In this document: positions 1 through 64,000 of the stretch, in pieces
Layout: every line of letters starts with the position of its first letter
Numbering within the stretch: the first letter of the stretch is position 1
Source of the DNA: a bacterium
Lineage (GTDB): Bacteria > Hinthialibacterota > Hinthialibacteria > Hinthialibacterales > Hinthialibacteraceae
Length of the DNA stretch: 64,000 nucleotides
Assembly: GCA_963662285.2 (NCBI GenBank)
Contig: CAXXMV010000008.1
Coordinates: forward strand, 320,001-384,000
Reading direction: 5' to 3'
Translations under genes and position numbers: made by a program
Notes under the pieces: model-generated
Told to the model about the DNA's origin: nothing
What the model saw: the letters and a program-made list of their open reading frames with translations, nothing else
The model's database searches: none

Positions 1-303
1 AGGAATATAACTACCATTCAGATACATCCGGCTGGAGCGTTTTACCAAACTCATTCGCTCTTCGCAGAAAGTCCGGACGAACTCCTTTATTTCAGGAATC
101 TCGGTATGAAACCGATGCGGCCCCAGGTCTAAGGGGCATCCTTTCCACGACACGGATTTCGCCAAGCCGCCGGGGATCGGGTCGCGTTCAATCAGCGTAA
201 CTTTATATTCAGGATTGCAACGAAGAATTTTCCACGCCGTCGCCAGACCAGCAATGCCTGCGCCAAGAATTACAATACGTTTTCCGTTTTTATTCATGGT
301 CAT
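1..303 (-). CDS. FAD-dependent oxidoreductase (protoporphyrinogen oxidase/UDP-galactopyranose mutase-like), runs off the window start
   Basis: Not in the ORF track. Manual translation from ATG 303 (or 297) gives MTMNKNGKRIVILGAGIAGLATAW...LIERDPIPGGLAKS...DLGPHRFH, with the Rossmann GxGxxG, GG and DxGxHxF motifs. Confidence 0.85.
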   Translation of the reverse strand, partial: MTMNKNGKRIVILGAGIAGLATAWKILRCNPEYKVTLIERDPIPGGLAKSVSWKGCPLDLGPHRFHTEIPEIKEFVRTFCEERMSLVKRSSRMYLNGSYIP

Positions 304-331
304 TATTATTTAGAGATTATTCAAAGATATA

Positions 332-1099
332 TTATTTGTGGTCTATTGATATCACTTCGGGAGTAGCTTTCTTGGTGCTCCAGAAAAACCGGACTCGCAT
401 CAGAGTCCAGATCGCTATAACAAAATCCCACCAGCCGATTTTTTTGCCTTCAGCGAAAGATCGGGCTTTGAATGTAACGGGGACTTCCAAAATAGAATAT
501 CCCAATTTCATCACTTTGCTGGTCACTTCAGGACAAAATTCAAATCCATGACATTCCAAAGGAATACGGTCTATCACTGATCTACGGAACGCTTTATACG
601 CGGTTGCTTCATCGGTAATTTTTTGACCATAAAGCAAGGAGACCGCTTTAGCCAGAATCCAATTGCCCACTCTGTTAGCCAAACGCATATCTTCCACCGA
701 TCCCATAAAACGCGACCCGAAACAGACCTGGGTCTTCCCATCCACAATGGGTTGAATCACTTGGATAATCTCGGTCGGTTCATATTCCAGATCAGCGTCC
801 TGCACAATGACGATATCGCCGCTAACCCGCCGCAGCCCGGTTCTGATAGCCGCGCCCTTACCCAGGTTCCTGTCATGGATCAAGACAATTGTATCTGGTT
901 GTTCCATCTCTAATTCCAGAATAGCCTGAGTAGTATCAGTCGAACAATCGTTAACCAGAATTATCTCTCTATTCGCCCACTCAATCGAACGCACTTTGCG
1001 CAGTACTTCTTCAAGAGATTCTTCTTCGTTGTATATGGGAATTATGATGGAGAGTTTCAGCGATTTACCACCCACTGCACCGGTACTTTTTTCAGACAT
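332..1099 (-). CDS. GT2 glycosyltransferase (DPM/DPG synthase-like)
   Basis: IIIPIYNEE, VNDCSTD, NLGKGAA, QDADLEY and GSRF motifs. Confidence 0.92.
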   Translation of the reverse strand: MSEKSTGAVGGKSLKLSIIIPIYNEEESLEEVLRKVRSIEWANREIILVNDCSTDTTQAILELEMEQPDTIVLIHDRNLGKGAAIRTGLRRVSGDIVIVQDADLEYEPTEIIQVIQPIVDGKTQVCFGSRFMGSVEDMRLANRVGNWILAKAVSLLYGQKITDEATAYKAFRRSVIDRIPLECHGFEFCPEVTSKVMKLGYSILEVPVTFKARSFAEGKKIGWWDFVIAIWTLMRVRFFWSTKKATPEVISIDHK

Positions 1100-1117
1100 A
1101 ATCTATTTTTTTCCAAA

Positions 1118-1161
1118 AACCCCTCTCCCCCAAGTTTGGGGGAGAATTCAAGAGGGGGTTG
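1118..1161. repeat. BoxC-like GC-rich palindrome, subtype A
   Basis: ctcccccaagtttgggggag...agagggggttg; near-identical copy at 43108-43143. Confidence 0.75.
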
Positions 1162-1277
1162 CTTTCACAAACCTTATAATATCCAATCTAATTCATTTAA
1201 CACTGAATTTCATTTCGGCTGATATTACAACCAAATCCCATGAATCCAACATCAAGAAGAGTAATTTAGACAATATT

Positions 1278-2636
1278 TTACAGTGGTTTCTTCAAAACCA
1301 GATACCCAATGCTTGATGGAGAAAGATTGTCAACCTTTTTTACTTTACGGTAAAAGAGGATAGATAACCAAGGCTGAACATGGCGCAGCATTGCAGAAAT
1401 AAGAGGATAAGAAGGCGATAACCATCTTCTCAAAGGCAACACGCCATCATCATAAAAACCTGATTGAATAAATTCCCACGGGGCGGACTGACCTAAACGT
1501 CTTATCATATCCTGTGGAGAATAATTCCTGCAATATACCTCATTCCACTCCTGGCGCCCCATGGCTTCAACATCTTGGCCGCTTTGGAAACCTATGGAAT
1601 ATGGCGTCTCCAGCCAGCCGTCACTAGAATTATGACTGGTTTCGACCGTAACCACCACCAATCCACCAGGTCGGATAACCCGGAATAACTCCTGCATACA
1701 ATGTATATCGCCATCTTCCGGGATATGCTCCAACATGCAAAGCACTGAAGCGCCGTCGATAACAGATTCAGCCAAAGGTAGTTGCGTCCCATCTCCAACA
1801 GCATAGTTTATATTGATAGACTTTTCGTCATCTTTTACTTTGTTTTCAACCTTTTGCAAATGAGAAAAACCATAAGTCGATCCATCCAGCGCAATGCTCA
1901 TAGCGCCATACATACTCCAGAAAAGAGAGGCGGTATTAAAACCGGCGCCTATATCAATTATAGTAGATTGTGGATCATTGATAGGCAGCCAGCGCGAAGC
2001 AAGCATTATCTCTCGCGTCTTGTGGTAGGCTAATCCATCACGCACATAGAATGAATCATATTGTTTACAGAAACACAATAAATCACTTAATTTATGAGAC
2101 TTATCCCAACTACCCTCAAAAACTGCTTTATCAAAAAACCTTTCATATATAACGATCAGACCATACGATATTCGTTCCTCAATCCAATTTATACTACGGA
2201 TCAAACAAAGTCCCGGTTTGGTTTTAACGGGGACATTGAGCAGTTGCTTAAACAATCTAAAACAATCATGCAGATAAGTTTTAAGCAGCCGTTTATGCAT
2301 TCCCTGCGCCGCATAACCCTTTGCTATAGCGGTTCTTAACCATTTCCGCTCAGAGGCTGAATCATGATGCTTGGCGTATTGCTCAGCCAGAATTTGACAT
2401 ACTCCCTGATCAGGTTCGATTAACTGACTACGTCGCTCCAGAACCGCAATGGCTTTCCCTGCCCTGCCCCGTTCAGCGTAATGATGCCCCAAATGCGCCA
2501 TCAAATCAGTTGAACCTGGATGCAACTCAAGCCCTTCTTCCAAAACTCGCCCTACTGCTTCAGTCTTATCTTGCTCAGCCAAAGTTTGGGCTTCTTGGAG
2601 AATATGTGGAATATTTTTGATTGAGGAATTTTGCAT
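1278..2636 (-). CDS. TPR-containing class I SAM-dependent methyltransferase
   Basis: N-terminal TPR-like helices; C-terminal IIDIGAG, GDGTQLP, LEHIP and FRVIRPGG motifs. Confidence 0.8.
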   Translation of the reverse strand: MQNSSIKNIPHILQEAQTLAEQDKTEAVGRVLEEGLELHPGSTDLMAHLGHHYAERGRAGKAIAVLERRSQLIEPDQGVCQILAEQYAKHHDSASERKWLRTAIAKGYAAQGMHKRLLKTYLHDCFRLFKQLLNVPVKTKPGLCLIRSINWIEERISYGLIVIYERFFDKAVFEGSWDKSHKLSDLLCFCKQYDSFYVRDGLAYHKTREIMLASRWLPINDPQSTIIDIGAGFNTASLFWSMYGAMSIALDGSTYGFSHLQKVENKVKDDEKSININYAVGDGTQLPLAESVIDGASVLCMLEHIPEDGDIHCMQELFRVIRPGGLVVVTVETSHNSSDGWLETPYSIGFQSGQDVEAMGRQEWNEVYCRNYSPQDMIRRLGQSAPWEFIQSGFYDDGVLPLRRWLSPSYPLISAMLRHVQPWLSILFYRKVKKVDNLSPSSIGYLVLKKPL

Positions 2637-2676
2637 ATATAATGACGATTCTATTAATCAAAGGTAAAAAAAATAT

Positions 2677-2834
2677 GGGTGGCAAGGGCAGTGTATTTTC
2701 TGCCCTTGATTAAGTCTCCTCTTATTTCCAGAATCCCCCATTAAGCAATATGTACGGAAGACAGAATTATAAGATTGATTTCTTTTACGAATGGTTGTCC
2801 GTCAAGAGGAGAAAGAACACTCCCCTTGCCACCC
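2677..2834. mobile_element. MITE/REPIN-like element, copy 1 (158 bp, 34-bp terminal inverted repeats)
   Basis: Left end gggtggcaagggcagtgtattttctgcccttgat (2677-2710). The right end 2801-2834 is its reverse complement at 28/34. The left end is identical to 37356-37389. Confidence 0.7.
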
Positions 2835-2845
2835 GCCAAACATAA

Positions 2846-3910
2846 CTATAAAAAAATATCTTGCAGCGCAGTTTGATTATCATCAATCCACTTATAGATA
2901 TCGTTAAATATAATTTCCGGTGATGTAGTGGGTTTCCATCCGGTTGCTTGCGTTACTTTAGTATTATCAGTTATGTAGATGGGGATATCGGCATTCCGGG
3001 TTTCTTTGACTTTGTCTATAGAGATTGTATTTTTGGAAATTTCAGCGCAATACCCGGTTAACTCTTGCAAAGAGACGCTGATCTCTCTGCCGCCTCCCAC
3101 GTTATAAATCTCACCTGAGTGCTTATCCATCGAGTTCAATTGAATATCCAACAGGGTATAGAGATCATCAACATGCAGAATATCCCTAACCTGCTTGCCC
3201 TCTCCACCGAAACCGATATAAGACAGATTTTGCTTCCAGAAATGCCGGGTCATCCACAGCACAATCACTCCCTGATCGGCTTTACCGAATTGCCAAGGCC
3301 CGGTCAGTACTCCGCAGCGGTTTATCACGCCGCGCAGGTTATACATACTTATGTATTCTTGAATAATAAGTTCTGATGATAATTTGGTGGCGCCATACAG
3401 CGACCTGGCGCCATTCAATGGAAAATCTTCACTAACGCCTTTGCTGGAAGCGCCGGGAATCTCTTGATGATCCTCTAATTCAAATCGCGTTTCTGCTTCT
3501 CTTATATTGAGATTATTGATAGTGGAAACGGGATAGATGCGGCTGGTTGATAAAAATATGAAGTCCGCCTCGCGTTTCCTGGCCAACTCCAGGCAATTAA
3601 TGGTTCCCAGCAGGTTGGTATTAATCAGATATTCAGGAGATGAGTCGTATCCAGCTAATACAGACGGTTCAGCTGAGCATTCGAAAATCACGTCAATCTG
3701 ACCGATGCTTTCTAAGTCTTCTTTGTTGCGAATATCGCCATGCGCAAATTCAATGCTATTCTTTTTCAAACGCGATATATTTAATTCGCTTCCCCTGCGC
3801 TTGAGGTTATCTAGACAAATTATCTTTATATCTGAGTAATGCTTCTGCAATTGCAAAGCCAGAGATGATCCAACAAAACCACAACCACCAGTAATTAAAT
3901 ATGTTTTCAT
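2846..3910 (-). CDS. NAD-dependent epimerase/dehydratase, CDP-paratose 2-epimerase (RfbE)-like
   Basis: ITGGCGFVG, DNLKRRGS, YGATK (YxxxK) and GKQVRDILHVDD motifs. Confidence 0.88.
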   Translation of the reverse strand: MKTYLITGGCGFVGSSLALQLQKHYSDIKIICLDNLKRRGSELNISRLKKNSIEFAHGDIRNKEDLESIGQIDVIFECSAEPSVLAGYDSSPEYLINTNLLGTINCLELARKREADFIFLSTSRIYPVSTINNLNIREAETRFELEDHQEIPGASSKGVSEDFPLNGARSLYGATKLSSELIIQEYISMYNLRGVINRCGVLTGPWQFGKADQGVIVLWMTRHFWKQNLSYIGFGGEGKQVRDILHVDDLYTLLDIQLNSMDKHSGEIYNVGGGREISVSLQELTGYCAEISKNTISIDKVKETRNADIPIYITDNTKVTQATGWKPTTSPEIIFNDIYKWIDDNQTALQDIFL

Positions 3911-3990
3911 GCTTTTTAATCTCGTCTTTCAGACTATGTCCGCCGACTCATAATAATTGGATTCCAATCAAACCAGAAAAACCAGTCATA

Positions 3991-5901
3991 TTAATATAAT
4001 TGCCAATCAGACACAGGCATGGTTTCCAGAGATTGGATGGCATTATAGGCATCGACCAGACCAGCTCCGGAATAGCAATCCGGTCCTTCCAGTTCGATAT
4101 CAATAGCCGTCTGTTTCAGGGTTTCAAGTAGTTTATCCGGCGTAAGCGAGGGTTGCGCTTCGAGCATTAGAGCCGCGATAGCGGCAAGATTCGCCGCCGC
4201 TGCTGAGGTGCCTTTGAATGTCTCAAAACCAGCTACGCCGGTACTCGTTTCATCCGGCCCGGCAAGGTCGGGTTTTAGTATTAATTGAGGTTCATCAAGA
4301 CGAGTCAAGCCGTCATCAGAGAAAAATACCGGCAAAAAACCTCCTAAAGCGGAAAAAGATTGCACATTTAGAATATCTTCCGGTTCTAGAAATTCTCCAT
4401 TACGCTTGATTTCCTTAATCGGTATGGCAGCTACCGTTGTGACTCCAGGAGCAATCATGTGCCCCATAATGGTACGGTCATGTAGAAGATGTTTATCGTT
4501 TACCTGTTTGGCTTTATTGCCGTTATTGAAGATAGCATACAAATGAAGATTCCGGGGAACGCGCCCTTTTTGATGGTTTATAACTATATTGACGTCACGG
4601 TCGCTGCCTTGATTAAAAAAGACTATCACCTCAACCGGTTCTCCCGATGGATTATCTTCTTCACCTTGAAAATTGACGCTGGATGCCAGGATGTTGTTTT
4701 CGCTAAGCGGCAAAATTTCATCAGAGGTCAAGTATAAATCAAGATCAGACTCCGCGCCAATTCCTTCGGCGAATACGCCGCCATAAGGCTCATCCCAATG
4801 CAAGGTAATTGCAACAGAAGACAAGTGGGGCATATGAATAGATAAATGAGTATCTGATGATAATCCGCAAGCTTTGCCAAAATCGTGAAAATCATTACCG
4901 TTAGGCGGAAAACTATGATCATTAACAGAACTTACATCTGTAAATAACCGGTCATGTCCATTATCTCCGAAATTCCCCGCAGCAGTAAAATACGGCGCTC
5001 CATTAGCAACGGCTTCCATGGCCGCCAAAGCTATCGGACCATTTTGATAAATCGGTTCCTGCAAAAAATTAATGTCATCCACCAGGATATCACATTCATA
5101 TCCGGGATCATTCCATAATTTTCTGATATTATCAGCGAAGACGGAGTAATTATATCTAACTGCGGCGAAAGAAAAATCAGCGCCGGGCGCGAGGTCATGA
5201 ATCAATTCCATCATGGCGGCGCCTTCATCATCACCAAAACCATCGCCCTCATCAATAATCTTGATATTTACGGGTAAATCCAGTTTCATTTGTGATGAAG
5301 TTCCCAACAGGAAACCGTTAAACATTCGGCCCGTTTTCGACCGATCAGCAATACTATCGCTGAGGACGCCAATCCTGATTCCTTCACCACTCAAGTTAAA
5401 TATAGAACGCGCTTGAGCGGCGTTAATCGACGTATCCGCTTCATTTTCAATCGAACCGGCAAAACTTACGGCATACGGCTCTGTGCTTATGCCGATTATA
5501 TCTGACCTTTGAACAATTTCCTCAAATTGATAAGGGTCATAACACCGGACAACCAGTTGATGTAGATTACCGAATGAATATTCACCGACTATATCTAAGT
5601 CTGCGTTGGTGCAATCGTTAATAAGATCAGGAGAAATACTCCTGGCGCCGATAATGCATTGCAATAAACCATCTCTAATAGCGTGAGAAGCATAGCGAAT
5701 AAAAGCATTCTCGACAGTCTCATTACTATTTAGAGCATGCCTGATTTTTAATAAATCACTACTGAGTTTAGTTAAATTTCGATTACCATCGCAAAGAGAA
5801 TCAATTTTCGGATTAATTTTCGAATCAATAGATGCAAAAACTAAAGCATTCTCAAGAAGCAATCCTATTAACAATAGAATCAGAAATGACGCATATTTCA
5901 T
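3991..5901 (-). CDS. Secreted S8/S53-like serine peptidase with short C-terminal tail (PVSDWQLY)
   Basis: Signal peptide from ATG 5901 (MKYASFLILLLIGLLL). Motifs IGVLSDS, DEGAAM..IHDLAPGA, AAGN, KPDLAGPD, GTSAAA and GAGLVDA. Confidence 0.85.
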   Translation of the reverse strand: MKYASFLILLLIGLLLENALVFASIDSKINPKIDSLCDGNRNLTKLSSDLLKIRHALNSNETVENAFIRYASHAIRDGLLQCIIGARSISPDLINDCTNADLDIVGEYSFGNLHQLVVRCYDPYQFEEIVQRSDIIGISTEPYAVSFAGSIENEADTSINAAQARSIFNLSGEGIRIGVLSDSIADRSKTGRMFNGFLLGTSSQMKLDLPVNIKIIDEGDGFGDDEGAAMMELIHDLAPGADFSFAAVRYNYSVFADNIRKLWNDPGYECDILVDDINFLQEPIYQNGPIALAAMEAVANGAPYFTAAGNFGDNGHDRLFTDVSSVNDHSFPPNGNDFHDFGKACGLSSDTHLSIHMPHLSSVAITLHWDEPYGGVFAEGIGAESDLDLYLTSDEILPLSENNILASSVNFQGEEDNPSGEPVEVIVFFNQGSDRDVNIVINHQKGRVPRNLHLYAIFNNGNKAKQVNDKHLLHDRTIMGHMIAPGVTTVAAIPIKEIKRNGEFLEPEDILNVQSFSALGGFLPVFFSDDGLTRLDEPQLILKPDLAGPDETSTGVAGFETFKGTSAAAANLAAIAALMLEAQPSLTPDKLLETLKQTAIDIELEGPDCYSGAGLVDAYNAIQSLETMPVSDWQLY

Positions 5902-6290
5902 TATAAATGCCTCAAAAATCATAAACAAATTGCCGGGTGATTAGGTGTTTACAGTGAATTCATCACCCAGTCAACCAGAATGAGCGCCGTCATAATTATA
6001 TTTTAAGCCTGTTTGACTATATCGCAAAAGACGACAAAAGACCAATTATTCGGAGTTAATGAATATAAAAACAATAACCATCAAGATGAAAAATAATATT
6101 ATGCATCCCTTATTATGCAAAAAAAAGTCAGGTAATATAATCCCGTTTGTAAAGTTATAGTGTAATAATTGTCTATTATAAAGGAAAACACTTTCTTCAG
6201 ACAACAATATCTTGTGTTTCAGTCTTAATTTGTTATATTATTCTTAATATATTTTGTCGCTTTTTATTAAACTGCTAACTGGAGCGTATT

Positions 6291-7103
6291 ATGGTCGAAT
6301 GGCGTATATATGGCTGCGGCTCTCCTTCATCATCTCTTTCTACTCAAAGCAGTTATGAAATTGCCGATGGAAAAAACCGTCTTCACATTGATCTTGGACC
6401 CGGTGGTATATATCACCGTTGTTTACGCGAAGGTTCCATCGAAGCCGCGATAAACTCCATCCAGAACATTCTTATCACCCACAGTCATCCAGACCATTAT
6501 TTCGACTTAGCCCGCCTTTATGTGGCTTGGATGTATACTCCGGGCTTCAAACCTCAAAACCGCGTTTCTCTTTACGCCACTTCTGAAACTATGCATGAGA
6601 TCAAAAAAGTAATGATCAATGCACGCCTGGAAGGTGGTTTTGAAAAAGCTTTCGATACTCATATTATTGATATTGATAAGCCGGTTCAAATAGATGATTT
6701 CACAGTCACTGCAAAAACATCGCATCATATAGAAGGTTCCAACGGCGTATGGGTGGAAACTCCATCAGGAAAAAATATCGGTTTCACTAGTGATACAGGA
6801 TTCAATGAAGACCTGTTTTCTATATGGAAAAACATTGATCTCTTAATCTCTGAATGCTGCTTCGTTGATCTGGAAACTCCTTACCATCTCCATTTAGGAC
6901 AAGTACAGGAAATGGCTGGTAAAATAAATCCTGAATGCCTTCTCATGGTTCATTTCTATCCAGATATGGAGAGATTGCCCGACAAGGATATTCTCAAGGC
7001 TATCTCACAAAAATATCACGGTACGACCTATATCGGACATGACGGACTGCTCGTTAAATGGGACGCTGCAAGCAAAACCTGGATTACAGATAAGATGTTC
7101 TAG
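6291..7103 (+). CDS. MBL-fold metallo-hydrolase (RNase Z-like)
   Basis: THSHPDH, IDLGPG, TSDTG, SEC and HFYP motifs. Confidence 0.85.
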   Translation: MVEWRIYGCGSPSSSLSTQSSYEIADGKNRLHIDLGPGGIYHRCLREGSIEAAINSIQNILITHSHPDHYFDLARLYVAWMYTPGFKPQNRVSLYATSETMHEIKKVMINARLEGGFEKAFDTHIIDIDKPVQIDDFTVTAKTSHHIEGSNGVWVETPSGKNIGFTSDTGFNEDLFSIWKNIDLLISECCFVDLETPYHLHLGQVQEMAGKINPECLLMVHFYPDMERLPDKDILKAISQKYHGTTYIGHDGLLVKWDAASKTWITDKMF

Positions 7104-7120
7104 GAATACTATCCCACTAA

Positions 7121-7918
7121 TCAACAATTCAGTTCACCCCTCAAAACAGTAACCGCCTGACCGCTAATCACAACCCGATCTCCATCTATCCTAACTCCAA
7201 CCACTCCACCACGCGCCGATGCTTGATAACCAGTAAGTTGATCTTTACCTAACTGTTCACACCAATATGGCGCCAGACAGCAATGTGCAGAACCCGTAAC
7301 CGGGTCCTCATTCACTCCAGCCAGTGGAGCGAAAAAGCGTGAAACAAAGTCATACTCTTCACTCTCTGATTTTGCAGTAACAATAAGACCACGCATTTCG
7401 ACTGAAGCAAGAAGGTTAAAATCTGGTTTTAAGGATCGCACTGCCTCTTCGCTATCAACCACAATCATATAATCCATCCGGTTCTTCAATATCTCAACTT
7501 TTTCTGCAGAGACGCCAAGCGCTTCAAGCAATACAGCAGGATATTCAACCGTTTCACCGGGTTCAGCAGGAAAATCCAGATTAATCCAATCGCCATTTTT
7601 GCTAGCAGTTAAAATACCGCTTCTGGTATGAAAACGAATTTCGTCAGAAACCGCCGCCTCTCTTAGTTCATACAAAACGTGGGCGCTGGCCAGCGTGGCA
7701 TGACCGCAAAGATCAACTTCAAAAGCGGGAGTAAACCAACGCAGGTTATACCCATCATCCACCTTGATCAGAAAGGCTGTCTCCGACAAATTCATTTCCC
7801 GGGCGATATTCTGCATCCATACATCATCCCGTGTTTCTTGCATGATGCAAACCGCCGCCGGATTACCTGAAAAAGGTTTATCTGTAAACGCGTCTACCTG
7901 TATGATTGATTGATTCAC
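7121..7918 (-). CDS. PhzF family isomerase
   Basis: VDAFTDKPFSGNPAAV, NLSETAF, EVDLCGHATLA and EDPVTGSAH motifs. Confidence 0.95.
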   Translation of the reverse strand: MNQSIIQVDAFTDKPFSGNPAAVCIMQETRDDVWMQNIAREMNLSETAFLIKVDDGYNLRWFTPAFEVDLCGHATLASAHVLYELREAAVSDEIRFHTRSGILTASKNGDWINLDFPAEPGETVEYPAVLLEALGVSAEKVEILKNRMDYMIVVDSEEAVRSLKPDFNLLASVEMRGLIVTAKSESEEYDFVSRFFAPLAGVNEDPVTGSAHCCLAPYWCEQLGKDQLTGYQASARGGVVGVRIDGDRVVISGQAVTVLRGELNC

Positions 7919-7933
7919 TATTCATCTTCTCCA

Positions 7934-8431
7934 TTATGCTTCCGCTGCCAGTTGATCTAAACTATCACCTGTTAAACGGTACAAATCACATTCAGCAATA
8001 GGATTAGCTCCAAGTTTTTTATAGAAATTAATCGCTGGTTCATTCCAATTCAGAACAGTCCATTCCAGTCGCCCATAGCTGCGATCAGTAACTAACTGAG
8101 CCAGATAAATCAACAAAGCGCGGCCAATGCCCTTGCTCCTGCACTCTGGTTTGACGAATAAATCTTCCAGATGGATTCCGGGAGTTCCCGCGAAAGTTGA
8201 AATACAGGTATAAAAAAAAGCAAAACCAACCGGGGCGCCATCATAGTATGCTAACACCGCCTCCGCGCAGGGATGCTCGCCAAAAAGAGCGTCACGTATA
8301 TTGTCTTCAGTCGCGGTCAGTTTATCTAAATTGTTCTCAAATTCAGCCAGGTCATGAATAAATTGATATACCAGGGATACATCATCTATTCTAGTTTGTC
8401 TTATTTCCACTTCATTGATAGTTAATTCCAT
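7934..8431 (-). CDS. GNAT N-acetyltransferase (diamine acetyltransferase-like)
   Basis: LEDLFVKPECRSKGIG and RLEWTVLNWNEPAINFY; likely start ATG 8431. Confidence 0.9.
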   Translation of the reverse strand: MELTINEVEIRQTRIDDVSLVYQFIHDLAEFENNLDKLTATEDNIRDALFGEHPCAEAVLAYYDGAPVGFAFFYTCISTFAGTPGIHLEDLFVKPECRSKGIGRALLIYLAQLVTDRSYGRLEWTVLNWNEPAINFYKKLGANPIAECDLYRLTGDSLDQLAAEA

Positions 8432-8488
8432 ATTCAGCCTAACGCTTTCAATTATTCTTAAGTACTTTTCCAAAACCTATCAATCATT

Positions 8489-9763
8489 CTAGTACAGCAA
8501 ATACTTGTCTCTTACCAAAAGAAATTGATTAACGCCTTTATTAGTCGTCTTCATAATAAATTGAAAATCTTTTCCCTCACCAATCAAGGTGCGTAACGAC
8601 TCATCACCCCATAATCGATCCATAAAACTTAAGGTCTTGTATTGCTGGGGATAAAGCGAATGCGCCGCGCATAGTAGAGCGACTGCAAGTTCAATAGGTC
8701 TTAACTTGTCTTGATCAGTGATGGTAAAACGCAATCCATGACATAGCTTATCCTTATATTTGGGATTCTCCGATTTGCCGGGGATGCTCTTAGGCGTAAA
8801 TTCAATAACCTTGGCAGATATTCCAGATAACAACTTATCAGGAACCGCGTCAAGCCATTTCTGACCATCAATAAATGGCGCCCCTATTATAAGAAATGGA
8901 TCATCTGTACCCCGGCCTTCAGACAGGTTCGAGCCTTCAAATAAACAAAATCCCGGATAGATAACAGCCGTATCCAGCGATGGCATATTGGGAGACGGCG
9001 CAATCCATGACATGCCCGTCTGATCATAGTGCATTGCGCGCGTATAATTCTTCATTGGAATAACCGTTAAATCCGCGTTAATCGAAAATCCGGCGTAACT
9101 CTCTTGATTCATCAATTGGGCTAATTCACCTACCGTCATGCCATAACGTATAGGCAGCGGCATCACACCTACAAAACTGGTGTAGGCTGGATTAGTAATA
9201 GCTCCTTCAACCCGTACGGCGCCGACCGGGTTGGGACGATCCAATACGATTATAGGGATGCCTTCCCGCTCCGCCGCACACAAAGCCAGAAACATGGTTG
9301 ATATATAAGTATAAAATTTAACGCCTACATCCTGCATGTCATAAATCAATACATCAACATTACTCAGCATTTCATGAGTCGGAACGCGGGTATCACCATA
9401 AAGGCTATAGATCGGGATGCCCTTAATATCAGTTTGCTCAATAGTCGCGCCGGCCGAACTATCGCCCGTAAAGCCATGCTCCGGGCCGAATAACGCAGTA
9501 ATTTTGGCATGTTGGCTTAACACAGATACAATCGACCGTCCCTCGCTATCAACTGATGTATGATTGGCGATAATGCCAATCCGTTTGTTTTTTATCAGAT
9601 CAGATTTCTCTTCAACAAGACGTTCTAATCCCAAAATTACTCTTGTATCGGCAAAAGCGTTTAATGAAAAACACAAAACAATATTGACAAGAATTGATGC
9701 CATGGTTAATCCAAAATAACGGTTGTTGATGATTTTGATAAATAATCTATTCATGATCTTCAC
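8489..9763 (-). CDS. namZ: Exo-beta-N-acetylmuramidase NamZ (DUF1343) family
   Basis: NHTS, LFGPEHG, DMQDVGVKFYTY, VLDRPNP, PSPNMP and SEGRGT motifs; hydrophobic N-terminus. Confidence 0.9.
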   Translation of the reverse strand: MKIMNRLFIKIINNRYFGLTMASILVNIVLCFSLNAFADTRVILGLERLVEEKSDLIKNKRIGIIANHTSVDSEGRSIVSVLSQHAKITALFGPEHGFTGDSSAGATIEQTDIKGIPIYSLYGDTRVPTHEMLSNVDVLIYDMQDVGVKFYTYISTMFLALCAAEREGIPIIVLDRPNPVGAVRVEGAITNPAYTSFVGVMPLPIRYGMTVGELAQLMNQESYAGFSINADLTVIPMKNYTRAMHYDQTGMSWIAPSPNMPSLDTAVIYPGFCLFEGSNLSEGRGTDDPFLIIGAPFIDGQKWLDAVPDKLLSGISAKVIEFTPKSIPGKSENPKYKDKLCHGLRFTITDQDKLRPIELAVALLCAAHSLYPQQYKTLSFMDRLWGDESLRTLIGEGKDFQFIMKTTNKGVNQFLLVRDKYLLY

Positions 9764-9899
9764 TTCCTTAAGTTATGATTACAAACCAAAAATGCCGGTT
9801 GGGCTTAAATCTAACATAAATTATGCCACAATTGCATCATGATCAAATCAATTGTATTAGTGTCATACACAAAAAGTATATAGGATAAGAGCTGTTTCA

Positions 9900-12503
9900 A
9901 TGAAAATAATCCACACATTCCTTATTTTATCGGCCTCTATTTTATTTATTATTCTCTTATCAAATGGCGCATATTCTAGTGAATCGAATTTTCAACCCAG
10001 TCTAGCATCTTATAATATATCTCCGACAGAGGCTGCGCCGGGAGATTATATAAATTGCCGTTTCGATTTCATCAATGATGGTCAAGCGCCTTCAATAGCG
10101 AACGAGAGGATATTTCTCCATTTCACCGTTCCACAAAATCCCTCGTTAATACTTTGGCAAGCCGATCATGATCCTCTGGTATCCACCCAATTCTGGATGC
10201 CCAATCAAACCATCGAAGACGGCCCCTTGCCAGTGCTTGTTCCTCAAGATATTAAAGACGGGACATATTGCGTACGGGTTGGATTATGGAACCCCGCCAC
10301 CAATTTACGCAGCCTTGAAGCAATTCCCTCCGTCACCCTGACAATTAACCGGAATATAAAAAGCCTTGCGCAACAATCGATTCCATCGATCCCGGTCGAT
10401 ACGGCTAACCGGAAAAACAAATCATTGTTATTGCAGCGTTTTCTGGCTGGTTCTCAAGTTCAATTGGAAAGTGACAATTTGCTATTCCAAATAAAACTTA
10501 AAGAAGGACTATTCTGCATCCAAAACAAAGGCTCCGGCGCCGTATGGCAGAGTTCGCCTTCAGCCAATGGCTTGGGATTTGTTTCAGCCAAAAAGAATAA
10601 TAAACCATTCCGTATTCCGCTTAATGACCTGAAGGTTTTGTCAGAATCTTCCAAACAATGCCGCCTTCAAAAAGAGATCAATGGTTCAGTTATAATCGAA
10701 ATCGAATTTCAACTTAACGCCAAACAACAATGCCTCAATGTTTCCTGGAAAACCGGCGCCGACTGGCAGTTCTACAAAATTGAATGGGATTCCCTACTAT
10801 GGACGACGGACTCCTTGGGCATAGGCGCCGTCATCCCGCGATTGATGGGAGAAATGTTCCCCGCCAATTCAGTCATTGAATACACCAAAACTTTTGGAAC
10901 CTACGCTGGCTGGGGTGGGCTGCATATCCCCATGACCGGCATGATGAACAAAAATGGTTCAGCGCTGCTTAGTTGGCAAAGCCCGAATATTTCAGTACAA
11001 CTAAAATCCGTATTGGTCGATCAGAATATCTGGCCGGGATCAAAGAATCAGAGCATCAGTTTGCATAGCGAAGAACCTCAGGGAGAGTTTTCATTATCTA
11101 TCATAGATGGTCATAGATACGTTGATCTAGCTCGTGCTTACCGGAATATCGCTGACAAAAACGGCATTCTGGCCGGGTTAGAGAATAAAGCGCGCCGTAA
11201 CCGTGAGGTCAAAAAACTTTTCGGCGCCGCTGAATTCAAACCGTTCGTCTGCTTCAGGGATATCAGAAATCAGAATGGCGCTCAAAGCGAAAGGATTTAC
11301 AACAATTATACTGAGGAAGATTGCATTCAAATTGCGCGACATCTGCATGACGACCTGCAATTAACCAAGGTTCTCTTCGTTCTGGCAGGATGGATTCACC
11401 GGGGATACGACAATCAACATCCCGATATCCTGCCCGCCGCCCCGGAAATCGGCGGCGACCAGGGCGTAGCGCGAATTTCTGAAAGCGTACGCTCCTACGG
11501 TTACCTGTTCGGTTTGCATGATAATTATCAGGACATGTACACCGACGCTCCATCATGGGATCAGTCGATGATTATGATGGAGCAAAGCGGCCAACGAAAA
11601 AAAGGCGGCGTATGGGCGGGCGGACAATCATGGCTGATTGCATCCAATTACGGCCTGCAACTGGCGCAACGCAATCTGCCTGAAGTCAAAAGACTCTATG
11701 CGCCTAACGCCTATTTTATTGATACGACTTACGCGGCGCCACTGTATGAATCATTTGATCCGCAAAATCCACTAACCCGCATAGAAGACATGCGCTATAA
11801 AAAGGAATTGAGCCGCTACGCCGCACAAACCTTCGGCGTTCATGGATCGGAAACCGGTTTTGCTTTTGGCGTTCCTGAGTCGCATTATTTTGAAGGCATA
11901 TTAAGCGGCGCCCCGATTGTGAAGGATTTTCCTCATCCCGCAGCGCAAGATATCCCCCTGTTTCCATTAATATTTCATGATTGCATCGCCATGTATACTC
12001 ACCAGGGAGACCGCGCGGGAATCAACGACGCCCGCAAAATATTAAAGCATCTGGTTCTGGGAGAAATGCCGCTCTACGATATCGCGCCGCATCAGTACTG
12101 GAAACAGGACATGACCGAACCTGATCTAACTAAAGCGGAAAACTGCTTCGCCCGCTTCAACCAGGGCTGGGGAGAAGGTAAACATCCAACCGACCGCTTC
12201 ATCAAGAACACCTATGAATTCCTATCGCCCTTCGCCGAAGGAGTGGCCGCGCTGCCCATGACCGAACACCGCTATCTAAATGATGATCGTTCGGTGGAAC
12301 GTTCAAAATTCGGCCAGCATTGGCAGGTTATTGTAAATTATGGACCCGAAGACTACCGCTATGGCGAAACCATGCTTCCACCCATGGGATTCGTAGCTGT
12401 CGGGCCGGATTATCTGGCGCAGCATTTCTATCCCAAATTCGGAGAAGAAGCCACATCGCTAATCGTACAACGCGGCGAAACAACTTATATCGGCTTCAAA
12501 TAA
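9900..12503 (+). CDS. Secreted glycoside hydrolase-like protein (DUF5696 / GH101-GH129-like barrel)
   Basis: Signal peptide; N-terminal Ig-like module; GW..RGYDNQHPD, FGLHDNYQD, YFIDT and GSE motifs. Confidence 0.65.
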   Translation: MKIIHTFLILSASILFIILLSNGAYSSESNFQPSLASYNISPTEAAPGDYINCRFDFINDGQAPSIANERIFLHFTVPQNPSLILWQADHDPLVSTQFWMPNQTIEDGPLPVLVPQDIKDGTYCVRVGLWNPATNLRSLEAIPSVTLTINRNIKSLAQQSIPSIPVDTANRKNKSLLLQRFLAGSQVQLESDNLLFQIKLKEGLFCIQNKGSGAVWQSSPSANGLGFVSAKKNNKPFRIPLNDLKVLSESSKQCRLQKEINGSVIIEIEFQLNAKQQCLNVSWKTGADWQFYKIEWDSLLWTTDSLGIGAVIPRLMGEMFPANSVIEYTKTFGTYAGWGGLHIPMTGMMNKNGSALLSWQSPNISVQLKSVLVDQNIWPGSKNQSISLHSEEPQGEFSLSIIDGHRYVDLARAYRNIADKNGILAGLENKARRNREVKKLFGAAEFKPFVCFRDIRNQNGAQSERIYNNYTEEDCIQIARHLHDDLQLTKVLFVLAGWIHRGYDNQHPDILPAAPEIGGDQGVARISESVRSYGYLFGLHDNYQDMYTDAPSWDQSMIMMEQSGQRKKGGVWAGGQSWLIASNYGLQLAQRNLPEVKRLYAPNAYFIDTTYAAPLYESFDPQNPLTRIEDMRYKKELSRYAAQTFGVHGSETGFAFGVPESHYFEGILSGAPIVKDFPHPAAQDIPLFPLIFHDCIAMYTHQGDRAGINDARKILKHLVLGEMPLYDIAPHQYWKQDMTEPDLTKAENCFARFNQGWGEGKHPTDRFIKNTYEFLSPFAEGVAALPMTEHRYLNDDRSVERSKFGQHWQVIVNYGPEDYRYGETMLPPMGFVAVGPDYLAQHFYPKFGEEATSLIVQRGETTYIGFK

Positions 12504-12716
12504 TCAATAATCCACAGCCGGGGCGGGCGCTATTATAAAGATATATCAGTACAATTAGTCTTTATATCTATTTTTTATGAAGTTCCCAAAATTTTCCCAT
12601 ATTTCTTTTTTGGGTTTATTTGTTTTTATCAAACAACACTTTTTATATTTCTTTCCTGATCCACAATTACATGGATCATTTCTACCAGGATTATGAGCCA
12701 CTTTTACCTCCGTATT

Positions 12717-13940
12717 TCATATTCCACTGTTATGTCTCTTAACGACACGATGCATCCACATTAACAAGAATACCAATAATAACGGGCAGACTGCGGTTGA
12801 GATTAATCCGTATCTGGGATTTGATTGTTCGGTTATGAATCCTATGAGCCAGGGCATTAAGACGCATCCTATGTTGCCCGATGCGGCTAGGATGGCGAAT
12901 AGCGAAGCGCCTCCGTCGGGGAATCGGTCTGATGCCACTGCTAATGTTGAAGGCCACAGGCAGCCGACCACCAGACCAATGGATACGCACGCCGCGAGGG
13001 CAATGGGGGCGGATGGGCTGAAGCAACCTACAATAAATAATAGAAAAATTATCATGCAACAAAACATCATCAGCGGGATTGTTCCGGTGCGATGGACAAT
13101 CTGCGATACAACATAACGCCCCATGCCCATGGCTATGGAGAAGACCGCCAGGGCAGCGCCGCCGCTGGATTTTGAATACCCCAATCCCCTTTCGGCGTAT
13201 GCAGGCAGCCATTGCGCCAATCCTACTTCAGTAGCGCCGCCCAGAAAAATGGCCAGCGCCGCAGCTAGCACAAATGGATGCCGGATCAGATAACGCAGCG
13301 AGGTGCGCGATTTATCCTGATGCACAATGGTCGGTGGATGGATCATGAAGAATCCCACACTTATCAGGATGGGGAAAATCAAGATGGTCAAACAGATCGT
13401 GCGCCATGAGATATCCAAGTACAACGCAGCCGAACCAATCAACACGGTGATAACCGCGCCGATGCAATAGAACAGGTGCAATTTGTTTAATGCGGAGGTG
13501 CGCTGCTCCGGTTTGGCAGCCGCCACAATGGGGCTTAAAACCACTTCCATACATGCCGCGCCTAATCCCAGCAAACTTGCGGCCATAAGCAGAACCGTAA
13601 AATTGGGAGCGCAACCAAGCGACGCCAGCCCCAGCGTAATAAAGCCAAGCCCCAGAATGGCGAATAACCGGGCGCCCCAGCGGTCAACCAACGGCCCGGC
13701 GAAGACGATGCCGATCACCATTGCGGAAAAGATAGCCGCTGGAATACGCCCTAACTGCTCGCTGGTCAAATCGCCATTGACGCCGAAGGTCTCGCCGAAG
13801 GTAGTAAGAAAAACCGGGGGAAGGTTGACGCTTATTGCCAGGCACATCATGGCGCTGCAGCAAAGATACACGGTTGGGCTGGTTGATTTGGTTTTCACAT
13901 TGACTCTTTCTGATTTGTATAAAATTGCTCGAAAAATCAT
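12717..13940 (-). CDS. MFS transporter (sugar/FucP-TsgA-like)
   Basis: About 12 hydrophobic segments; motif A GPLVDRWGAR. Confidence 0.88.
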   Translation of the reverse strand: MIFRAILYKSERVNVKTKSTSPTVYLCCSAMMCLAISVNLPPVFLTTFGETFGVNGDLTSEQLGRIPAAIFSAMVIGIVFAGPLVDRWGARLFAILGLGFITLGLASLGCAPNFTVLLMAASLLGLGAACMEVVLSPIVAAAKPEQRTSALNKLHLFYCIGAVITVLIGSAALYLDISWRTICLTILIFPILISVGFFMIHPPTIVHQDKSRTSLRYLIRHPFVLAAALAIFLGGATEVGLAQWLPAYAERGLGYSKSSGGAALAVFSIAMGMGRYVVSQIVHRTGTIPLMMFCCMIIFLLFIVGCFSPSAPIALAACVSIGLVVGCLWPSTLAVASDRFPDGGASLFAILAASGNIGCVLMPWLIGFITEQSNPRYGLISTAVCPLLLVFLLMWMHRVVKRHNSGI

Positions 13941-14087
13941 AAGAGAAATTTGACTTCAAGAATAGGACGCCAACAATTATATAGAAACATATAAGGTATA
14001 CTGTTCTATAAGATAAGCCATAAGTAGAATACGCCCAGGATATTTCCGCTATACTTGTAAAAGATATTTTAATGAGAGGAAACAATC

Positions 14088-14918
14088 ATGATACGATTTA
14101 GTTCGATTTTCTTCACGCTTTCTTTGAGTATATTCATTATCCCGGCTCTTGCCAGCGGCGGCGATGAAGTTATCTTTTCCGAGGATTTTGAAAGCGGCGC
14201 TCTTGATAAATGGGACGCTGATTCGGTGAAGAATGATCCCAAGCGCCTTGTATTAACCAGTGATCCAGACAAGGTTTTCCGCGGAAAGTACTCCGTGGAA
14301 TTCATCGCTCAGGTTGGAGAAGGCAGCGGCGCCAAACTTAATAAATGGTTCATGCCGGGTTATGACGAGGTCTATGCGCGGTGGTACTGTAAGTTCGCCG
14401 ATGATTTCGATCAGGGCAACCACATGCATTTCAACCACCTGCTGGCCAACCGGGCGGATAACAAATGGTCGGCTTTCGGCAAGGCGGGTCTCAAACCGGG
14501 AGGCGATGACTTTTTCACCATCGGTCTGGAACCGTGGCGCGATTGGGGCAATAATCCCGCTCCCGGCGAAATGATGTTCTACAGTTACCACATGGATATG
14601 CCGATTGATCCAAAGATGGGTAAATACTGGGGGCAGATGTTTCGTCCATCACCCAAATTCGTCCCAAAGCGGGGACAGTGGTACTGCATGGAGATGATGA
14701 TTAAAGCCAATACCCCGGGGAAATCCGACGGCGAACAGGCCTTCTGGATCGACGGAGAATTAAAAACCCGCGACGTTGGCATTAGATGGAGAAACACGGA
14801 AGACCTCAAAATAAATGATTTCTGGCTAATGCTCTACGTCCACAACAGCAAACAGATAAACCGGGTTTGGTTTGATGAAGTGGTGATCGATGATAAATAT
14901 ATCGGGCCGCTGAAATAG
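14088..14918 (+). CDS. Secreted beta-jelly-roll protein, polysaccharide lyase-like
   Basis: Signal peptide; FSEDFESG, YARWYCKF, GQWYCMEMMIKANTPG.SDG...WIDG and WFDEVVI motifs. Confidence 0.6.
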   Translation: MIRFSSIFFTLSLSIFIIPALASGGDEVIFSEDFESGALDKWDADSVKNDPKRLVLTSDPDKVFRGKYSVEFIAQVGEGSGAKLNKWFMPGYDEVYARWYCKFADDFDQGNHMHFNHLLANRADNKWSAFGKAGLKPGGDDFFTIGLEPWRDWGNNPAPGEMMFYSYHMDMPIDPKMGKYWGQMFRPSPKFVPKRGQWYCMEMMIKANTPGKSDGEQAFWIDGELKTRDVGIRWRNTEDLKINDFWLMLYVHNSKQINRVWFDEVVIDDKYIGPLK

Positions 14919-15078
14919 GCGGATTCTTTCATGATTGCGGTAAGCCCTTGATCAAGCCACTTATTGTAGAATAAAAATCACTTAACTTAATAACATTGCT
15001 TTTCATGAATGCTCAAGCTATGTATAGTGGATTTTCCGGCTCACCGATTATAATTAGTTGATTTGTTCTGTATATTAT

Positions 15079-16469
15079 GCCTCTTCAAAAAAATCTGTGG
15101 GTGAAATTTGGTTCTGGTAAATCGCCAAGTGTATGATATAAGGCGATTTCCAGCGCTTTGTAGGTTCGAAAACCGTACGCCATTTTGGTAGTCACTTTGG
15201 CCTTGTTGTTTAAGCCTTCCACCACTCCAGAAGAAAACTCCTTTTTCGCCCGAAACCAGTTCAAAATCAGTTCGCGATGGTTGCGCAGCATCTTGGCCAC
15301 TTTCTTCATTGGTTCGATTCGCGAGCGCATGGTTTTAGTACACCACTGATCCATGAAGCGTCCAGCCCACCATGCTGATTTATATTCCCAGAAAAATTGA
15401 AATTCCTCTTTGAGAAGATAACTTCTCACCGTGCGCAGATTATATCGAACCACGTTGGCTAATTTATCGACCTGCTTGACTGTCAAATTATCCGGGCGTT
15501 TCAGAAACCACCAGCGACTTCCTTTTAATACCGGTTCTAATCCCTTGGCCTTCAATTCACGGGATTCTCCAGCGCGGACTTGATCTATGGCTTTGTTCAT
15601 ATGAGCCATGATGTGAAACCGATCCAATACATTCAGCGCGCTTTTGGCTTTTTTGCGAATGACTTTGAGATAAGCTTTCCACATATCACTGCACACAAAT
15701 TCCAATTTTTTTGAACGCTCTTCCCCGAACCATCTGAAGAATTTCAACAGTGTTTTGATCTTTCTTTTTTCCCCGATCCACAGCAGCCGTTTGCAATTCT
15801 CATTGATTTGATATACCACTGTCACATACTGATGGCCGCCGCCCCATTGCATTTCATCGATTCCAATGGCGGTGATTCCTTCCAGGTTCACATGCTGGCG
15901 GCCCCATTCTACCGCCCGTTCAACCGAATGAAAAACATTGTACCAACTTGTTTGAAATGCTTCCGCCACTTGGCTCCAACTCATCCGCTTGGCCCAGCTC
16001 GCCAAGAACCATTGATAGATATGCGTTAATTCATGTTTACCATCGGCCCAAGGTACCTTTTCAACTTTCACTCCACAGCGGTGACAATTCACGCGGCGCA
16101 TGGCATAGATCAGGAATACGGTTAATCCCCATATCGGGATAAACTCAAATCGGCGCGCATCTAATCTGTCATAACCTGATCCTTTTTCTCCGCAGCATGA
16201 ACATATCGGGCGGCTTTTGACATGAGCACGGACTTTTACCTCTATGGATGTTTTACCATTCCATTCACCAAATTTGCTAGAAGCATATACATACCCCTTG
16301 ATTTTATGAACACGATTGAGGATTCTAATGACATCCATCCGGTTTCCTCCTGGTTGATGATTTTTCGCTGATTTCATTCTTTCAGGATAAGAGACCGGAT
16401 GTCTTTTTTATACCTCTACTATTCGAAGTATTTTTGCTATCATTCACCCACAGATTTCTTTATAGAACC
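15079..16469 (-). mobile_element. Complete ISL3-family insertion sequence (1391 bp)
   Basis: 27-bp imperfect terminal inverted repeats: gcctcttcaaaaaaatctgtgggtgaa versus right-end reverse complement ggttctataaagaaatctgtgggtgaa (22/27). 8-bp direct repeat TATATTAT at 15071-15078 and 16470-16477. Confidence 0.95.
15085..16338 (-). CDS. ISL3 family transposase
   Basis: Zn-finger CxxC..CxxC, IGIDE, CSDMW, DRFH and SSGVVEGLNNK..AYGFR. Likely start ATG 16338 after GGAGG. Confidence 0.95.
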   Translation of the reverse strand: MDVIRILNRVHKIKGYVYASSKFGEWNGKTSIEVKVRAHVKSRPICSCCGEKGSGYDRLDARRFEFIPIWGLTVFLIYAMRRVNCHRCGVKVEKVPWADGKHELTHIYQWFLASWAKRMSWSQVAEAFQTSWYNVFHSVERAVEWGRQHVNLEGITAIGIDEMQWGGGHQYVTVVYQINENCKRLLWIGEKRKIKTLLKFFRWFGEERSKKLEFVCSDMWKAYLKVIRKKAKSALNVLDRFHIMAHMNKAIDQVRAGESRELKAKGLEPVLKGSRWWFLKRPDNLTVKQVDKLANVVRYNLRTVRSYLLKEEFQFFWEYKSAWWAGRFMDQWCTKTMRSRIEPMKKVAKMLRNHRELILNWFRAKKEFSSGVVEGLNNKAKVTTKMAYGFRTYKALEIALYHTLGDLPEPNFTHRFF

Positions 16470-16546
16470 TATATTATAAAATGAAGTTCAGCCTGTTATG
16501 GAATGACCTTTGTCAAAAGAAATCTTAACGTTAGAAAGGATTTGCA

Positions 16547-19312
16547 ATGATTCGTAACGATTTAAAAACATTAACTCACCGAATGTCTACTTCTTGGATT
16601 TTTGAAAAACGTTTTTGGGCGACGGGTTGTTTGATGCTGTGTTTGACGATTATACAAGCATTCGCTCAGGATACGCTTAGTTGGGAATCAGAAAAATTCG
16701 GTCCATTCGATATGCAAGAGATTGAATTGACGTTCAATTCCGATTCGCATTATTACGAGGGATCAACCCATATCATGTTCCCATATCTCACCAATTCCAA
16801 CACGATTGGCTTTTTCGTGTTCGATGGCGAACTTATATACAATAAGGTTTTTGATCGATTCCAACATCTTTATATTTATGCACAAGGTCTAAACGTGCCG
16901 ATTGGAACAACGGGAGGCGTTTTATATTCTCTTAGCGTCGGTTACGATTACGCTCCCCCCTCGCCTCCTGCCAATCCTTGTGGAGGTAAACAGCCCTGCT
17001 GTTATGCTGTTTGTTACACCTGTCCGCCTACGTATCTTATAACTGGAACAGCTACAATCACTGCGGGACAAGGAATTCCAACCGGAATCGCCCAATCAGT
17101 CTACCCTTTATCCTTTGATAATGAAATCGTTTTTAACAATAGCACAAATTTCACCATGGCTGGTAAAGCGTTGGTCTTTGGACACGAAACAGGAGATAAT
17201 GGATATCTAAACTATTATGATGGAATAATACATTTCCGTGCAAATGTTAATTATAACGCCATGTTCGATACGGTAACGAGCATGACATTCAATTCTCTGC
17301 ACGATATTTCCGGTACGGCGAATGGAACATTACATACACCAGAACTTCCGGTGATCGGCAGCAGGGATATTGGCAATGTCGAAGCGGATATTGACGAAAA
17401 TGGTTTTTCTGGATGTATTCACATTCCCGTTCCCGGTATTCCAAAAAAAATCTGTACTCCCGGCGCTTGCGTAATGAGTATTTGCACGCCAAAAAAATGC
17501 GTGCCGAACCCGGCGTATTACACTATTCCCGTAAATTTCAAAATGACTAACACTGGAGAATTCTCTGTCTTTAAAAAATTGGAGCGCTCCAAACCGTGGG
17601 AATTTTCCGCTCAGCAACTGGCTCAGATCGACGATCAAGGCAAAGGGATCGTCTTTATGTCTAACTGGCGCAGCATTGATATAAGTTCCACACAAGGAGA
17701 GAATCAGCGATTCCAAGTTCTCCCTAACGCGGATCAAGTCACAACCCTGGAAATATCAGAAGGCTTGCCCGCCGTTATTTTCCGAATTGGATTCACCAAT
17801 GAAAACGCGTCTGAAGTCTCCGCCATCCTGACTTTTCCAGATGGAACGCAATGGAACCTGAAAGACGGCTTGAATGCGGAATTTGAAGAAAACAAAGGTT
17901 TCTCTTTGTGGAATCCAGAAGGGAAAGACGCTTCTTTCTTCGTGCGCAATCCAGAGGCTGGCTCTTACACTATAACAATTCAGAATGGAGATGAATTAGG
18001 TGATTTCAGCTTTGAGGCGTTGGCGCAAAATCATCTTCCCAATGTTGATATTAAATCAGTTGAACCTACGGATGATTCCGGTGTGTACCGGATTGAATGG
18101 ATCGATTACGATCCCGACGATAACGCGGAAGTGGGAATTTATTTAGATACTGACCGGAAAGGGCGCGATGGCCGTCTCGTGGCCACTATCGAAGAAGATC
18201 ATCCTGATAACGTGTTTCTACTGGACGTTAATGAATTGGATATCCCGCCGGATTGGTATTATGTCATGCTGAAGATAAAAGACGGCGTTAATCCGGTTGA
18301 TTACGAGTATGCTTTAACTCCAATCCACGTCGCCAATCCCAATGCGCCTTCGCCAGTAACAAATATAGCCGTTAACGCTGGTGACCGTGAATTCACGCTG
18401 CAATGGGAACTAGTCGAAGATTCAGACATCACTCAATACGAGGTTCTTTATACATCGATCATGGAGCCGGATTCATTTACTCCAATTAGATGGTTGCCTT
18501 CAGATGTGAATAAGTTGACGGTCACCGGTCTGGATAACGGATATCCGGTATTAGTAACTGTTCGCGCTGTCAACCAAGCCGGATTGGCTTCTGAAATCAC
18601 CACTATTCTCCAAGTTGTAACCCAATCCGCTACAGGGCGCTCCCACCCGGTAATCATCTCCGAACCGGTAACAACCGCCGCCGTGGGAGAAACATATATA
18701 TATTTCCCGCAATTTTTTGACGCGGACATCCATCATTTCGCCAAACCGCTGCCGAACGGGGAAACGGAATACGTGGATCCATACGTGTGGACGCTGTTGG
18801 AAGGTCCAGAAGGTATGGTGATGGATCAGGGACGCTTCCTGCTCTGGACGCCCACCGAAGCTCAACTGGGCGAGCATAATATCGTGATTCAATTAACGGA
18901 TCAATACGCTCTCGACGGTGCGGATGAAGATCACGGCGGCGGGATTCAGGAATTCACTATCCTGGCGCAAGAGTTCTATCCCATCACCAGCCAATCCCAG
19001 CATCCGTTTGAATTTCTGTCATATCCAAATCTCATTGCCTTTGAAGGCGAAACATACACATATCAGCCAATCCTGAACGCGGCGGAAGATCAAGTTAAGT
19101 TTGAGTTAATCATGGGACCGGAAGGTATGACCATATCCGCATCCGGCGCCTTGGAATGGACCGTTCCAGCGAACGCCAAAGGCTCTAAGGTTTTCATACT
19201 AGCTACAGTGGATGGCGAATACAAGGTGGAACAAGAATTCTTTTTGGGAACGATCACAGAAGCGAACACGCTTCATTCTTCTATCGTAGATACTTGGAAC
19301 CAGATGAAATAA
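16547..19312 (+). CDS. Large secreted/surface protein with Cys-rich loops, Fn3 and two cadherin/He_PIG-like Ig domains; C-terminal tail SSIVDTWNQMK
   Basis: Signal peptide ending AFA-Q; Fn3 (APSPVTN..LQW..YEV..VTGLDNG..VRAVN); Ig repeats (GETYIY..GPEGM..LLWTP and GETYTY..GPEGM..LEWTVP). Confidence 0.75.
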   Translation: MIRNDLKTLTHRMSTSWIFEKRFWATGCLMLCLTIIQAFAQDTLSWESEKFGPFDMQEIELTFNSDSHYYEGSTHIMFPYLTNSNTIGFFVFDGELIYNKVFDRFQHLYIYAQGLNVPIGTTGGVLYSLSVGYDYAPPSPPANPCGGKQPCCYAVCYTCPPTYLITGTATITAGQGIPTGIAQSVYPLSFDNEIVFNNSTNFTMAGKALVFGHETGDNGYLNYYDGIIHFRANVNYNAMFDTVTSMTFNSLHDISGTANGTLHTPELPVIGSRDIGNVEADIDENGFSGCIHIPVPGIPKKICTPGACVMSICTPKKCVPNPAYYTIPVNFKMTNTGEFSVFKKLERSKPWEFSAQQLAQIDDQGKGIVFMSNWRSIDISSTQGENQRFQVLPNADQVTTLEISEGLPAVIFRIGFTNENASEVSAILTFPDGTQWNLKDGLNAEFEENKGFSLWNPEGKDASFFVRNPEAGSYTITIQNGDELGDFSFEALAQNHLPNVDIKSVEPTDDSGVYRIEWIDYDPDDNAEVGIYLDTDRKGRDGRLVATIEEDHPDNVFLLDVNELDIPPDWYYVMLKIKDGVNPVDYEYALTPIHVANPNAPSPVTNIAVNAGDREFTLQWELVEDSDITQYEVLYTSIMEPDSFTPIRWLPSDVNKLTVTGLDNGYPVLVTVRAVNQAGLASEITTILQVVTQSATGRSHPVIISEPVTTAAVGETYIYFPQFFDADIHHFAKPLPNGETEYVDPYVWTLLEGPEGMVMDQGRFLLWTPTEAQLGEHNIVIQLTDQYALDGADEDHGGGIQEFTILAQEFYPITSQSQHPFEFLSYPNLIAFEGETYTYQPILNAAEDQVKFELIMGPEGMTISASGALEWTVPANAKGSKVFILATVDGEYKVEQEFFLGTITEANTLHSSIVDTWNQMK

Positions 19313-19344
19313 AGGTTTTTCGGGATATCAGCGATAAAAACAAT

Positions 19345-19388
19345 AACTGGGTGGGATCAGAAAAAAAATGATCCCACCCAGTTTTGTT
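19345..19388 (+). terminator. Probable intrinsic terminator
   Basis: 15-bp stem aactgggtgggatca/tgatcccacccagtt followed by T-rich sequence, downstream of the 921-aa gene. Confidence 0.7.
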
Positions 19389-19421
19389 AATTGATTTGTT
19401 CGGTGTGACGGGCGCCAAAAC

Positions 19422-19521
19422 CAAGACCACATTGCGTCCAGCCCTTGATACTATCACTTTTGGTATTGATATAATTCATAGGCGACAGTAACACCGTGCG
19501 ACCACAAGGGATCGCCCCTAC
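19422..19521. repeat. Composite repeat: MITE-end variant plus GTAG-type REP
   Basis: caagaccacattgcgtccagcccttgatactatcactt resembles 40568-40605. The reverse complement of 19496-19521 is gtaggggcgatcccttgtggtcgcac. Confidence 0.7.
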
Positions 19522-19535
19522 GGTAAATTGCGATT

Positions 19536-22532
19536 CTATTTATCGCCCTGATAACATAGCACATGGCCTTGGTCAGTGGTTACTATAATGCGCCCATCAC
19601 GGTCAACCGCTATGCCCCATGATGTCGGGCTGGCTGGAAGTTCCGCGCTGAAGACGGTATCGCCATTGGTTCGATTAAAGGCAATCAGCATATTTCGTAC
19701 TACACTTTCGTTGTTTTCAGAGATCAGTCCACCTATGGTGATGATTGCATCCTGCGCCACTACCACGCCTGAGGTTTCCACAAAGCCGCTGCGTTGCCAA
19801 ATGCGTTTGGCTTTACCATCAGGGCCAGCGCCCAGTTGGATGCACATAATTTCATTTTCGGTTCCCTGGTATACAATATCCGAATTGCTTCCGGCATGGA
19901 GCAGATATTTTGCGTAGTAGCGTGAAGGGATATACTCACGGGGAGAATAGAGCATTTGGTCGAAGACGGTTACTTTGCCGTTGATCAAGAAGAGTTCTTT
20001 ACCGCGAGGAGCTTTTTGCCATTCATCAGTAAGCGTGTTCAGGCATTGACCAGTTGTTTTATCATACACAGCGGGTGACACGACATTACCTCCGGCCATG
20101 TAGACCTTGTTATCATGCATCAGCATGTGACCCTGTACGCTGACGCCGCTGGATTTTGACTGGCCGATCAAGTTACCTGAGTCATTATTCTGCCACAGTA
20201 TCTCTCCGGTCACAGCGTCCAAAGCATAGACATGGGTGCCATCATGGCTGGCGATTCCCGCCGCAGCATACACCACGCCTTTATCAACCATAAGACTGGT
20301 TACGGGCCAGGTTGATGATAGATCGCCGTATACCGGGATTTTGCGTTCAAACGGAGCGGCGCGAAAACGCCATAGTTGCTTGCCGGTGGCCGCTTCCATT
20401 GCATAAACGAAGCCATCAGCTGATCCTACATAAAGACGGTCTTGCCAAAAAGCTGGGGGATAATTTACCCGCCCGCCGGTATATGATGACCAAAGTTGTT
20501 CTCCATTTTGATTATCTATAGCATAAACAATTCCATCCGAACCGCTGACGAAGGTTAATCCGTCAACTGCAACAGGAGCAGTGCGGCGCACGCCCTGACG
20601 GGGTATAAATTCCCACTGCGGTTTAAGGGATTCACCAACCGCAACGGCTGTTTGCGATACGCATTGATTGTTTTTGCGGTATACCGGCCAGTCGGTTATG
20701 GTTTGAGTCAGTTCACGGACTCTAGTTAAATTACTGGTATATGTTTCAAGGCGTTCTTTCTCAACCGCTGATTGCGAGTAATTAAAGTCTGCCGCAGGAC
20801 ACATACTGATCACGCCTACCAAAGAGTGGTTGCAGTCGCACATCCAGGGACCCCAATATAACAGACCATTGGCCGCGATAACGCCATCCTGACAAGCGGG
20901 GCGCATGGCGGGCAGGCGGCTGGCCTGATCATTGTTGACATCAAGCCGCAGCGTTCCGCCATGTTGATCGCCGCGCGCGAAGATGCTGTCGACCGTGCCA
21001 TTAACCCTGGTGCAGTTGCCCCTCAGGGATGGCAGGTCGGCCAGTATCTCTCCAGTAAGCGGATTTAATTTTTTGCTGTCGCTGAGCCGCCCCATAGCAT
21101 ATACAATATTATCACGTAGAACCAATAGCATGTTGCCGTCGGGATAATTCCATAACATCTTGCCATCTTCGGTTGATACGGCGACGATCTTGGTTCTCTG
21201 GGGTCCGGCGAAATACAACGCCTGATCACTGGCCGAGAGATAGGTCTGGCTTGAATATCCTTTCTGCCAGGTCTGGGCTTTATCATGCAGGCCAATTGCC
21301 GCCATGAGATCCGCGTCAGATGTGCGCCATATTTCAGCACCGTTTTTGATATCGAATGCCGCCAGGAAATTCTGATGTGAATAGGCGTATAAACGGTCGC
21401 CCCGGAGAACCAAGGCGCGGCTGTCAATTACTTGCTCCTCGGTATGCCGCCAAAGTATCTGCTTGGTTGCGGGATCAATGGCCAGCAAAGTGCGCCCGAA
21501 TCCCCAAGGATAATCTTCACTGAACTTGTCATAGTTTTCACCCAAACCAGTCCAGGGCCATCCAGCGGTTTTTTTTGTGCCATGCAGCACTTCATCAGTT
21601 ATATCCGGCTCGCCTACCAGGGCGTAGAGCACGCCGTCAACCATTGCCATCCACTTCCATCCATAGAGATCAGTGATATCTTTGGGAATGGTTATTTCAT
21701 CTTTAATCTCTCCGGTATCAACATCAATCATCTTGCATGATTCATTGTCGGCTAAATAGAGCGTATCGGGCGTGGCGATCATAGTATTGCGGTGAATCAT
21801 AAATCCAGGCGCCAGTTCACGTTCCCACAGAATAACGCCGTTGTAAGCATTCATGGCGACCAGTTTACTGAGCATACCCCATTCACGCTTCTTGAATGCG
21901 ATGTGACCGAAAGCTTTGAATAATTTGCCATCAGACGTGACGGTGACGGCTGGCATGGGGCCATAGTATGGTTGAGCCAGGAACTGGGTTATAAATGGCG
22001 CACGGGCGATTTGATCGGTAGATTGCGGATTATTATCCGGCCCATGATAGGGATGTGTCCATTGATCGATTCCATCAGGAACTGGTTTCACGCTGATCTT
22101 TTTTCCAGCAAGCAGTTTGCCGCCAGGCCGCAGTACGCGAAGCAGTTCTACCTGTTTGAATTGCGCTTTATCTTTCAAAACAACTATATCGGCCAGATTA
22201 GCAGCCAGATGAATTTGTGAAGTGGTTCCCTGCTCTACATACACGCGGGTATTTAACAGACCAGCCTCATCTAATTTTTTGCGGGTGCGTAGGACATCCT
22301 TATCGCTGGTAGACTGGACGAATATAGTCAACTCACTGGATTGAGCCAGATCAATAACCAAGTCAGCTGTACTTTTTCCAAGCACAACGCAAATGCCCCG
22401 CGTTGAATCAAGTTCATGTACAACGGATAGCGCAGAGAGAGCGGCGTAACTCTGGAACGCAATAGACATGAATAGAACTTGCCAAATAATTTTCAAGATA
22501 AATTTATCGTGATGATTGGTCGAATTTAACAT
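19536..22532 (-). CDS. Secreted PQQ-like (BamB-type) beta-propeller protein with N-terminal methyltransferase-like domain
   Basis: Signal peptide; LLRVLRPGGKL; WTHPYHGPDNN; many AxDxxTGxxxW propeller repeats. Confidence 0.8.
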   Translation of the reverse strand: MLNSTNHHDKFILKIIWQVLFMSIAFQSYAALSALSVVHELDSTRGICVVLGKSTADLVIDLAQSSELTIFVQSTSDKDVLRTRKKLDEAGLLNTRVYVEQGTTSQIHLAANLADIVVLKDKAQFKQVELLRVLRPGGKLLAGKKISVKPVPDGIDQWTHPYHGPDNNPQSTDQIARAPFITQFLAQPYYGPMPAVTVTSDGKLFKAFGHIAFKKREWGMLSKLVAMNAYNGVILWERELAPGFMIHRNTMIATPDTLYLADNESCKMIDVDTGEIKDEITIPKDITDLYGWKWMAMVDGVLYALVGEPDITDEVLHGTKKTAGWPWTGLGENYDKFSEDYPWGFGRTLLAIDPATKQILWRHTEEQVIDSRALVLRGDRLYAYSHQNFLAAFDIKNGAEIWRTSDADLMAAIGLHDKAQTWQKGYSSQTYLSASDQALYFAGPQRTKIVAVSTEDGKMLWNYPDGNMLLVLRDNIVYAMGRLSDSKKLNPLTGEILADLPSLRGNCTRVNGTVDSIFARGDQHGGTLRLDVNNDQASRLPAMRPACQDGVIAANGLLYWGPWMCDCNHSLVGVISMCPAADFNYSQSAVEKERLETYTSNLTRVRELTQTITDWPVYRKNNQCVSQTAVAVGESLKPQWEFIPRQGVRRTAPVAVDGLTFVSGSDGIVYAIDNQNGEQLWSSYTGGRVNYPPAFWQDRLYVGSADGFVYAMEAATGKQLWRFRAAPFERKIPVYGDLSSTWPVTSLMVDKGVVYAAAGIASHDGTHVYALDAVTGEILWQNNDSGNLIGQSKSSGVSVQGHMLMHDNKVYMAGGNVVSPAVYDKTTGQCLNTLTDEWQKAPRGKELFLINGKVTVFDQMLYSPREYIPSRYYAKYLLHAGSNSDIVYQGTENEIMCIQLGAGPDGKAKRIWQRSGFVETSGVVVAQDAIITIGGLISENNESVVRNMLIAFNRTNGDTVFSAELPASPTSWGIAVDRDGRIIVTTDQGHVLCYQGDK

Positions 22533-22884
22533 TTCTATGCATCCTTTGAGTTTTTTAGATTTATTACGTAATCAACAGGATGAATTTTATTCCACCTATT
22601 TTGTCATTTAAAAATAGAACATGTCAAACAGAAAATGTATTTATTTACTGAATATATGAACAAAGTCATTAAAATCAGGAGCAAGAATGATAACAATCTA
22701 CTCCAGCAATGCAACATTACTTGCATAAATAGCAGTAGGCTGAGCTTCAGTCTCTTCTATACTGTTGAGGGATGGATAAACTAAAGAGAATAGCGTGAGT
22801 AGGTTCTTTACTCTTATTCAAAAACTTTTCCACCAAAGATAAATTCGAGAACCAATATAACCCTAAACAAATAAACAACATACT

Positions 22885-25464
22885 ATGAAAAAAATTAATT
22901 TAAATTTAGTAGAAAAGCCGGTTAGATATATAGGAGGAGAATTTAACTCCGTTCAAGATAAACCAGAAGCAAGATTGAACGTCGCTATCGCTTACCCGGA
23001 TGTTTATGAAGTTGGCATGTCCGAATTGGGTCTTCAAATCCTATATGGTCTGCTCAACCGGGAACCGTGGATTCGCTGTGAACGCGCCTTCGCTCCCTGG
23101 CCTGACCATGAGCAGCAACTGCGCGATGCAGATCAAGCGCTAAAAACACTGGAATGTCAGACGCCATTGAGCGAACTGCATATCTTCGGCTTTTCGCTGC
23201 AACACGAGATGCTCTACACCAATGTGCTATCCATGCTTGATCTAGGCGGGATTCCCATTGCAGCCAATGAACGCGGCGAAAACGATCCACTAGTCATCGC
23301 TGGCGGCCCCTGCGCCTATAATCCCATGCCCATGATCGATTTCATTGACGCCTTTGTCATCGGCGAGGGCGAAGAGGTGCTGTTGGAGTTTTGCCGCACG
23401 GTTGATGAGATGAAGCAAAAGGGCGCCGCACGGCAGGAAATCCTGCATGCAACGGGAAAAATTGAAGGCGTATTCGTCCCGTCTTTGTTCGATGAAGCGA
23501 CTAACCGGCTTGGAGAAACATTCCCCGGAAGTCCCAATGTTGATGGAGTTCCGCAAGTAATAAACAAACGCGTCATCTCAGATTTTGAAAACTCATACTA
23601 CCCTACCGGACAAATTGTTCCCAACACCAAAGCCATTCATCACCGTCTATCGCTGGAAGTAATGCGCGGTTGCCCTGGCGGGTGCCGTTATTGTCAAGCG
23701 GGTTACACTGACAGACCAGTGCGTGAACGTTCGCCGGAACGCATCATGGATCATGCGCGAGAAGGGCTTGGGCAGACTGGCTTTGGCGAGGTGGGGCTAT
23801 TATCGCTTTCCACCGCTGACTACAGCCAGCTGCCGGGACTGTGCAGCGGATTAATCAAAGAATTTTACCCTCAACGCATCGCTATCTCCCTGCCATCACT
23901 GAGGATAGATAGTTTCCCGGCTAGGGTGGCGCAAGAGATCGGCAAAGTGCGCAAAACCGGCATGACCTTCGCGCCTGAAGCGGGCAGTGAACGTCTGCGG
24001 CTCGCCATCAACAAACGCGTTGATAACAATGAAATATTCTCAACCGTGCGCGACGCCGCCAACAATGGTCAGAATACCTTCAAACTTTATTTCATGATCG
24101 GGCTGCCCACCGAGACCGATGAAGACTTGCAAGGCATTGTCGATATGGTATTGAAGATTCAAAAGATGCTGCGCGATATGAGAAAGCACCGGGCTAAAAT
24201 CAATATCGGACTTTCCCCCTTCGTCCCCAAACCGCATACGGCGTATCAATGGTTCGGTCAGATACCGATGGAAGAGATGAAACGCCGCATCGACCTGATC
24301 TTCAACCAACTCAAGAAACAGAAGAATATCAAAATCAACTGGCATGATCCCGATAAAAGCCTGATCGAAAGCGCATTAGCCCGCGCCGACAGCCGGGTGG
24401 GCAAGGCTATCAGGATAATCTATGACATGGGCGCCCGATTCGATGAATGGAGCGAATATTTCAATTTCCAGCGCTGGGAGGATGGCTTCGCCGCAGTGGG
24501 ACTTTCATTGCAGGAATACGCCGCCAAAGAATACCAGTTGGATGACGCCCTGCCCTGGGATTGCATCTCCACACGGGTTGATAAAAGTTACCTGCAAAAG
24601 GAATGGGACAAAACCTTTGAGGGCAAAGAGACCAAACATTGCGGAAAAGAAAAATGCCGTACCTGTGGAGTATGCAATGACGACTTAACAACAGTGCGAA
24701 CCGATGACAATATGACGTATCATCAGGCCAAATATAATATGGATCACGGTATGGCCGATGAACTGCAAGATAAAACAGAACAACCCAAGACTCAAAATGA
24801 TGATATTTCTTACCGTTACCGTATAATGTTCTCTAAAAAAGATGAAATGGCCTTCACTTCGCATCATGATATCATGATGATTTTCGAATCAATTTTCCGC
24901 CGATCCGAAATAGAACTGGCCTTTTCAAAGGGATTTCACCCTCATCCCAAAATTATTTTCGCTTCTCCCCTACCGGTTGGCATGGAAAGCGATGCGGAAT
25001 ATATTGAAATAACCACCACAAAGAGTTACCATGAATTAGCAATTCTTGAAAAAATGCAGAGTTATTCACCCAAAGGCATCGGCATATTGGCAGTTAGCGC
25101 AGTTCTTTCAGGCGCCAAAAAGATAACTGCGGCAATATGTGCATATAGTTACAAGATTAACGGGACGATCCAATCAGGCGATGATATATTTACACGTATG
25201 GAAAATGCGCTAAATAATTCCGATTTACGAACCGGGTTAAATTTACTGGAGACCAATCTGGTCCCTATATCTGACAATGAATTCCGGCTCACCTATACCT
25301 GTTCTGTAGATAGTGGAAAATACACCAAAGCAACCGCAATCAAGGAAAAATTAGAACTGAACTTGGGATATGAAATATTAATTGATAAATGCAAACGTTT
25401 GGGCATATTCTCCAGAAACATAAATGGAAAATTAGAACCATTGATAGCAAAGCGGGAAGATTAA
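22885..25464 (+). CDS. TIGR03960 family radical SAM protein fused to TIGR03936 domain
   Basis: KPVRYIGGE, YPDVYEVGMS, RGCPGGCRYC and FVPKPHT; C-terminal FSKGFHPHPK..FASPLPVG.ES.AEY; located upstream of rng. Confidence 0.92.
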   Translation: MKKINLNLVEKPVRYIGGEFNSVQDKPEARLNVAIAYPDVYEVGMSELGLQILYGLLNREPWIRCERAFAPWPDHEQQLRDADQALKTLECQTPLSELHIFGFSLQHEMLYTNVLSMLDLGGIPIAANERGENDPLVIAGGPCAYNPMPMIDFIDAFVIGEGEEVLLEFCRTVDEMKQKGAARQEILHATGKIEGVFVPSLFDEATNRLGETFPGSPNVDGVPQVINKRVISDFENSYYPTGQIVPNTKAIHHRLSLEVMRGCPGGCRYCQAGYTDRPVRERSPERIMDHAREGLGQTGFGEVGLLSLSTADYSQLPGLCSGLIKEFYPQRIAISLPSLRIDSFPARVAQEIGKVRKTGMTFAPEAGSERLRLAINKRVDNNEIFSTVRDAANNGQNTFKLYFMIGLPTETDEDLQGIVDMVLKIQKMLRDMRKHRAKINIGLSPFVPKPHTAYQWFGQIPMEEMKRRIDLIFNQLKKQKNIKINWHDPDKSLIESALARADSRVGKAIRIIYDMGARFDEWSEYFNFQRWEDGFAAVGLSLQEYAAKEYQLDDALPWDCISTRVDKSYLQKEWDKTFEGKETKHCGKEKCRTCGVCNDDLTTVRTDDNMTYHQAKYNMDHGMADELQDKTEQPKTQNDDISYRYRIMFSKKDEMAFTSHHDIMMIFESIFRRSEIELAFSKGFHPHPKIIFASPLPVGMESDAEYIEITTTKSYHELAILEKMQSYSPKGIGILAVSAVLSGAKKITAAICAYSYKINGTIQSGDDIFTRMENALNNSDLRTGLNLLETNLVPISDNEFRLTYTCSVDSGKYTKATAIKEKLELNLGYEILIDKCKRLGIFSRNINGKLEPLIAKRED

Positions 25465-25479
25465 GGGACCAAATCAATA

Positions 25480-26994
25480 ATGCAACGAAGAATCTTAATA
25501 AGCGCCGACGATTATGAAGTGCGCATCGCCGTTATTGAAAACGGGAAACTGGCTGAATACTTCTTTGAACGCAAAGAAGAACAGCGCATTGTCGGCAATA
25601 TTTATAAAGGCGTAGTAACTTCAATCACTCCTGGCATTGACGCCGCTTTTATAGATATTGGTCTTAACCGCAATGCATTTCTTTATGTAAACGACCTTCT
25701 GCCTCAAGTTCACGAATACGATTATCTGGAAGACGACGATAATGGATTCGAGGATGAAGAGCACAGCAGAGAATCCGATTCAGAACTGCCGCCGGTGACT
25801 ATCAGGGATTTGCTTAAAGAAGGGCAACAAATACTGGTTCAACTTTATAAAGAGCCTATCGGCGCCAAGGGAAGCCGGGTTACCACCAATATATCCCTCC
25901 CCGGTAGATACCTGGTTCTGTTGCCTAATACGCGGCATATCGGGATATCCCGCAGAATTGAAGATGAAACTATACGTGAAAACTTAAAAGAAACAATTTC
26001 TTCGTTGTTGCAGGACGACATGGGAACCATCGTACGAACTGCGGGACGGGACGTCACTGAGGAAGACTTTAATCAGGACCTGGATTTTCTCTGCAAAGAA
26101 TGGCGGCAGATAAAGAATATAAGCGAAAAAAGCCCAGCTCCAGCGCTGTTGTATCAGAATCCCAGCATCGTATTTCTGCTCATTCAAGACCTGATTAGCG
26201 ATAGTATTGAAGAAATCGTGATTGATGAACCTTCGCTCTATGGCGAAATCGTCGATTTCGTCCGTAAGCAGTTTCCCCAAGCGGTGCATCATATAACCCT
26301 CTATGACGATTCAGCCGCCATATTCCGCGCTTACGGGATCGAATCGGAAATCCATAGTCTACGCGCCCGCAAAGCCTGGCTTCCTTCCGGGGGATATATC
26401 ATCATAGATGAGACCGAAGCCATGACGGTAGTCGATGTCAACACCGGACGCTATATCGGCAAACATAACCTGGAAGAGACGGTGTTCAAAACCAATATCG
26501 AAGCAGCCACCGAAATCGCCCGTCAGATTCGATTGCGCGATATCGGGGGAATCATCCTTAGCGATTTCATCGATATGCGCTCTAAAGAGCACCAGAAAGA
26601 ACTTTTAGAACATTTGCAGGCCAGATTGAAAATGGATCGCTCACGCTCGCACCTCTATCCTCTGACTGAACTGGGCTTGCTGCAAATGACGCGCAAAAGA
26701 GTTCGTAAAAGCCTTAACAAAGCGCTGACCCAACCTTGTCCATATTGCAAACGTGAAGGATATATTCTTTCAGCTGATAGTATGATTATTAAGATATTCC
26801 GCACTTTCGAAGAAATCTGCCGGGAAGAAAGCGCTCAACAGGTTACTTTAAGAGTTCATCCTAGACTGGCGGAAAAGATCATGCAGGAAGAACATGAACA
26901 GGTAAAACGTTTACAAAATATTTATGAAGCCGAGTTAAAAATCCTTCCCGGCGCGGATCTCCATTATGAACAGATCATTGAGGAGATTGCATGA
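25480..26994 (+). CDS. rng: Ribonuclease E/G family
   Basis: GNIYKG, AAFIDIG, KEPIGAKG, DVNTG, RLRDIGGII..DFIDM and CPYC motifs. Confidence 0.93.
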   Translation: MQRRILISADDYEVRIAVIENGKLAEYFFERKEEQRIVGNIYKGVVTSITPGIDAAFIDIGLNRNAFLYVNDLLPQVHEYDYLEDDDNGFEDEEHSRESDSELPPVTIRDLLKEGQQILVQLYKEPIGAKGSRVTTNISLPGRYLVLLPNTRHIGISRRIEDETIRENLKETISSLLQDDMGTIVRTAGRDVTEEDFNQDLDFLCKEWRQIKNISEKSPAPALLYQNPSIVFLLIQDLISDSIEEIVIDEPSLYGEIVDFVRKQFPQAVHHITLYDDSAAIFRAYGIESEIHSLRARKAWLPSGGYIIIDETEAMTVVDVNTGRYIGKHNLEETVFKTNIEAATEIARQIRLRDIGGIILSDFIDMRSKEHQKELLEHLQARLKMDRSRSHLYPLTELGLLQMTRKRVRKSLNKALTQPCPYCKREGYILSADSMIIKIFRTFEEICREESAQQVTLRVHPRLAEKIMQEEHEQVKRLQNIYEAELKILPGADLHYEQIIEEIA

Positions 26995-27905
26995 CAGTAT
27001 CATCTAAAAAACTAGCCGCATTACTGACGGAACAGCGCAATCCCAGGTCGATGAATATTGATCGAATGTCGACCCGGGAAATTGTTGAACTGATTCACAG
27101 CGAAGATATTAAAGCCTACCAGGCCATTAAACCGGCTTTACCGGAAATCGAGCAAGCCATAGACCATGTTGTCCACGCCTTCGAACAGGGAGGCCGTCTG
27201 ATTTATGTAGGCGCAGGAACCAGCGGTCGATTAGGCGTACTGGACGCCAGTGAGTGTCCGCCTACTTTCGGAGTTGATCCGGAAATGGTGCAAGGCGTAA
27301 TTGCCGGCGGTTGGCTGGCCTTGCGCCGTTCGGTTGAACATGCTGAAGACCATCCAGCAGATGGCGCTCAGGAAATAATCGACCGCCAGGTCTCAAACCG
27401 GGACGTGGTATGCGGCATCGCCGCATCCAGCACAACTCCATTCGTTTTCGGGGCGCTGGCAGAAGCTCATAATCGAGGCGCCAAAACGCTCTTCATCACC
27501 TGCAACGCCTGCCCTGAAGCAATAACTGACATAGATGTAATCATTTCTCTGATCGTCGGCCCGGAACTGATTACCGGATCAACCCGCATGAAATGCGGCA
27601 CGGCGACCAAAATGGTATTGAATATGCTTACTTCCACCGCCATGATACGCATCGGCAAAGTCTTCCATAATCTTATGGTAGACCTTAACGCCACCTGCAA
27701 TAAACTGGATAACCGATCAAGAAGAATCATAGCTGAACTGACTGATCTGGATTATGATCAGGCCGATAACCTGATAAAAAACGCTAATGGAAGAGTCAAA
27801 ACCGCATTAGTCATGCATCTTTGCGGACTGAATCGCGAAAAAGCTGAAGAAATCATAGCAAAAAACCATGGACGAATACAGAACGTGATTTCTGATGATT
27901 TGTAA
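26991..27905 (+). CDS. murQ: N-acetylmuramic acid 6-phosphate etherase
   Basis: TEQRNP, GAGTSGRLGVLDASECPPTF and GPELITGSTRMK motifs. Confidence 0.97.
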   Translation: MTVSSKKLAALLTEQRNPRSMNIDRMSTREIVELIHSEDIKAYQAIKPALPEIEQAIDHVVHAFEQGGRLIYVGAGTSGRLGVLDASECPPTFGVDPEMVQGVIAGGWLALRRSVEHAEDHPADGAQEIIDRQVSNRDVVCGIAASSTTPFVFGALAEAHNRGAKTLFITCNACPEAITDIDVIISLIVGPELITGSTRMKCGTATKMVLNMLTSTAMIRIGKVFHNLMVDLNATCNKLDNRSRRIIAELTDLDYDQADNLIKNANGRVKTALVMHLCGLNREKAEEIIAKNHGRIQNVISDDL

Positions 27906-27924
27906 ACTCTGTAAATTGACTATA

Positions 27925-27953
27925 TTGCTTTCATTTTTAGAATGTGGTATAGT
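27925..27953 (+). promoter_or_regulatory. Sigma70-type promoter upstream of the sigma-28 cassette
   Basis: TTGCTT-17 bp-TATAGT with an extended -10 TG. Confidence 0.6.
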
Positions 27954-28086
27954 AAATTTATAATTATGCGCCTATTTACTAAAATCGAAGTTACTTAAGG
28001 TATTATTCTTTTTAAGTATGTGTTTATAATAAAAGGATTAAGATAGGAAATAATCTGATTCTCATTCTATCCGGGAAATAAATATT

Positions 28087-28551
28087 ATGGATAAACGCAA
28101 GTTATATAAAGATGTAGCTCGCGTCAAAAAGCAGTTATTCGCTGCAACTGCTTTCACCGGATTCTTATTAGTTACTTTAACAACATTAATTACCCAGGGA
28201 AATAATTTCTTTCTTGTATTTCGCAATGCATCAATATCGATTTTATTTTTTGGCTTCCTAGGCTATGTGTGGAGTAGAATTTATGAAAAAACCACCGAAG
28301 GGCCATTGGTTGAATCATACCGCATGGAAGCTATGGAGCGAATCGAAGACTTAAAAAGTTCTGGTGGAAAAATGGTCGCCCTGGATGTCGCCACCTCTGA
28401 ACTTAGTGCGGGTATGAAGGTTATCAACGAAGTGAAAAGTTCTGAAGGCGCTTCTCTAGTCCGCAAAGGCGCCATTCTGAACGATAGAATGATCACTGTC
28501 CTTAAAGAGCACAATATTCAACAGATTAAAGTCGAAGCAAGGCATGGCTGA
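28087..28551 (+). CDS. Two-TM membrane protein with a small C-terminal domain resembling the N-terminus of HD-GYP proteins
   Basis: Two hydrophobic helices; ELSAGMKVINEVKSSEGASLVRKGAILNDRMITVLKEHNIQQIKV. Confidence 0.6.
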   Translation: MDKRKLYKDVARVKKQLFAATAFTGFLLVTLTTLITQGNNFFLVFRNASISILFFGFLGYVWSRIYEKTTEGPLVESYRMEAMERIEDLKSSGGKMVALDVATSELSAGMKVINEVKSSEGASLVRKGAILNDRMITVLKEHNIQQIKVEARHG

Positions 28552-28650
28552 ATTCGTATGTTAATAATTAGTTTGTATACTATAGATTCGCAGAACATAA
28601 TAACCCCCAAGAGTATACGGGAATGGATATAGCCATTACGGGCGATTTTC

Positions 28651-29463
28651 ATGCGCTATTACAATAGTTATAAAGAAAAAATATCTCCTGAAGAAGAAAA
28701 ACTGCTCTGGGCGGAATTTGTCGAAAAGCGTAATCAGGACGCTCGCGACAAATTAGCGGAGAAATATATTCATCTAGTCAAATACGTTATTAACCGAATG
28801 TTAGCTGTATCCCACATTGAGAGTGAAGTATTGGATTATGACGATCTCTACTCCTGCGGCGTCATTGGTCTGCTGGCGGCAATTGACGGATTCGACCTGA
28901 CTCGTGAAGTTAAGTTCATCACATATGCCATCCCCAGAATCAAAGGCGCAATCATTGATGAACTACGATCTGTGGATTGGATTCCACGCTCTCTACGCCA
29001 GCAAGTCAACAAATTACAAAATGCCTACGCCACGCTCGAGAGCGAGTTGATGCGGCCGGCGAACGAAATAGAACTATCTGAAAAATTAGAGATTAATATT
29101 GACGAGTTACACGAACTTATTCATCATGCCAGCCGATCTGCACTGCTATCAATGGATGAAGTACTACGCATTTCCAACGATGGAAGCACCACCAGAGCAG
29201 AAATGACCCCTTCGCGTAAAATCGATGATCCCCGCCGTTCAATCCACCAGGAAGAGATCATCGAACTGCTGGCTCAGGCCATAGAAAATCTCCCTGATAA
29301 AGAACGCCTTGTCGTGGTAATGTATTATAATGAAGAATTAACCCTGCGGGAAATCGGAGAAGTACTGCAAGTGACCGAATCCCGCGTTTGCCAATTACAT
29401 ACAAAAGCCATGCTGAGATTACGCGGAAGATTAACTGAGTGGCAGCAGGATTTAGTGGTATAA
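28651..29463 (+). CDS. fliA: FliA/WhiG (sigma-28) family RNA polymerase sigma factor
   Basis: KFITYAIPRIKGAIIDELRSVDWIPRSLR and YYNEELTLREIGEVLQVTESRVCQLH. Confidence 0.93.
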   Translation: MRYYNSYKEKISPEEEKLLWAEFVEKRNQDARDKLAEKYIHLVKYVINRMLAVSHIESEVLDYDDLYSCGVIGLLAAIDGFDLTREVKFITYAIPRIKGAIIDELRSVDWIPRSLRQQVNKLQNAYATLESELMRPANEIELSEKLEINIDELHELIHHASRSALLSMDEVLRISNDGSTTRAEMTPSRKIDDPRRSIHQEEIIELLAQAIENLPDKERLVVVMYYNEELTLREIGEVLQVTESRVCQLHTKAMLRLRGRLTEWQQDLVV

Positions 29464-29512
29464 TAAACACTACTCTTAATCTCACAGAACCAATTTCTGG
29501 GGGAGGTCTATC

Positions 29513-29842
29513 ATGGGCGTAGCCGATTTCCAAAATCCTTTGGCTAATATGCCGATCATGCAGCAGATGCAAGAGTCTCAGAATCAGCAGACTCAATCTA
29601 TCCCGATTATTATGGCCAAGGAAGCTGAAGAAGAGAAACGTGAGCAACTTCAAACTGTTCAAGACGCTAAAGAACAGGAAGAAAAGGATAAAATCAACGA
29701 AGAGGATGTTGACCGTGAAAGCCGGGCCAGAAATCCTCTGAAAAAACGGGCTAAAAAGGGCGCTTCTCAAGAAGACGAATCCAAAGAGGAAACGCGGTTA
29801 AGTGATGGCATTCATGGGACTCGTTTTGATGTTCAAGTTTAA
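29513..29842 (+). CDS. Small charged hypothetical protein of the type found downstream of fliA/sigD
   Basis: GGAGG RBS; Q/E/K-rich body; C-terminal G..FDVQV. Confidence 0.7.
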   Translation: MGVADFQNPLANMPIMQQMQESQNQQTQSIPIIMAKEAEEEKREQLQTVQDAKEQEEKDKINEEDVDRESRARNPLKKRAKKGASQEDESKEETRLSDGIHGTRFDVQV

Positions 29843-29951
29843 TCGTTAGTTTTTAATAAGTGGATATATCATATTACAAATATTTGTTTTTATTTAATTT
29901 ATACTATTTGGGTTCAGATTAATTATCAGGTCAGTATTCTGACAATTACGG

Positions 29952-30440
29952 TTGAGGATAAACATGTCTATGTTCGATTATTGCTTCATTGTAATCGTCC
30001 TGATTCTTTGTTATTGGATATTCCAATTAAAGAAAGAAATCGAGCGGATTTCTGATGAAAGCGCTCATAAACCTCCCGAAACGCCATCCTTAACCATTCA
30101 TGATATGAAAATGCTTCAGTCATCTTTGGCTGAACTTGTTCAAGATGTTGAGCAATATACCGAATCTCAATTAAAAAAAATGTCCTTTCAAAGTCAAACT
30201 CTCCAATTATTGTGTCAAAGACTGGAAAAGAAGATGAAAGAAATTGAGGAACCTCCCGCTCCAGTTACTCAAATGTCTTCAACTCGAGTAGTTCCCCTAT
30301 CTTCAAAACAGAACTTTTCTAAGCACAAAGACCGGGACAAGATAATTGAACTATATAAAAAGGGCTGGCCGGAAGAAAAAATTGCTGAAGAACTGCGCAT
30401 CACTAAAGGTGAAGTCCAATTGATCGTGAATCTGGCTTAA
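29952..30440 (+). CDS. Membrane-anchored coiled-coil protein with C-terminal HTH-like domain (DUF6115/DUF2802/SwrB-like)
   Basis: N-terminal TM, coiled coil, and IIELYKKGWPEEKIAEELRITKGEVQLIVNL. Confidence 0.7.
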   Translation: MRINMSMFDYCFIVIVLILCYWIFQLKKEIERISDESAHKPPETPSLTIHDMKMLQSSLAELVQDVEQYTESQLKKMSFQSQTLQLLCQRLEKKMKEIEEPPAPVTQMSSTRVVPLSSKQNFSKHKDRDKIIELYKKGWPEEKIAEELRITKGEVQLIVNLA

Positions 30441-30506
30441 GAGCAATACCAAAGGGAGAAGGAATATCCGGGCGCCCAACATATTTCACAAGAACGTTAA
30501 TATCAT

Positions 30507-30531
30507 GTAGGGGTAACTCTTGTGGTTACCC
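30507..30531 (+). repeat. GTAG-type REP palindrome
   Basis: gtaggggtaactcttgtggttaccc; related to 19496-19521 with compensatory stem changes. Confidence 0.65.
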
Positions 30532-30592
30532 GGTTGGGGATTTCCCGTTTTGCATGAAGTGATTCAAGGACAATACAGAAAAGAATTGATTT

Positions 30593-31687
30593 ATGAACAT
30601 TGAAGATATCGAAGTAAAAATACAAAAATCAGAAAGAATTAACGAAGAGGAAGCGCTCTTTCTATTTAACTCCACCGATATCCATGCGCTGGGTCGTATG
30701 GCGGAAATAGTGCGCCAAAGATGGAATCAAAACACGGTTTATTATGTGGTTAACCGGCATATCAATTATAGCAATGTTTGTATGGATAACTGTAAATTCT
30801 GCGCTTTCTCAAAAAAAGAGGGACAACCGCAATCCTTTACCTACTCCATTGATGAAATGCTGCAAAAAGCCGAAGAAGGCGCCAGTAAAGGAGCGGTTGA
30901 GTTCCACATCGTTGGCGGGCTGCATCCTGAACTGCCTTACTCATATTATGTGGACCTGCTTCGCGCTTTAAAATCCGGCTTTCCTGACGTACATCTAAAA
31001 TGCTTTACTGCTGTGGAAATCTCTCATCTGGCGAATATTTCAGGAAAAACAATCATAGAGGTTTTACGCGACCTGATTAGCGCTGGTTTGGGTTCCCTGC
31101 CTGGTGGAGGAGCTGAGATGTTCGCCCAAAGGGTGCGCAATAGAGTATGTCCGGACAAACTATATGTTGAAGAATGGAAAGAGGTTCACCGCACCGCTCA
31201 TGGCATGGGCATTAAAAGCAACGCCACCATGCTTTACGGACACATTGAAACGCCGGAAGAGATTATCGACCATCTATCGCACCTACGGCCTTTACAAGAT
31301 GAAACCAAGGGCTTTATGACCTTCATTCCCCTAAGGTTTCAATCAAGAAATACGCGGCTTGAAGGCGTAATGTGCTCCGGGATTAAAGATTTACATGTAC
31401 ATGCGGTTTCACGTATTTATCTTGATAATTTTCCTCACATCAAATCCTATTGGACTATGCTGGGCGTTAAAACCGCACAGGTAATGCTGCGCTTCGGCGC
31501 CGACGATTTCGACGGGACCGTTATTGACGAGAAGATTGTTCACATGGCCGGTTCAACCTCTCCCAGCGTGATGCGCGTATCAAATATCCGCAGGCTGATC
31601 GCAGAAGCAGGCCGTGATCCTATCGAGCGCGATACGCTATTCAATCCGATCATACGGGATAAACCGCTTCCCAGCGCTATCGCATAG
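30593..31687 (+). CDS. mqnE: Aminofutalosine synthase (radical SAM, futalosine menaquinone pathway)
   Basis: NRHINYSNVCMDNCKFC, HIVGGLHP, PGGGAE, NATMLYGHIE and HIKSYW motifs. Confidence 0.9.
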   Translation: MNIEDIEVKIQKSERINEEEALFLFNSTDIHALGRMAEIVRQRWNQNTVYYVVNRHINYSNVCMDNCKFCAFSKKEGQPQSFTYSIDEMLQKAEEGASKGAVEFHIVGGLHPELPYSYYVDLLRALKSGFPDVHLKCFTAVEISHLANISGKTIIEVLRDLISAGLGSLPGGGAEMFAQRVRNRVCPDKLYVEEWKEVHRTAHGMGIKSNATMLYGHIETPEEIIDHLSHLRPLQDETKGFMTFIPLRFQSRNTRLEGVMCSGIKDLHVHAVSRIYLDNFPHIKSYWTMLGVKTAQVMLRFGADDFDGTVIDEKIVHMAGSTSPSVMRVSNIRRLIAEAGRDPIERDTLFNPIIRDKPLPSAIA

Positions 31688-31755
31688 GTGTTTAATAATT
31701 GGATTTAGGCATATTCTAGATATCAGGTATTGTCAAATATATAAAGGCGAGTTAT

Positions 31756-33084
31756 ATGGCCGAATTACCTTCAGCATTAAAAGATATCGAACTACTCATT
31801 CTGGATATGGATGGCGTTATAACCAGCGAGGCCGCTTATTGGGACGTGGCCGGTCTGGTAGTGCGTGATATACTGGAAAGCCCGGCTTATTTACGGCTCA
31901 GTCCACCTGATTACACGCCAATCGCAGATATTTTTTATCAACGCTTAAGACGCTGTTCTCGTTCTGAACGGCGGAAATACCTTCCTCCCGGGCTGATTAG
32001 CAGCTGCAAGACACGGGGAATAAACAGTAACTGGGACTTGGCTTATTTAGTAGTCGGCCTTTATATCGCCCCGTTATTTGCGCCATTTTCCATGTTCAAT
32101 AGAGCGCTGTTTGCAGAATTGCCTCCTTCATATTCCACTGACGAAGAGAATAAAGAAGAAAAAGAAGCCTATGATTCAAACAAAAGTATGTTAAAAAATG
32201 CATTCTCTCCTATTTGGGCGCGTCTACAAAACATGGCTTCGAACAATGAGTGGCACAACTACCTTCGCTTGAAAGACTTACATCTATGGAGCGAATGGTT
32301 TCGCAACAGAAAATGCACTATCGCGCCTATCCATAACATAGCCATGCGTATTATGGATGATTTTCACCCTGATGTTTGCGGCATCAAACTTTTAGAAGAA
32401 TTAAACAAATTAATTGATGATGATCCAGCAGGGCGCATCCCCATATTCGGACGAAAAACAGCTTTATGGGAAGAATGCCGCGACCTGTTTCAACAGTGGT
32501 ATCTTGGCGAGGAACTTTATCAGGAGACTTATGGATCAACTTTCATTTTCAGACCCAAGCCGGGATTGATTCATAATGAAGAGCCTTTACATGGCCTAAC
32601 CAAAACCCATGCCGCGTTATCAAATCTGCGTGACGCCGGTTTCAAACTTGGCGTCTGCACCGGACGCCCCCGGATGGAGATCATCACCCCGCTAGATGAA
32701 TGGGGTATGTTGAAATACTTTGAAACAAACCGCATCGTAACTCACGACGACGTAGATCAAGCGGAAAAGGAACTATCACAAACCGGCGTCAAGCATAACC
32801 TGGGCAAGCCGCATCCATTCTCCTTTATGCAATCAATCAGACCGGGACAAAGCGTGGAAGATATCTACCAACAATGCGATGCGCCGCTGCCTGACCGCAA
32901 TAAAATATTAATTGTAGGCGACGCTATGGCGGATATTTGGGCGGCCAAGAAGATTGATTGTCCCTGCGCAGCATTGTTATCAGGCGCACTGGGAGAATCA
33001 GCTCGAAAAGATTTTGAAGCAACCAAACCGGATATCATATGTAAAGACATTTTGGAATTGACGGAATTATTGATAAATCGTTGA
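31756..33084 (+). CDS. HAD superfamily hydrolase with large cap
   Basis: DMDGV, TGRP, KPHP and VGDAMAD motifs. Confidence 0.85.
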   Translation: MAELPSALKDIELLILDMDGVITSEAAYWDVAGLVVRDILESPAYLRLSPPDYTPIADIFYQRLRRCSRSERRKYLPPGLISSCKTRGINSNWDLAYLVVGLYIAPLFAPFSMFNRALFAELPPSYSTDEENKEEKEAYDSNKSMLKNAFSPIWARLQNMASNNEWHNYLRLKDLHLWSEWFRNRKCTIAPIHNIAMRIMDDFHPDVCGIKLLEELNKLIDDDPAGRIPIFGRKTALWEECRDLFQQWYLGEELYQETYGSTFIFRPKPGLIHNEEPLHGLTKTHAALSNLRDAGFKLGVCTGRPRMEIITPLDEWGMLKYFETNRIVTHDDVDQAEKELSQTGVKHNLGKPHPFSFMQSIRPGQSVEDIYQQCDAPLPDRNKILIVGDAMADIWAAKKIDCPCAALLSGALGESARKDFEATKPDIICKDILELTELLINR

Positions 33085-33131
33085 CATTATCAGGAATCAC
33101 TGACTGATTTCATTGGAATATGCAGGTAGTC

Positions 33132-33887
33132 CTAATGTCCAACGAGGATGCGGTCGGCAAGTTTACCCGGTAGTTTCGCCTGTCGAATATAATCAGACTC
33201 GGCTTTTTTATTATAATTATAACGATAAAAGGTCACGCTAAGATCATCATCATCAAAAACAATGAATGAAGCCTTGGGATCTTCATCGCGAGGCTGACCG
33301 ATGCTGCCTGGATTAATCATATAACGGGCTGATTGATCAAGATAAAAGGTGTGATTGCTCTTTTTGATGATTTTGCAATTGATATCATCACCATTTTTAC
33401 GACCAGGATATTGAGTAAAAACCGCAGGTACATGAGTATGCCCGAAGAAACCGATGGGAGTAGGCATGGCATTCATGGAAACGCGGGCTTCATCATTAGT
33501 AGTAACATAGTGAAATTTTTCCGGTTCGGAAAAATCGGCGTGAGTTAACGAGACCAGTTGACCGATTTTTCGTGTGAAAGGCAACTCAACCAGCATTTTG
33601 CGATATGCTGGCAGGAGTATCTTGGCATGCCATTCGATTACATGTAAAGCATTTTCATTGAATTTGATTCGTTCTTCGGTGGAATAAATAGCATAATCAT
33701 GATTCCCCATAATAATGGGAATATCCCGTTCTATTAAAAGACGGATGCATTCATTTGGACGCGCAGCATAGCCGACGACATCTCCCAGGCAGATGCGCTT
33801 GAGGTTGGATGCCGAGTCGGTTTGGACCAGAAAGGTCTTCAACGCTTCGTAATTGCTATGGATATCACTAAAGACTGCATATTTCAT
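33132..33887 (-). CDS. Metallophosphoesterase (calcineurin-like)
   Basis: SDIHSN, LGDVVGY, GNHD, GHTH and NPGSIGQPRD motifs. Confidence 0.92.
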   Translation of the reverse strand: MKYAVFSDIHSNYEALKTFLVQTDSASNLKRICLGDVVGYAARPNECIRLLIERDIPIIMGNHDYAIYSTEERIKFNENALHVIEWHAKILLPAYRKMLVELPFTRKIGQLVSLTHADFSEPEKFHYVTTNDEARVSMNAMPTPIGFFGHTHVPAVFTQYPGRKNGDDINCKIIKKSNHTFYLDQSARYMINPGSIGQPRDEDPKASFIVFDDDDLSVTFYRYNYNKKAESDYIRQAKLPGKLADRILVGH

Positions 33888-33895
33888 AGAATATA

Positions 33896-35716
33896 TTATC
33901 GACCGCGCAAACGTCGAGCTTGAATATCAAATTTCAAAGCTTTGATATCCTCCCCTTTTTCTTCCGCTCTAAGCGCAAAGCGCCATGCGTCATCATGAAA
34001 CATCATTGAGTTTAATAGGAAAGCTAATTTGCTATAAAAAAGGCCGTCTCCTTCACCAGTTGCAGCAGCCATCTTCCAATATTCTATAGCTTTACGAGGA
34101 TTATTTACCGAGAGATAAAGGCTTCCAAGGCGATATAATTGTCTATAAGAATTTGTTGAACAACGAGCGGCCTGTTCGGTCCATTCTTCTCCCTGATGCA
34201 TACGATTAGATTCAATACTGATTTCCGCTAATCGAAGAAAACTCTCTATATGATGCGGATCGAGTTGGATTACTCTTTCGAGGTACTCATACTGTTCCTG
34301 ATTTTTCCCCATCCTTTGATAAAGATTAGCCAAACGGAAATAAAATGGAACCTTATCCTCACATTTGTCTGTTGCTATTTTTAGCAGCGCTTCCGCCTTA
34401 TCAGCTTCACCACGTTTAAGTAAAAGAGCGATCAAGCCGTGATAAGCAGAAGACAATAGAGGATCAAGGCGTATGGCTTCACGATAATGAAGTTCGGCTT
34501 CATCGGTCAAAGTGAGCGCCTGGTATGCTTTTCCCATTGATTCATGAAGAGAAGCGTTTCTAGACATACCGGCCAATGCGGCTTTTAATTCAAGAAGCGC
34601 CCTTTGATACTCGCCCTCCATATAACTATATTGCCCCAGATGATTATAAATATCAGAATTATCGGGATCGAGTTTAATGGCCTTCATCAATTCTTCGCGT
34701 GCTCTTTTATATTGCATTAAAAGAGCAAATGATTCTGATCTATCTATATATTCATCTACGCTAATCTGTGAACCTATTTGATATGATTCAGGATAATGAT
34801 TGAATCGAAACTCGAATAACTCTACTAATTCCATGCGCACGTCGTCAAAAGAGTTATATCGGTTGTCAGGATTCTTTTCCAGACAGACCATGATCAATGA
34901 GTTCAAATCATCGGGGATAGTACGATGTATCTCCCTGGGTGATCTGGGCTGTTCACGCACCTGAGCCAATATGGTTTGTTCAACCGTATCCCGATGAAAA
35001 GGAAGACGCCTGGTAGTCATATAATAAAGTATACAACCCAGCGAATAGATATCAGAACGGGTGTCAAGCGTTTCACACTTACACTGCTCCGGTGAAGCAT
35101 AAGCAGGAGTTCCCTCCATACGTCGAGCCAATTCAATGGGATGATAGGGTAAATCAACGTCATACTGATATTTAGGGGACGAGAAATCATCAGACTCAAT
35201 ACTCAGAGTCATGCCGAAATCAGATATTTTAGGTATACCGTCCTGGCCAATCAATATATTCTCAGATTTCAGATCCCGGTGAACTAAAGGAGGTATTTTA
35301 CCAACGGCGTGAATCATTCCATCGCAAATATGTATGGCGATCTGTAATATGCGCTGTAATTCTATGGTTTGAGTGAATAAAAGGTCTTTTAAGGTTGAGC
35401 CTCTGGGATTATCAGCGACGACTCTTTCAAGAAAGAGATAGGGATGATCATCAATCAGTTTGAGATATTTAGCTTCGACGATATTCGGATGGCGCTCCAA
35501 TTGAATCCAGGTGGATGCTTCGTTGAGGAAACTGCGGCGATTCTTTTCTGAATATAGATACCGGTTATCAAAAGTTTTTATGGCGATAGGTTGGTTGTAT
35601 TTTCTATCCAGGCATAGATAGACGAATCCCATATTGCCGCGTTTGATGTCTTCTACAAGATATCTGCGCTCAATTATATCTCCTTTGACAAAAGGTTCCC
35701 TCTCAATTAAAGACAT
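33896..35716 (-). CDS. Hanks-type Ser/Thr protein kinase with C-terminal TPR repeats
   Basis: GNMGFVY, IAIK, HRDLKSEN, DFG, GTPAYASPEQ and DIYSLG; TPR helices; no TM segment. Confidence 0.92.
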   Translation of the reverse strand: MSLIEREPFVKGDIIERRYLVEDIKRGNMGFVYLCLDRKYNQPIAIKTFDNRYLYSEKNRRSFLNEASTWIQLERHPNIVEAKYLKLIDDHPYLFLERVVADNPRGSTLKDLLFTQTIELQRILQIAIHICDGMIHAVGKIPPLVHRDLKSENILIGQDGIPKISDFGMTLSIESDDFSSPKYQYDVDLPYHPIELARRMEGTPAYASPEQCKCETLDTRSDIYSLGCILYYMTTRRLPFHRDTVEQTILAQVREQPRSPREIHRTIPDDLNSLIMVCLEKNPDNRYNSFDDVRMELVELFEFRFNHYPESYQIGSQISVDEYIDRSESFALLMQYKRAREELMKAIKLDPDNSDIYNHLGQYSYMEGEYQRALLELKAALAGMSRNASLHESMGKAYQALTLTDEAELHYREAIRLDPLLSSAYHGLIALLLKRGEADKAEALLKIATDKCEDKVPFYFRLANLYQRMGKNQEQYEYLERVIQLDPHHIESFLRLAEISIESNRMHQGEEWTEQAARCSTNSYRQLYRLGSLYLSVNNPRKAIEYWKMAAATGEGDGLFYSKLAFLLNSMMFHDDAWRFALRAEEKGEDIKALKFDIQARRLRGR

Positions 35717-35847
35717 AATTTATATCACCCCATACAACCTGAAAAATCATATAAAACCCAGCAGTGTATAAATTACAGCAAGCCCCTCAATTAATTTATT
35801 GTAAACCATTCATGATAATTATCGAATGGTGAAATGCAGTGGAAAAC

Positions 35848-35876
35848 TTGACGAATATTTTTTTTCCTCTCATAGT
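35848..35876 (+). promoter_or_regulatory. Candidate sigma70 promoter of xylA
   Basis: TTGACG-17 bp-CATAGT; AGGAG RBS before ATG 35912. Confidence 0.45.
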
Positions 35877-35911
35877 TATATAAGTATTTAAGAAGATAGG
35901 AGTTTTTAATT

Positions 35912-37225
35912 ATGACTGAATATTTTTCCGGAATCAAAAAAATTGAATTTGAAGGACCGGATTCAAAAAATCCACTGGCTTTCAAACATTATAACCCAAA
36001 AGAAGCCGTAATGGGTAAAACTATGGCGGATCACCTTCGTTTCGCCGTTTGCTACTGGCATACATTCAAAGGTCTAGGCGGCGATCCGTTCGGACCAGGA
36101 ACCATGATTCGCGAATACAACGATTCCGATGATCCAATGAAAGTGGCGGAAATGACTTTGGACGCTGCTTTTGAATTTTTCACTAAATTGGGCGTCCATT
36201 ACTGGTGCTTCCATGACCGCGATATCTCTCCCGAAGCCGATACGTTGCAAGAAACCAACAAACGCCTGGATCATATCGTGGCTCTTGCCAAAAAGAAACA
36301 AGAAGAGACCGGCCTCAAACTTCTGTGGGGAACCAGCAACATGTTCTCCCACCGCCGTTTCCTGGCGGGAGCGGGAACCAATCCGTCGCCCAAAATATTC
36401 GCCTACGCCGCCAGCCAGGTCAAAAAGGCCATGGAAGTCACCAAAGAACTGGGCGGTCAGGGTTATGTATTCTGGGGAGGCCGTGAAGGATATGACACTC
36501 TGCTTAATACCGATATGGGACGGGAACTCGATCATCTGGGACGGTTATTGCAGATGGCGGTTGATTATAAAAAAGAGATCGGCTTCGACGGTCAGTTCTA
36601 CATCGAACCCAAACCCAAAGAACCTACCAAGCACCAATACGACTTCGATTCGGGCAACTGTCATGCATTCCTGCAAAAATACGGCCTGGCCGACCATTTC
36701 AAGATGAATATCGAATCGAACCACGCCACTCTGGCCGGACATAGTTTCCATCACGAATTGGAATACTGCGCCGCCAACGGCATCCTGGGTTCAGTCGACG
36801 CCAACCGGGGCGACATGCTGCTGGGATGGGATACAGACCAGTTCCCTACCGATATCTACGAAACCACTATGGCCATGTACACCATAATCAGATCAGGTGG
36901 ATTCACTACTGGCGGCTTGAACTTTGACGCAAAAGTCCGCCGTCAGTCAATTGACGGCGCCGACCTGTTCCATGCCCACATCGGTTCAATGGACGCCTTC
37001 GCCCGTGGACTGAAAATCGCCGCGAAATTGATCGAAGATAAGGCTCTTGAGAACTTCGTCAATCAGCGTTACGCCGGTTGGGATGAAGAATTAGGCGCCA
37101 AGATCGAAAAAGGCGAATTAGGTTTTGCTGAACTTGAAGCATACACCCTGGAAAACGGAGAACCGGAAGTTCAGAGCGGTCGTCAGGAAATGATTGAGAA
37201 TGTGTTGAACAACTACATCTGCTAG
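35912..37225 (+). CDS. xylA: Xylose isomerase (class II)
   Basis: [35 protein letters not shown] and GWDTDQF motifs. Confidence 0.98.
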
Positions 37226-37233
37226 TTATTCCC

Positions 37234-37304
37234 GGTGGGTCGGAGAAACGTGACCCACCCTACATGGATATTTAACACTACGGGACGCGGGAAACTGCGT
37301 CCCG
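37234..37304. repeat. Two REP-like palindromes downstream of xylA
   Basis: The reverse complement of 37234-37263 is gtagggtgggtcacgtttctccgacccacc; cgggacgcgggaaactgcgtcccg lies at 37281-37304. Confidence 0.6.
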
Positions 37305-37355
37305 TTTTCTATATACATCGAGTTAAATGGAAATAATGAATACACAGAAGAAATC

Positions 37356-37553
37356 GGGTGGCAAGGGCAGTGTATTTTCTGCCCTTGATTTAGTTCACCT
37401 AATATATTTCCATAGTTTTTATCAACAATCCACGTTGAAAGCAGAATGAAATCCAATTTATAACTCTTGTAATTGGATTATAAAGAATCAAGGTTCATTT
37501 TCTTTTACCAAAGTTTTCAGTCAAGGGCAGAAAGGACGCTGCCCTTGGCACCC
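37356..37553. mobile_element. MITE/REPIN-like element, copy 2 (198 bp)
   Basis: Left end identical to 2677-2710; right end gtcaagggcagaaaggacgctgcccttggcaccc (37520-37553). Confidence 0.7.
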
Positions 37554-37577
37554 TCCCAGCATCACATTGGATTCCCA

Positions 37578-40460
37578 CTACCGATCCAACAACTCATTCA
37601 GTATACGATCATAAATTTCTCGTACCGCATGGGTGTGAGAATCGACCGACTTGAGGAAAGATTCTGAATCGATGTCGTCAATATCCAAATGCTGGGTATA
37701 TCGCCGTGTCAATTTATTTAATTCATGAGGAGAATCGGGCAGGACGTCAAGCGACGCATTGTCGACGATGCGCAGGCGGTTTTCCACATCGCGCAGAAAT
37801 TCATAGGATTTAATCAGCTGAGCAGAATCTTGATCTGAAAGCAGACCTTCCTTGGAAGCGGCGCGCAGGATGCCAAAGGTTGAGGTCAAGCGGATGGATG
37901 GATGCGCGTAACCATAGCATAACAATATTGCCTGGGCGATAAACTCCACATCGACTAATCCGCCGGGTCCGGCCTTGAGTTTCTCACGGCCTTTTTCCTT
38001 TTCAATCTTCTTGCGCATATCCAGAATGGATTGGATATCCTCTTTTGTTGGAGGAGATGTAAAGAGTATTTCCTCTTTGAGAGTTTCCAGGGCTAAGCGA
38101 ATTTCAGGATTACCACAGATATAACGCGCGCGGGATAGAGCCATTTTCTCCCAGAACTGCGCTTGCTTACGGTAGTATTCAGCGAAGGTTTCCATGCTGG
38201 AAGCCTGCGGTCCGCTGGCGCCATGAGGCCTGAGACGTAAATCTGGATGATAGAGAAAACCTAACGGGGCGTTATGCTCCAGATAGGTAGTCATTTTGGC
38301 CGCCCAACGCTGGAAATATTCTTCCGATGCGACGCCGCCCAGAGATGATGACTTGTTATAAACATAAACTACATCACAATCAGAGGCGACATTAAATTCG
38401 CGCCCGCCTAACTTGCCGAAACCCAGGATGGCTACCTCGTCGCCATGCTCAGCGGAAAAATCGTGATACCTTTTCTGCATCTGTTCACGAACCGGATCAA
38501 GGCTTTCATCCAACACGAAATCTGCAATCTGAGCTAGATTCATACCCATTTGCTCAACGTCATCCAGTCCCAGAATAAAACGGATGCCGCTGCGGAACAT
38601 AGCGGAATTCTGCACCCTTAAAAGATGATCGCGGTGAGATTCTTTTAAGTAGATTTTTTCAATAATTTGTAGATGATCTTCTAAAAGAATAGTAGTAACC
38701 ACTTCATCCAGGAAACCATCCCGTCCAATGGTCTCCATCAGAGAGGGATCGCGCATGATAAGACGGGTAAGGAAACTGCTGCAACTGATAACGGATATCA
38801 AAAGTTTAAGAAAAGACGGTTGATCGGATAACGTTTCATAAAGCGCAGAACGAGCCTTAAAACGGGATATAAGTTGTTCAAAATTTGCCAGAGCAAGATC
38901 GGGATCAGGGCATTCTTTTAAACAAAGCAGAAAACGCGGCAGGAAGGATTTGAACAACCGGGTGGTTTTAGTTTGCAAATGCAAGTCAGGCGATTTATTG
39001 AGATGCTTGATGAAAGAAAAAGCCCGTTTGGCGTCGTCAAATCCGTAGAACATCAATATATCATTTATTTCATCAGAGAATTTATCATCATCTATCAGAA
39101 AATCAAAATTATCCTGCCATTCGTCACGCTGGAAAACGCCGTTATATATGGTGCGAATATCTTTGCTGGTTTTATTATATTGTTCATATAATGCCTGCCA
39201 TGAATCAATCCCCATGCTCTGAGCCAAACGCTCACGTCCTTCAGAATCAGTAGGTAAATCATAAACCTGTTGATCAGCCACCATCTGCATACGGTGTTCG
39301 ATGCGGCGCAGAAAACGGTAAGCGGTTGAAAGAGTATTAAAATCTTTAGAGTGCAGCAGGTGACTTTCATACATGCGTTGCAGAGAGACCAAGGTTCCAG
39401 CCAGTTTAATCTCAGGATACTGGCCACCATAGAGCATCTGCACCGCCTGGACGAAGAACTCGATATCCCTTATGCCGCCGTATCCGTTTTTGAAATTGTT
39501 GGCTTGTTGATCCGAAGAACCGATATTATCGAGCGACCTCTCGCGCATAGCGTCGATGCCGCGCAATACTTCGGCGATTTCAATTTCATCAACATAGCGC
39601 CGGTAAGTGAAAGGAGTGATGATTCTGCTGAATTTTTCGCCTAATACCGGATCGCCCGCAACCGGTCTGGCTTTCAATAAGGCCTGCCGTTCCCAATTTT
39701 GGCCATAAGTCTGATAGTAGTGTTCTACCTTAAATAACGATACGGCTAAAGCCCCGCTGTCTCCTTCAGGACGTAGACGGTTATCAATCCGGTAGAGAAA
39801 ACCATTGGCAGTTGATTTACCCAGCAGATCGCAGATGCCCTGCGCCAATTGAGTGAAGAAAGTGAGATTCTCAACAGCTGGTTGAGTTGCTCCAGTGGTC
39901 ATTCCATCATGGTCGTAAACAAACATCAGATCAATGTCAGAACTGAAGTTCAGTTCACGCCCGCCATGTTTACCCATAGATACAACAACCATTTGCGATG
40001 TTTCGGAATCATCCTCATTACGCGGTTGACCATATTGAGTGATTAATTGATCCAGGATCAATTTGTAGACTACGTCAATCACTACATCGCCGAGATCGGA
40101 AAGTTCTTCAGTTATTTGCTGAATATCAGCCAGATCGCACAGGTCGCGCCAGGCGATTCGTACAATATGCTGACGGTGAAATTTCCGCAACGCCGATTCA
40201 GGATCATCTGCATTTTGCATTGATTCATGCAATTGCGTTCTGAGAGTCTCTTTATCAATGGATTTATCAAGAACATTATCTGGCAAAAGAGGCAGAATCA
40301 ATTCCGGTTTGCCGGAACAAATAGCAGCCAAGCGGGGCGAATATCGAGCCAGAACGTTTAACCGATCCTTGAGAAGATCAGATAAAGTTGCTGCATCGCA
40401 CCCGTTATGCTGCAACGCGCTGATTAAATTTTCCAAACCGGGAAAGGAGTCTGTAGACAT
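37578..40460 (-). CDS. glnE: Bifunctional glutamine synthetase adenylyltransferase/adenylyl-removing enzyme
   Basis: Two NTase domains: MGKHGGRELNFSSDIDL..RLRPEG..WERQALLKAR and GFGKLGGREFNVASDCD..DLRLRPHG. Confidence 0.96.
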   Translation of the reverse strand: MSTDSFPGLENLISALQHNGCDAATLSDLLKDRLNVLARYSPRLAAICSGKPELILPLLPDNVLDKSIDKETLRTQLHESMQNADDPESALRKFHRQHIVRIAWRDLCDLADIQQITEELSDLGDVVIDVVYKLILDQLITQYGQPRNEDDSETSQMVVVSMGKHGGRELNFSSDIDLMFVYDHDGMTTGATQPAVENLTFFTQLAQGICDLLGKSTANGFLYRIDNRLRPEGDSGALAVSLFKVEHYYQTYGQNWERQALLKARPVAGDPVLGEKFSRIITPFTYRRYVDEIEIAEVLRGIDAMRERSLDNIGSSDQQANNFKNGYGGIRDIEFFVQAVQMLYGGQYPEIKLAGTLVSLQRMYESHLLHSKDFNTLSTAYRFLRRIEHRMQMVADQQVYDLPTDSEGRERLAQSMGIDSWQALYEQYNKTSKDIRTIYNGVFQRDEWQDNFDFLIDDDKFSDEINDILMFYGFDDAKRAFSFIKHLNKSPDLHLQTKTTRLFKSFLPRFLLCLKECPDPDLALANFEQLISRFKARSALYETLSDQPSFLKLLISVISCSSFLTRLIMRDPSLMETIGRDGFLDEVVTTILLEDHLQIIEKIYLKESHRDHLLRVQNSAMFRSGIRFILGLDDVEQMGMNLAQIADFVLDESLDPVREQMQKRYHDFSAEHGDEVAILGFGKLGGREFNVASDCDVVYVYNKSSSLGGVASEEYFQRWAAKMTTYLEHNAPLGFLYHPDLRLRPHGASGPQASSMETFAEYYRKQAQFWEKMALSRARYICGNPEIRLALETLKEEILFTSPPTKEDIQSILDMRKKIEKEKGREKLKAGPGGLVDVEFIAQAILLCYGYAHPSIRLTSTFGILRAASKEGLLSDQDSAQLIKSYEFLRDVENRLRIVDNASLDVLPDSPHELNKLTRRYTQHLDIDDIDSESFLKSVDSHTHAVREIYDRILNELLDR

Positions 40461-40496
40461 AGTAGATTTGTTTGTTATAACAGTTTTTTAGAAATT

Positions 40497-40726
40497 CCCT
40501 CACCCTGGCTCTCTCCCCAAGGAAGATGGGACATTCTTGCTCTATGTTTATAATCGGGTGGCAAGGGCAAGACCGCAATGCGGTCAGCCCTTGATGCTAT
40601 CACTTACGATTTTGAGTATTACTCAGGATTTATATCGTCTTGCCATTGGCGCCAGGCTTTTATATATGGTGAGAGTTTTTTTGGATATTTCGCCCTCACC
40701 CTAGCCCTCTCCCGTGGGGAGAGGGA
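40497..40726. repeat. Repeat cluster between thiE and glnE: BoxC-like (40497-40531, 40692-40726) and MITE-end variant (40556-40605)
   Basis: gccctcaccctagccctctcccgtggggagaggga and gggtggcaagggcaagaccgcaatgcggtcagcccttgat. Confidence 0.75.
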
Positions 40727-40763
40727 ACCTTGTTTTACCATCTTATATGATTGTACAAAAGTA

Positions 40764-41822
40764 CTAAAGATAACTTTTAATCTTATCAGTAAAAGCCTGA
40801 GCGGCGGCGGTGATGTCATCCTGGCCGACTACAGCCGTAACAACTGCAATACGACGGGCGCCTTTTTGCAGCGGCTGATCAACATTATCTATTTTTATTC
40901 CACCCATAACCGTAAAGGGACAATCGACCTGGGAGGTAATCTCAGTTATTAAATCCGGCCCAACCGGCGCCGAGACGTTTTTTTTGGTCTGGGTAGCGAA
41001 AATCGGCCCGATATTGATATAACTGGCGCCTTCTTCGACGGCGATTTTGGCTTCATCCACTGAATGAGTCGATGAGCCGATGATAAAATTCGGACCGGCG
41101 ATGCGTCTCGCTTCAGCAATGGGAAAATCATCCTGCCCCAGATGAACGCCATCAGCCTCAACGGCCAGGGCGATGTCGAGATGATCATTCATGATGAAGG
41201 TGACTCCCCGTTCAGCGGTCAACTCGCGCAAACGGTAAGCCCAGACCAGCATTTCACGCTTGGACATATCCTTGTCGCGCAGTTGAATGCAGCCCGCCCC
41301 GCCATCCATCGCTTTTCGGGCTACTTCATCAAAATCACGTCCTTTGGAAAATTCACGTCCCAGTACGACGTAAAGATTAAAATCCAATTTCCGGGTATGC
41401 GACCACTTTTCCAATCCGGCGAATGTGGGCGGTTCAAGATCATAACAGCGATACCTCAGCTGAGAGAATTTCGTTACAGCTGAGGCGTCAACTGTGCGAA
41501 AGGTCTCTTCCAAGACGCGGAATGATTCCTGGGCGCGGTGAATATTGGATCGGGTCATATCAACCAGACTGGAATGAGGTTGAGCCTTAAATTCACGCCC
41601 GACATCACCTACGCTATCCCGGTATTCGAGTCCACGCTTTTGCAATCCGGGAATTGCGCCGATAATTTTCCACATATCACCGCGAATGTCACGCCACGAA
41701 TGAGCCAAAGCAGGATCATCCAAGACAAAACGGGCCACATCGCCCACCACGCGCAAGGCTTCGGCTGAACGATCCACATTGGCGTCGATCATGCGGTATA
41801 TGCCAGAATCAGTATTAGTCAT
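40764..41822 (-). CDS. thiE: Thiamine-phosphate synthase with N-terminal ThiD2 domain
   Basis: N-terminal RMIDANVDRSAEALRV; C-terminal QLRDK, DGVHLGQDD, STHS and GPIFATQTK; likely start ATG 41822. Confidence 0.92.
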   Translation of the reverse strand: MTNTDSGIYRMIDANVDRSAEALRVVGDVARFVLDDPALAHSWRDIRGDMWKIIGAIPGLQKRGLEYRDSVGDVGREFKAQPHSSLVDMTRSNIHRAQESFRVLEETFRTVDASAVTKFSQLRYRCYDLEPPTFAGLEKWSHTRKLDFNLYVVLGREFSKGRDFDEVARKAMDGGAGCIQLRDKDMSKREMLVWAYRLRELTAERGVTFIMNDHLDIALAVEADGVHLGQDDFPIAEARRIAGPNFIIGSSTHSVDEAKIAVEEGASYINIGPIFATQTKKNVSAPVGPDLITEITSQVDCPFTVMGGIKIDNVDQPLQKGARRIAVVTAVVGQDDITAAAQAFTDKIKSYL

Positions 41823-41838
41823 ATTTGAAAGAAATTCC

Positions 41839-42642
41839 TTAGAAATCCATTGGCGGACTGCTGGCGTTGGCATAGAGTTTGCGCTGGATTCGTCCGGCCA
41901 GATAGGCCTGACGTCCGGCGATAGCGGCGCATTTCATAGCCACTGCCATACGCACCGGGTCTTTGGCGCCTGCTATGCCCGTATTGAGAAGCACTGCTTC
42001 ACAGCCGATTTCAAAAGCTTTGCATACATCAGAAGCGGTTCCAACTCCGGCGTCAACAATAATGGGAACTTTAGCGCGTTCCAGAATAATGCGGATATTG
42101 TTGGGATTAAGAATTCCCTGCCCCGAACCGATGGGCGCTCCAGCCGGCATAACGCAGGTTGATCCTTCTTCTTCGAGTATCTTGGCCATGACCGGATCAT
42201 CGCTGGTATAGGTCATAACCGTGAAACCTTCATTAACCAATATTTTCAAGGCCTTCAAGGTCTCAACCGGATTGGGCAGCAACGTTTCGGGATCAGCCAG
42301 CACTTCCAGTTTAACCAGGCTTAAATTTGATATTTCCCGGCCCAGGCGGCAGACGCGAACCGCATCTTCGGCATTGAAACAACCCGCCGTATTGGGAAGG
42401 ATTACGTATTTCTTGGGATCGATATGATTGAGTAAATGATCGTCGGCGTCAAAATCCACCCGCCGTAAAGCCACGGTGACCATTTCCGTTTCCGAAGCTT
42501 CCAACGCCAGTTCGGTCTCTTCGAATGATTTGTATTTCCCCGTACCTACAATCAACCGCGAATTGAGAGTGATATCGCCCACTTTAAGCGGTTCGTCTTT
42601 GATGTACTGATCGAATTTGTTTTGTAAATCTGTTTTAGACAT
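41839..42642 (-). CDS. thiG: Thiazole synthase
   Basis: [33 protein letters not shown] and VDAGVG motifs. Confidence 0.97.
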
Positions 42643-42712
42643 TATTTCACCCCGTCATTTTTCTTTATATTACTTTCTGGTTTCACACCAGATTAGCTTA
42701 CAGAATTATTTA

Positions 42713-42913
42713 TCATCCACCGCCGACGAAACGCAATATTTCCAGTTCGTCTCCATCGCTTAGCTGATGCTCTTCAAATTTATCACGCTTGACAATTTCC
42801 CGGTTGACCTCGACCGCAACTTGCTGAGGATGGAGGTCAAGTTCTCTGAGAAGCTGGAAAATTGTGATTTTATCGCCAATTTTCTTGGTTTTTCCGTTTA
42901 ATGTTATGTTCAT
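42713..42913 (-). CDS. thiS: Sulfur carrier protein
   Basis: 66 aa; VAVEVNREIV; C-terminal FVGGG. Confidence 0.96.
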   Translation of the reverse strand: MNITLNGKTKKIGDKITIFQLLRELDLHPQQVAVEVNREIVKRDKFEEHQLSDGDELEILRFVGGG

Positions 42914-42945
42914 TTTAAACCTGTATTGTTTTTTTAACCGTGTAA

Positions 42946-42974
42946 AAGCTAATGTCGGCTTAGGAGCTTGTCAA
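42946..42974 (-). promoter_or_regulatory. Sigma70 promoter of thiSGE
   Basis: On the minus strand, TTGACA-17 bp-TAGCTT, about 30 nt before the thiS ATG. Confidence 0.6.
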
Positions 42975-43054
42975 GGCAACAACTTTTAATATGCGGGATG
43001 AATCGTGAAAAAATGAAAAAAACGGTAGGTGTTATGCACAGCCCAAGTGGATTT

Positions 43055-43143
43055 GATGGGACGCGCTGACGCTTTGTCCCATACTGTTCGCTAGGTAGGA
43101 TGACATTCTCCCCCCAAGTTTGGGGGGAGTTAGAGGGGGGTTG
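43055..43143. repeat. REP-like palindrome (43055-43084) and BoxC-like subtype A (43108-43143)
   Basis: gatgggacgcgctgacgctttgtcccatac and ctccccccaagtttggggggagttagaggggggttg. Confidence 0.65.
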
Positions 43144-43164
43144 CGTTTTAACCAATCAACCCAA

Positions 43165-44979
43165 TCATTGCTTCCTAATCAAAACCACCCAATCCTTCGC
43201 AGCATCTTGAGGCGCCTGACCGACTGAACCTGATTGATTCATTGATGCGACTGAGCCTTTTTGCAGGTCACCGCCGTTGCGTGGATCAAACCACTGCACG
43301 GTATAGGCGCCTTCCAGCAGTTTAATATCTGTCGTCCCGCCATTTGGCAGATAGACGGCGTATACCTGTCCCGGTTTAGCGAAGCAAAAATCATCCTTGG
43401 CGGAAGTCAGTTCATCGGCGTGCTTCATTTCCGTGAAAGGCAGGTGTTGTTGGAAGAAATTAAGCGCATAACGGGTGTAATCCCACATTTTATCGCGCGA
43501 GCGCCAATCCTCGCAGTTCAAGTCGTTATGATCGTATTTATATCCGAAATACCATTCGCAGCCAGCGCCGCCCGCCATCAGGTTGCCCCACAGTGAGTAA
43601 TGCCGTACTTCCTTATGTTCTGGATCATCCTTATCAGGCTTCACTCCGGTATGGGCCGGACCGATTTCATCGAGACAGACAAACCACTTATGGTCGGTTC
43701 CATCTGAACGGTCCAGCCATTTGATGGTTTCCGCATGAGTTTTTTCGGGATCGCCCATTTGCAGGGATGGTCCTTCAAGATCAGCATAACCAATCATGGG
43801 CGCATAGACTTTTTCGTACTGGCCGGGATAAGTGTGCACCACGACGGGATGGTCGTAAGCATCAACTTTATGGATATAAGACGAAAAAGCCTTGATCTGC
43901 TCAGTAGTATTGGTGTTCTCTTCGCCCAGGTTCCAAACCAGCGCCAGATGATGACCGAAGCGGGCAATCAATTCCTTGTAGTATAGTTTGCGCTCCAGCG
44001 ACAGTTCGCCGCCGTTGAGCAGTTGGTCGTTTTCGGTTTCCTGAGTAATGACATGCAGCAGCAGACCGAGTTTATCCATGTGGGAAAACACAATTTCCCA
44101 TTGATCTAGTTTACTGCAATCGAAACGGTCGCGGGCGTACATGTTGATCCAGGGCCAGACGTCGCGTCCGTCTCCTTCGATGTTCATGGTCAGGAAATAG
44201 ACCGAATTCATCTCTTCACTGGCTAGATAATTGAGGGCGCCAATGATGTTCTTCCCTTTACCGCCGCGCCAAGTAGGATCGCCCGGTTTCCAATCTTTCC
44301 GGTGAGCCTCATATTTATGCAGACGGCTGATAGGCGCTTCGCCCTGCCGGGTCAAACCGACGTGCTGGTTAAAAGCCTGATCGGTGCTATCGAATTCGAA
44401 GTAAGCCAAAAAGTTTTCCGGGCTGTCCGCGCCGCCTTTGATAAAGGATTCGCCATTTCCAGCGAACTGCATATAACGCTGGCCGACATAACGCAGCATT
44501 CCTTTGGCGCGATGGTCACGACCAGTCTTATCGCTGGGCGATACGACAAACTTACCACTGATATCATCAATGCCTTTTATCTTCTTGCCTGCTTTTTTAT
44601 CAAACGAAAGAGCCACATCCTGACCTTGAACAAACGAAGCGCGGAATTCCCAGGCGCCCGTCTTCTGGGGAACAAAATGCACGCGCCATTTATTTCCCTC
44701 AATAGCGCCGGTTTCAGAAGCATTGCCGTCAGCCGCGAAATAACCGGGGACTCTGATAGTCTGGCTATTTTGGGTAAAATCAACCGTCAAACAATAACCA
44801 CGGAAGGGATTAGGCACGGCGGTTTCACTGGTTTCAGGGCCATTAAAAGTAAAGGTAATGGGATGCCACTGTTTTTGTTCTCCAGTAATAGTCACATTTC
44901 CTAACGCTTCACATTGATTGCTATAAACCATCGAGAAAACCATACAGGCCGCCAAAAAGATAAAAATCGTTTTTTTCAT
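43165..44979 (-). CDS. Secreted DUF5060/DUF4038-like putative glycoside hydrolase with C-terminal collagen-binding-like domain
   Basis: Signal peptide; GYFAADG..WRVHF, WNLGEEN, WFDPRNG and DWVVL motifs. Confidence 0.75.
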   Translation of the reverse strand: MKKTIFIFLAACMVFSMVYSNQCEALGNVTITGEQKQWHPITFTFNGPETSETAVPNPFRGYCLTVDFTQNSQTIRVPGYFAADGNASETGAIEGNKWRVHFVPQKTGAWEFRASFVQGQDVALSFDKKAGKKIKGIDDISGKFVVSPSDKTGRDHRAKGMLRYVGQRYMQFAGNGESFIKGGADSPENFLAYFEFDSTDQAFNQHVGLTRQGEAPISRLHKYEAHRKDWKPGDPTWRGGKGKNIIGALNYLASEEMNSVYFLTMNIEGDGRDVWPWINMYARDRFDCSKLDQWEIVFSHMDKLGLLLHVITQETENDQLLNGGELSLERKLYYKELIARFGHHLALVWNLGEENTNTTEQIKAFSSYIHKVDAYDHPVVVHTYPGQYEKVYAPMIGYADLEGPSLQMGDPEKTHAETIKWLDRSDGTDHKWFVCLDEIGPAHTGVKPDKDDPEHKEVRHYSLWGNLMAGGAGCEWYFGYKYDHNDLNCEDWRSRDKMWDYTRYALNFFQQHLPFTEMKHADELTSAKDDFCFAKPGQVYAVYLPNGGTTDIKLLEGAYTVQWFDPRNGGDLQKGSVASMNQSGSVGQAPQDAAKDWVVLIRKQ

Positions 44980-45069
44980 TATATTTCCCCATTCCGTTTT
45001 TTAAGCTTCGTATATTCTATCATTTTAAATATTAGCCAAAAACCACCCATTCTATCAGAGATATAGAGT

Positions 45070-45678
45070 CTAATGCTGCCCGTGGTTCGGAGGAAAGCGC
45101 CCTGCATAATGCTTGTCATCCAACAAAACGTAAATATTGGTCGGATTGCCTTCCCAGAATACGATTTCTCCAATGCTATAGAGACCATTGGTTGAATCAT
45201 AACTATGGTATGGATATTTGTTAAAAAGAATTTTCGGTTGAAACCAGTATATAACTAATGCATGAAGTTTTGATGGACCAGTGGAACTTAGGGAATAGGC
45301 CGTAATACGGCTTTGAGCAGATACGATGCGCTCATGAGCGTAGCCATACCAATAAGGACGCCCGGAACCTTTCAAAAACGGGTCTTCAGGAACGCTGGAG
45401 ATATAGGAGACTGGCGTAGTCAGCCATGACAGAACTGATGAGGGAATTGTTTTCAATGAAGAGGAGACGACGCCATAGGGCGCATAACCATTATGATCCG
45501 CGCGGTAAAGTTCCTGGGCGGATATTAGAGCGTGAATATCAGAGACCGAACGCGCAATATTAGCCCTGATCCGCGCATTCAAAAAACTAGGGATGGCAAT
45601 CGCCGCCAGGATGCCAATGATGGCGACGACTATCAGTAATTCCAAAAGCGTAAACGCCCTGATGCGCCCTGTGCTCAT
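45070..45678 (-). CDS. Type IV pilin/T2SS pseudopilin-like protein
   Basis: RA|FTLLELLIVVAIIGILAAIAIP with Glu5; LTTPVSYISSVPEDPF. Confidence 0.9.
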   Translation of the reverse strand: MSTGRIRAFTLLELLIVVAIIGILAAIAIPSFLNARIRANIARSVSDIHALISAQELYRADHNGYAPYGVVSSSLKTIPSSVLSWLTTPVSYISSVPEDPFLKGSGRPYWYGYAHERIVSAQSRITAYSLSSTGPSKLHALVIYWFQPKILFNKYPYHSYDSTNGLYSIGEIVFWEGNPTNIYVLLDDKHYAGRFPPNHGQH

Positions 45679-45707
45679 ATTTTCAGATTAACCTCCCGGT
45701 TATACGT

Positions 45708-45745
45708 TCCCTCTCCCGCCGGGAGAGGGCAAGGGTGAGGGGGCG
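45708..45745. repeat. BoxC-like palindrome, subtype B
   Basis: tccctctcccgccgggagagggcaagggtgagggggcg. Confidence 0.75.
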
Positions 45746-45854
45746 AAATAAACAACCTCATTAAACCAAAAATCAAAATCTATAACATCCAGGGGGGATG
45801 CGAATAATCCACATCCCCCCATAAACATTAATCGTTAACTCATGTCTCAGAATA

Positions 45855-46970
45855 TCATTCCAAAGACAAAGTATAATCCACCGTCAAAGATTCTCCCGGC
45901 GCTACTAGTAAGTTAACAACCTGGTAAGATAGGGGAACTTCTGTGACATTCTCTCCAACTTTCAAACTGAGTTGCATAGTCGAATCGCCGCTCAGGGTGA
46001 AACTGGCTGGTCCATGCGGTCCAACGCGCTTGAACTCAAAATCAATCCCTGAGGTATTGGTCAGATTGATCCAATAGGTATTGCCATCTTTACGGTATGG
46101 CTCACTGACCATAACTGAATTAGCCAGGATGGCTTCCAGATAACGCTCCTTGCCGATGATCTGGTTCTTATACCAGACAGCGGTTCTTCCGGCGAACAAT
46201 GCTTCTTTGAGAGCAGGTAAAGTTTTTTCGGTTACAAAGACCAGCGTAACAGTACGGTGATTCTCATTTGTTGTTTCCATCAACATTGCCGGAGCATGGA
46301 TATCGGAATTGCCCATCATGGTCAAACCTTTTTCCAGACACCACTTATGAGCATTGGGATAGTAAGTTCCACCATTGCATACTTCCATGCCATGCAATAA
46401 TTTTTCTTCATATATTTTTGTATGGACGTCAAGCCACCGGCCTTTTTCTTCACCCTTCCATGCCTGATGATTCCACCATACAAAAGCGCCCTGCTGGTTA
46501 GCAGCCTTGATGCTATCGACGAAATCTTCCGTATCCAGGGGATCAATATCATTCAGGAAGATAGCATTGAAATGTCCCGGAGGAGTATCGCGGGTAATTT
46601 CCGCCGCACGGGGAAATAGAATTCCCTTTTCTTTTGCTGAAGGCTCGGCAATCTCGAATGAACGGTTGAAATTGGTGGGAAGGTCATTCTTGTGAGGTTG
46701 ATACTCAATATGATCCGAAATTGCTATGGCATCCAGATCCTCACGCCATGCCTCATTCACTCTAACGTTGGGCCATACCTGACCATCAGAGAAGACGGTA
46801 TGCATGTGCAAATCGCACTTTAAGGTTTGATAATCAAGAATATCAGGGATATGAAATTCTTTTTTAGGTTGAGAAACAATTTTCCATGTGGTTTTCTCCT
46901 GGCAATACGCTCCAGAAGAAAACACTAGACAAGCTGCAATGATGCTAAACATAAAAGTGATGCGTTTCAT
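45855..46970 (-). CDS. Secreted PHP-domain phosphoesterase (Sb-PDE-like)
   Basis: Signal peptide; DLHMHTVFSDG, ISDHIEY, PPGHFNA and NSDIH motifs. Confidence 0.88.
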   Translation of the reverse strand: MKRITFMFSIIAACLVFSSGAYCQEKTTWKIVSQPKKEFHIPDILDYQTLKCDLHMHTVFSDGQVWPNVRVNEAWREDLDAIAISDHIEYQPHKNDLPTNFNRSFEIAEPSAKEKGILFPRAAEITRDTPPGHFNAIFLNDIDPLDTEDFVDSIKAANQQGAFVWWNHQAWKGEEKGRWLDVHTKIYEEKLLHGMEVCNGGTYYPNAHKWCLEKGLTMMGNSDIHAPAMLMETTNENHRTVTLVFVTEKTLPALKEALFAGRTAVWYKNQIIGKERYLEAILANSVMVSEPYRKDGNTYWINLTNTSGIDFEFKRVGPHGPASFTLSGDSTMQLSLKVGENVTEVPLSYQVVNLLVAPGESLTVDYTLSLE

Positions 46971-47224
46971 TCTTCAATTCTCCTATCAAGATTTTTTGGT
47001 TATTTGATTATCTATTATTAGAAGCTCTGCTGTCAACCATTAACTTATTACAATTACGTCAACCTTTAGTTAACATTTTATTTATATATCATACTCCAGT
47101 CCGCCGCTTAATGGATTGAATATTATTACTATATGATCATTTATGGGTAGCAACTTACCAGGGAATCTAATAGTATTATATAAAAATTAAAGATTCAAAT
47201 CCAAGCATATTATAAGGATGGGAA

Positions 47225-48247
47225 ATGATGAAAAAAATCGCGTTTTACATTTGCCTGATCGGGGTAATGGCGTGTAATTATGGAATATGCGCCAAAGGAG
47301 CGGGGATTGTGAAAGAAGAATTTATCTACGCCAAAGCCTCATTCCCTTCATGCCATGCATCGACGCTGATTGAGTCGGAACCGGGCGTCATTTTAGCTGC
47401 GTGGTTTGGCGGTACGGGTGAAGGCGACAATGATGTTGGAATATGGGCGTCTCATTGCGTTGACGGCGTATGGACAAAACCTATTGAGATTGCAACAGCC
47501 GAAGCAGTGCCATGCTGGAATCCGGTTTTATTCAAAATGCCGGACGGCGAAATATGCCTGTTCTACAAAGCAGGCCCAAGCCCACGAGAATGGTCAGGTT
47601 TAATCAAGCGATCCCGCGATGGCGGCAAGACATGGTCCAAAGAAGAACTGCTGCCCGCCGGAATTCTCGGCCCGATCAAGAACAAACCAATTCTTCTGAA
47701 AGACGGCAGTTTAGTCTGTGGATCATCAGTGGAAAGCTGGCGCACCTGGACCTGCTGGATGGAAATCACCAAAGACAGCGGTAAAACCTGGAACAAATAC
47801 GGCCCTATCGTTCATCCTGAAGAGATCAATGGCATCATTCAGCCGACATTGTTCATGGATCAAGATGATAACCTGCGCATGTTGGCCCGTTCAACCCGTA
47901 AGATTGGTTATATCTGCTCATCCAAATCAACTGATGGCGGCAAAACCTGGTCGACTGTCAAAAATACTAACTTGCCTCACCCCGGTTCGGGTATTGACGC
48001 AGTTGATCTGAAAGACGGACGGGTGGTTTTGATCTATAACCACACCAAACGTGGACGCAGCCCGATCAACGTAGGACTATCAAAAGACGGCGGCGACACA
48101 TGGGAAATGATAGTCACCCTGGAAGATCAACCGGGCGAATACTCTTATCCTGCGGTCATTCAAACCAGCGATGGTTTAGTGCATACCACCTATACCTGGA
48201 AGCGTGAATTGATCAAACACGTCGTACTTGATCCATCAAAGTGGTAG
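47225..48247 (+). CDS. Secreted sialidase-like BNR/Asp-box protein
   Basis: CHAST; four Asp-boxes (SRDGGKTW, TKDSGKTW, STDGGKTW, SKDGGDTW); EYSYP. Confidence 0.88.
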   Translation: MMKKIAFYICLIGVMACNYGICAKGAGIVKEEFIYAKASFPSCHASTLIESEPGVILAAWFGGTGEGDNDVGIWASHCVDGVWTKPIEIATAEAVPCWNPVLFKMPDGEICLFYKAGPSPREWSGLIKRSRDGGKTWSKEELLPAGILGPIKNKPILLKDGSLVCGSSVESWRTWTCWMEITKDSGKTWNKYGPIVHPEEINGIIQPTLFMDQDDNLRMLARSTRKIGYICSSKSTDGGKTWSTVKNTNLPHPGSGIDAVDLKDGRVVLIYNHTKRGRSPINVGLSKDGGDTWEMIVTLEDQPGEYSYPAVIQTSDGLVHTTYTWKRELIKHVVLDPSKW

Positions 48248-48307
48248 AGTAGTATATGAAATGTAAAAAAATGAATTCAGTGAAATGGAATAAGGAGGTT
48301 ATTTTTT

Positions 48308-49343
48308 ATGTTTAAGAATATCAAAACCATGTTAGTAGTCGGGATAACGATTGGTCTTTGCTTCAGCGGGTGCGGAGGCGGAGGAGAAAGCGAAACTGGA
48401 AGCGGTAAAGTGATTGAATTATCCTACAGTATATTCTTCCCACCAACGCATATTCAATGCATCACAGCAGACGCATGGGCCAAAGAGATCGAAAAAACGC
48501 ACTGATGGACGCGTAAAGATCGCCATGTATCCTGGAGGATCATTATCCAAGGCGCCTCAAGTTTATGAGGGCGTGGTTAATGGCATCTCTGATATCGGAA
48601 TGAGCTGTTTCGCTTATACCCGCGGCCGCTTCCCCTTACTGGAAGGACTGGATTTACCTGTAGGTTATCCCAATGGATTAACGGCCACCAAAGCCGCCAA
48701 CGAAATGATCAAAAAACACAATCCTAAAGAAGTGGCGGATACTCACGTACTTTATATCCATGCTCATGGTCCTGGATTATTAGCCTCTAAAAAACCTGTA
48801 CGCTCTCTAGAGGATATCAAAGGATTGAAAGTTCGGGCGACTGGACTTTCCTCCAAAATCGTCGCCAGCCTGGGCGGTTCTCCTGTCGCTATGAGCCAGC
48901 CGGAAACTTATGAAGCATTACAACGCGGCGTGGTTGAAGCCACCTTCTGTCCAATTGAAACGCTAAAGGGATGGAAGCAAGGCGAAGTTATCGACTATGT
49001 GATTGATACATCCGTCATTGGATATACCACATCTATGTTCGTCGTTATGAACAATGATAAATGGAATAGCCTTCCAGCCGATATCCAGAAGATATTCGAC
49101 GAAGTATGCGCCGAATGGATTATAAGACACGGCGAAGCATGGGATGAAGCTGATGCTCAGGGCCGGGAATTCGTTAAAGAACTCAAACGGGAAACCATCA
49201 CTCTTCCGGTTGAAGAACAAGCCAAATTAAAAACAGCTGTTGAACCTATTCTTAGCGAATATGTCAAAACCACTACTGAGAAAGAATTGCCGGGAGACGT
49301 ATTCCTAAAGGATCTACAAGACATTCTGGCCAAAGGCAAATAG
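48308..49343 (+). pseudogene. dctP: TRAP substrate-binding lipoprotein DctP, split by a +1 frameshift (possible sequencing error)
   Basis: The lipoprotein-signal ORF 48308-48505 and body ORF 48414-49343 join if one A of the A6 run at 48492-48497 is removed ([13 protein letters not shown]). Confidence 0.85.
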
Positions 49344-49363
49344 TACTCTGATCAACAATAAAT

Positions 49364-49413
49364 GCCCTCACTCCAGTCCCCTCTCCCCACGGGAGAGGGC
49401 TAGGGTGAGGGCG
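49364..49413. repeat. BoxC-like palindrome between dctP and dctQ
   Basis: ccctctccccacgggagagggctagggtgagggc is the exact reverse complement of the copy at 40692-40725. Confidence 0.8.
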
Positions 49414-49454
49414 GAATTAAATTAGTTGAACTCAATATTAAAATCAGGCAATCC

Positions 49455-49952
49455 ATGAATTCTATTCTTAATACGTTATCCACCCTGGTAAAAGGACTGG
49501 TATTTTTTTTAACGGTGATATCCGGATTGTGCATCCTCCTCATGATGACGATTACCTGTCTGGATATCATTCTACGTCTTTTCGGCCATCCCATTACCGG
49601 CGTCTATGATATAATAAAACTCACCAGCGCAATCACCATTTGCTGCGCCTTACCATACACTACGGCGGTAAAGGGTCATGTCTCAGTTGAGTATTTTTTC
49701 CACAAACTAAACCGTAGGAACCGCATTATAGTAGATACGATCACCCGCGTTCTCACCATGTCCTTTTTCGGCCTTCTGGCCTATCGCTGTTTCTATTATG
49801 GATTAGCGCTCTACAACAGTGGAGAAGCAACCGCAACATTACAAATCCCGACTTTCTGGGTAATGTACGTGATCTCATTTTCTTGCGTTATTGTTGTTTT
49901 TGTTATCTTCGAGCACCTGCTTCACCCCGGTAAAGAAATGATTAAGCCATGA
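49455..49952 (+). CDS. dctQ: TRAP transporter small permease
   Basis: 4 TM segments; D..LR..G.P and GHVSV motifs. Confidence 0.9.
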   Translation: MNSILNTLSTLVKGLVFFLTVISGLCILLMMTITCLDIILRLFGHPITGVYDIIKLTSAITICCALPYTTAVKGHVSVEYFFHKLNRRNRIIVDTITRVLTMSFFGLLAYRCFYYGLALYNSGEATATLQIPTFWVMYVISFSCVIVVFVIFEHLLHPGKEMIKP

Positions 49953-51250
49953 CTCCTATCGACTTCGGCATCCTAGGTTGCATCCTATTATTTATACTTC
50001 TTGTCAGCAGTATGCCGGTGGCCTTTGTAATGGCCATTACCGGAGCAATCGGATTCACCTTCATCGTCAATCCTCATGCAGCGCTGAGCATGATCACCAG
50101 CGACCTCTATGAGACCATGTCTTCTTACAGTCTGACAGTGATCCCCTTATTCGTATTCATGGGACAGTTGGCCTTTCACGCTGGAATAAGCCGACGGTTG
50201 TTCAACACCGCTTACACCTGGTTGGGCGCATTACCCGGTGGACTGGCTATGGCCACTATTGGCGCCTGCACTGCTTTCGGCGCAATCTGCGGTTCTGGTC
50301 CGGCCACCGCCGCCACTATGGCATCCGTCGCCATACCAGAAATGAAGCGCTATAAATACAGCATGGAATTAGCCAGCGGAGCGGTGGCGTCAGGCGGCGG
50401 CCTGGGAATGCTGATCCCCCCCAGCGTGGTCTTTATCGTATACGCCATCATGACCGAACAATCAGTAGGCAAGTTATTCATCGCCGGAATCATTCCCGGA
50501 ATATTGGTGGCGGTGCTCTTTTGTTTAACCATTTACATAAACTGCAAACGTCGACCCGAACTTGGACCCGCCGGACCCAAAACCACCTGGAAAGAAAAAT
50601 TCATCTCTCTAGGCGGCGTATCAGAAACCTTACTATTATTCATCCTGGTTATGGGCGGCATGTTCCAGGGATTTTTCACGCCGACCGAAGCGGCTGCTGT
50701 GGGAGCAGCGGGCAGCCTGATCATCGTGCTTATCCGTCGCAGCCTATCCTGGAACGCCCTGCTCAAATCACTCAAAGAGACTATCCGCACATCCTGCATG
50801 GTCATTATCATTGTGGCGGGCGCTATCATGTTCGGACGCTTTCTGGCGGTCACGCGCATCCCGTTTGAACTGGCCAACTGGCTAACCAGCCTTCCCCTTC
50901 CCGGTATGGTTATCATGGCTTTCATTATCCTATTCTATATAATTTGCGGCTGTTTTGTGGATGCTCTGGCTTTAATCCTTTTAACCATTCCCATCTTTTT
51001 CCCGGTGGTAGTGTCCTTAAATTATAATCCGATATGGTTTGGCGTTATAATTGTTATCGTAACCCAGATGGGAGTAATCTCACCTCCGGTTGGGGTAAAT
51101 GTCTATGTTGTTAGTGGAATCGAGCGGGATATCCCACTACAAACTGTTTTTAAGGGAACTATGCCATTTTTGCTTGCGCTAGTAGTAGCCGCCATTATTC
51201 TGGTTGCTTTTCCCCAATTATCCCTGTTCCTGCCGGGATTGGTGCAATAA
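49949..51250 (+). CDS. dctM: TRAP transporter large permease
   Basis: IPLFVFMG, GMLIPPS, FTPTEAAAVG and ISPPVG motifs. Confidence 0.95.
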   Translation: MTPIDFGILGCILLFILLVSSMPVAFVMAITGAIGFTFIVNPHAALSMITSDLYETMSSYSLTVIPLFVFMGQLAFHAGISRRLFNTAYTWLGALPGGLAMATIGACTAFGAICGSGPATAATMASVAIPEMKRYKYSMELASGAVASGGGLGMLIPPSVVFIVYAIMTEQSVGKLFIAGIIPGILVAVLFCLTIYINCKRRPELGPAGPKTTWKEKFISLGGVSETLLLFILVMGGMFQGFFTPTEAAAVGAAGSLIIVLIRRSLSWNALLKSLKETIRTSCMVIIIVAGAIMFGRFLAVTRIPFELANWLTSLPLPGMVIMAFIILFYIICGCFVDALALILLTIPIFFPVVVSLNYNPIWFGVIIVIVTQMGVISPPVGVNVYVVSGIERDIPLQTVFKGTMPFLLALVVAAIILVAFPQLSLFLPGLVQ

Positions 51251-51277
51251 AACCTGAAGCATCAAGGAGGAATATTA

Positions 51278-51781
51278 ATGCTAAACCTTGATATACAACT
51301 CCATCCATCACAACGTATATTATTCTGTACTGATTTCTCGGAAAATTCTCAATTGGCGTTCAAATACGCCATTGATGCCGCACAGCGCTTCCCCGGTTCC
51401 ACGCTTCATTTACTGCATGTTATTCCAGAAGTCGAAGCGCAGTTCTGGAAAACCTACATCTATGAAATCGATGGCATTGATGATAAAGCCAAACAGGATA
51501 TTAATGAGAAAATCACCACGGATTATCTTTCCCGCATCCCTCGGGATATTAAATCACAAGTAGAAGTCCGCATGGGAAAAGACTACCAGACTATTCTCGA
51601 ATACGCCGGGGAAATCGACTGCGACCTCATCATCATTGGACGCCAGGGTCAATCAAATTTCAAAAAAGTACTATTCGGAAATGTCACAGAAAAAGTAACC
51701 CGGCACGCCAAATGCCCCATACTGGTAATTCCATTAATCTATGAGACCAAACTGAAAACACAGCCCGACAAAACGAAATAG
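51278..51781 (+). CDS. Universal stress protein (TeaD-like context)
   Basis: ILFCTDFSENS, DLIIIG..G and LFGNVTEKV.RHAKCPILVI motifs. Confidence 0.92.
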   Translation: MLNLDIQLHPSQRILFCTDFSENSQLAFKYAIDAAQRFPGSTLHLLHVIPEVEAQFWKTYIYEIDGIDDKAKQDINEKITTDYLSRIPRDIKSQVEVRMGKDYQTILEYAGEIDCDLIIIGRQGQSNFKKVLFGNVTEKVTRHAKCPILVIPLIYETKLKTQPDKTK

Positions 51782-51819
51782 ACGCACTATACTATTACAA
51801 TAAATCTCGATCAATAAAG

Positions 51820-51859
51820 TCCCCTCTCCCACCACCGGGAGAGGGCTAGGGTGAAGGCG
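51820..51859. repeat. BoxC-like palindrome, subtype B
   Basis: tcccctctcccaccaccgggagagggctagggtgaaggcg. Confidence 0.75.
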
Positions 51860-51921
51860 AAGTAAAATAACTTCCCGACATACGCATTATCAGTTATTAG
51901 AATTTTATAAGGATAAAAAAA

Positions 51922-53421
51922 ATGCAGCGCTACGCCAATTATTCGTTAACAATCTTTTCCATGATCATTGTCTTAGTTTCATGCGCCATCATGCTTCCAG
52001 CAGCAGAACTTCCTATAGAAGCTTCTCACGACGTAATCGTGGTTGGCGCGGGTTCTTCGGGATTAACCTCCGCCTATTACCTCAAGGATTACGATGTCAA
52101 AATCCTGGAACGTAACGATTATACAGGCGGCAGTACCATGTCAGCTGTTTATGAAGACATCTCCTATCCCATCGGCGTGGCGAAAACAACATTGTCCACT
52201 CTTTTGCTGGAGATTGCTGGTGATTTAGGATTACATCCAATTCCTATCCCAAACCACGACATTTCTTTCTTCAACGATGGAACTATTTATTATGGTTTAG
52301 AAGGTCTCATGACGACCTTTATTGAAGAGGGAGGCCTGGAAGAGTGGGGACGTTTTTATGTGACATCGAAGGCAGCATATTTTTTGAATTACTATTCTAA
52401 CCCTGAAACAGCTGAATTGGATCAGATTACCGCCAAACAGTGGTTTGACAATGAGCAATTCGCTCCCCTGTTCTACAAGGTATACGATGCCAAAGCCCGT
52501 CTATTGTTTGGCGCCGGGTTGGAGGAGGTTTCAGCATTAAGCCTGTTACCAATTATATTTCAAGACGCCGATTCGTTACCGATTGGTTTGGGTGCGGATG
52601 ACATAAATAATGATCCCATCAGTGAATCAGAATCCGCAACGTATTTCACTTTCCCATCAGGAATGACGGAATACACCAACGCCATTGCCGAAGCGCTGAG
52701 CGATAAAATCCAACTCAATTCAAACGTCGAATCAATTACCAAAGATGGCGAGTGGATGAGGGTAATCTACAGCGATCCTGATGGGACGCAGCATGCGCTG
52801 CAATCGCGTGCGGTTATTCTCGCTATTCCGGCATATATCGTCGGTTATCTGGCGCCGGAAATATTAAGTGAAGAACAAAAAACACTGCTCAATCAGATTG
52901 AGTATTCTTCATATTGTATTGTCTCTCTTTTTGGCGATGAACCAATCTTTGGAGACGCCTTTGATCTTCAGTTTACTGATGGAATGTTGGTCACCGATCT
53001 GATCGACCAGACCTGGGCGTTGCGAAAAAATGAAATAATGCCGGAAGGTTCTGATGTACAGATATATAGCGCCATTATTGCGCCAACCAGTTATCAGGAT
53101 CAAAGTTTCAAGGAACTAACCCAGGAAGAACTTATCGAAAAAGTTTATACCGATCTGGAAACATTTGACCCAGATGTACGAACCAAAGTAGATGAATACC
53201 GTGTAGATTGGTTCTCCAGTGGGGCGCCCGTCATGACGGTTGGCGCCCGCCAACGGCTGGCGCGCTTGCAGGAAATCACCAATGGTTCATTGGCGCTTTG
53301 CGGGTCATACATGATTTATCCCGACTTCAACGCAACAATCACATCAGGCTACAACGCCGCGCAGCAGACAATCCGGGTAATCAAAGGTCAATCGGCTATC
53401 GAGTTTTTTGAACTTTATTGA
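51922..53421 (+). CDS. Secreted flavin-containing amine oxidase-like protein with C-terminal tail SAIEFFELY
   Basis: Sec-like signal peptide; VIVVGAGSSG, LER..TGG, P.GM, VILAIP and ATITSGYNAA motifs. Confidence 0.82.
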   Translation: MQRYANYSLTIFSMIIVLVSCAIMLPAAELPIEASHDVIVVGAGSSGLTSAYYLKDYDVKILERNDYTGGSTMSAVYEDISYPIGVAKTTLSTLLLEIAGDLGLHPIPIPNHDISFFNDGTIYYGLEGLMTTFIEEGGLEEWGRFYVTSKAAYFLNYYSNPETAELDQITAKQWFDNEQFAPLFYKVYDAKARLLFGAGLEEVSALSLLPIIFQDADSLPIGLGADDINNDPISESESATYFTFPSGMTEYTNAIAEALSDKIQLNSNVESITKDGEWMRVIYSDPDGTQHALQSRAVILAIPAYIVGYLAPEILSEEQKTLLNQIEYSSYCIVSLFGDEPIFGDAFDLQFTDGMLVTDLIDQTWALRKNEIMPEGSDVQIYSAIIAPTSYQDQSFKELTQEELIEKVYTDLETFDPDVRTKVDEYRVDWFSSGAPVMTVGARQRLARLQEITNGSLALCGSYMIYPDFNATITSGYNAAQQTIRVIKGQSAIEFFELY

Positions 53422-54017
53422 TTCGTATTATCAACTGAATACACGGCTAACAACTCACGCTCATTGGCGATGGGTTGAATAATCTGGAAGCCGTATTCAT
53501 CAAGCAGGTTTCGAAAGGATTCTACGGTAAAGCGTTGATCGCAGGGATTATCCTGCACGCGGGTAAGTATCCTTCCCGCCCACCGGATAGGCGCCAGAGA
53601 ACTCTGCGCCACATTGCGCACCGGCTCGGTAAGAATAACCATTTTACGCGCCGCGCTAATCATGCGGTTCAGGATATCTCTTTCATGAGGGATGAACTGA
53701 TATAAGGCGCTCATCATAACAACGCAATCAACCGTAGGTGGACATTCTGAACGGATATCCAAATGCCGCATGGGGATACTGCGTTTCTCCGCCCAGCGCA
53801 TAAAACGTGGATTTATATCATAGGCTGTATAATCAATATTCATATCGCTTAATCCATAGCGATACAACGAACAATCCCCCGCGCAGATATCAGCAACGCT
53901 GCTACCATTGGGGATATGCCGTGTTGCATCATGGATGCGCTCTTCATAGCATCCACTATACAGCCGCCGCATCACCCGCTCGTAAATCCAGGGATGAAAA
54001 TAGATCGGACTGGTCAT
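53415..54017 (-). CDS. Class I SAM-dependent methyltransferase
   Basis: VADICAG, YDINP and VILTEP motifs. Confidence 0.8.
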   Translation of the reverse strand: MTSPIYFHPWIYERVMRRLYSGCYEERIHDATRHIPNGSSVADICAGDCSLYRYGLSDMNIDYTAYDINPRFMRWAEKRSIPMRHLDIRSECPPTVDCVVMMSALYQFIPHERDILNRMISAARKMVILTEPVRNVAQSSLAPIRWAGRILTRVQDNPCDQRFTVESFRNLLDEYGFQIIQPIANERELLAVYSVDNTNQ

Positions 54018-54022
54018 TATCC

Positions 54023-54751
54023 CTACCGCCTTTTTCTGCGGGAACGGAATTTCAATAGTTCAATGAAATAGATTATACTATCCCGAATCGGCTTGACCGT
54101 AGTGGTTCGTTCAGGACGACGCAGAAACAATGCAGGAATTTCTTTAATTTTTAATCCATGATCGTGACACAGCGACATAATTTCCGTATCCCAGAACCAA
54201 CCGGGACTATGGCAATCATCCAACACCGGAAGAATCTTCTCCCGGTTAAAGAATTTGTAACCTGTCTCCGTATCGCGGTAGGGCAAATGAAGCATCATGC
54301 GCATCAGCAACCTATACCCAACACTGAGAATATGCCGGAAGAATAATCCTGGATTACAACGGATTTCATAAAACCGATGCGCAGTGGCGCCGTCATATCC
54401 CTCATCCAACGCCTGAATCATGGCTGGGATATAACGGCAATGAACCTCCAGATCGATATCGAGAAAGCCAACATATTGGCCTTTGGCGATGCGCATACCT
54501 TCTGTTACCGTAGCGCCGCGTCCCGCATTTTTCTGATGCAAAACACAGCGGGCATTGGCTCGTTTATCAGCCTCCCGCTTTACGATTTCTGCGCTTCCGT
54601 CGGGACTGCAATCATCAATTATAATCAATTCATAATTATAACGCATCTGCGCCATAACCAGTTCGATTTCACGAAGGCTGTCTTCCAGATAGGCGCCATC
54701 GTTATAACAAGCGATGACTAAGGAAATATCTAATGGAGTAGTTTCGTTCAT
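54023..54751 (-). CDS. GT2 glycosyltransferase
   Basis: VIACYND, IDDCSPD, NAGRG, FLDIDLE and DTETGYK motifs. Confidence 0.9.
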   Translation of the reverse strand: MNETTPLDISLVIACYNDGAYLEDSLREIELVMAQMRYNYELIIIDDCSPDGSAEIVKREADKRANARCVLHQKNAGRGATVTEGMRIAKGQYVGFLDIDLEVHCRYIPAMIQALDEGYDGATAHRFYEIRCNPGLFFRHILSVGYRLLMRMMLHLPYRDTETGYKFFNREKILPVLDDCHSPGWFWDTEIMSLCHDHGLKIKEIPALFLRRPERTTTVKPIRDSIIYFIELLKFRSRRKRR

Positions 54752-54805
54752 AATTATGATGGAGTATACAAGAAAGGAGTTAATGACTGAATCGATACAG
54801 AAGAA

Positions 54806-56071
54806 TCAAGCGGGGTTTTTCTCTTCAATCGAAGCCATGCAGGGCAGATACAACACTCCCCGCAAGCCATATCCCTTCTTACCGGGATTCACTAAAAAGG
54901 GACACATCTCCAGGCACAGGTCAAATCCTTCATAAAAGTTAAATGCCGAACCAGGCCCCTCTTCGCGTTGGGTAATGCCAAAATTGAGGCTGTATGCGCC
55001 TTCCAGCAGGTTTAATGCTTCAATCTCGAAAGTTGTAGTCCCCTGCCCCTCGATTGATTCCACATCGCCCACCGTCACATCTGTCGCCACCGTATAAACC
55101 GGATCGCCCGCATCACTGATAATCGACACTCCGAAAATTGGATATGCAATAGGTCTCTTGGCAGCCCAGTCAAATTCAATGCGAACCGGCTCGCCGGTTT
55201 CATACAGATAACGTTCCTGGCCGCTGGAGTCTATCATTCGCATTGCAATAAAACGGATATCAAATTTCCCGAAGCGGTTCCGTTTTACAATTTCAGCGGA
55301 CGGCGTCTCCCCCCGCCGCAACGATTCCTTAAATTGCAATTGTTTGTACTGGCCGATCATCTCATAGGGCGAACCATCGCCAATGGTCTTTCCCTTATTC
55401 AAAAGGATGGCGCGGTCGCACAGAGTCAGGATGGAATCCAGATCATGACTGACCAGAATAATCGTCTTACCTGAGTTGCGCAGCCACCTGATATGTTCTT
55501 TACACTTGCGTTGAAAACGCTGATCTCCAACCGCCAGAATTTCGTCGATCAACAAGATATCTGGCTGAACATGGATGCCAATAGAGAAACCTAGTCGCAG
55601 AAACATCCCTGATGAATAATGTTTGACCGGAGCATCGATAAACTCTTCCAGTTCGCTGAACGCGATAATTTCCGGCATACGCTGGTGCAATTCATCTTTG
55701 GAGATTCCCAATAAGGCGCCGGATAGATAAACATTCTCACGCCCCGTCATATCGGGATGAAATCCAACTCCAACTTCGAGCAGACTAGAGACTGTTCCAT
55801 TGACCGACAACGTACCCCCGGTTGGTTGGGTGATGCCAGCCAAGAGCTTCAACAAAGTGCTCTTGCCGGAACCGTTGTCGCCTATCAAGCCCACAATCTC
55901 GCCGGTATGAATAACCATATCAATGCAACTAAGCGCCTCCACTGCAGTGGTGGTCTGCTTACCCCGTCCTCCGCGCAATAACTTTTCCTTGAAAGTTGTT
56001 GACTGCTCAGAAGAGAGAGAATAATTCTTGGATAGATTGCTGCACTGTATAGCGACGGAATTGGTATTCAT
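54806..56071 (-). CDS. wzt: Polysaccharide export ABC ATPase with C-terminal carbohydrate-binding domain
   Basis: GDNGSGKST, YSSGM.LRLGF, IDEILAVGD and VSHD; Wzt_C-like C-terminus; likely start ATG 56071. Confidence 0.9.
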   Translation of the reverse strand: MNTNSVAIQCSNLSKNYSLSSEQSTTFKEKLLRGGRGKQTTTAVEALSCIDMVIHTGEIVGLIGDNGSGKSTLLKLLAGITQPTGGTLSVNGTVSSLLEVGVGFHPDMTGRENVYLSGALLGISKDELHQRMPEIIAFSELEEFIDAPVKHYSSGMFLRLGFSIGIHVQPDILLIDEILAVGDQRFQRKCKEHIRWLRNSGKTIILVSHDLDSILTLCDRAILLNKGKTIGDGSPYEMIGQYKQLQFKESLRRGETPSAEIVKRNRFGKFDIRFIAMRMIDSSGQERYLYETGEPVRIEFDWAAKRPIAYPIFGVSIISDAGDPVYTVATDVTVGDVESIEGQGTTTFEIEALNLLEGAYSLNFGITQREEGPGSAFNFYEGFDLCLEMCPFLVNPGKKGYGLRGVLYLPCMASIEEKNPA

Positions 56072-56073
56072 GG

Positions 56074-57547
56074 TTATCTCATACAACGCTTACGGGCGGC
56101 TTTGATTTGCCCGGTCCGGTCATTCAACCAGCGCCTAACATTTTCAGCCTTCCGCTTCAGCGATCCAATGTGACGTTTAAGTTGTTTTGGATTTGGCGAA
56201 CCAATGTGATCACGGGACAACAGGCACTGGATGGGATCATTAAGTTTCTTGAATTCAGCCTCAGATAAAAGTTTGACCTTATTATTCTTTAACACGCCGT
56301 TCAGTTCATCCAGAGTAAAATATTTCTGCGAACTTTCGCCCACCGCTTCAGACATGACGGTATAGGTCTTGCGGAAAGGCAGGTCGCGCGTCCGCGCCAG
56401 AAAATCGGCGATATCCACGGCATTAAGAAAACCGGTTTGCGCAGCCTCTTGCATAGCCTCACAGTTAACCTTAATCGATTGGACTACATTAGACAGAATA
56501 TCCGCAGAACCTCCGGCTTCGCGCACCGCGTCCATAAACAAGTATTTGGACCACTGCACATCCTTGTTGTATCCCGATAGGTTCGAGCCATCAATAGACA
56601 TAAGCGCTTGCGCCATACCCATTACCACATGCGACTTGCCTTTGATGGCTTCAGCGAAGTCAGGGTTGCGTTTCTGGGGCATGATCGAACTGCCGGTTGT
56701 AAAATCAGCCGGTAAAGATTAAAAAACCGAATTCATCGGTTGAGAACAGAATTATATCCTGAGAGAATCCCGACAGACGTTTCAATAGAAACGCCGCCGC
56801 CTGAATAATTTCCGCTTCAGCCTCGCCGCGTGATGCCACCGCATCCAGGGTGTTTTCCTGAACGGCGTCGAAAGCCAATAGTTCGGCGGTTAATTTCCGG
56901 TCCAAAGGCCAGGTCGTTCCATAGGATGCCGCTGCGCCGAGTGGGCAGGTGTTGATGCGTTTATAAAGGTCGACGAACCGTTGAATATCACGCAACACGC
57001 CCTGAGCGTAAGCAGCGCACCAATGACCCCACGAAGCCATGGTCGCCTTGCGGTGATGAGTATATCCCGGCATTACTGAATCGGCGTGATGCAAAGCATG
57101 ATCCATCAATGATTGAAGCAACGCCAGGCTTTCACGTACGAAACTGAGCGCAGCCTCCCGCGCATATAGTTTCATATCAGCAGCCACCTGATCATTACGG
57201 CTGCGTCCTGAATGAAGGCGTCCACCGATTTTTTCACCGCATATTTGAGATACACGGGATTCGATATTGATATGGACGTCTTCCAAATTGGGATCAAGGC
57301 GCCATTGGCCTTTTTCCCATTCACTCTCGATGCGGTTGAGAGCCTGAATAATTTTCTGACATTCGCTCTTCGAATAAACGCCGATAGCCTGCAAGCCGAT
57401 GGCATGGGCGCGGTTGGTCCACAGGTCGTAGGGAATCAATGCATCATCCGCTTCCGGCAGAGCTACCACATCACGCCCGGCGGAAAATGCCACAAACTCT
57501 TCGCGCGGATTTCCCTTGGATTTACTAAACCATACAGGTTTTTCCAT
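56074..57547 (-). pseudogene. argH: Argininosuccinate lyase split by a +1 frameshift (possible sequencing error)
   Basis: EDVH, HSGRSRNDQ and MPGYTH in the 5' ORF. Removing one base near 56714-56720 restores GFL(I/S)LPADFTTGSSIMPQKRNPD. Confidence 0.9.
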
Positions 57548-57608
57548 AATAATAACCTCTGATATCCTGACCGGCCTTTTACTTAATAGGCGACGAGAAT
57601 CCTATCTT

Positions 57609-58721
57609 CTATTCATCCCATAAACGCAATTGTAAATCGTCTTTTGGATTCTGGTCAATTTTTTCGACTTTTTCTTCAAATCCCGCTGAACGCACTCCTA
57701 ACAGGCGCACTCGCCTACCATTCAACGAAAGTACATGAAGAAGTTGCAGCGCGGCGTCAGAAATTTCCTGAGCGTCATCAGTGCGATGCTCGAGGGTTGT
57801 AGTACGCGTCGCAGTCTTAAAATCATGAAACTTAACTTTGATGCTGATATTGCGCCCTCGCAATCCTTTCTTTTTAAGCAGTTGAGACACATCATCAGCC
57901 AGTGACTGGATTATCGTCTCCATACGGTCCATGCTGGATATATCTTGTGGAAAGGTTTGCTCCTGCGATAGAGACTTTCTGACGCGATCAACCGTAACGG
58001 GATTATGATATATGCCACGGGCCAATTGATAAAGCCGCTCGCCATGCTTGCTTCCCAAAGCGCTCTGCAAAGATTGTTGAGTAAATCCACGCAATTGACT
58101 GATTGTTTCAATGCGAAGTTGCTGCAAGCGTTGTTCGGTTTTTTCACCCACACCAGGGATAAGCCGCACGGGAAGCGGGGCCAGAAAATCCATCGCCTCA
58201 TCCGGATGGATAATGCAAAATCCATCCGGTTTATTAAAATCTGAGGCTATCTTGGCGAGAAACTTGTTCGGTCCGATTCCCACCGACGCCACCAGTTCAG
58301 TACGGTCTTTAATCTTCTCTTTAATTCGATGGCCGATTCTTATCGATTCCTCAAAAACTGAAATTTCCTGGCTGACGTCCAAATAAGCTTCATCCAGGGA
58401 AACTGGTTCGATTATGTCGGTATATTCCAGAAAAACGCCGCGGATAATATCCGACGCTTTGCGGTATTCCGTAAAATGAGGCGGTTGCCGAATGGCGTCA
58501 GAGCATAATCGAAGCGCCCGCGACATCGGCATAGCCGACCGTATGCCAAACTTACGCGCTTCGTATGATGCGGCGGCCACTACGCCCCGCTCTTCCGGGC
58601 GGCCTCCAACTACTACAGGCTTGCCGCGCAGCGAGGGATTATCGCGCTGCTCGACCGACGCATAAAAAGCGTCCATATCCACATGAAGTATGATTCTTTG
58701 CGTATTCACCGTCACCAACAT
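57609..58721 (-). CDS. dinB: DNA polymerase IV
   Basis: HVDMDAFYASVE, ASYEAR, SLDEAYLD and KIASD..KPDG; C-terminal clamp-binding-like QLRLW. Confidence 0.96.
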   Translation of the reverse strand: MLVTVNTQRIILHVDMDAFYASVEQRDNPSLRGKPVVVGGRPEERGVVAAASYEARKFGIRSAMPMSRALRLCSDAIRQPPHFTEYRKASDIIRGVFLEYTDIIEPVSLDEAYLDVSQEISVFEESIRIGHRIKEKIKDRTELVASVGIGPNKFLAKIASDFNKPDGFCIIHPDEAMDFLAPLPVRLIPGVGEKTEQRLQQLRIETISQLRGFTQQSLQSALGSKHGERLYQLARGIYHNPVTVDRVRKSLSQEQTFPQDISSMDRMETIIQSLADDVSQLLKKKGLRGRNISIKVKFHDFKTATRTTTLEHRTDDAQEISDAALQLLHVLSLNGRRVRLLGVRSAGFEEKVEKIDQNPKDDLQLRLWDE

Positions 58722-58769
58722 TATTTATTCGCAAAACCATTTCAATATCGCGGGCGACGTATTCTCTTT

Positions 58770-59291
58770 TTATTCCGAATCATATTCTACAAGGGAATGA
58801 ACCGTCGCAGGCTTGATCTTCTCAGCGCCATTCAAAAAAGTGAGTTCCACGACAAACGAAACGCCTTCGATGCTGCAATTGAAATTATCAAGTAGTTTTA
58901 TAGTGGCATCCACTGTTCCGCCGGTTGCAAGCAGATCATCGACCACAATAACATTGTCGCCATCTTCAACCGCATCTTTATGAATTTCAATTGTATCTGT
59001 CCCATACTCCAATTCGTATGTATGAGAATATGTATCAGCCGGCAGTTTATTGGGTTTGCGAACAATCACCATTCCAGCGCCTAAGCGTAACGCCATGGGA
59101 GCGCCAAAGATGAAACCGCGTGATTCGATGCACACCACTTTATCGATCTTCTTGCCTTCATAAGGCTTGAGCATCTGCTCGATAGTCCACTCAAAGGCAT
59201 CCGGCTTATTGATCAAAGTTGTAATATCAATAAAATTGATTCCTGGTTTAGGGAAACCCGGCACTTGGCGTAATACTGATTTAATATCCAT
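58770..59291 (-). CDS. apt: Adenine phosphoribosyltransferase
   Basis: FPKPGI.FIDIT, ESRGF, YELEYG and VDDLLATGGT; start ATG 59291. Confidence 0.96.
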   Translation of the reverse strand: MDIKSVLRQVPGFPKPGINFIDITTLINKPDAFEWTIEQMLKPYEGKKIDKVVCIESRGFIFGAPMALRLGAGMVIVRKPNKLPADTYSHTYELEYGTDTIEIHKDAVEDGDNVIVVDDLLATGGTVDATIKLLDNFNCSIEGVSFVVELTFLNGAEKIKPATVHSLVEYDSE

Positions 59292-59536
59292 GAAAATTCC
59301 TTTCAAAATGAAATTAACTAAAGCGACTCTCAAAACCACGCGCCTTTCAGCGCTTTTACTGCGTATAATTTTTGACAAAGGCTCTAAAAATAATTCTTGC
59401 GCTGTCTTTATAACGCAAAAACATTGATTTTATGATTGTCTCGTGAAATTGGATAAATATCAATATCTCGAACAGTTGGTTTTAAATATTCATGATACAT
59501 TTGTTATGTTTTAACATTGATATGCTTCATAATTGC

Positions 59537-59565
59537 TTGACAGAACCGCCAGTCAAAGGTAACGT
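59537..59565 (+). promoter_or_regulatory. Sigma70 promoter, near-leaderless transcript
   Basis: TTGACA-17 bp-TAACGT, ending 11 nt before ATG 59577; no obvious SD sequence. Confidence 0.55.
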
Positions 59566-59576
59566 CCGGTTGTATT

Positions 59577-61025
59577 ATGGATAAAAACACGATAACACCC
59601 CTCATCAATCGAGCCATCTCGAAAACAGAAATCATCGCTGCCCTGGCGGGTGGTCTGGCGCTGCTTGCGCTTATATTACTTTTCAAGTCCAGCATAGTAA
59701 TAGCAGCTTTTTTAGGCATTCTGATAGGGGGAATAGCCTTTTGGATGGGATTTGAATATATCCCGCTGATTGTCTTTCTGCAGTTGGCTTTTTCAGTAGA
59801 ATTACAGATTGGATCAACCACCCGGCTTACCATCCCGACCGAAATATTGGTGCCGATACTGTTTCTTGCATATGGCATTTCTGTTATCCGCGATGGAAAA
59901 ATCAGCTATCGCACTTCCCAGCTTAATGTTGCGGTCATCATCATGTATGTTGTAATGGTCTACAGTTTAAGATATTCTTTCGAGCCGACCAGCACCCTTA
60001 AGGCAATCATCCGCGATACTGGATACATAGGCGCAGGATATTTTTTGATCCCCCAATATATACGTTCAGAAAAACAAATCAAACATTTACTATATGGCTG
60101 CCTGGGTATACATACTTTGCTGGTGTTATATGGCTTTATCACTCAGATAATTGGGGGATTTCATATTTATGGAGAGATTGCCGCGCCTTTCTTCGTTGAA
60201 CACTGCATCTACGCCGCTTATATCACTATCTCCTTCGCATTCGTGCTGCCATTCTATCTGACGGAAGACGATGAAAAACATCGCTTCTGGCTGGGCATAA
60301 TAACGGCCTTATTCGGAGCAGCTATATTATTGACCTTTGTACGCGCCGCCTGGATAAGCGTTTTCGCGCTACTATTGTTCTATTTATTCCAGTTCCGCAA
60401 CAGAAAATCGGCCATCGACCTGATCCTGTTAATGATTGTTTGCTCACTACTGGGACTGGTGATTGCCGTTACCACCGATATCGGAGGATTGATCCTTCAG
60501 CGGCTGGACACCATAACCGAGACCAATTACACCGCTAACCTGGATAGAATCGACCGCTGGGTCGTCGCATGGAAAATATGGATTTACAATCCAATTTTAG
60601 GCGTCGGGTGGGGAGCATATCCTGACCACTATTTCAAATATGCCAATCAATCTAGTGCATTTTTTGACGCTTATTTTAACAGCATACCTTACTCATCCGC
60701 CTTCCGTATGGGAGCGCACAATATCTACCTGGAATTATTGGCGGAAGTAGGCGTTGTAGGACTACTGGCATATTTACTTGTTATCTACATTTTTTTCCGT
60801 AGAGCGGTTATTCTACAACACAAGATCAAAAGCGATTTTCAGCGCGTATTTCTGATAGGCGCCCAGGGCGCCATCATCACCTACCTGGTGCATGCCTTCG
60901 TCAATAACCTCGGTCCCTCAGATAAATTGGGGATCACCTTCTGGTTTATATTGGGAATCGTTCCCACTATAGAAGCGCTCTACCGTAGCGAACAGAAGAA
61001 TTCACCTCAAGAACCAAGAGAATAA
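59577..61025 (+). CDS. O-antigen ligase / Wzy_C family membrane protein
   Basis: About 12 TM segments; LTFVRAAW, R..RW..AW, PILGVG.G and AHNIYLELLAEVG motifs. Confidence 0.88.
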   Translation: MDKNTITPLINRAISKTEIIAALAGGLALLALILLFKSSIVIAAFLGILIGGIAFWMGFEYIPLIVFLQLAFSVELQIGSTTRLTIPTEILVPILFLAYGISVIRDGKISYRTSQLNVAVIIMYVVMVYSLRYSFEPTSTLKAIIRDTGYIGAGYFLIPQYIRSEKQIKHLLYGCLGIHTLLVLYGFITQIIGGFHIYGEIAAPFFVEHCIYAAYITISFAFVLPFYLTEDDEKHRFWLGIITALFGAAILLTFVRAAWISVFALLLFYLFQFRNRKSAIDLILLMIVCSLLGLVIAVTTDIGGLILQRLDTITETNYTANLDRIDRWVVAWKIWIYNPILGVGWGAYPDHYFKYANQSSAFFDAYFNSIPYSSAFRMGAHNIYLELLAEVGVVGLLAYLLVIYIFFRRAVILQHKIKSDFQRVFLIGAQGAIITYLVHAFVNNLGPSDKLGITFWFILGIVPTIEALYRSEQKNSPQEPRE

Positions 61026-61041
61026 CATGCAACTTTCCGAC

Positions 61042-61893
61042 TTAGTCGCACTGATCCTGATACTGCGCCAGGAAAGTGCGGATCTGTTCAACAAACATCA
61101 ACGCTTCACGCCGTGACGCTTCGGCATAATATGATCCGGACGAAGCGTTAGCTATGGCTCTGGATACATTAATCAATAAACTGCCCGGACCGGAATATCC
61201 CGCCCACAACACCTCTTCCAGGTCGCCGCCCTGCGCTCCAACGCCCGGACAAAGAACCGGCAATGATGCGCCCAGACGTTCACGCAATTTGGCAAGTTCC
61301 TCTGGAGCAGTCGCTCCAATCACCGCGCCCAGGTTTTGCTTCATATCCCAGGATCGAATCTTATCGGCGACCCGGTGAAAAAGACGCGTTTCTGAAACAT
61401 CATCTCCAGGAACCTGAAGAGTCTGGAAATCAACACGCGAAACATTGGAAGTCAGGCAAAGAATAAAACTCGCCTTATCTTTATATTTTCGAAATGGCGC
61501 AATTGTCTCCTGACCCATATAGGGATTCAAAGTAACAGCGTCAGCATTCAGCGTTTCAAAAGCAGCCTTGGCGTAGTATTCAGCAGTATTCCCGATATCG
61601 CCGAATTTCGCGTCCAAAATAACCGGCGCATTATATTGATGCGCATATTCAATAGTCTCTTTAAGCGTATCAAATCCTTCTTTACCATTCAGCAGATAAA
61701 AAGCTAGATTTGGTTTATAACAACACGCCAGGTCTTGAGTTGCATCGATAATAGATCTATTCCACGACAATAGAGGATTGGATTCATTCTTCAAAGGTTC
61801 AGGAATATTTTTCAGCGTGGTATCCAGACCGACGCATAAAACAGTTTTCAGCGATGAAGTTCTCTCTTTTATAGATTCGATGAATGACGACAT
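61042..61893 (-). CDS. pyrF: Orotidine-5'-phosphate decarboxylase (type 2)
   Basis: LCVGLD, YKPNLAFY, DAKFGDIGNT and PGVGAQGG motifs. Confidence 0.96.
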   Translation of the reverse strand: MSSFIESIKERTSSLKTVLCVGLDTTLKNIPEPLKNESNPLLSWNRSIIDATQDLACCYKPNLAFYLLNGKEGFDTLKETIEYAHQYNAPVILDAKFGDIGNTAEYYAKAAFETLNADAVTLNPYMGQETIAPFRKYKDKASFILCLTSNVSRVDFQTLQVPGDDVSETRLFHRVADKIRSWDMKQNLGAVIGATAPEELAKLRERLGASLPVLCPGVGAQGGDLEEVLWAGYSGPGSLLINVSRAIANASSGSYYAEASRREALMFVEQIRTFLAQYQDQCD

Positions 61894-62033
61894 AATTTAC
61901 TCACAATCATAGATATTTTTATTCCATTAACTGTAGTGTATACCTAGAAGCCTCTTGAAACAAAACATATATTTCAGATATAGTTATAAAAAATAAGAAT
62001 TACAGTGTACTACAATACTCGAAGGTGATAAAC

Positions 62034-64000
62034 ATGAAACGCAATTTTCTTGTTCAAGCAAGCATCGGGATATTAATTACTATTATGTGTATAACTTCAA
62101 TTACAACAACCGCCTCATCCGCTACAGAGGGTGATCAATGGATCGCAGTAAAAGATAATTTTGTTCTACAGGCCAAACCTGACGTCTGGAAAGCGCATTG
62201 GATTGCGCCCAGCGAAGAACTTTCGGCTCAATCCATCAGCCGGGTATTCTATTTACGCAAAGAGTTCACCGTAGAATATCCCAGCCAATATAAAATGGCC
62301 TACATCTCCGCCGACAGCAAATATAAGTTATGGATCAACGGCGTTCCAGCTGCCCGTGGACCACAGCGCTACGATCCCAAACATCACCGCTATGATTCCA
62401 TTGACCTGTCTTCCCAAATTAAAAAAGGCAAAAACCTTATTGCAGCCGAAGTGATCTATTGGGGACCCGGCGGCCCCATCTTTCAAATGAGCGTACGCCC
62501 CGGCTTCGTCTTCGAATGCGGCGGTCTTAAATCAGATAAAACTTGGAAAACTCTGGTCTGCCCGGCTATCGATACAGCTGGCAGAAACGGCTTTCGCAGT
62601 GGTCTGGGATACCTGGCCGGCAACTGGCTCGAAAAAGTTGACGCCCGCCTACTGCCTCTGGGTTGGAACCAACAGGACTTCGATGACAGCCAGTGGAAAC
62701 TAGCCACACAATTGGGACGCGCTGAGATGTGGGGCGAAGGCGATACCCGCATGCCGTGGAAATTGGTTCCCCGTGATATTCATCCCCTGGAAGAACGGCC
62801 TGCTGAAGCATGTAAAGTAATTCAATCAGGCTTGGTGCAAGACGACAAGGATTTCCCGCCTTTCGCCTATGACGTTCAACCCAATCCCCAAAGCCCCGCC
62901 CTACCCTACACCATTCCAGGCGACGGCAAAATTCATTATCTGGTCTTCGACGCAGGACAACTGGTCACCTCTTATCCCATGCTGGATATTGAAAGCGATG
63001 CGGGCGCCGTGGTTGAGATAATGTACAGCGAAGCGCCCAGTATCAAACACAAAAAAGACTTCCGTAATAAATTCACCGGCGACAAGCGCGTCGAGGGATA
63101 CAACGACGTATATATCACCCGCCAGGGACGGCAAATCTATGAAACATTCCTGCACCGCACCTTCTGGTATGTCCGCGTGGCGGTCAAAAGCGACAAGCCG
63201 GTTACCATCCACGGCCTGTCCCATAGATGGACCAGTTATGATTTTGACGAACGCGGATCGTTTGAATGCTCTGATCCCATGCTCAATAAAATCTGGGATA
63301 TCGGCTGGTACACCTTAAGGCTCTGTTCGCATGAAACCTATGAAGACTGCCCCTACTACGAACAATTACAATACGTCGGCGACACCCGCATCCAGGCGCT
63401 TGTAACCTATCTAGCTTCGGGAGACGCCCATCTGCCAGCTAATGCCATCCGGCTGATGAATGCTTCCCGTTTACCCGAAGGTCTGACCTACTCGCGCTAT
63501 CCCGATCATGTCTTTCAGGTGATCCCCGGCTTCTCCTTATTCTGGGTAAAGATGATCGACGACTACTACACCCACACCGGCGATGCTGATCTGTTGCGCG
63601 AAACAGCCGGTGGAGTTTATTCAGTATTGCGTTTCTTTGAAAAATATCAAAACGACCTTGGATTCATATCCAACCTGCCCTATTGGAATTTCCATGACTG
63701 GATGTTCGAAAATGGTGGACGTCCGCCTGCCGACAAAGGTAGTTGCACCATCAGCACCTTGCTCTACAAAGGGGCGCTGGATGCAGGCGTACGCATTTTT
63801 GAGGCTTTGGGCGACCGACATGAAGCAGAACGCTTCCGTGAAAAATCTGAAGCAGTAAAACAAGCCCTCAACCAACACGCCTGGTCAGAAGAGGAAGGTC
63901 TCTATACAGACGGCGTTAAAATCAAGAGCCTTAGCCAACACGCCAACATCTACGCCATCCTGTTCGATATCGCCGATCAGGACAAGAAAGACAAGATCAT
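62034..64000 (+). CDS. Secreted GH78 alpha-L-rhamnosidase-like protein, runs off the window end
   Basis: Not in the ORF track. From ATG 62034: signal peptide, WKAHWI, LRKEF, ISADSKYKLWING..RGP and ETYEDCPYYEQLQYVGDTR. Confidence 0.9.
   Translation, partial: MKRNFLVQASIGILITIMCITSITTTASSATEGDQWIAVKDNFVLQAKPDVWKAHWIAPSEELSAQSISRVFYLRKEFTVEYPSQYKMAYISADSKYKLWINGVPAARGPQRYDPKHHRYDSIDLSSQIKKGKNLIAAEVIYWGPGGPIFQMSVRPGFVFECGGLKSDKTWKTLVCPAIDTAGRNGFRSGLGYLAGNWLEKVDARLLPLGWNQQDFDDSQWKLATQLGRAEMWGEGDTRMPWKLVPRDIHPLEERPAEACKVIQSGLVQDDKDFPPFAYDVQPNPQSPALPYTIPGDGKIHYLVFDAGQLVTSYPMLDIESDAGAVVEIMYSEAPSIKHKKDFRNKFTGDKRVEGYNDVYITRQGRQIYETFLHRTFWYVRVAVKSDKPVTIHGLSHRWTSYDFDERGSFECSDPMLNKIWDIGWYTLRLCSHETYEDCPYYEQLQYVGDTRIQALVTYLASGDAHLPANAIRLMNASRLPEGLTYSRYPDHVFQVIPGFSLFWVKMIDDYYTHTGDADLLRETAGGVYSVLRFFEKYQNDLGFISNLPYWNFHDWMFENGGRPPADKGSCTISTLLYKGALDAGVRIFEALGDRHEAERFREKSEAVKQALNQHAWSEEEGLYTDGVKIKSLSQHANIYAILFDIADQDKKDKI

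What the first reader, a model, noticed from the sequence alone, without database searches (positions are those of the whole stretch)
3991..53421. Shared short C-terminal tail on three unrelated secreted proteins: candidate uncharacterised protein-sorting signal
Seen: the subtilase (3991-5901, minus) ends ETMP-VSDWQLY*, the FAD oxidase (51922-53421) ends GQSA-IEFFELY*, and the Fn3/Ig protein (16547-19312) ends HSSI-VDTWNQMK*. They align as small/polar residues then [VI]-x-x-[WF]-x-x-[YM] at the extreme C-terminus. All three have N-terminal signal peptides and unrelated folds. In each, the tail follows the natural end of the last domain via a short linker. Other exported proteins here (DUF5696, lyase-like, PQQ propeller, DUF5060, PHP, sialidase) lack it. 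Established: PEP-CTERM, LPXTG and GlyGly-CTERM signals have a TM helix plus basic tail, and T9SS CTDs are about 70-80 aa folded domains. This tail of about 10 aa fits neither. Inference: it is a lineage-specific second-step export or surface-anchoring tag, with the machinery encoded elsewhere. The 921-aa match is the weakest, and three examples is a small set.
Basis: partly seen in the sequence, partly recalled or inferred. Interest (0 to 1): 0.85.

Follow-up and report, generated by a model that had tools for sequence, protein, structure and literature searches.

The report
Short tryptophan tail on secreted proteins
About one in thirty proteins of this uncultivated bacterium, nearly all of them exported, ends in the same nine-residue tryptophan-containing tail, which looks like an undescribed address label whose reader is still unknown.

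Summary
By my own gene calls, 186 of 5344 proteins end in T-x-V-x-[DNE]-W-x-[LIM]-[YFH] (153 at the very end, 33 with one or two more residues); 0.05 are expected by chance. They fall in 99 unrelated sequence clusters, and 174 of 186 have a signal-peptide-like start. Conservation covers only the last nine residues and is selected at the amino-acid level. The scan found this tail before (e1-4719819 in this genome, e1-5096131 in another). New here: (1) the tail also occurs in a second candidate phylum, Sumerlaeota. (2) Some Sumerlaeota genomes carry instead a second tail, VP(A/V)ELSxFx(A/V)(D/E), and the two did not share a genome. (3) Distant homologues of the subtilase carry known sorting signals at the same position. 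(4) Tail genes lie next to genes of an expanded GspG-like pseudopilin family more often than other exported-protein genes do, and one cargo-pilin pair is syntenic in 8 of 8 genomes. Best reading: a post-Sec sorting or docking tag, possibly read by type II secretion-like pilins. Six paper searches found no description.

The parts
3991..5928 (-). It is the one full tag-bearing gene of the window.
   Evidence: Peptidase_S8. Matrix score 24.1. AF2 model has mean pLDDT 86.8.
3994..4020 (-). The nine-residue tag M-P-V-S-D-W-Q-L-Y. The stop codon is at 3991-3993.
   Evidence: In the AF2 model residues 628-636 have pLDDT under 50 and no secondary structure, after the last helix at 618-626. The closest homologue (82% identity) ends TPVHDWPLY.
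51922..53421 (+). Flavin amine-oxidase-like gene with a borderline tail.
   Evidence: Matrix score 5.3.
53392..53418 (+). Tail S-A-I-E-F-F-E-L-Y, with F in place of W at -4. Membership is doubtful.
   Evidence: Homologues P0123 and P0124 have SSV(D/K)YFDRY followed by 7 more residues.
16547..19312 (+). Fn3/Ig-domain protein gene. It is not a member; its tail is family-specific.
   Evidence: The 13 homologues read end (W/F)-x-x-(L/M)-(K/R/Q).
19283..19309 (+). Tail I-V-D-T-W-N-Q-M-K, with W at -5. It has a different register from the tag.
   Evidence: scores -28.1 and -11.0.
45070..45678 (-). A member of the expanded GspG-like pseudopilin family (202 aa). Here it lies between two exported-protein genes that have no tag.
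   Evidence: prepilin motif flag. Family described.

Best explanation
The tail is a portable nine-residue address or docking tag, T-x-V-x-[DNE]-W-x-[LIM]-[YFH]-COOH. It is added to the end of otherwise unrelated proteins that have already crossed the inner membrane through Sec. It stays unfolded and is read by a protein of the cell envelope. That reading either passes the cargo across the outer membrane or holds it at the cell surface. The most likely reader, though only a lead, is the type II secretion-like (type IV filament) machinery that is greatly expanded in these bacteria. The proposed contact is with GspG-like pseudopilins, by analogy with TcpF, whose disordered end is bound by a pilin of the Vibrio cholerae pilus. 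Shown: the tag exists, is selected at the protein level, is modular, is tied to exported proteins, occurs in two phyla in two mutually exclusive forms, and lies near pseudopilin genes more often than expected. Inferred: that it is a sorting or docking signal at all. Speculative: that pilins read it.
For: (1) Enrichment. 186 of 5344 proteins carry the tag against 0.05 expected.
(2) Modularity. Members form 99 blastp clusters, 76 of them singletons, and information content is confined to positions -9 to -1. In a tandem pair of paralogues, the tag is an extension added where the tag-less copy ends...TFAGSxGPAQ versus ...TFAGSQGATPADVGNWSIY.
(3) Protein-level selection. All four Thr codons and at least five Leu codons are used, and all three stop codons. 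Third codon positions carry about 0.05-0.26 bits, except at the invariant Trp codon and the last residue. No DNA is conserved after the stop.
(4) Exported cargo. Signal-peptide-like starts are found in 174/186 members against 2042/5158 others. By a stricter rule the figures are 105/186 against 874/5158, and 101 of 728 strict-signal, no-TM proteins carry the tag. Lipobox-like sites are depleted: 5/174 against 107/1147.
(5) Cargo types. Pfam on 57 of the 186 gave CBM9 x4, S8 x2, LTD+CotH x3, secreted WD40 propellers x3, LRR x2, periplasmic-binding-protein folds x3, an MtrC-like multihaem cytochrome, beta-helix giants x2 and others. 26 of the 57 had no family.
(6) Free end. Residues 628-636 of the subtilase model have pLDDT under 50.
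(7) Positional equivalence. Of 119 homologues of the subtilase, 6 carry the tag and 5 carry a weak form, and all 11 are among the 27 closest. More distant ones end in a CFI-box-CTERM (NCBI's name), in hydrophobic-plus-RRRR ends, or carry PF18962.
(8) Lineage. The DNA pattern gives 66 hits against 1 control in this genome and 13-60 in the 19 other genomes of its family. It gives up to 18 hits against 1 in Sumerlaeota genomes. It stays at background in 12 genomes of other phyla, 12 hits against 5 control, none tag-like.
(9) A second form. VP(A/V)ELSxFx(A/V)(D/E)-COOH occurs in G040, G041, G051 and G057 (14, 7, 13 and 4 hits against 0 control). Those genomes have no canonical hits.
(10) Pilin link. 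25/186 tag genes have an adjacent GspG-like gene against 61/1036 other exported-protein genes (odds ratio 2.5, p 8e-4). 21 of 124 co-directional neighbours of pilin genes carry the tag, against 3.5% of all genes (p 2e-9). The same adjacency is seen for 4 of 23 tag genes in two Sumerlaeota genomes and 3 of 23 genes with the second tail. One cargo-then-pilin pair is syntenic in 8 of 8 genomes across four families, and a second in 7 of 12. None of the 112 pilin-like proteins carries the tag.
(11) Machinery. The genome has 8 secretin genes and at least 3 T2SS-like clusters. It has no exosortase and no T9SS CTD over the cut-off.
(12) Precedent. The TcpF export signal is a disordered end bound by the minor pilin TcpB (PMC10120004; abstract and introduction read).
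Against: No experiment or proteome shows export, anchoring or cleavage. Most tag genes, 161 of 186, have no adjacent pilin gene. Most pilin genes have no tag gene beside them: only 20 of 112 have a co-directional tag neighbour within 300 bp. The pseudopilin family is present in 75 of 75 Sumerlaeota genomes, including those with neither tail, so its presence does not track the tag. The conserved core motifs of the pilins look the same in genomes with either tail (read by eye only). In the second pair the pilin is replaced by another gene in one family of genomes. Some cargo, such as the periplasmic-binding-protein folds, would ordinarily stay in the periplasm. My signal-peptide rules are home-made heuristics, and the lax one also flags 40% of all other proteins. 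Gene calls come from my own crude caller. 30 matrix hits lie 10 or more residues from an end and are unexplained.
Confidence: 0.4

Rival explanations
1. The tag is a surface-retention tag unrelated to pilins. It docks cargo non-covalently onto an outer-membrane protein, S-layer or envelope glycan after secretion by whatever route. The pilin adjacency then only reflects shared loci for secreted proteins.
For: Lipobox depletion (5/174 vs 107/1147) suggests the tag replaces lipid anchoring. Much of the cargo is of binding or adhesin type: LTD+CotH, LRR, WD40, CBM9, MtrC-like cytochrome. Most tag genes have no pilin neighbour. The pilin family does not track the tag.
Against: No candidate receptor was found. 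The neighbour analysis gave no strongly recurrent family other than the pilins; the next families were weak (p about 1e-3 or worse) in this genome, and none recurred in Sumerlaeota loci. The enrichment of pilins next to tag genes exceeds that next to other exported-protein genes.
Confidence: 0.25
2. The tag is a recognition site for an unknown processing enzyme, such as a peptidase or transpeptidase. It would be a stripped-down relative of the signature motifs of tripartite sorting signals and would be cleaved or covalently attached.
For: Homologues in other phyla carry tripartite or other sorting signals at the same position. P at -10 and T at -9 before the core resemble signature motifs such as that of IPTL-CTERM; this resemblance is recalled from memory and was not tested. 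Two exclusive dialects fit co-evolution with one enzyme.
Against: There is no TM helix or basic cluster to hold the substrate at a membrane enzyme. No exosortase was found. No NCBIfam sorting model matches either tail, even at E up to 10.
Confidence: 0.1
3. The tag is a ligand for periplasmic PDZ proteases of the HtrA or Ctp type. It would serve as a degron, an activation signal or a quality-control mark rather than an address.
For: It is a hydrophobic or aromatic C-terminus, and 153 of 186 tags lie at the very end. Of the 32 single extra residues, 18 are E or D, which could mimic a carboxylate. The genome encodes 4 HtrA-like proteases, one S41 protease and RseP.
Against: These PDZ proteins are ordinary and near-universal: the PDZ_2 control search matched all 14 control genomes. 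They therefore cannot explain restriction to two phyla or the two dialects. Tagging 14% of the strict-rule signal-peptide, no-TM set for degradation is implausible. Conservation reaches back to -9/-10, longer than typical PDZ ligands (general knowledge).
Confidence: 0.08
4. The tag is a beta-signal-like end read by BAM or another Omp85 protein, for insertion into or passage through the outer membrane.
For: The terminal residue is aromatic: Y, F or H in 144 of the 152 core members scoring 12 or more.
Against: The hydrophobic pattern (-1, -2, -4, -7) is not the alternating one of OMP ends (pattern recalled from general knowledge). Cargo are soluble enzyme and binding folds. The same genome has a separate class of classical ends: HRFF x11, TYRF x6.
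Confidence: 0.04
5. The tail is a chance or annotation artefact, or a DNA-level repeat overlapping gene ends.
For: None beyond the use of home-made gene calls.
Against: 0.05 are expected against 153 observed. A reversed-pattern control gives 1 against 66. Synonymous codons and all three stops are used, and there is no downstream DNA conservation. The tag is kept in orthologues at 38-82% identity.
Confidence: 0.01

Closest known systems
Export signal of TcpF (and CofJ), read by the minor pilin of a type IVb pilus (Nguyen et al. 2023, PMC10120004; abstract and introduction read)
   Same: Both are short, disordered terminal segments on Sec-exported, folded proteins. In TcpF the signal is portable and specific to its own machinery. 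Here the tag is modular, comes in exclusive dialects, and its genes lie next to pilin-like genes.
   Different: The TcpF signal is N-terminal, serves one exoprotein per system, and has a proven pilin partner and proven cleavage. Here the tag is C-terminal, sits on about 186 proteins per genome, and no partner or cleavage is shown.
Tripartite C-terminal sorting signals (PEP-CTERM/exosortase, LPXTG/sortase, GlyGly-CTERM/rhombosortase, CFI-box-CTERM, IPTL-CTERM)
   Same: Both are C-terminal, lineage-restricted and found on many unrelated signal-peptide proteins. Both occupy the same position in homologous cargo.
   Different: The tag has no TM helix and no basic cluster, and the protein ends three residues after the Trp. 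No exosortase is present and no NCBIfam model matches.
T9SS C-terminal domain (Por_Secre_tail)
   Same: Both are C-terminal tags on secreted and surface proteins of glycan-degrading bacteria, and both are modular.
   Different: The T9SS CTD is a folded domain of about 70-100 residues. Here only 9 residues are conserved, and no CTD scores over the cut-off in the genome.
C-terminal beta-signal of outer-membrane beta-barrel proteins
   Same: Both have an aromatic last residue.
   Different: The hydrophobic spacing differs and the cargo is soluble. Classical ...YRF/...RFF ends exist separately in this genome.
WxL cell-wall-binding domain of Gram-positive bacteria (recalled, not tested)
   Same: Both contain the letters W-x-L near the C-terminus of surface proteins.
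   Different: WxL is a folded domain of well over 100 residues with two such motifs, in monoderm bacteria. Here nothing is conserved upstream of -10.

Membership tests
Tripartite C-terminal sorting signals (PEP-CTERM, LPXTG, GlyGly-CTERM, IPTL-CTERM and the like) | A signature motif followed by a hydrophobic transmembrane stretch | tested here: not met
   The protein ends 3 residues after the conserved W. 178 of 186 members have no hydrophobic 19-mer beyond residue 60.
Tripartite C-terminal sorting signals | A cluster of basic residues at the extreme end | tested here: not met
   The last residue is Y, F or H in 144 of the 152 core members scoring 12 or more. K at -1 occurs in 2 of them.
Tripartite C-terminal sorting signals | A cognate sorting enzyme encoded in the genome | tested here: not met
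   Exosortase PF09721 gave 0 matches in a genome that is 92.5% complete. Sortase and rhombosortase were not searched.
Tripartite C-terminal sorting signals | A match to a curated NCBIfam sorting-domain model | tested here: not met
   No such hit for P0001-P0003 at E up to 0.1, nor for two tail segments and two proteins with the second tail at E up to 10. HMMER filters may drop very weak hits.
T9SS C-terminal domain | A folded C-terminal domain of about 70-100 residues matching PF18962 | tested here: not met
   Information content is about 0 from -45 to -13 and under 0.5 bits from -12 to -10. The genome has one sub-threshold match of 26.1 bits and none over the cut-off.
OMP beta-signal (BAM substrates) | An aromatic last residue | tested here: met
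   Y 96, F 26, H 22 among the 152 core members scoring 12 or more.
OMP beta-signal (BAM substrates) | Alternating hydrophobic residues at -3, -5, -7, -9 on a beta-barrel protein | tested here: not met
   Position -3 is mostly S, M or E and -5 is mostly D, N or E. Cargo folds are soluble enzymes and binding domains. The defining pattern itself is recalled from general knowledge.
PDZ ligands (DegS, Tsp/Ctp type) | A free carboxylate directly after the hydrophobic end | tested here: inconclusive
   153 of 186 tags are at the very end and 33 have 1-2 extra residues. Of the 32 single extra residues, 18 are E or D.
Pilin-bound export signal (TcpF/CofJ type) | A disordered terminal segment on a Sec-exported folded protein | tested here: met
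   Residues 628-636 of the subtilase have pLDDT under 50 after the last helix. Signal-peptide-like starts occur in 174/186 members.
Pilin-bound export signal (TcpF/CofJ type) | N-terminal position on the mature protein, one dedicated exoprotein per system | tested here: not met
   The tag is C-terminal and sits on 186 proteins.
Pilin-bound export signal (TcpF/CofJ type) | Direct binding to a pilin; necessary and sufficient for export | not testable with these tools
   Only gene adjacency and synteny are available. Binding and secretion assays are needed.

The most novel reading that the evidence does not exclude
The tag is the first linear, portable export or display signal for type II secretion-like (type IV filament) machines. 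It would be read by cargo-dedicated members of a family of about 100 GspG-like pseudopilin genes per genome. Tag and reader would have co-evolved into mutually exclusive dialects, the W-type T-x-V-x-D-W-x-L-Y and the F-type VPAELSxFxAD, across at least two candidate phyla.
Probability: 0.22. Interest if true: 0.92.

Novelty: new variant of a known kind. Interest (0 to 1): 0.8.

Why it matters
How folded proteins are chosen for passage across or display on the outer membrane is a long-standing open question. For type II secretion no linear signal is known, and the signals are thought to be composite and structural (PMC7949064, abstract read). Here about 14% of the strict-rule signal-peptide, no-TM proteins of an uncultivated glycan-degrading bacterium share a nine-residue end. 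That end is easy to synthesise, transplant and use as bait. If it is an address label, it defines the surface or secreted proteome of two poorly known phyla from sequence alone. It also gives a handle for finding its reader. If pilins read it, it would explain why these and related bacteria keep around a hundred pseudopilin paralogues. The two exclusive dialects offer a natural specificity-swap experiment.

Tried and rejected
(1) A complex prediction was run between the soluble domain of the pilin next to cargo L031:9046-10371 (alignment A5) and the last 40 residues of tag proteins (alignment A4). The tool returned 'no answer' (score 0.00, controls not folded). This is neither evidence for nor against binding.
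(2) AF2 folding of that pilin domain from a 25-row alignment gave a poor model, mean pLDDT 46. No fold comparison was made.
(3) Phyletic profiling of the pseudopilin family in Sumerlaeota did not discriminate: it is present in 75 of 75 genomes.
(4) The 'tag-negative' Sumerlaeota genomes could not serve as clean negatives, because four of them carry the second tail.
(5) The idea of a PDZ domain on a GspC-like T2SS component was not borne out. The PDZ_2 matches lie in 4 HtrA-like proteases, 1 S41 protease, RseP and one 813-aa protein that I did not scan against Pfam. No PDZ domain was seen in the secretin loci.
(6) The neighbour analysis found no strongly recurrent partner family other than pilins; the next families were weak (p about 1e-3 or worse: small heat-shock-like, FGE-sulfatase-like, regulator-like) and were not pursued. 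Sumerlaeota loci gave none.
(7) A third cargo-pilin pair (L031:4389-5879) had no orthologue in the other 34 genomes and was uninformative.
(8) Literature. Six searches and a term search inside Williams et al. 2022 (PMC9324843: 0 hits for 'C-terminal', 'sorting' and 'secretion system') found no description of the tail. Subscription journals are not covered.
(9) The phylum name rests on NCBI labels of homologues ('Candidatus Hinthialibacter sp.' for P0011) and on the earlier notes, not on a marker-gene tree.

Full report
OBSERVATION. Pfam assigns the proteins to Peptidase_S8, flavin amine oxidase and fn3/He_PIG. No NCBIfam sorting-signal model matches any of them.

To test for more than chance, I laid the whole genome in the script box: 7.29 Mb, 8 contigs, 44% G+C, with the window at C8:320001-384000. 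I called 5344 genes with a simple codon-usage caller of my own; they cover 87.5% of the genome. Tryptophan at position -4 from the end occurs 246 times, 3.0 times expectation. The ending WSLY occurs 24 times against 0.02 expected.

I refined a position matrix on the last 12 residues. Its scores are cleanly bimodal: 153 proteins score 10 or more, against 0.05 expected from 20 random internal 12-mers per protein. A further 32 proteins carry the motif followed by one extra residue (E 13, D 5, others 14), and one carries it followed by two. That makes 186 members, 3.5% of the gene calls. Thirty matrix hits lie 10 or more residues from an end and were not explained.

ANATOMY. Information content is confined to positions -9 to -1: T (2.5 bits), x, V/I (3.0), x, D/N/E (1.2), W (5.3), x, L/I/M (1.7), Y/F/H (2.9). 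There is a weak preference for P at -10. From -45 to -13 there is essentially no information, and this holds with one protein per cluster.

The 186 members fall into 99 blastp clusters, 76 of them singletons. Selection acts on the protein, not the DNA. All four Thr codons, at least five Leu codons and all three stop codons are used. Third codon positions carry about 0.05-0.26 bits, except at the invariant Trp codon and the last residue. The 30 bases after the stop carry at most 0.15 bits.

An AF2 model of the subtilase from a 27-row alignment has mean pLDDT 86.8. Its last helix ends at residue 626. Residues 628-636, which are the tag, have pLDDT under 50 and no secondary structure. The tag is therefore a free extension.

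A tandem pair of paralogues gives a natural control. The upstream copy ends ...TFAGSxGPAQ, while the downstream copy reads ...TFAGSQGATPADVGNWSIY. The tag is appended roughly where the tag-less copy stops.

WHICH PROTEINS. A permissive signal-peptide heuristic flags 174 of 186 members against 2042 of 5158 other proteins (odds ratio 22). A stricter one flags 105 of 186 against 874 of 5158 (odds ratio 6.4). Of the 728 strict-signal, no-TM proteins, 101 carry the tag, which is 14%. Both heuristics are home-made.

Lipobox-like sites are rarer among members: 5 of 174 against 107 of 1147 (p 0.003). No pilin-like protein carries the tag, 0 of 112.

I ran Pfam on 57 of the 186 members, chosen because they lie in the 20 stretches richest in members. 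The results were:
- CBM9 x4
- periplasmic-binding-protein folds x3
- LTD+CotH x3
- WD40 propellers x3
- S8 x2
- LRR x2
- PD40/beta-helix/TIG giants x2
- single cases of S9, CBM11, LamG, FG-GAP, Kelch, DUF3160, DUF1349, FGE-sulfatase, beta-helix, fn3_4, RHS and an MtrC-like multihaem cytochrome
- 26 of the 57 with no family at E 1e-5

THE THREE EXAMPLES. The subtilase scores 24.1 and is a full member.

The FAD oxidase scores 5.3, in the trough between the two modes. Its two nearest homologues have SSV(D/K)YFDRY followed by seven more residues, and the other five have nothing similar. Its status is open.

The Fn3/Ig protein scores -28, or -11 if the last K is ignored. I read 13 homologues in the same family of genomes; none scores above 1. 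They end in a conserved but different tail, (W/F)-x-x-(L/M)-(K/R/Q), with the aromatic at -5. It is not a member. In the window, no other gene call scores above -12.

WHERE ELSE. A degenerate DNA pattern for T-x-V-x-x-W-x-[aliphatic]-[Y/F/H]-stop gives 66 hits in this genome, against 1 for the same pattern read backwards. The genome's phylum holds 35 species genomes, all in one class. The pattern gives:
- 13-60 hits in the 19 other genomes of the same family
- 4-31 hits in the two other families of the order
- 1-18 hits in the remaining three families, with one genome (G001) at 1 against 1

NCBI labels a 60%-identical homologue 'Candidatus Hinthialibacter sp.'. This agrees with the two earlier notes of this scan.

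Of 119 homologues of the subtilase, 6 carry the tag and 5 a weak form, and all 11 are among the 27 closest. Two of those 27 are labelled Sumerlaeota or Sumerlaeia; one of these (P0016) carries the tag and the other (P0020) ends in a divergent form that scores near zero. In genomes whose records are titled Sumerlaeota, the pattern is patchy across 75 species genomes. For example, G101 has 18 against 1, G084, G089 and G090 have 13 against 0, and G035 has 9 against 0, while a run of 18 genomes has 2 hits in all. Twelve genomes of other phyla give 12 hits against 5 control, none tag-like.

More distant homologues of the subtilase end in other sorting signals. These include CFI-box-CTERM (NCBI's name), hydrophobic stretches followed by RRRR, and a Por_Secre_tail. 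The tag therefore occupies the place that known sorting signals occupy in the same cargo family.

A SECOND TAIL. I read loci from 'tag-negative' Sumerlaeota genomes and found another shared ending, (V/I)-P-(A/V)-E-L-S-x-F-x-(A/V)-(D/E)-COOH. Its DNA pattern gives 14, 7, 13 and 4 hits against 0 control in G040, G041, G051 and G057, and 0-2 hits elsewhere. Those four genomes have no canonical hits. In this genome the regex for it finds a single protein, which has no signal-peptide-like start. Twenty-three such proteins were read; most begin with a hydrophobic, signal-peptide-like stretch, by eye.

Both tails share an aromatic at -4 and an aliphatic at -7, and they tend to share P at -10 (strong in the second tail, weak in the first). 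I take them to be two dialects of one system, but this is inference.

The only strongly enriched neighbour family of tag genes is a set of about 112 proteins of about 200 residues. They have a prepilin start, and their consensus resembles GspG: GFTLIELLIVVAIIGILAAIAVPNFLNAQ..., LTTPxxYxSSxPxDPF, S.GPD, SNGxxSxGDI. A profile of their soluble domain finds 6425 cluster representatives in the 1.84-billion-protein library.

An adjacent pilin-like gene is found for 25 of 186 tag genes. The figures are 61 of 1036 for other exported-protein genes (odds ratio 2.5, p 8e-4) and 3.6% for all genes. Seen from the pilins, 21 of 124 co-directional neighbours within 300 bp carry the tag, against 3.5% of genes (p 2e-9). 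Other signal-peptide-like proteins are barely enriched there: 37 of 124, or 30%, against 25% of all genes.

The same adjacency holds for 4 of 23 tag genes in two Sumerlaeota genomes. It also holds for 3 of 23 genes with the second tail.

The pair formed by cargo L031:9046-10371 and the next gene, a pilin, is syntenic in 8 of 8 genomes where the cargo was found. These span four families at 38-49% identity, and the pilin itself has 16 orthologues at 46-67% identity. A second pair is syntenic in 7 of 12 genomes. Of the other five, one lies at a contig end, three genomes of another family have a different gene there, and one has none. A third cargo had no orthologues.

The genome has 8 secretin genes. 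Its secretin loci include three T2SS-like clusters with GspG, J, K, M and D homologues, a Tad cluster and two type IV pilus-like clusters. It has no exosortase and no T9SS CTD over the cut-off.

Against a simple pilin-reader model: most tag genes and most pilin genes are not adjacent to each other. The pilin family is present in 75 of 75 Sumerlaeota genomes whatever their tail.

MECHANISM. The evidence shows a modular, protein-level-selected, unfolded nine-residue end on exported proteins. It is restricted to two candidate phyla, comes in two exclusive forms, and stands where other lineages put sorting signals. The best-supported reading is a post-Sec address or docking tag (my odds about 0.75).

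The closest precedent for how such a tag could work is the export signal of TcpF. That signal is a disordered end bound by the minor pilin TcpB and carried out by pilus extension (PMC10120004; abstract and introduction read). For classical T2SS substrates no linear signal is known (PMC7949064, abstract read).

The rivals are surface docking on an unrelated receptor, processing by an unknown enzyme, PDZ proteases and a BAM-type signal. They are listed with their evidence in the Rival explanations section.

NOVELTY. Six literature searches and a term search in the paper that named the phylum found no description. Supplements and subscription journals were not seen. The scan itself found the tail twice before, in e1-4719819 and e1-5096131.

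It also adds the second exclusive tail, the positional equivalence with known sorting signals, and the quantified and syntenic link to GspG-like pseudopilin genes. I file it as a new variant of the known kind 'C-terminal protein-sorting signal'.

Noticed in passing
Sumerlaeota loci L150, L159, L212-L231 (e.g. L159:201-1511:+ and L159:6154-7944:+): A second shared C-terminal tail, (V/I)P(A/V)ELSxFx(A/V)(D/E)-stop, sits on unrelated proteins, most with signal-peptide-like starts (by eye), in four Sumerlaeota genomes. Those genomes lack the W-type tail.
   Followed up: partly
Window 45070-45678 (-) and about 112 places genome-wide: There is an expanded family of about 200-residue GspG-like pseudopilins. 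A profile of the soluble domain finds 6425 cluster representatives in the public library, and 13 to over 50 matches in every Sumerlaeota genome searched (75 of 75).
   Followed up: partly
G000 loci L143-L149: One genome holds eight secretin genes: three T2SS-like clusters, a Tad cluster, a type IV pilus-like cluster, and two short secretins in tandem. It also has a TPR-bearing 1057-aa secretin in an operon that also holds a FliG homologue and a 620-aa protein with a cohesin domain.
   Followed up: partly
Window 16547-19312 (+) and homologues L191-L203: The Fn3/Ig protein family has its own conserved end, ...NT(L/I)...S...(W/F)-x-x-(L/M)-(K/R/Q). It is distinct from the tag, and its role is unknown.
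   Followed up: partly
G000:C6:437769-439735 (L233/L248) and orthologous loci L234-L244: Tandem paralogues at about 37% identity form a conserved operon, often followed by a pilin gene. The downstream copy carries the tag and the upstream copy ends ...GPAQ without it.
   Followed up: partly
Genome-wide C-termini: Other over-represented endings are HRFF x11 and TYRF x6, which look like classical outer-membrane beta-barrel ends. KASQ x19, DQEV x9, RTSP x7 and LRCE x5 are probably multi-copy gene families.
   Followed up: no
L021:3958-7323:+, L026:9402-10445:+, L036:701-2662:-: WD40 beta-propeller proteins carry the tag, and two of the three have signal-peptide-like starts. This is an unusual fold for exported bacterial proteins.
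   Followed up: no
G000:C8:308293-309246 and three other places: A pair of small proteins (133 and 178 aa, possibly small heat-shock-like judging by their N-termini) recurs beside tag genes. Four of the 5-6 family members lie within two genes of a tag gene.
   Followed up: no
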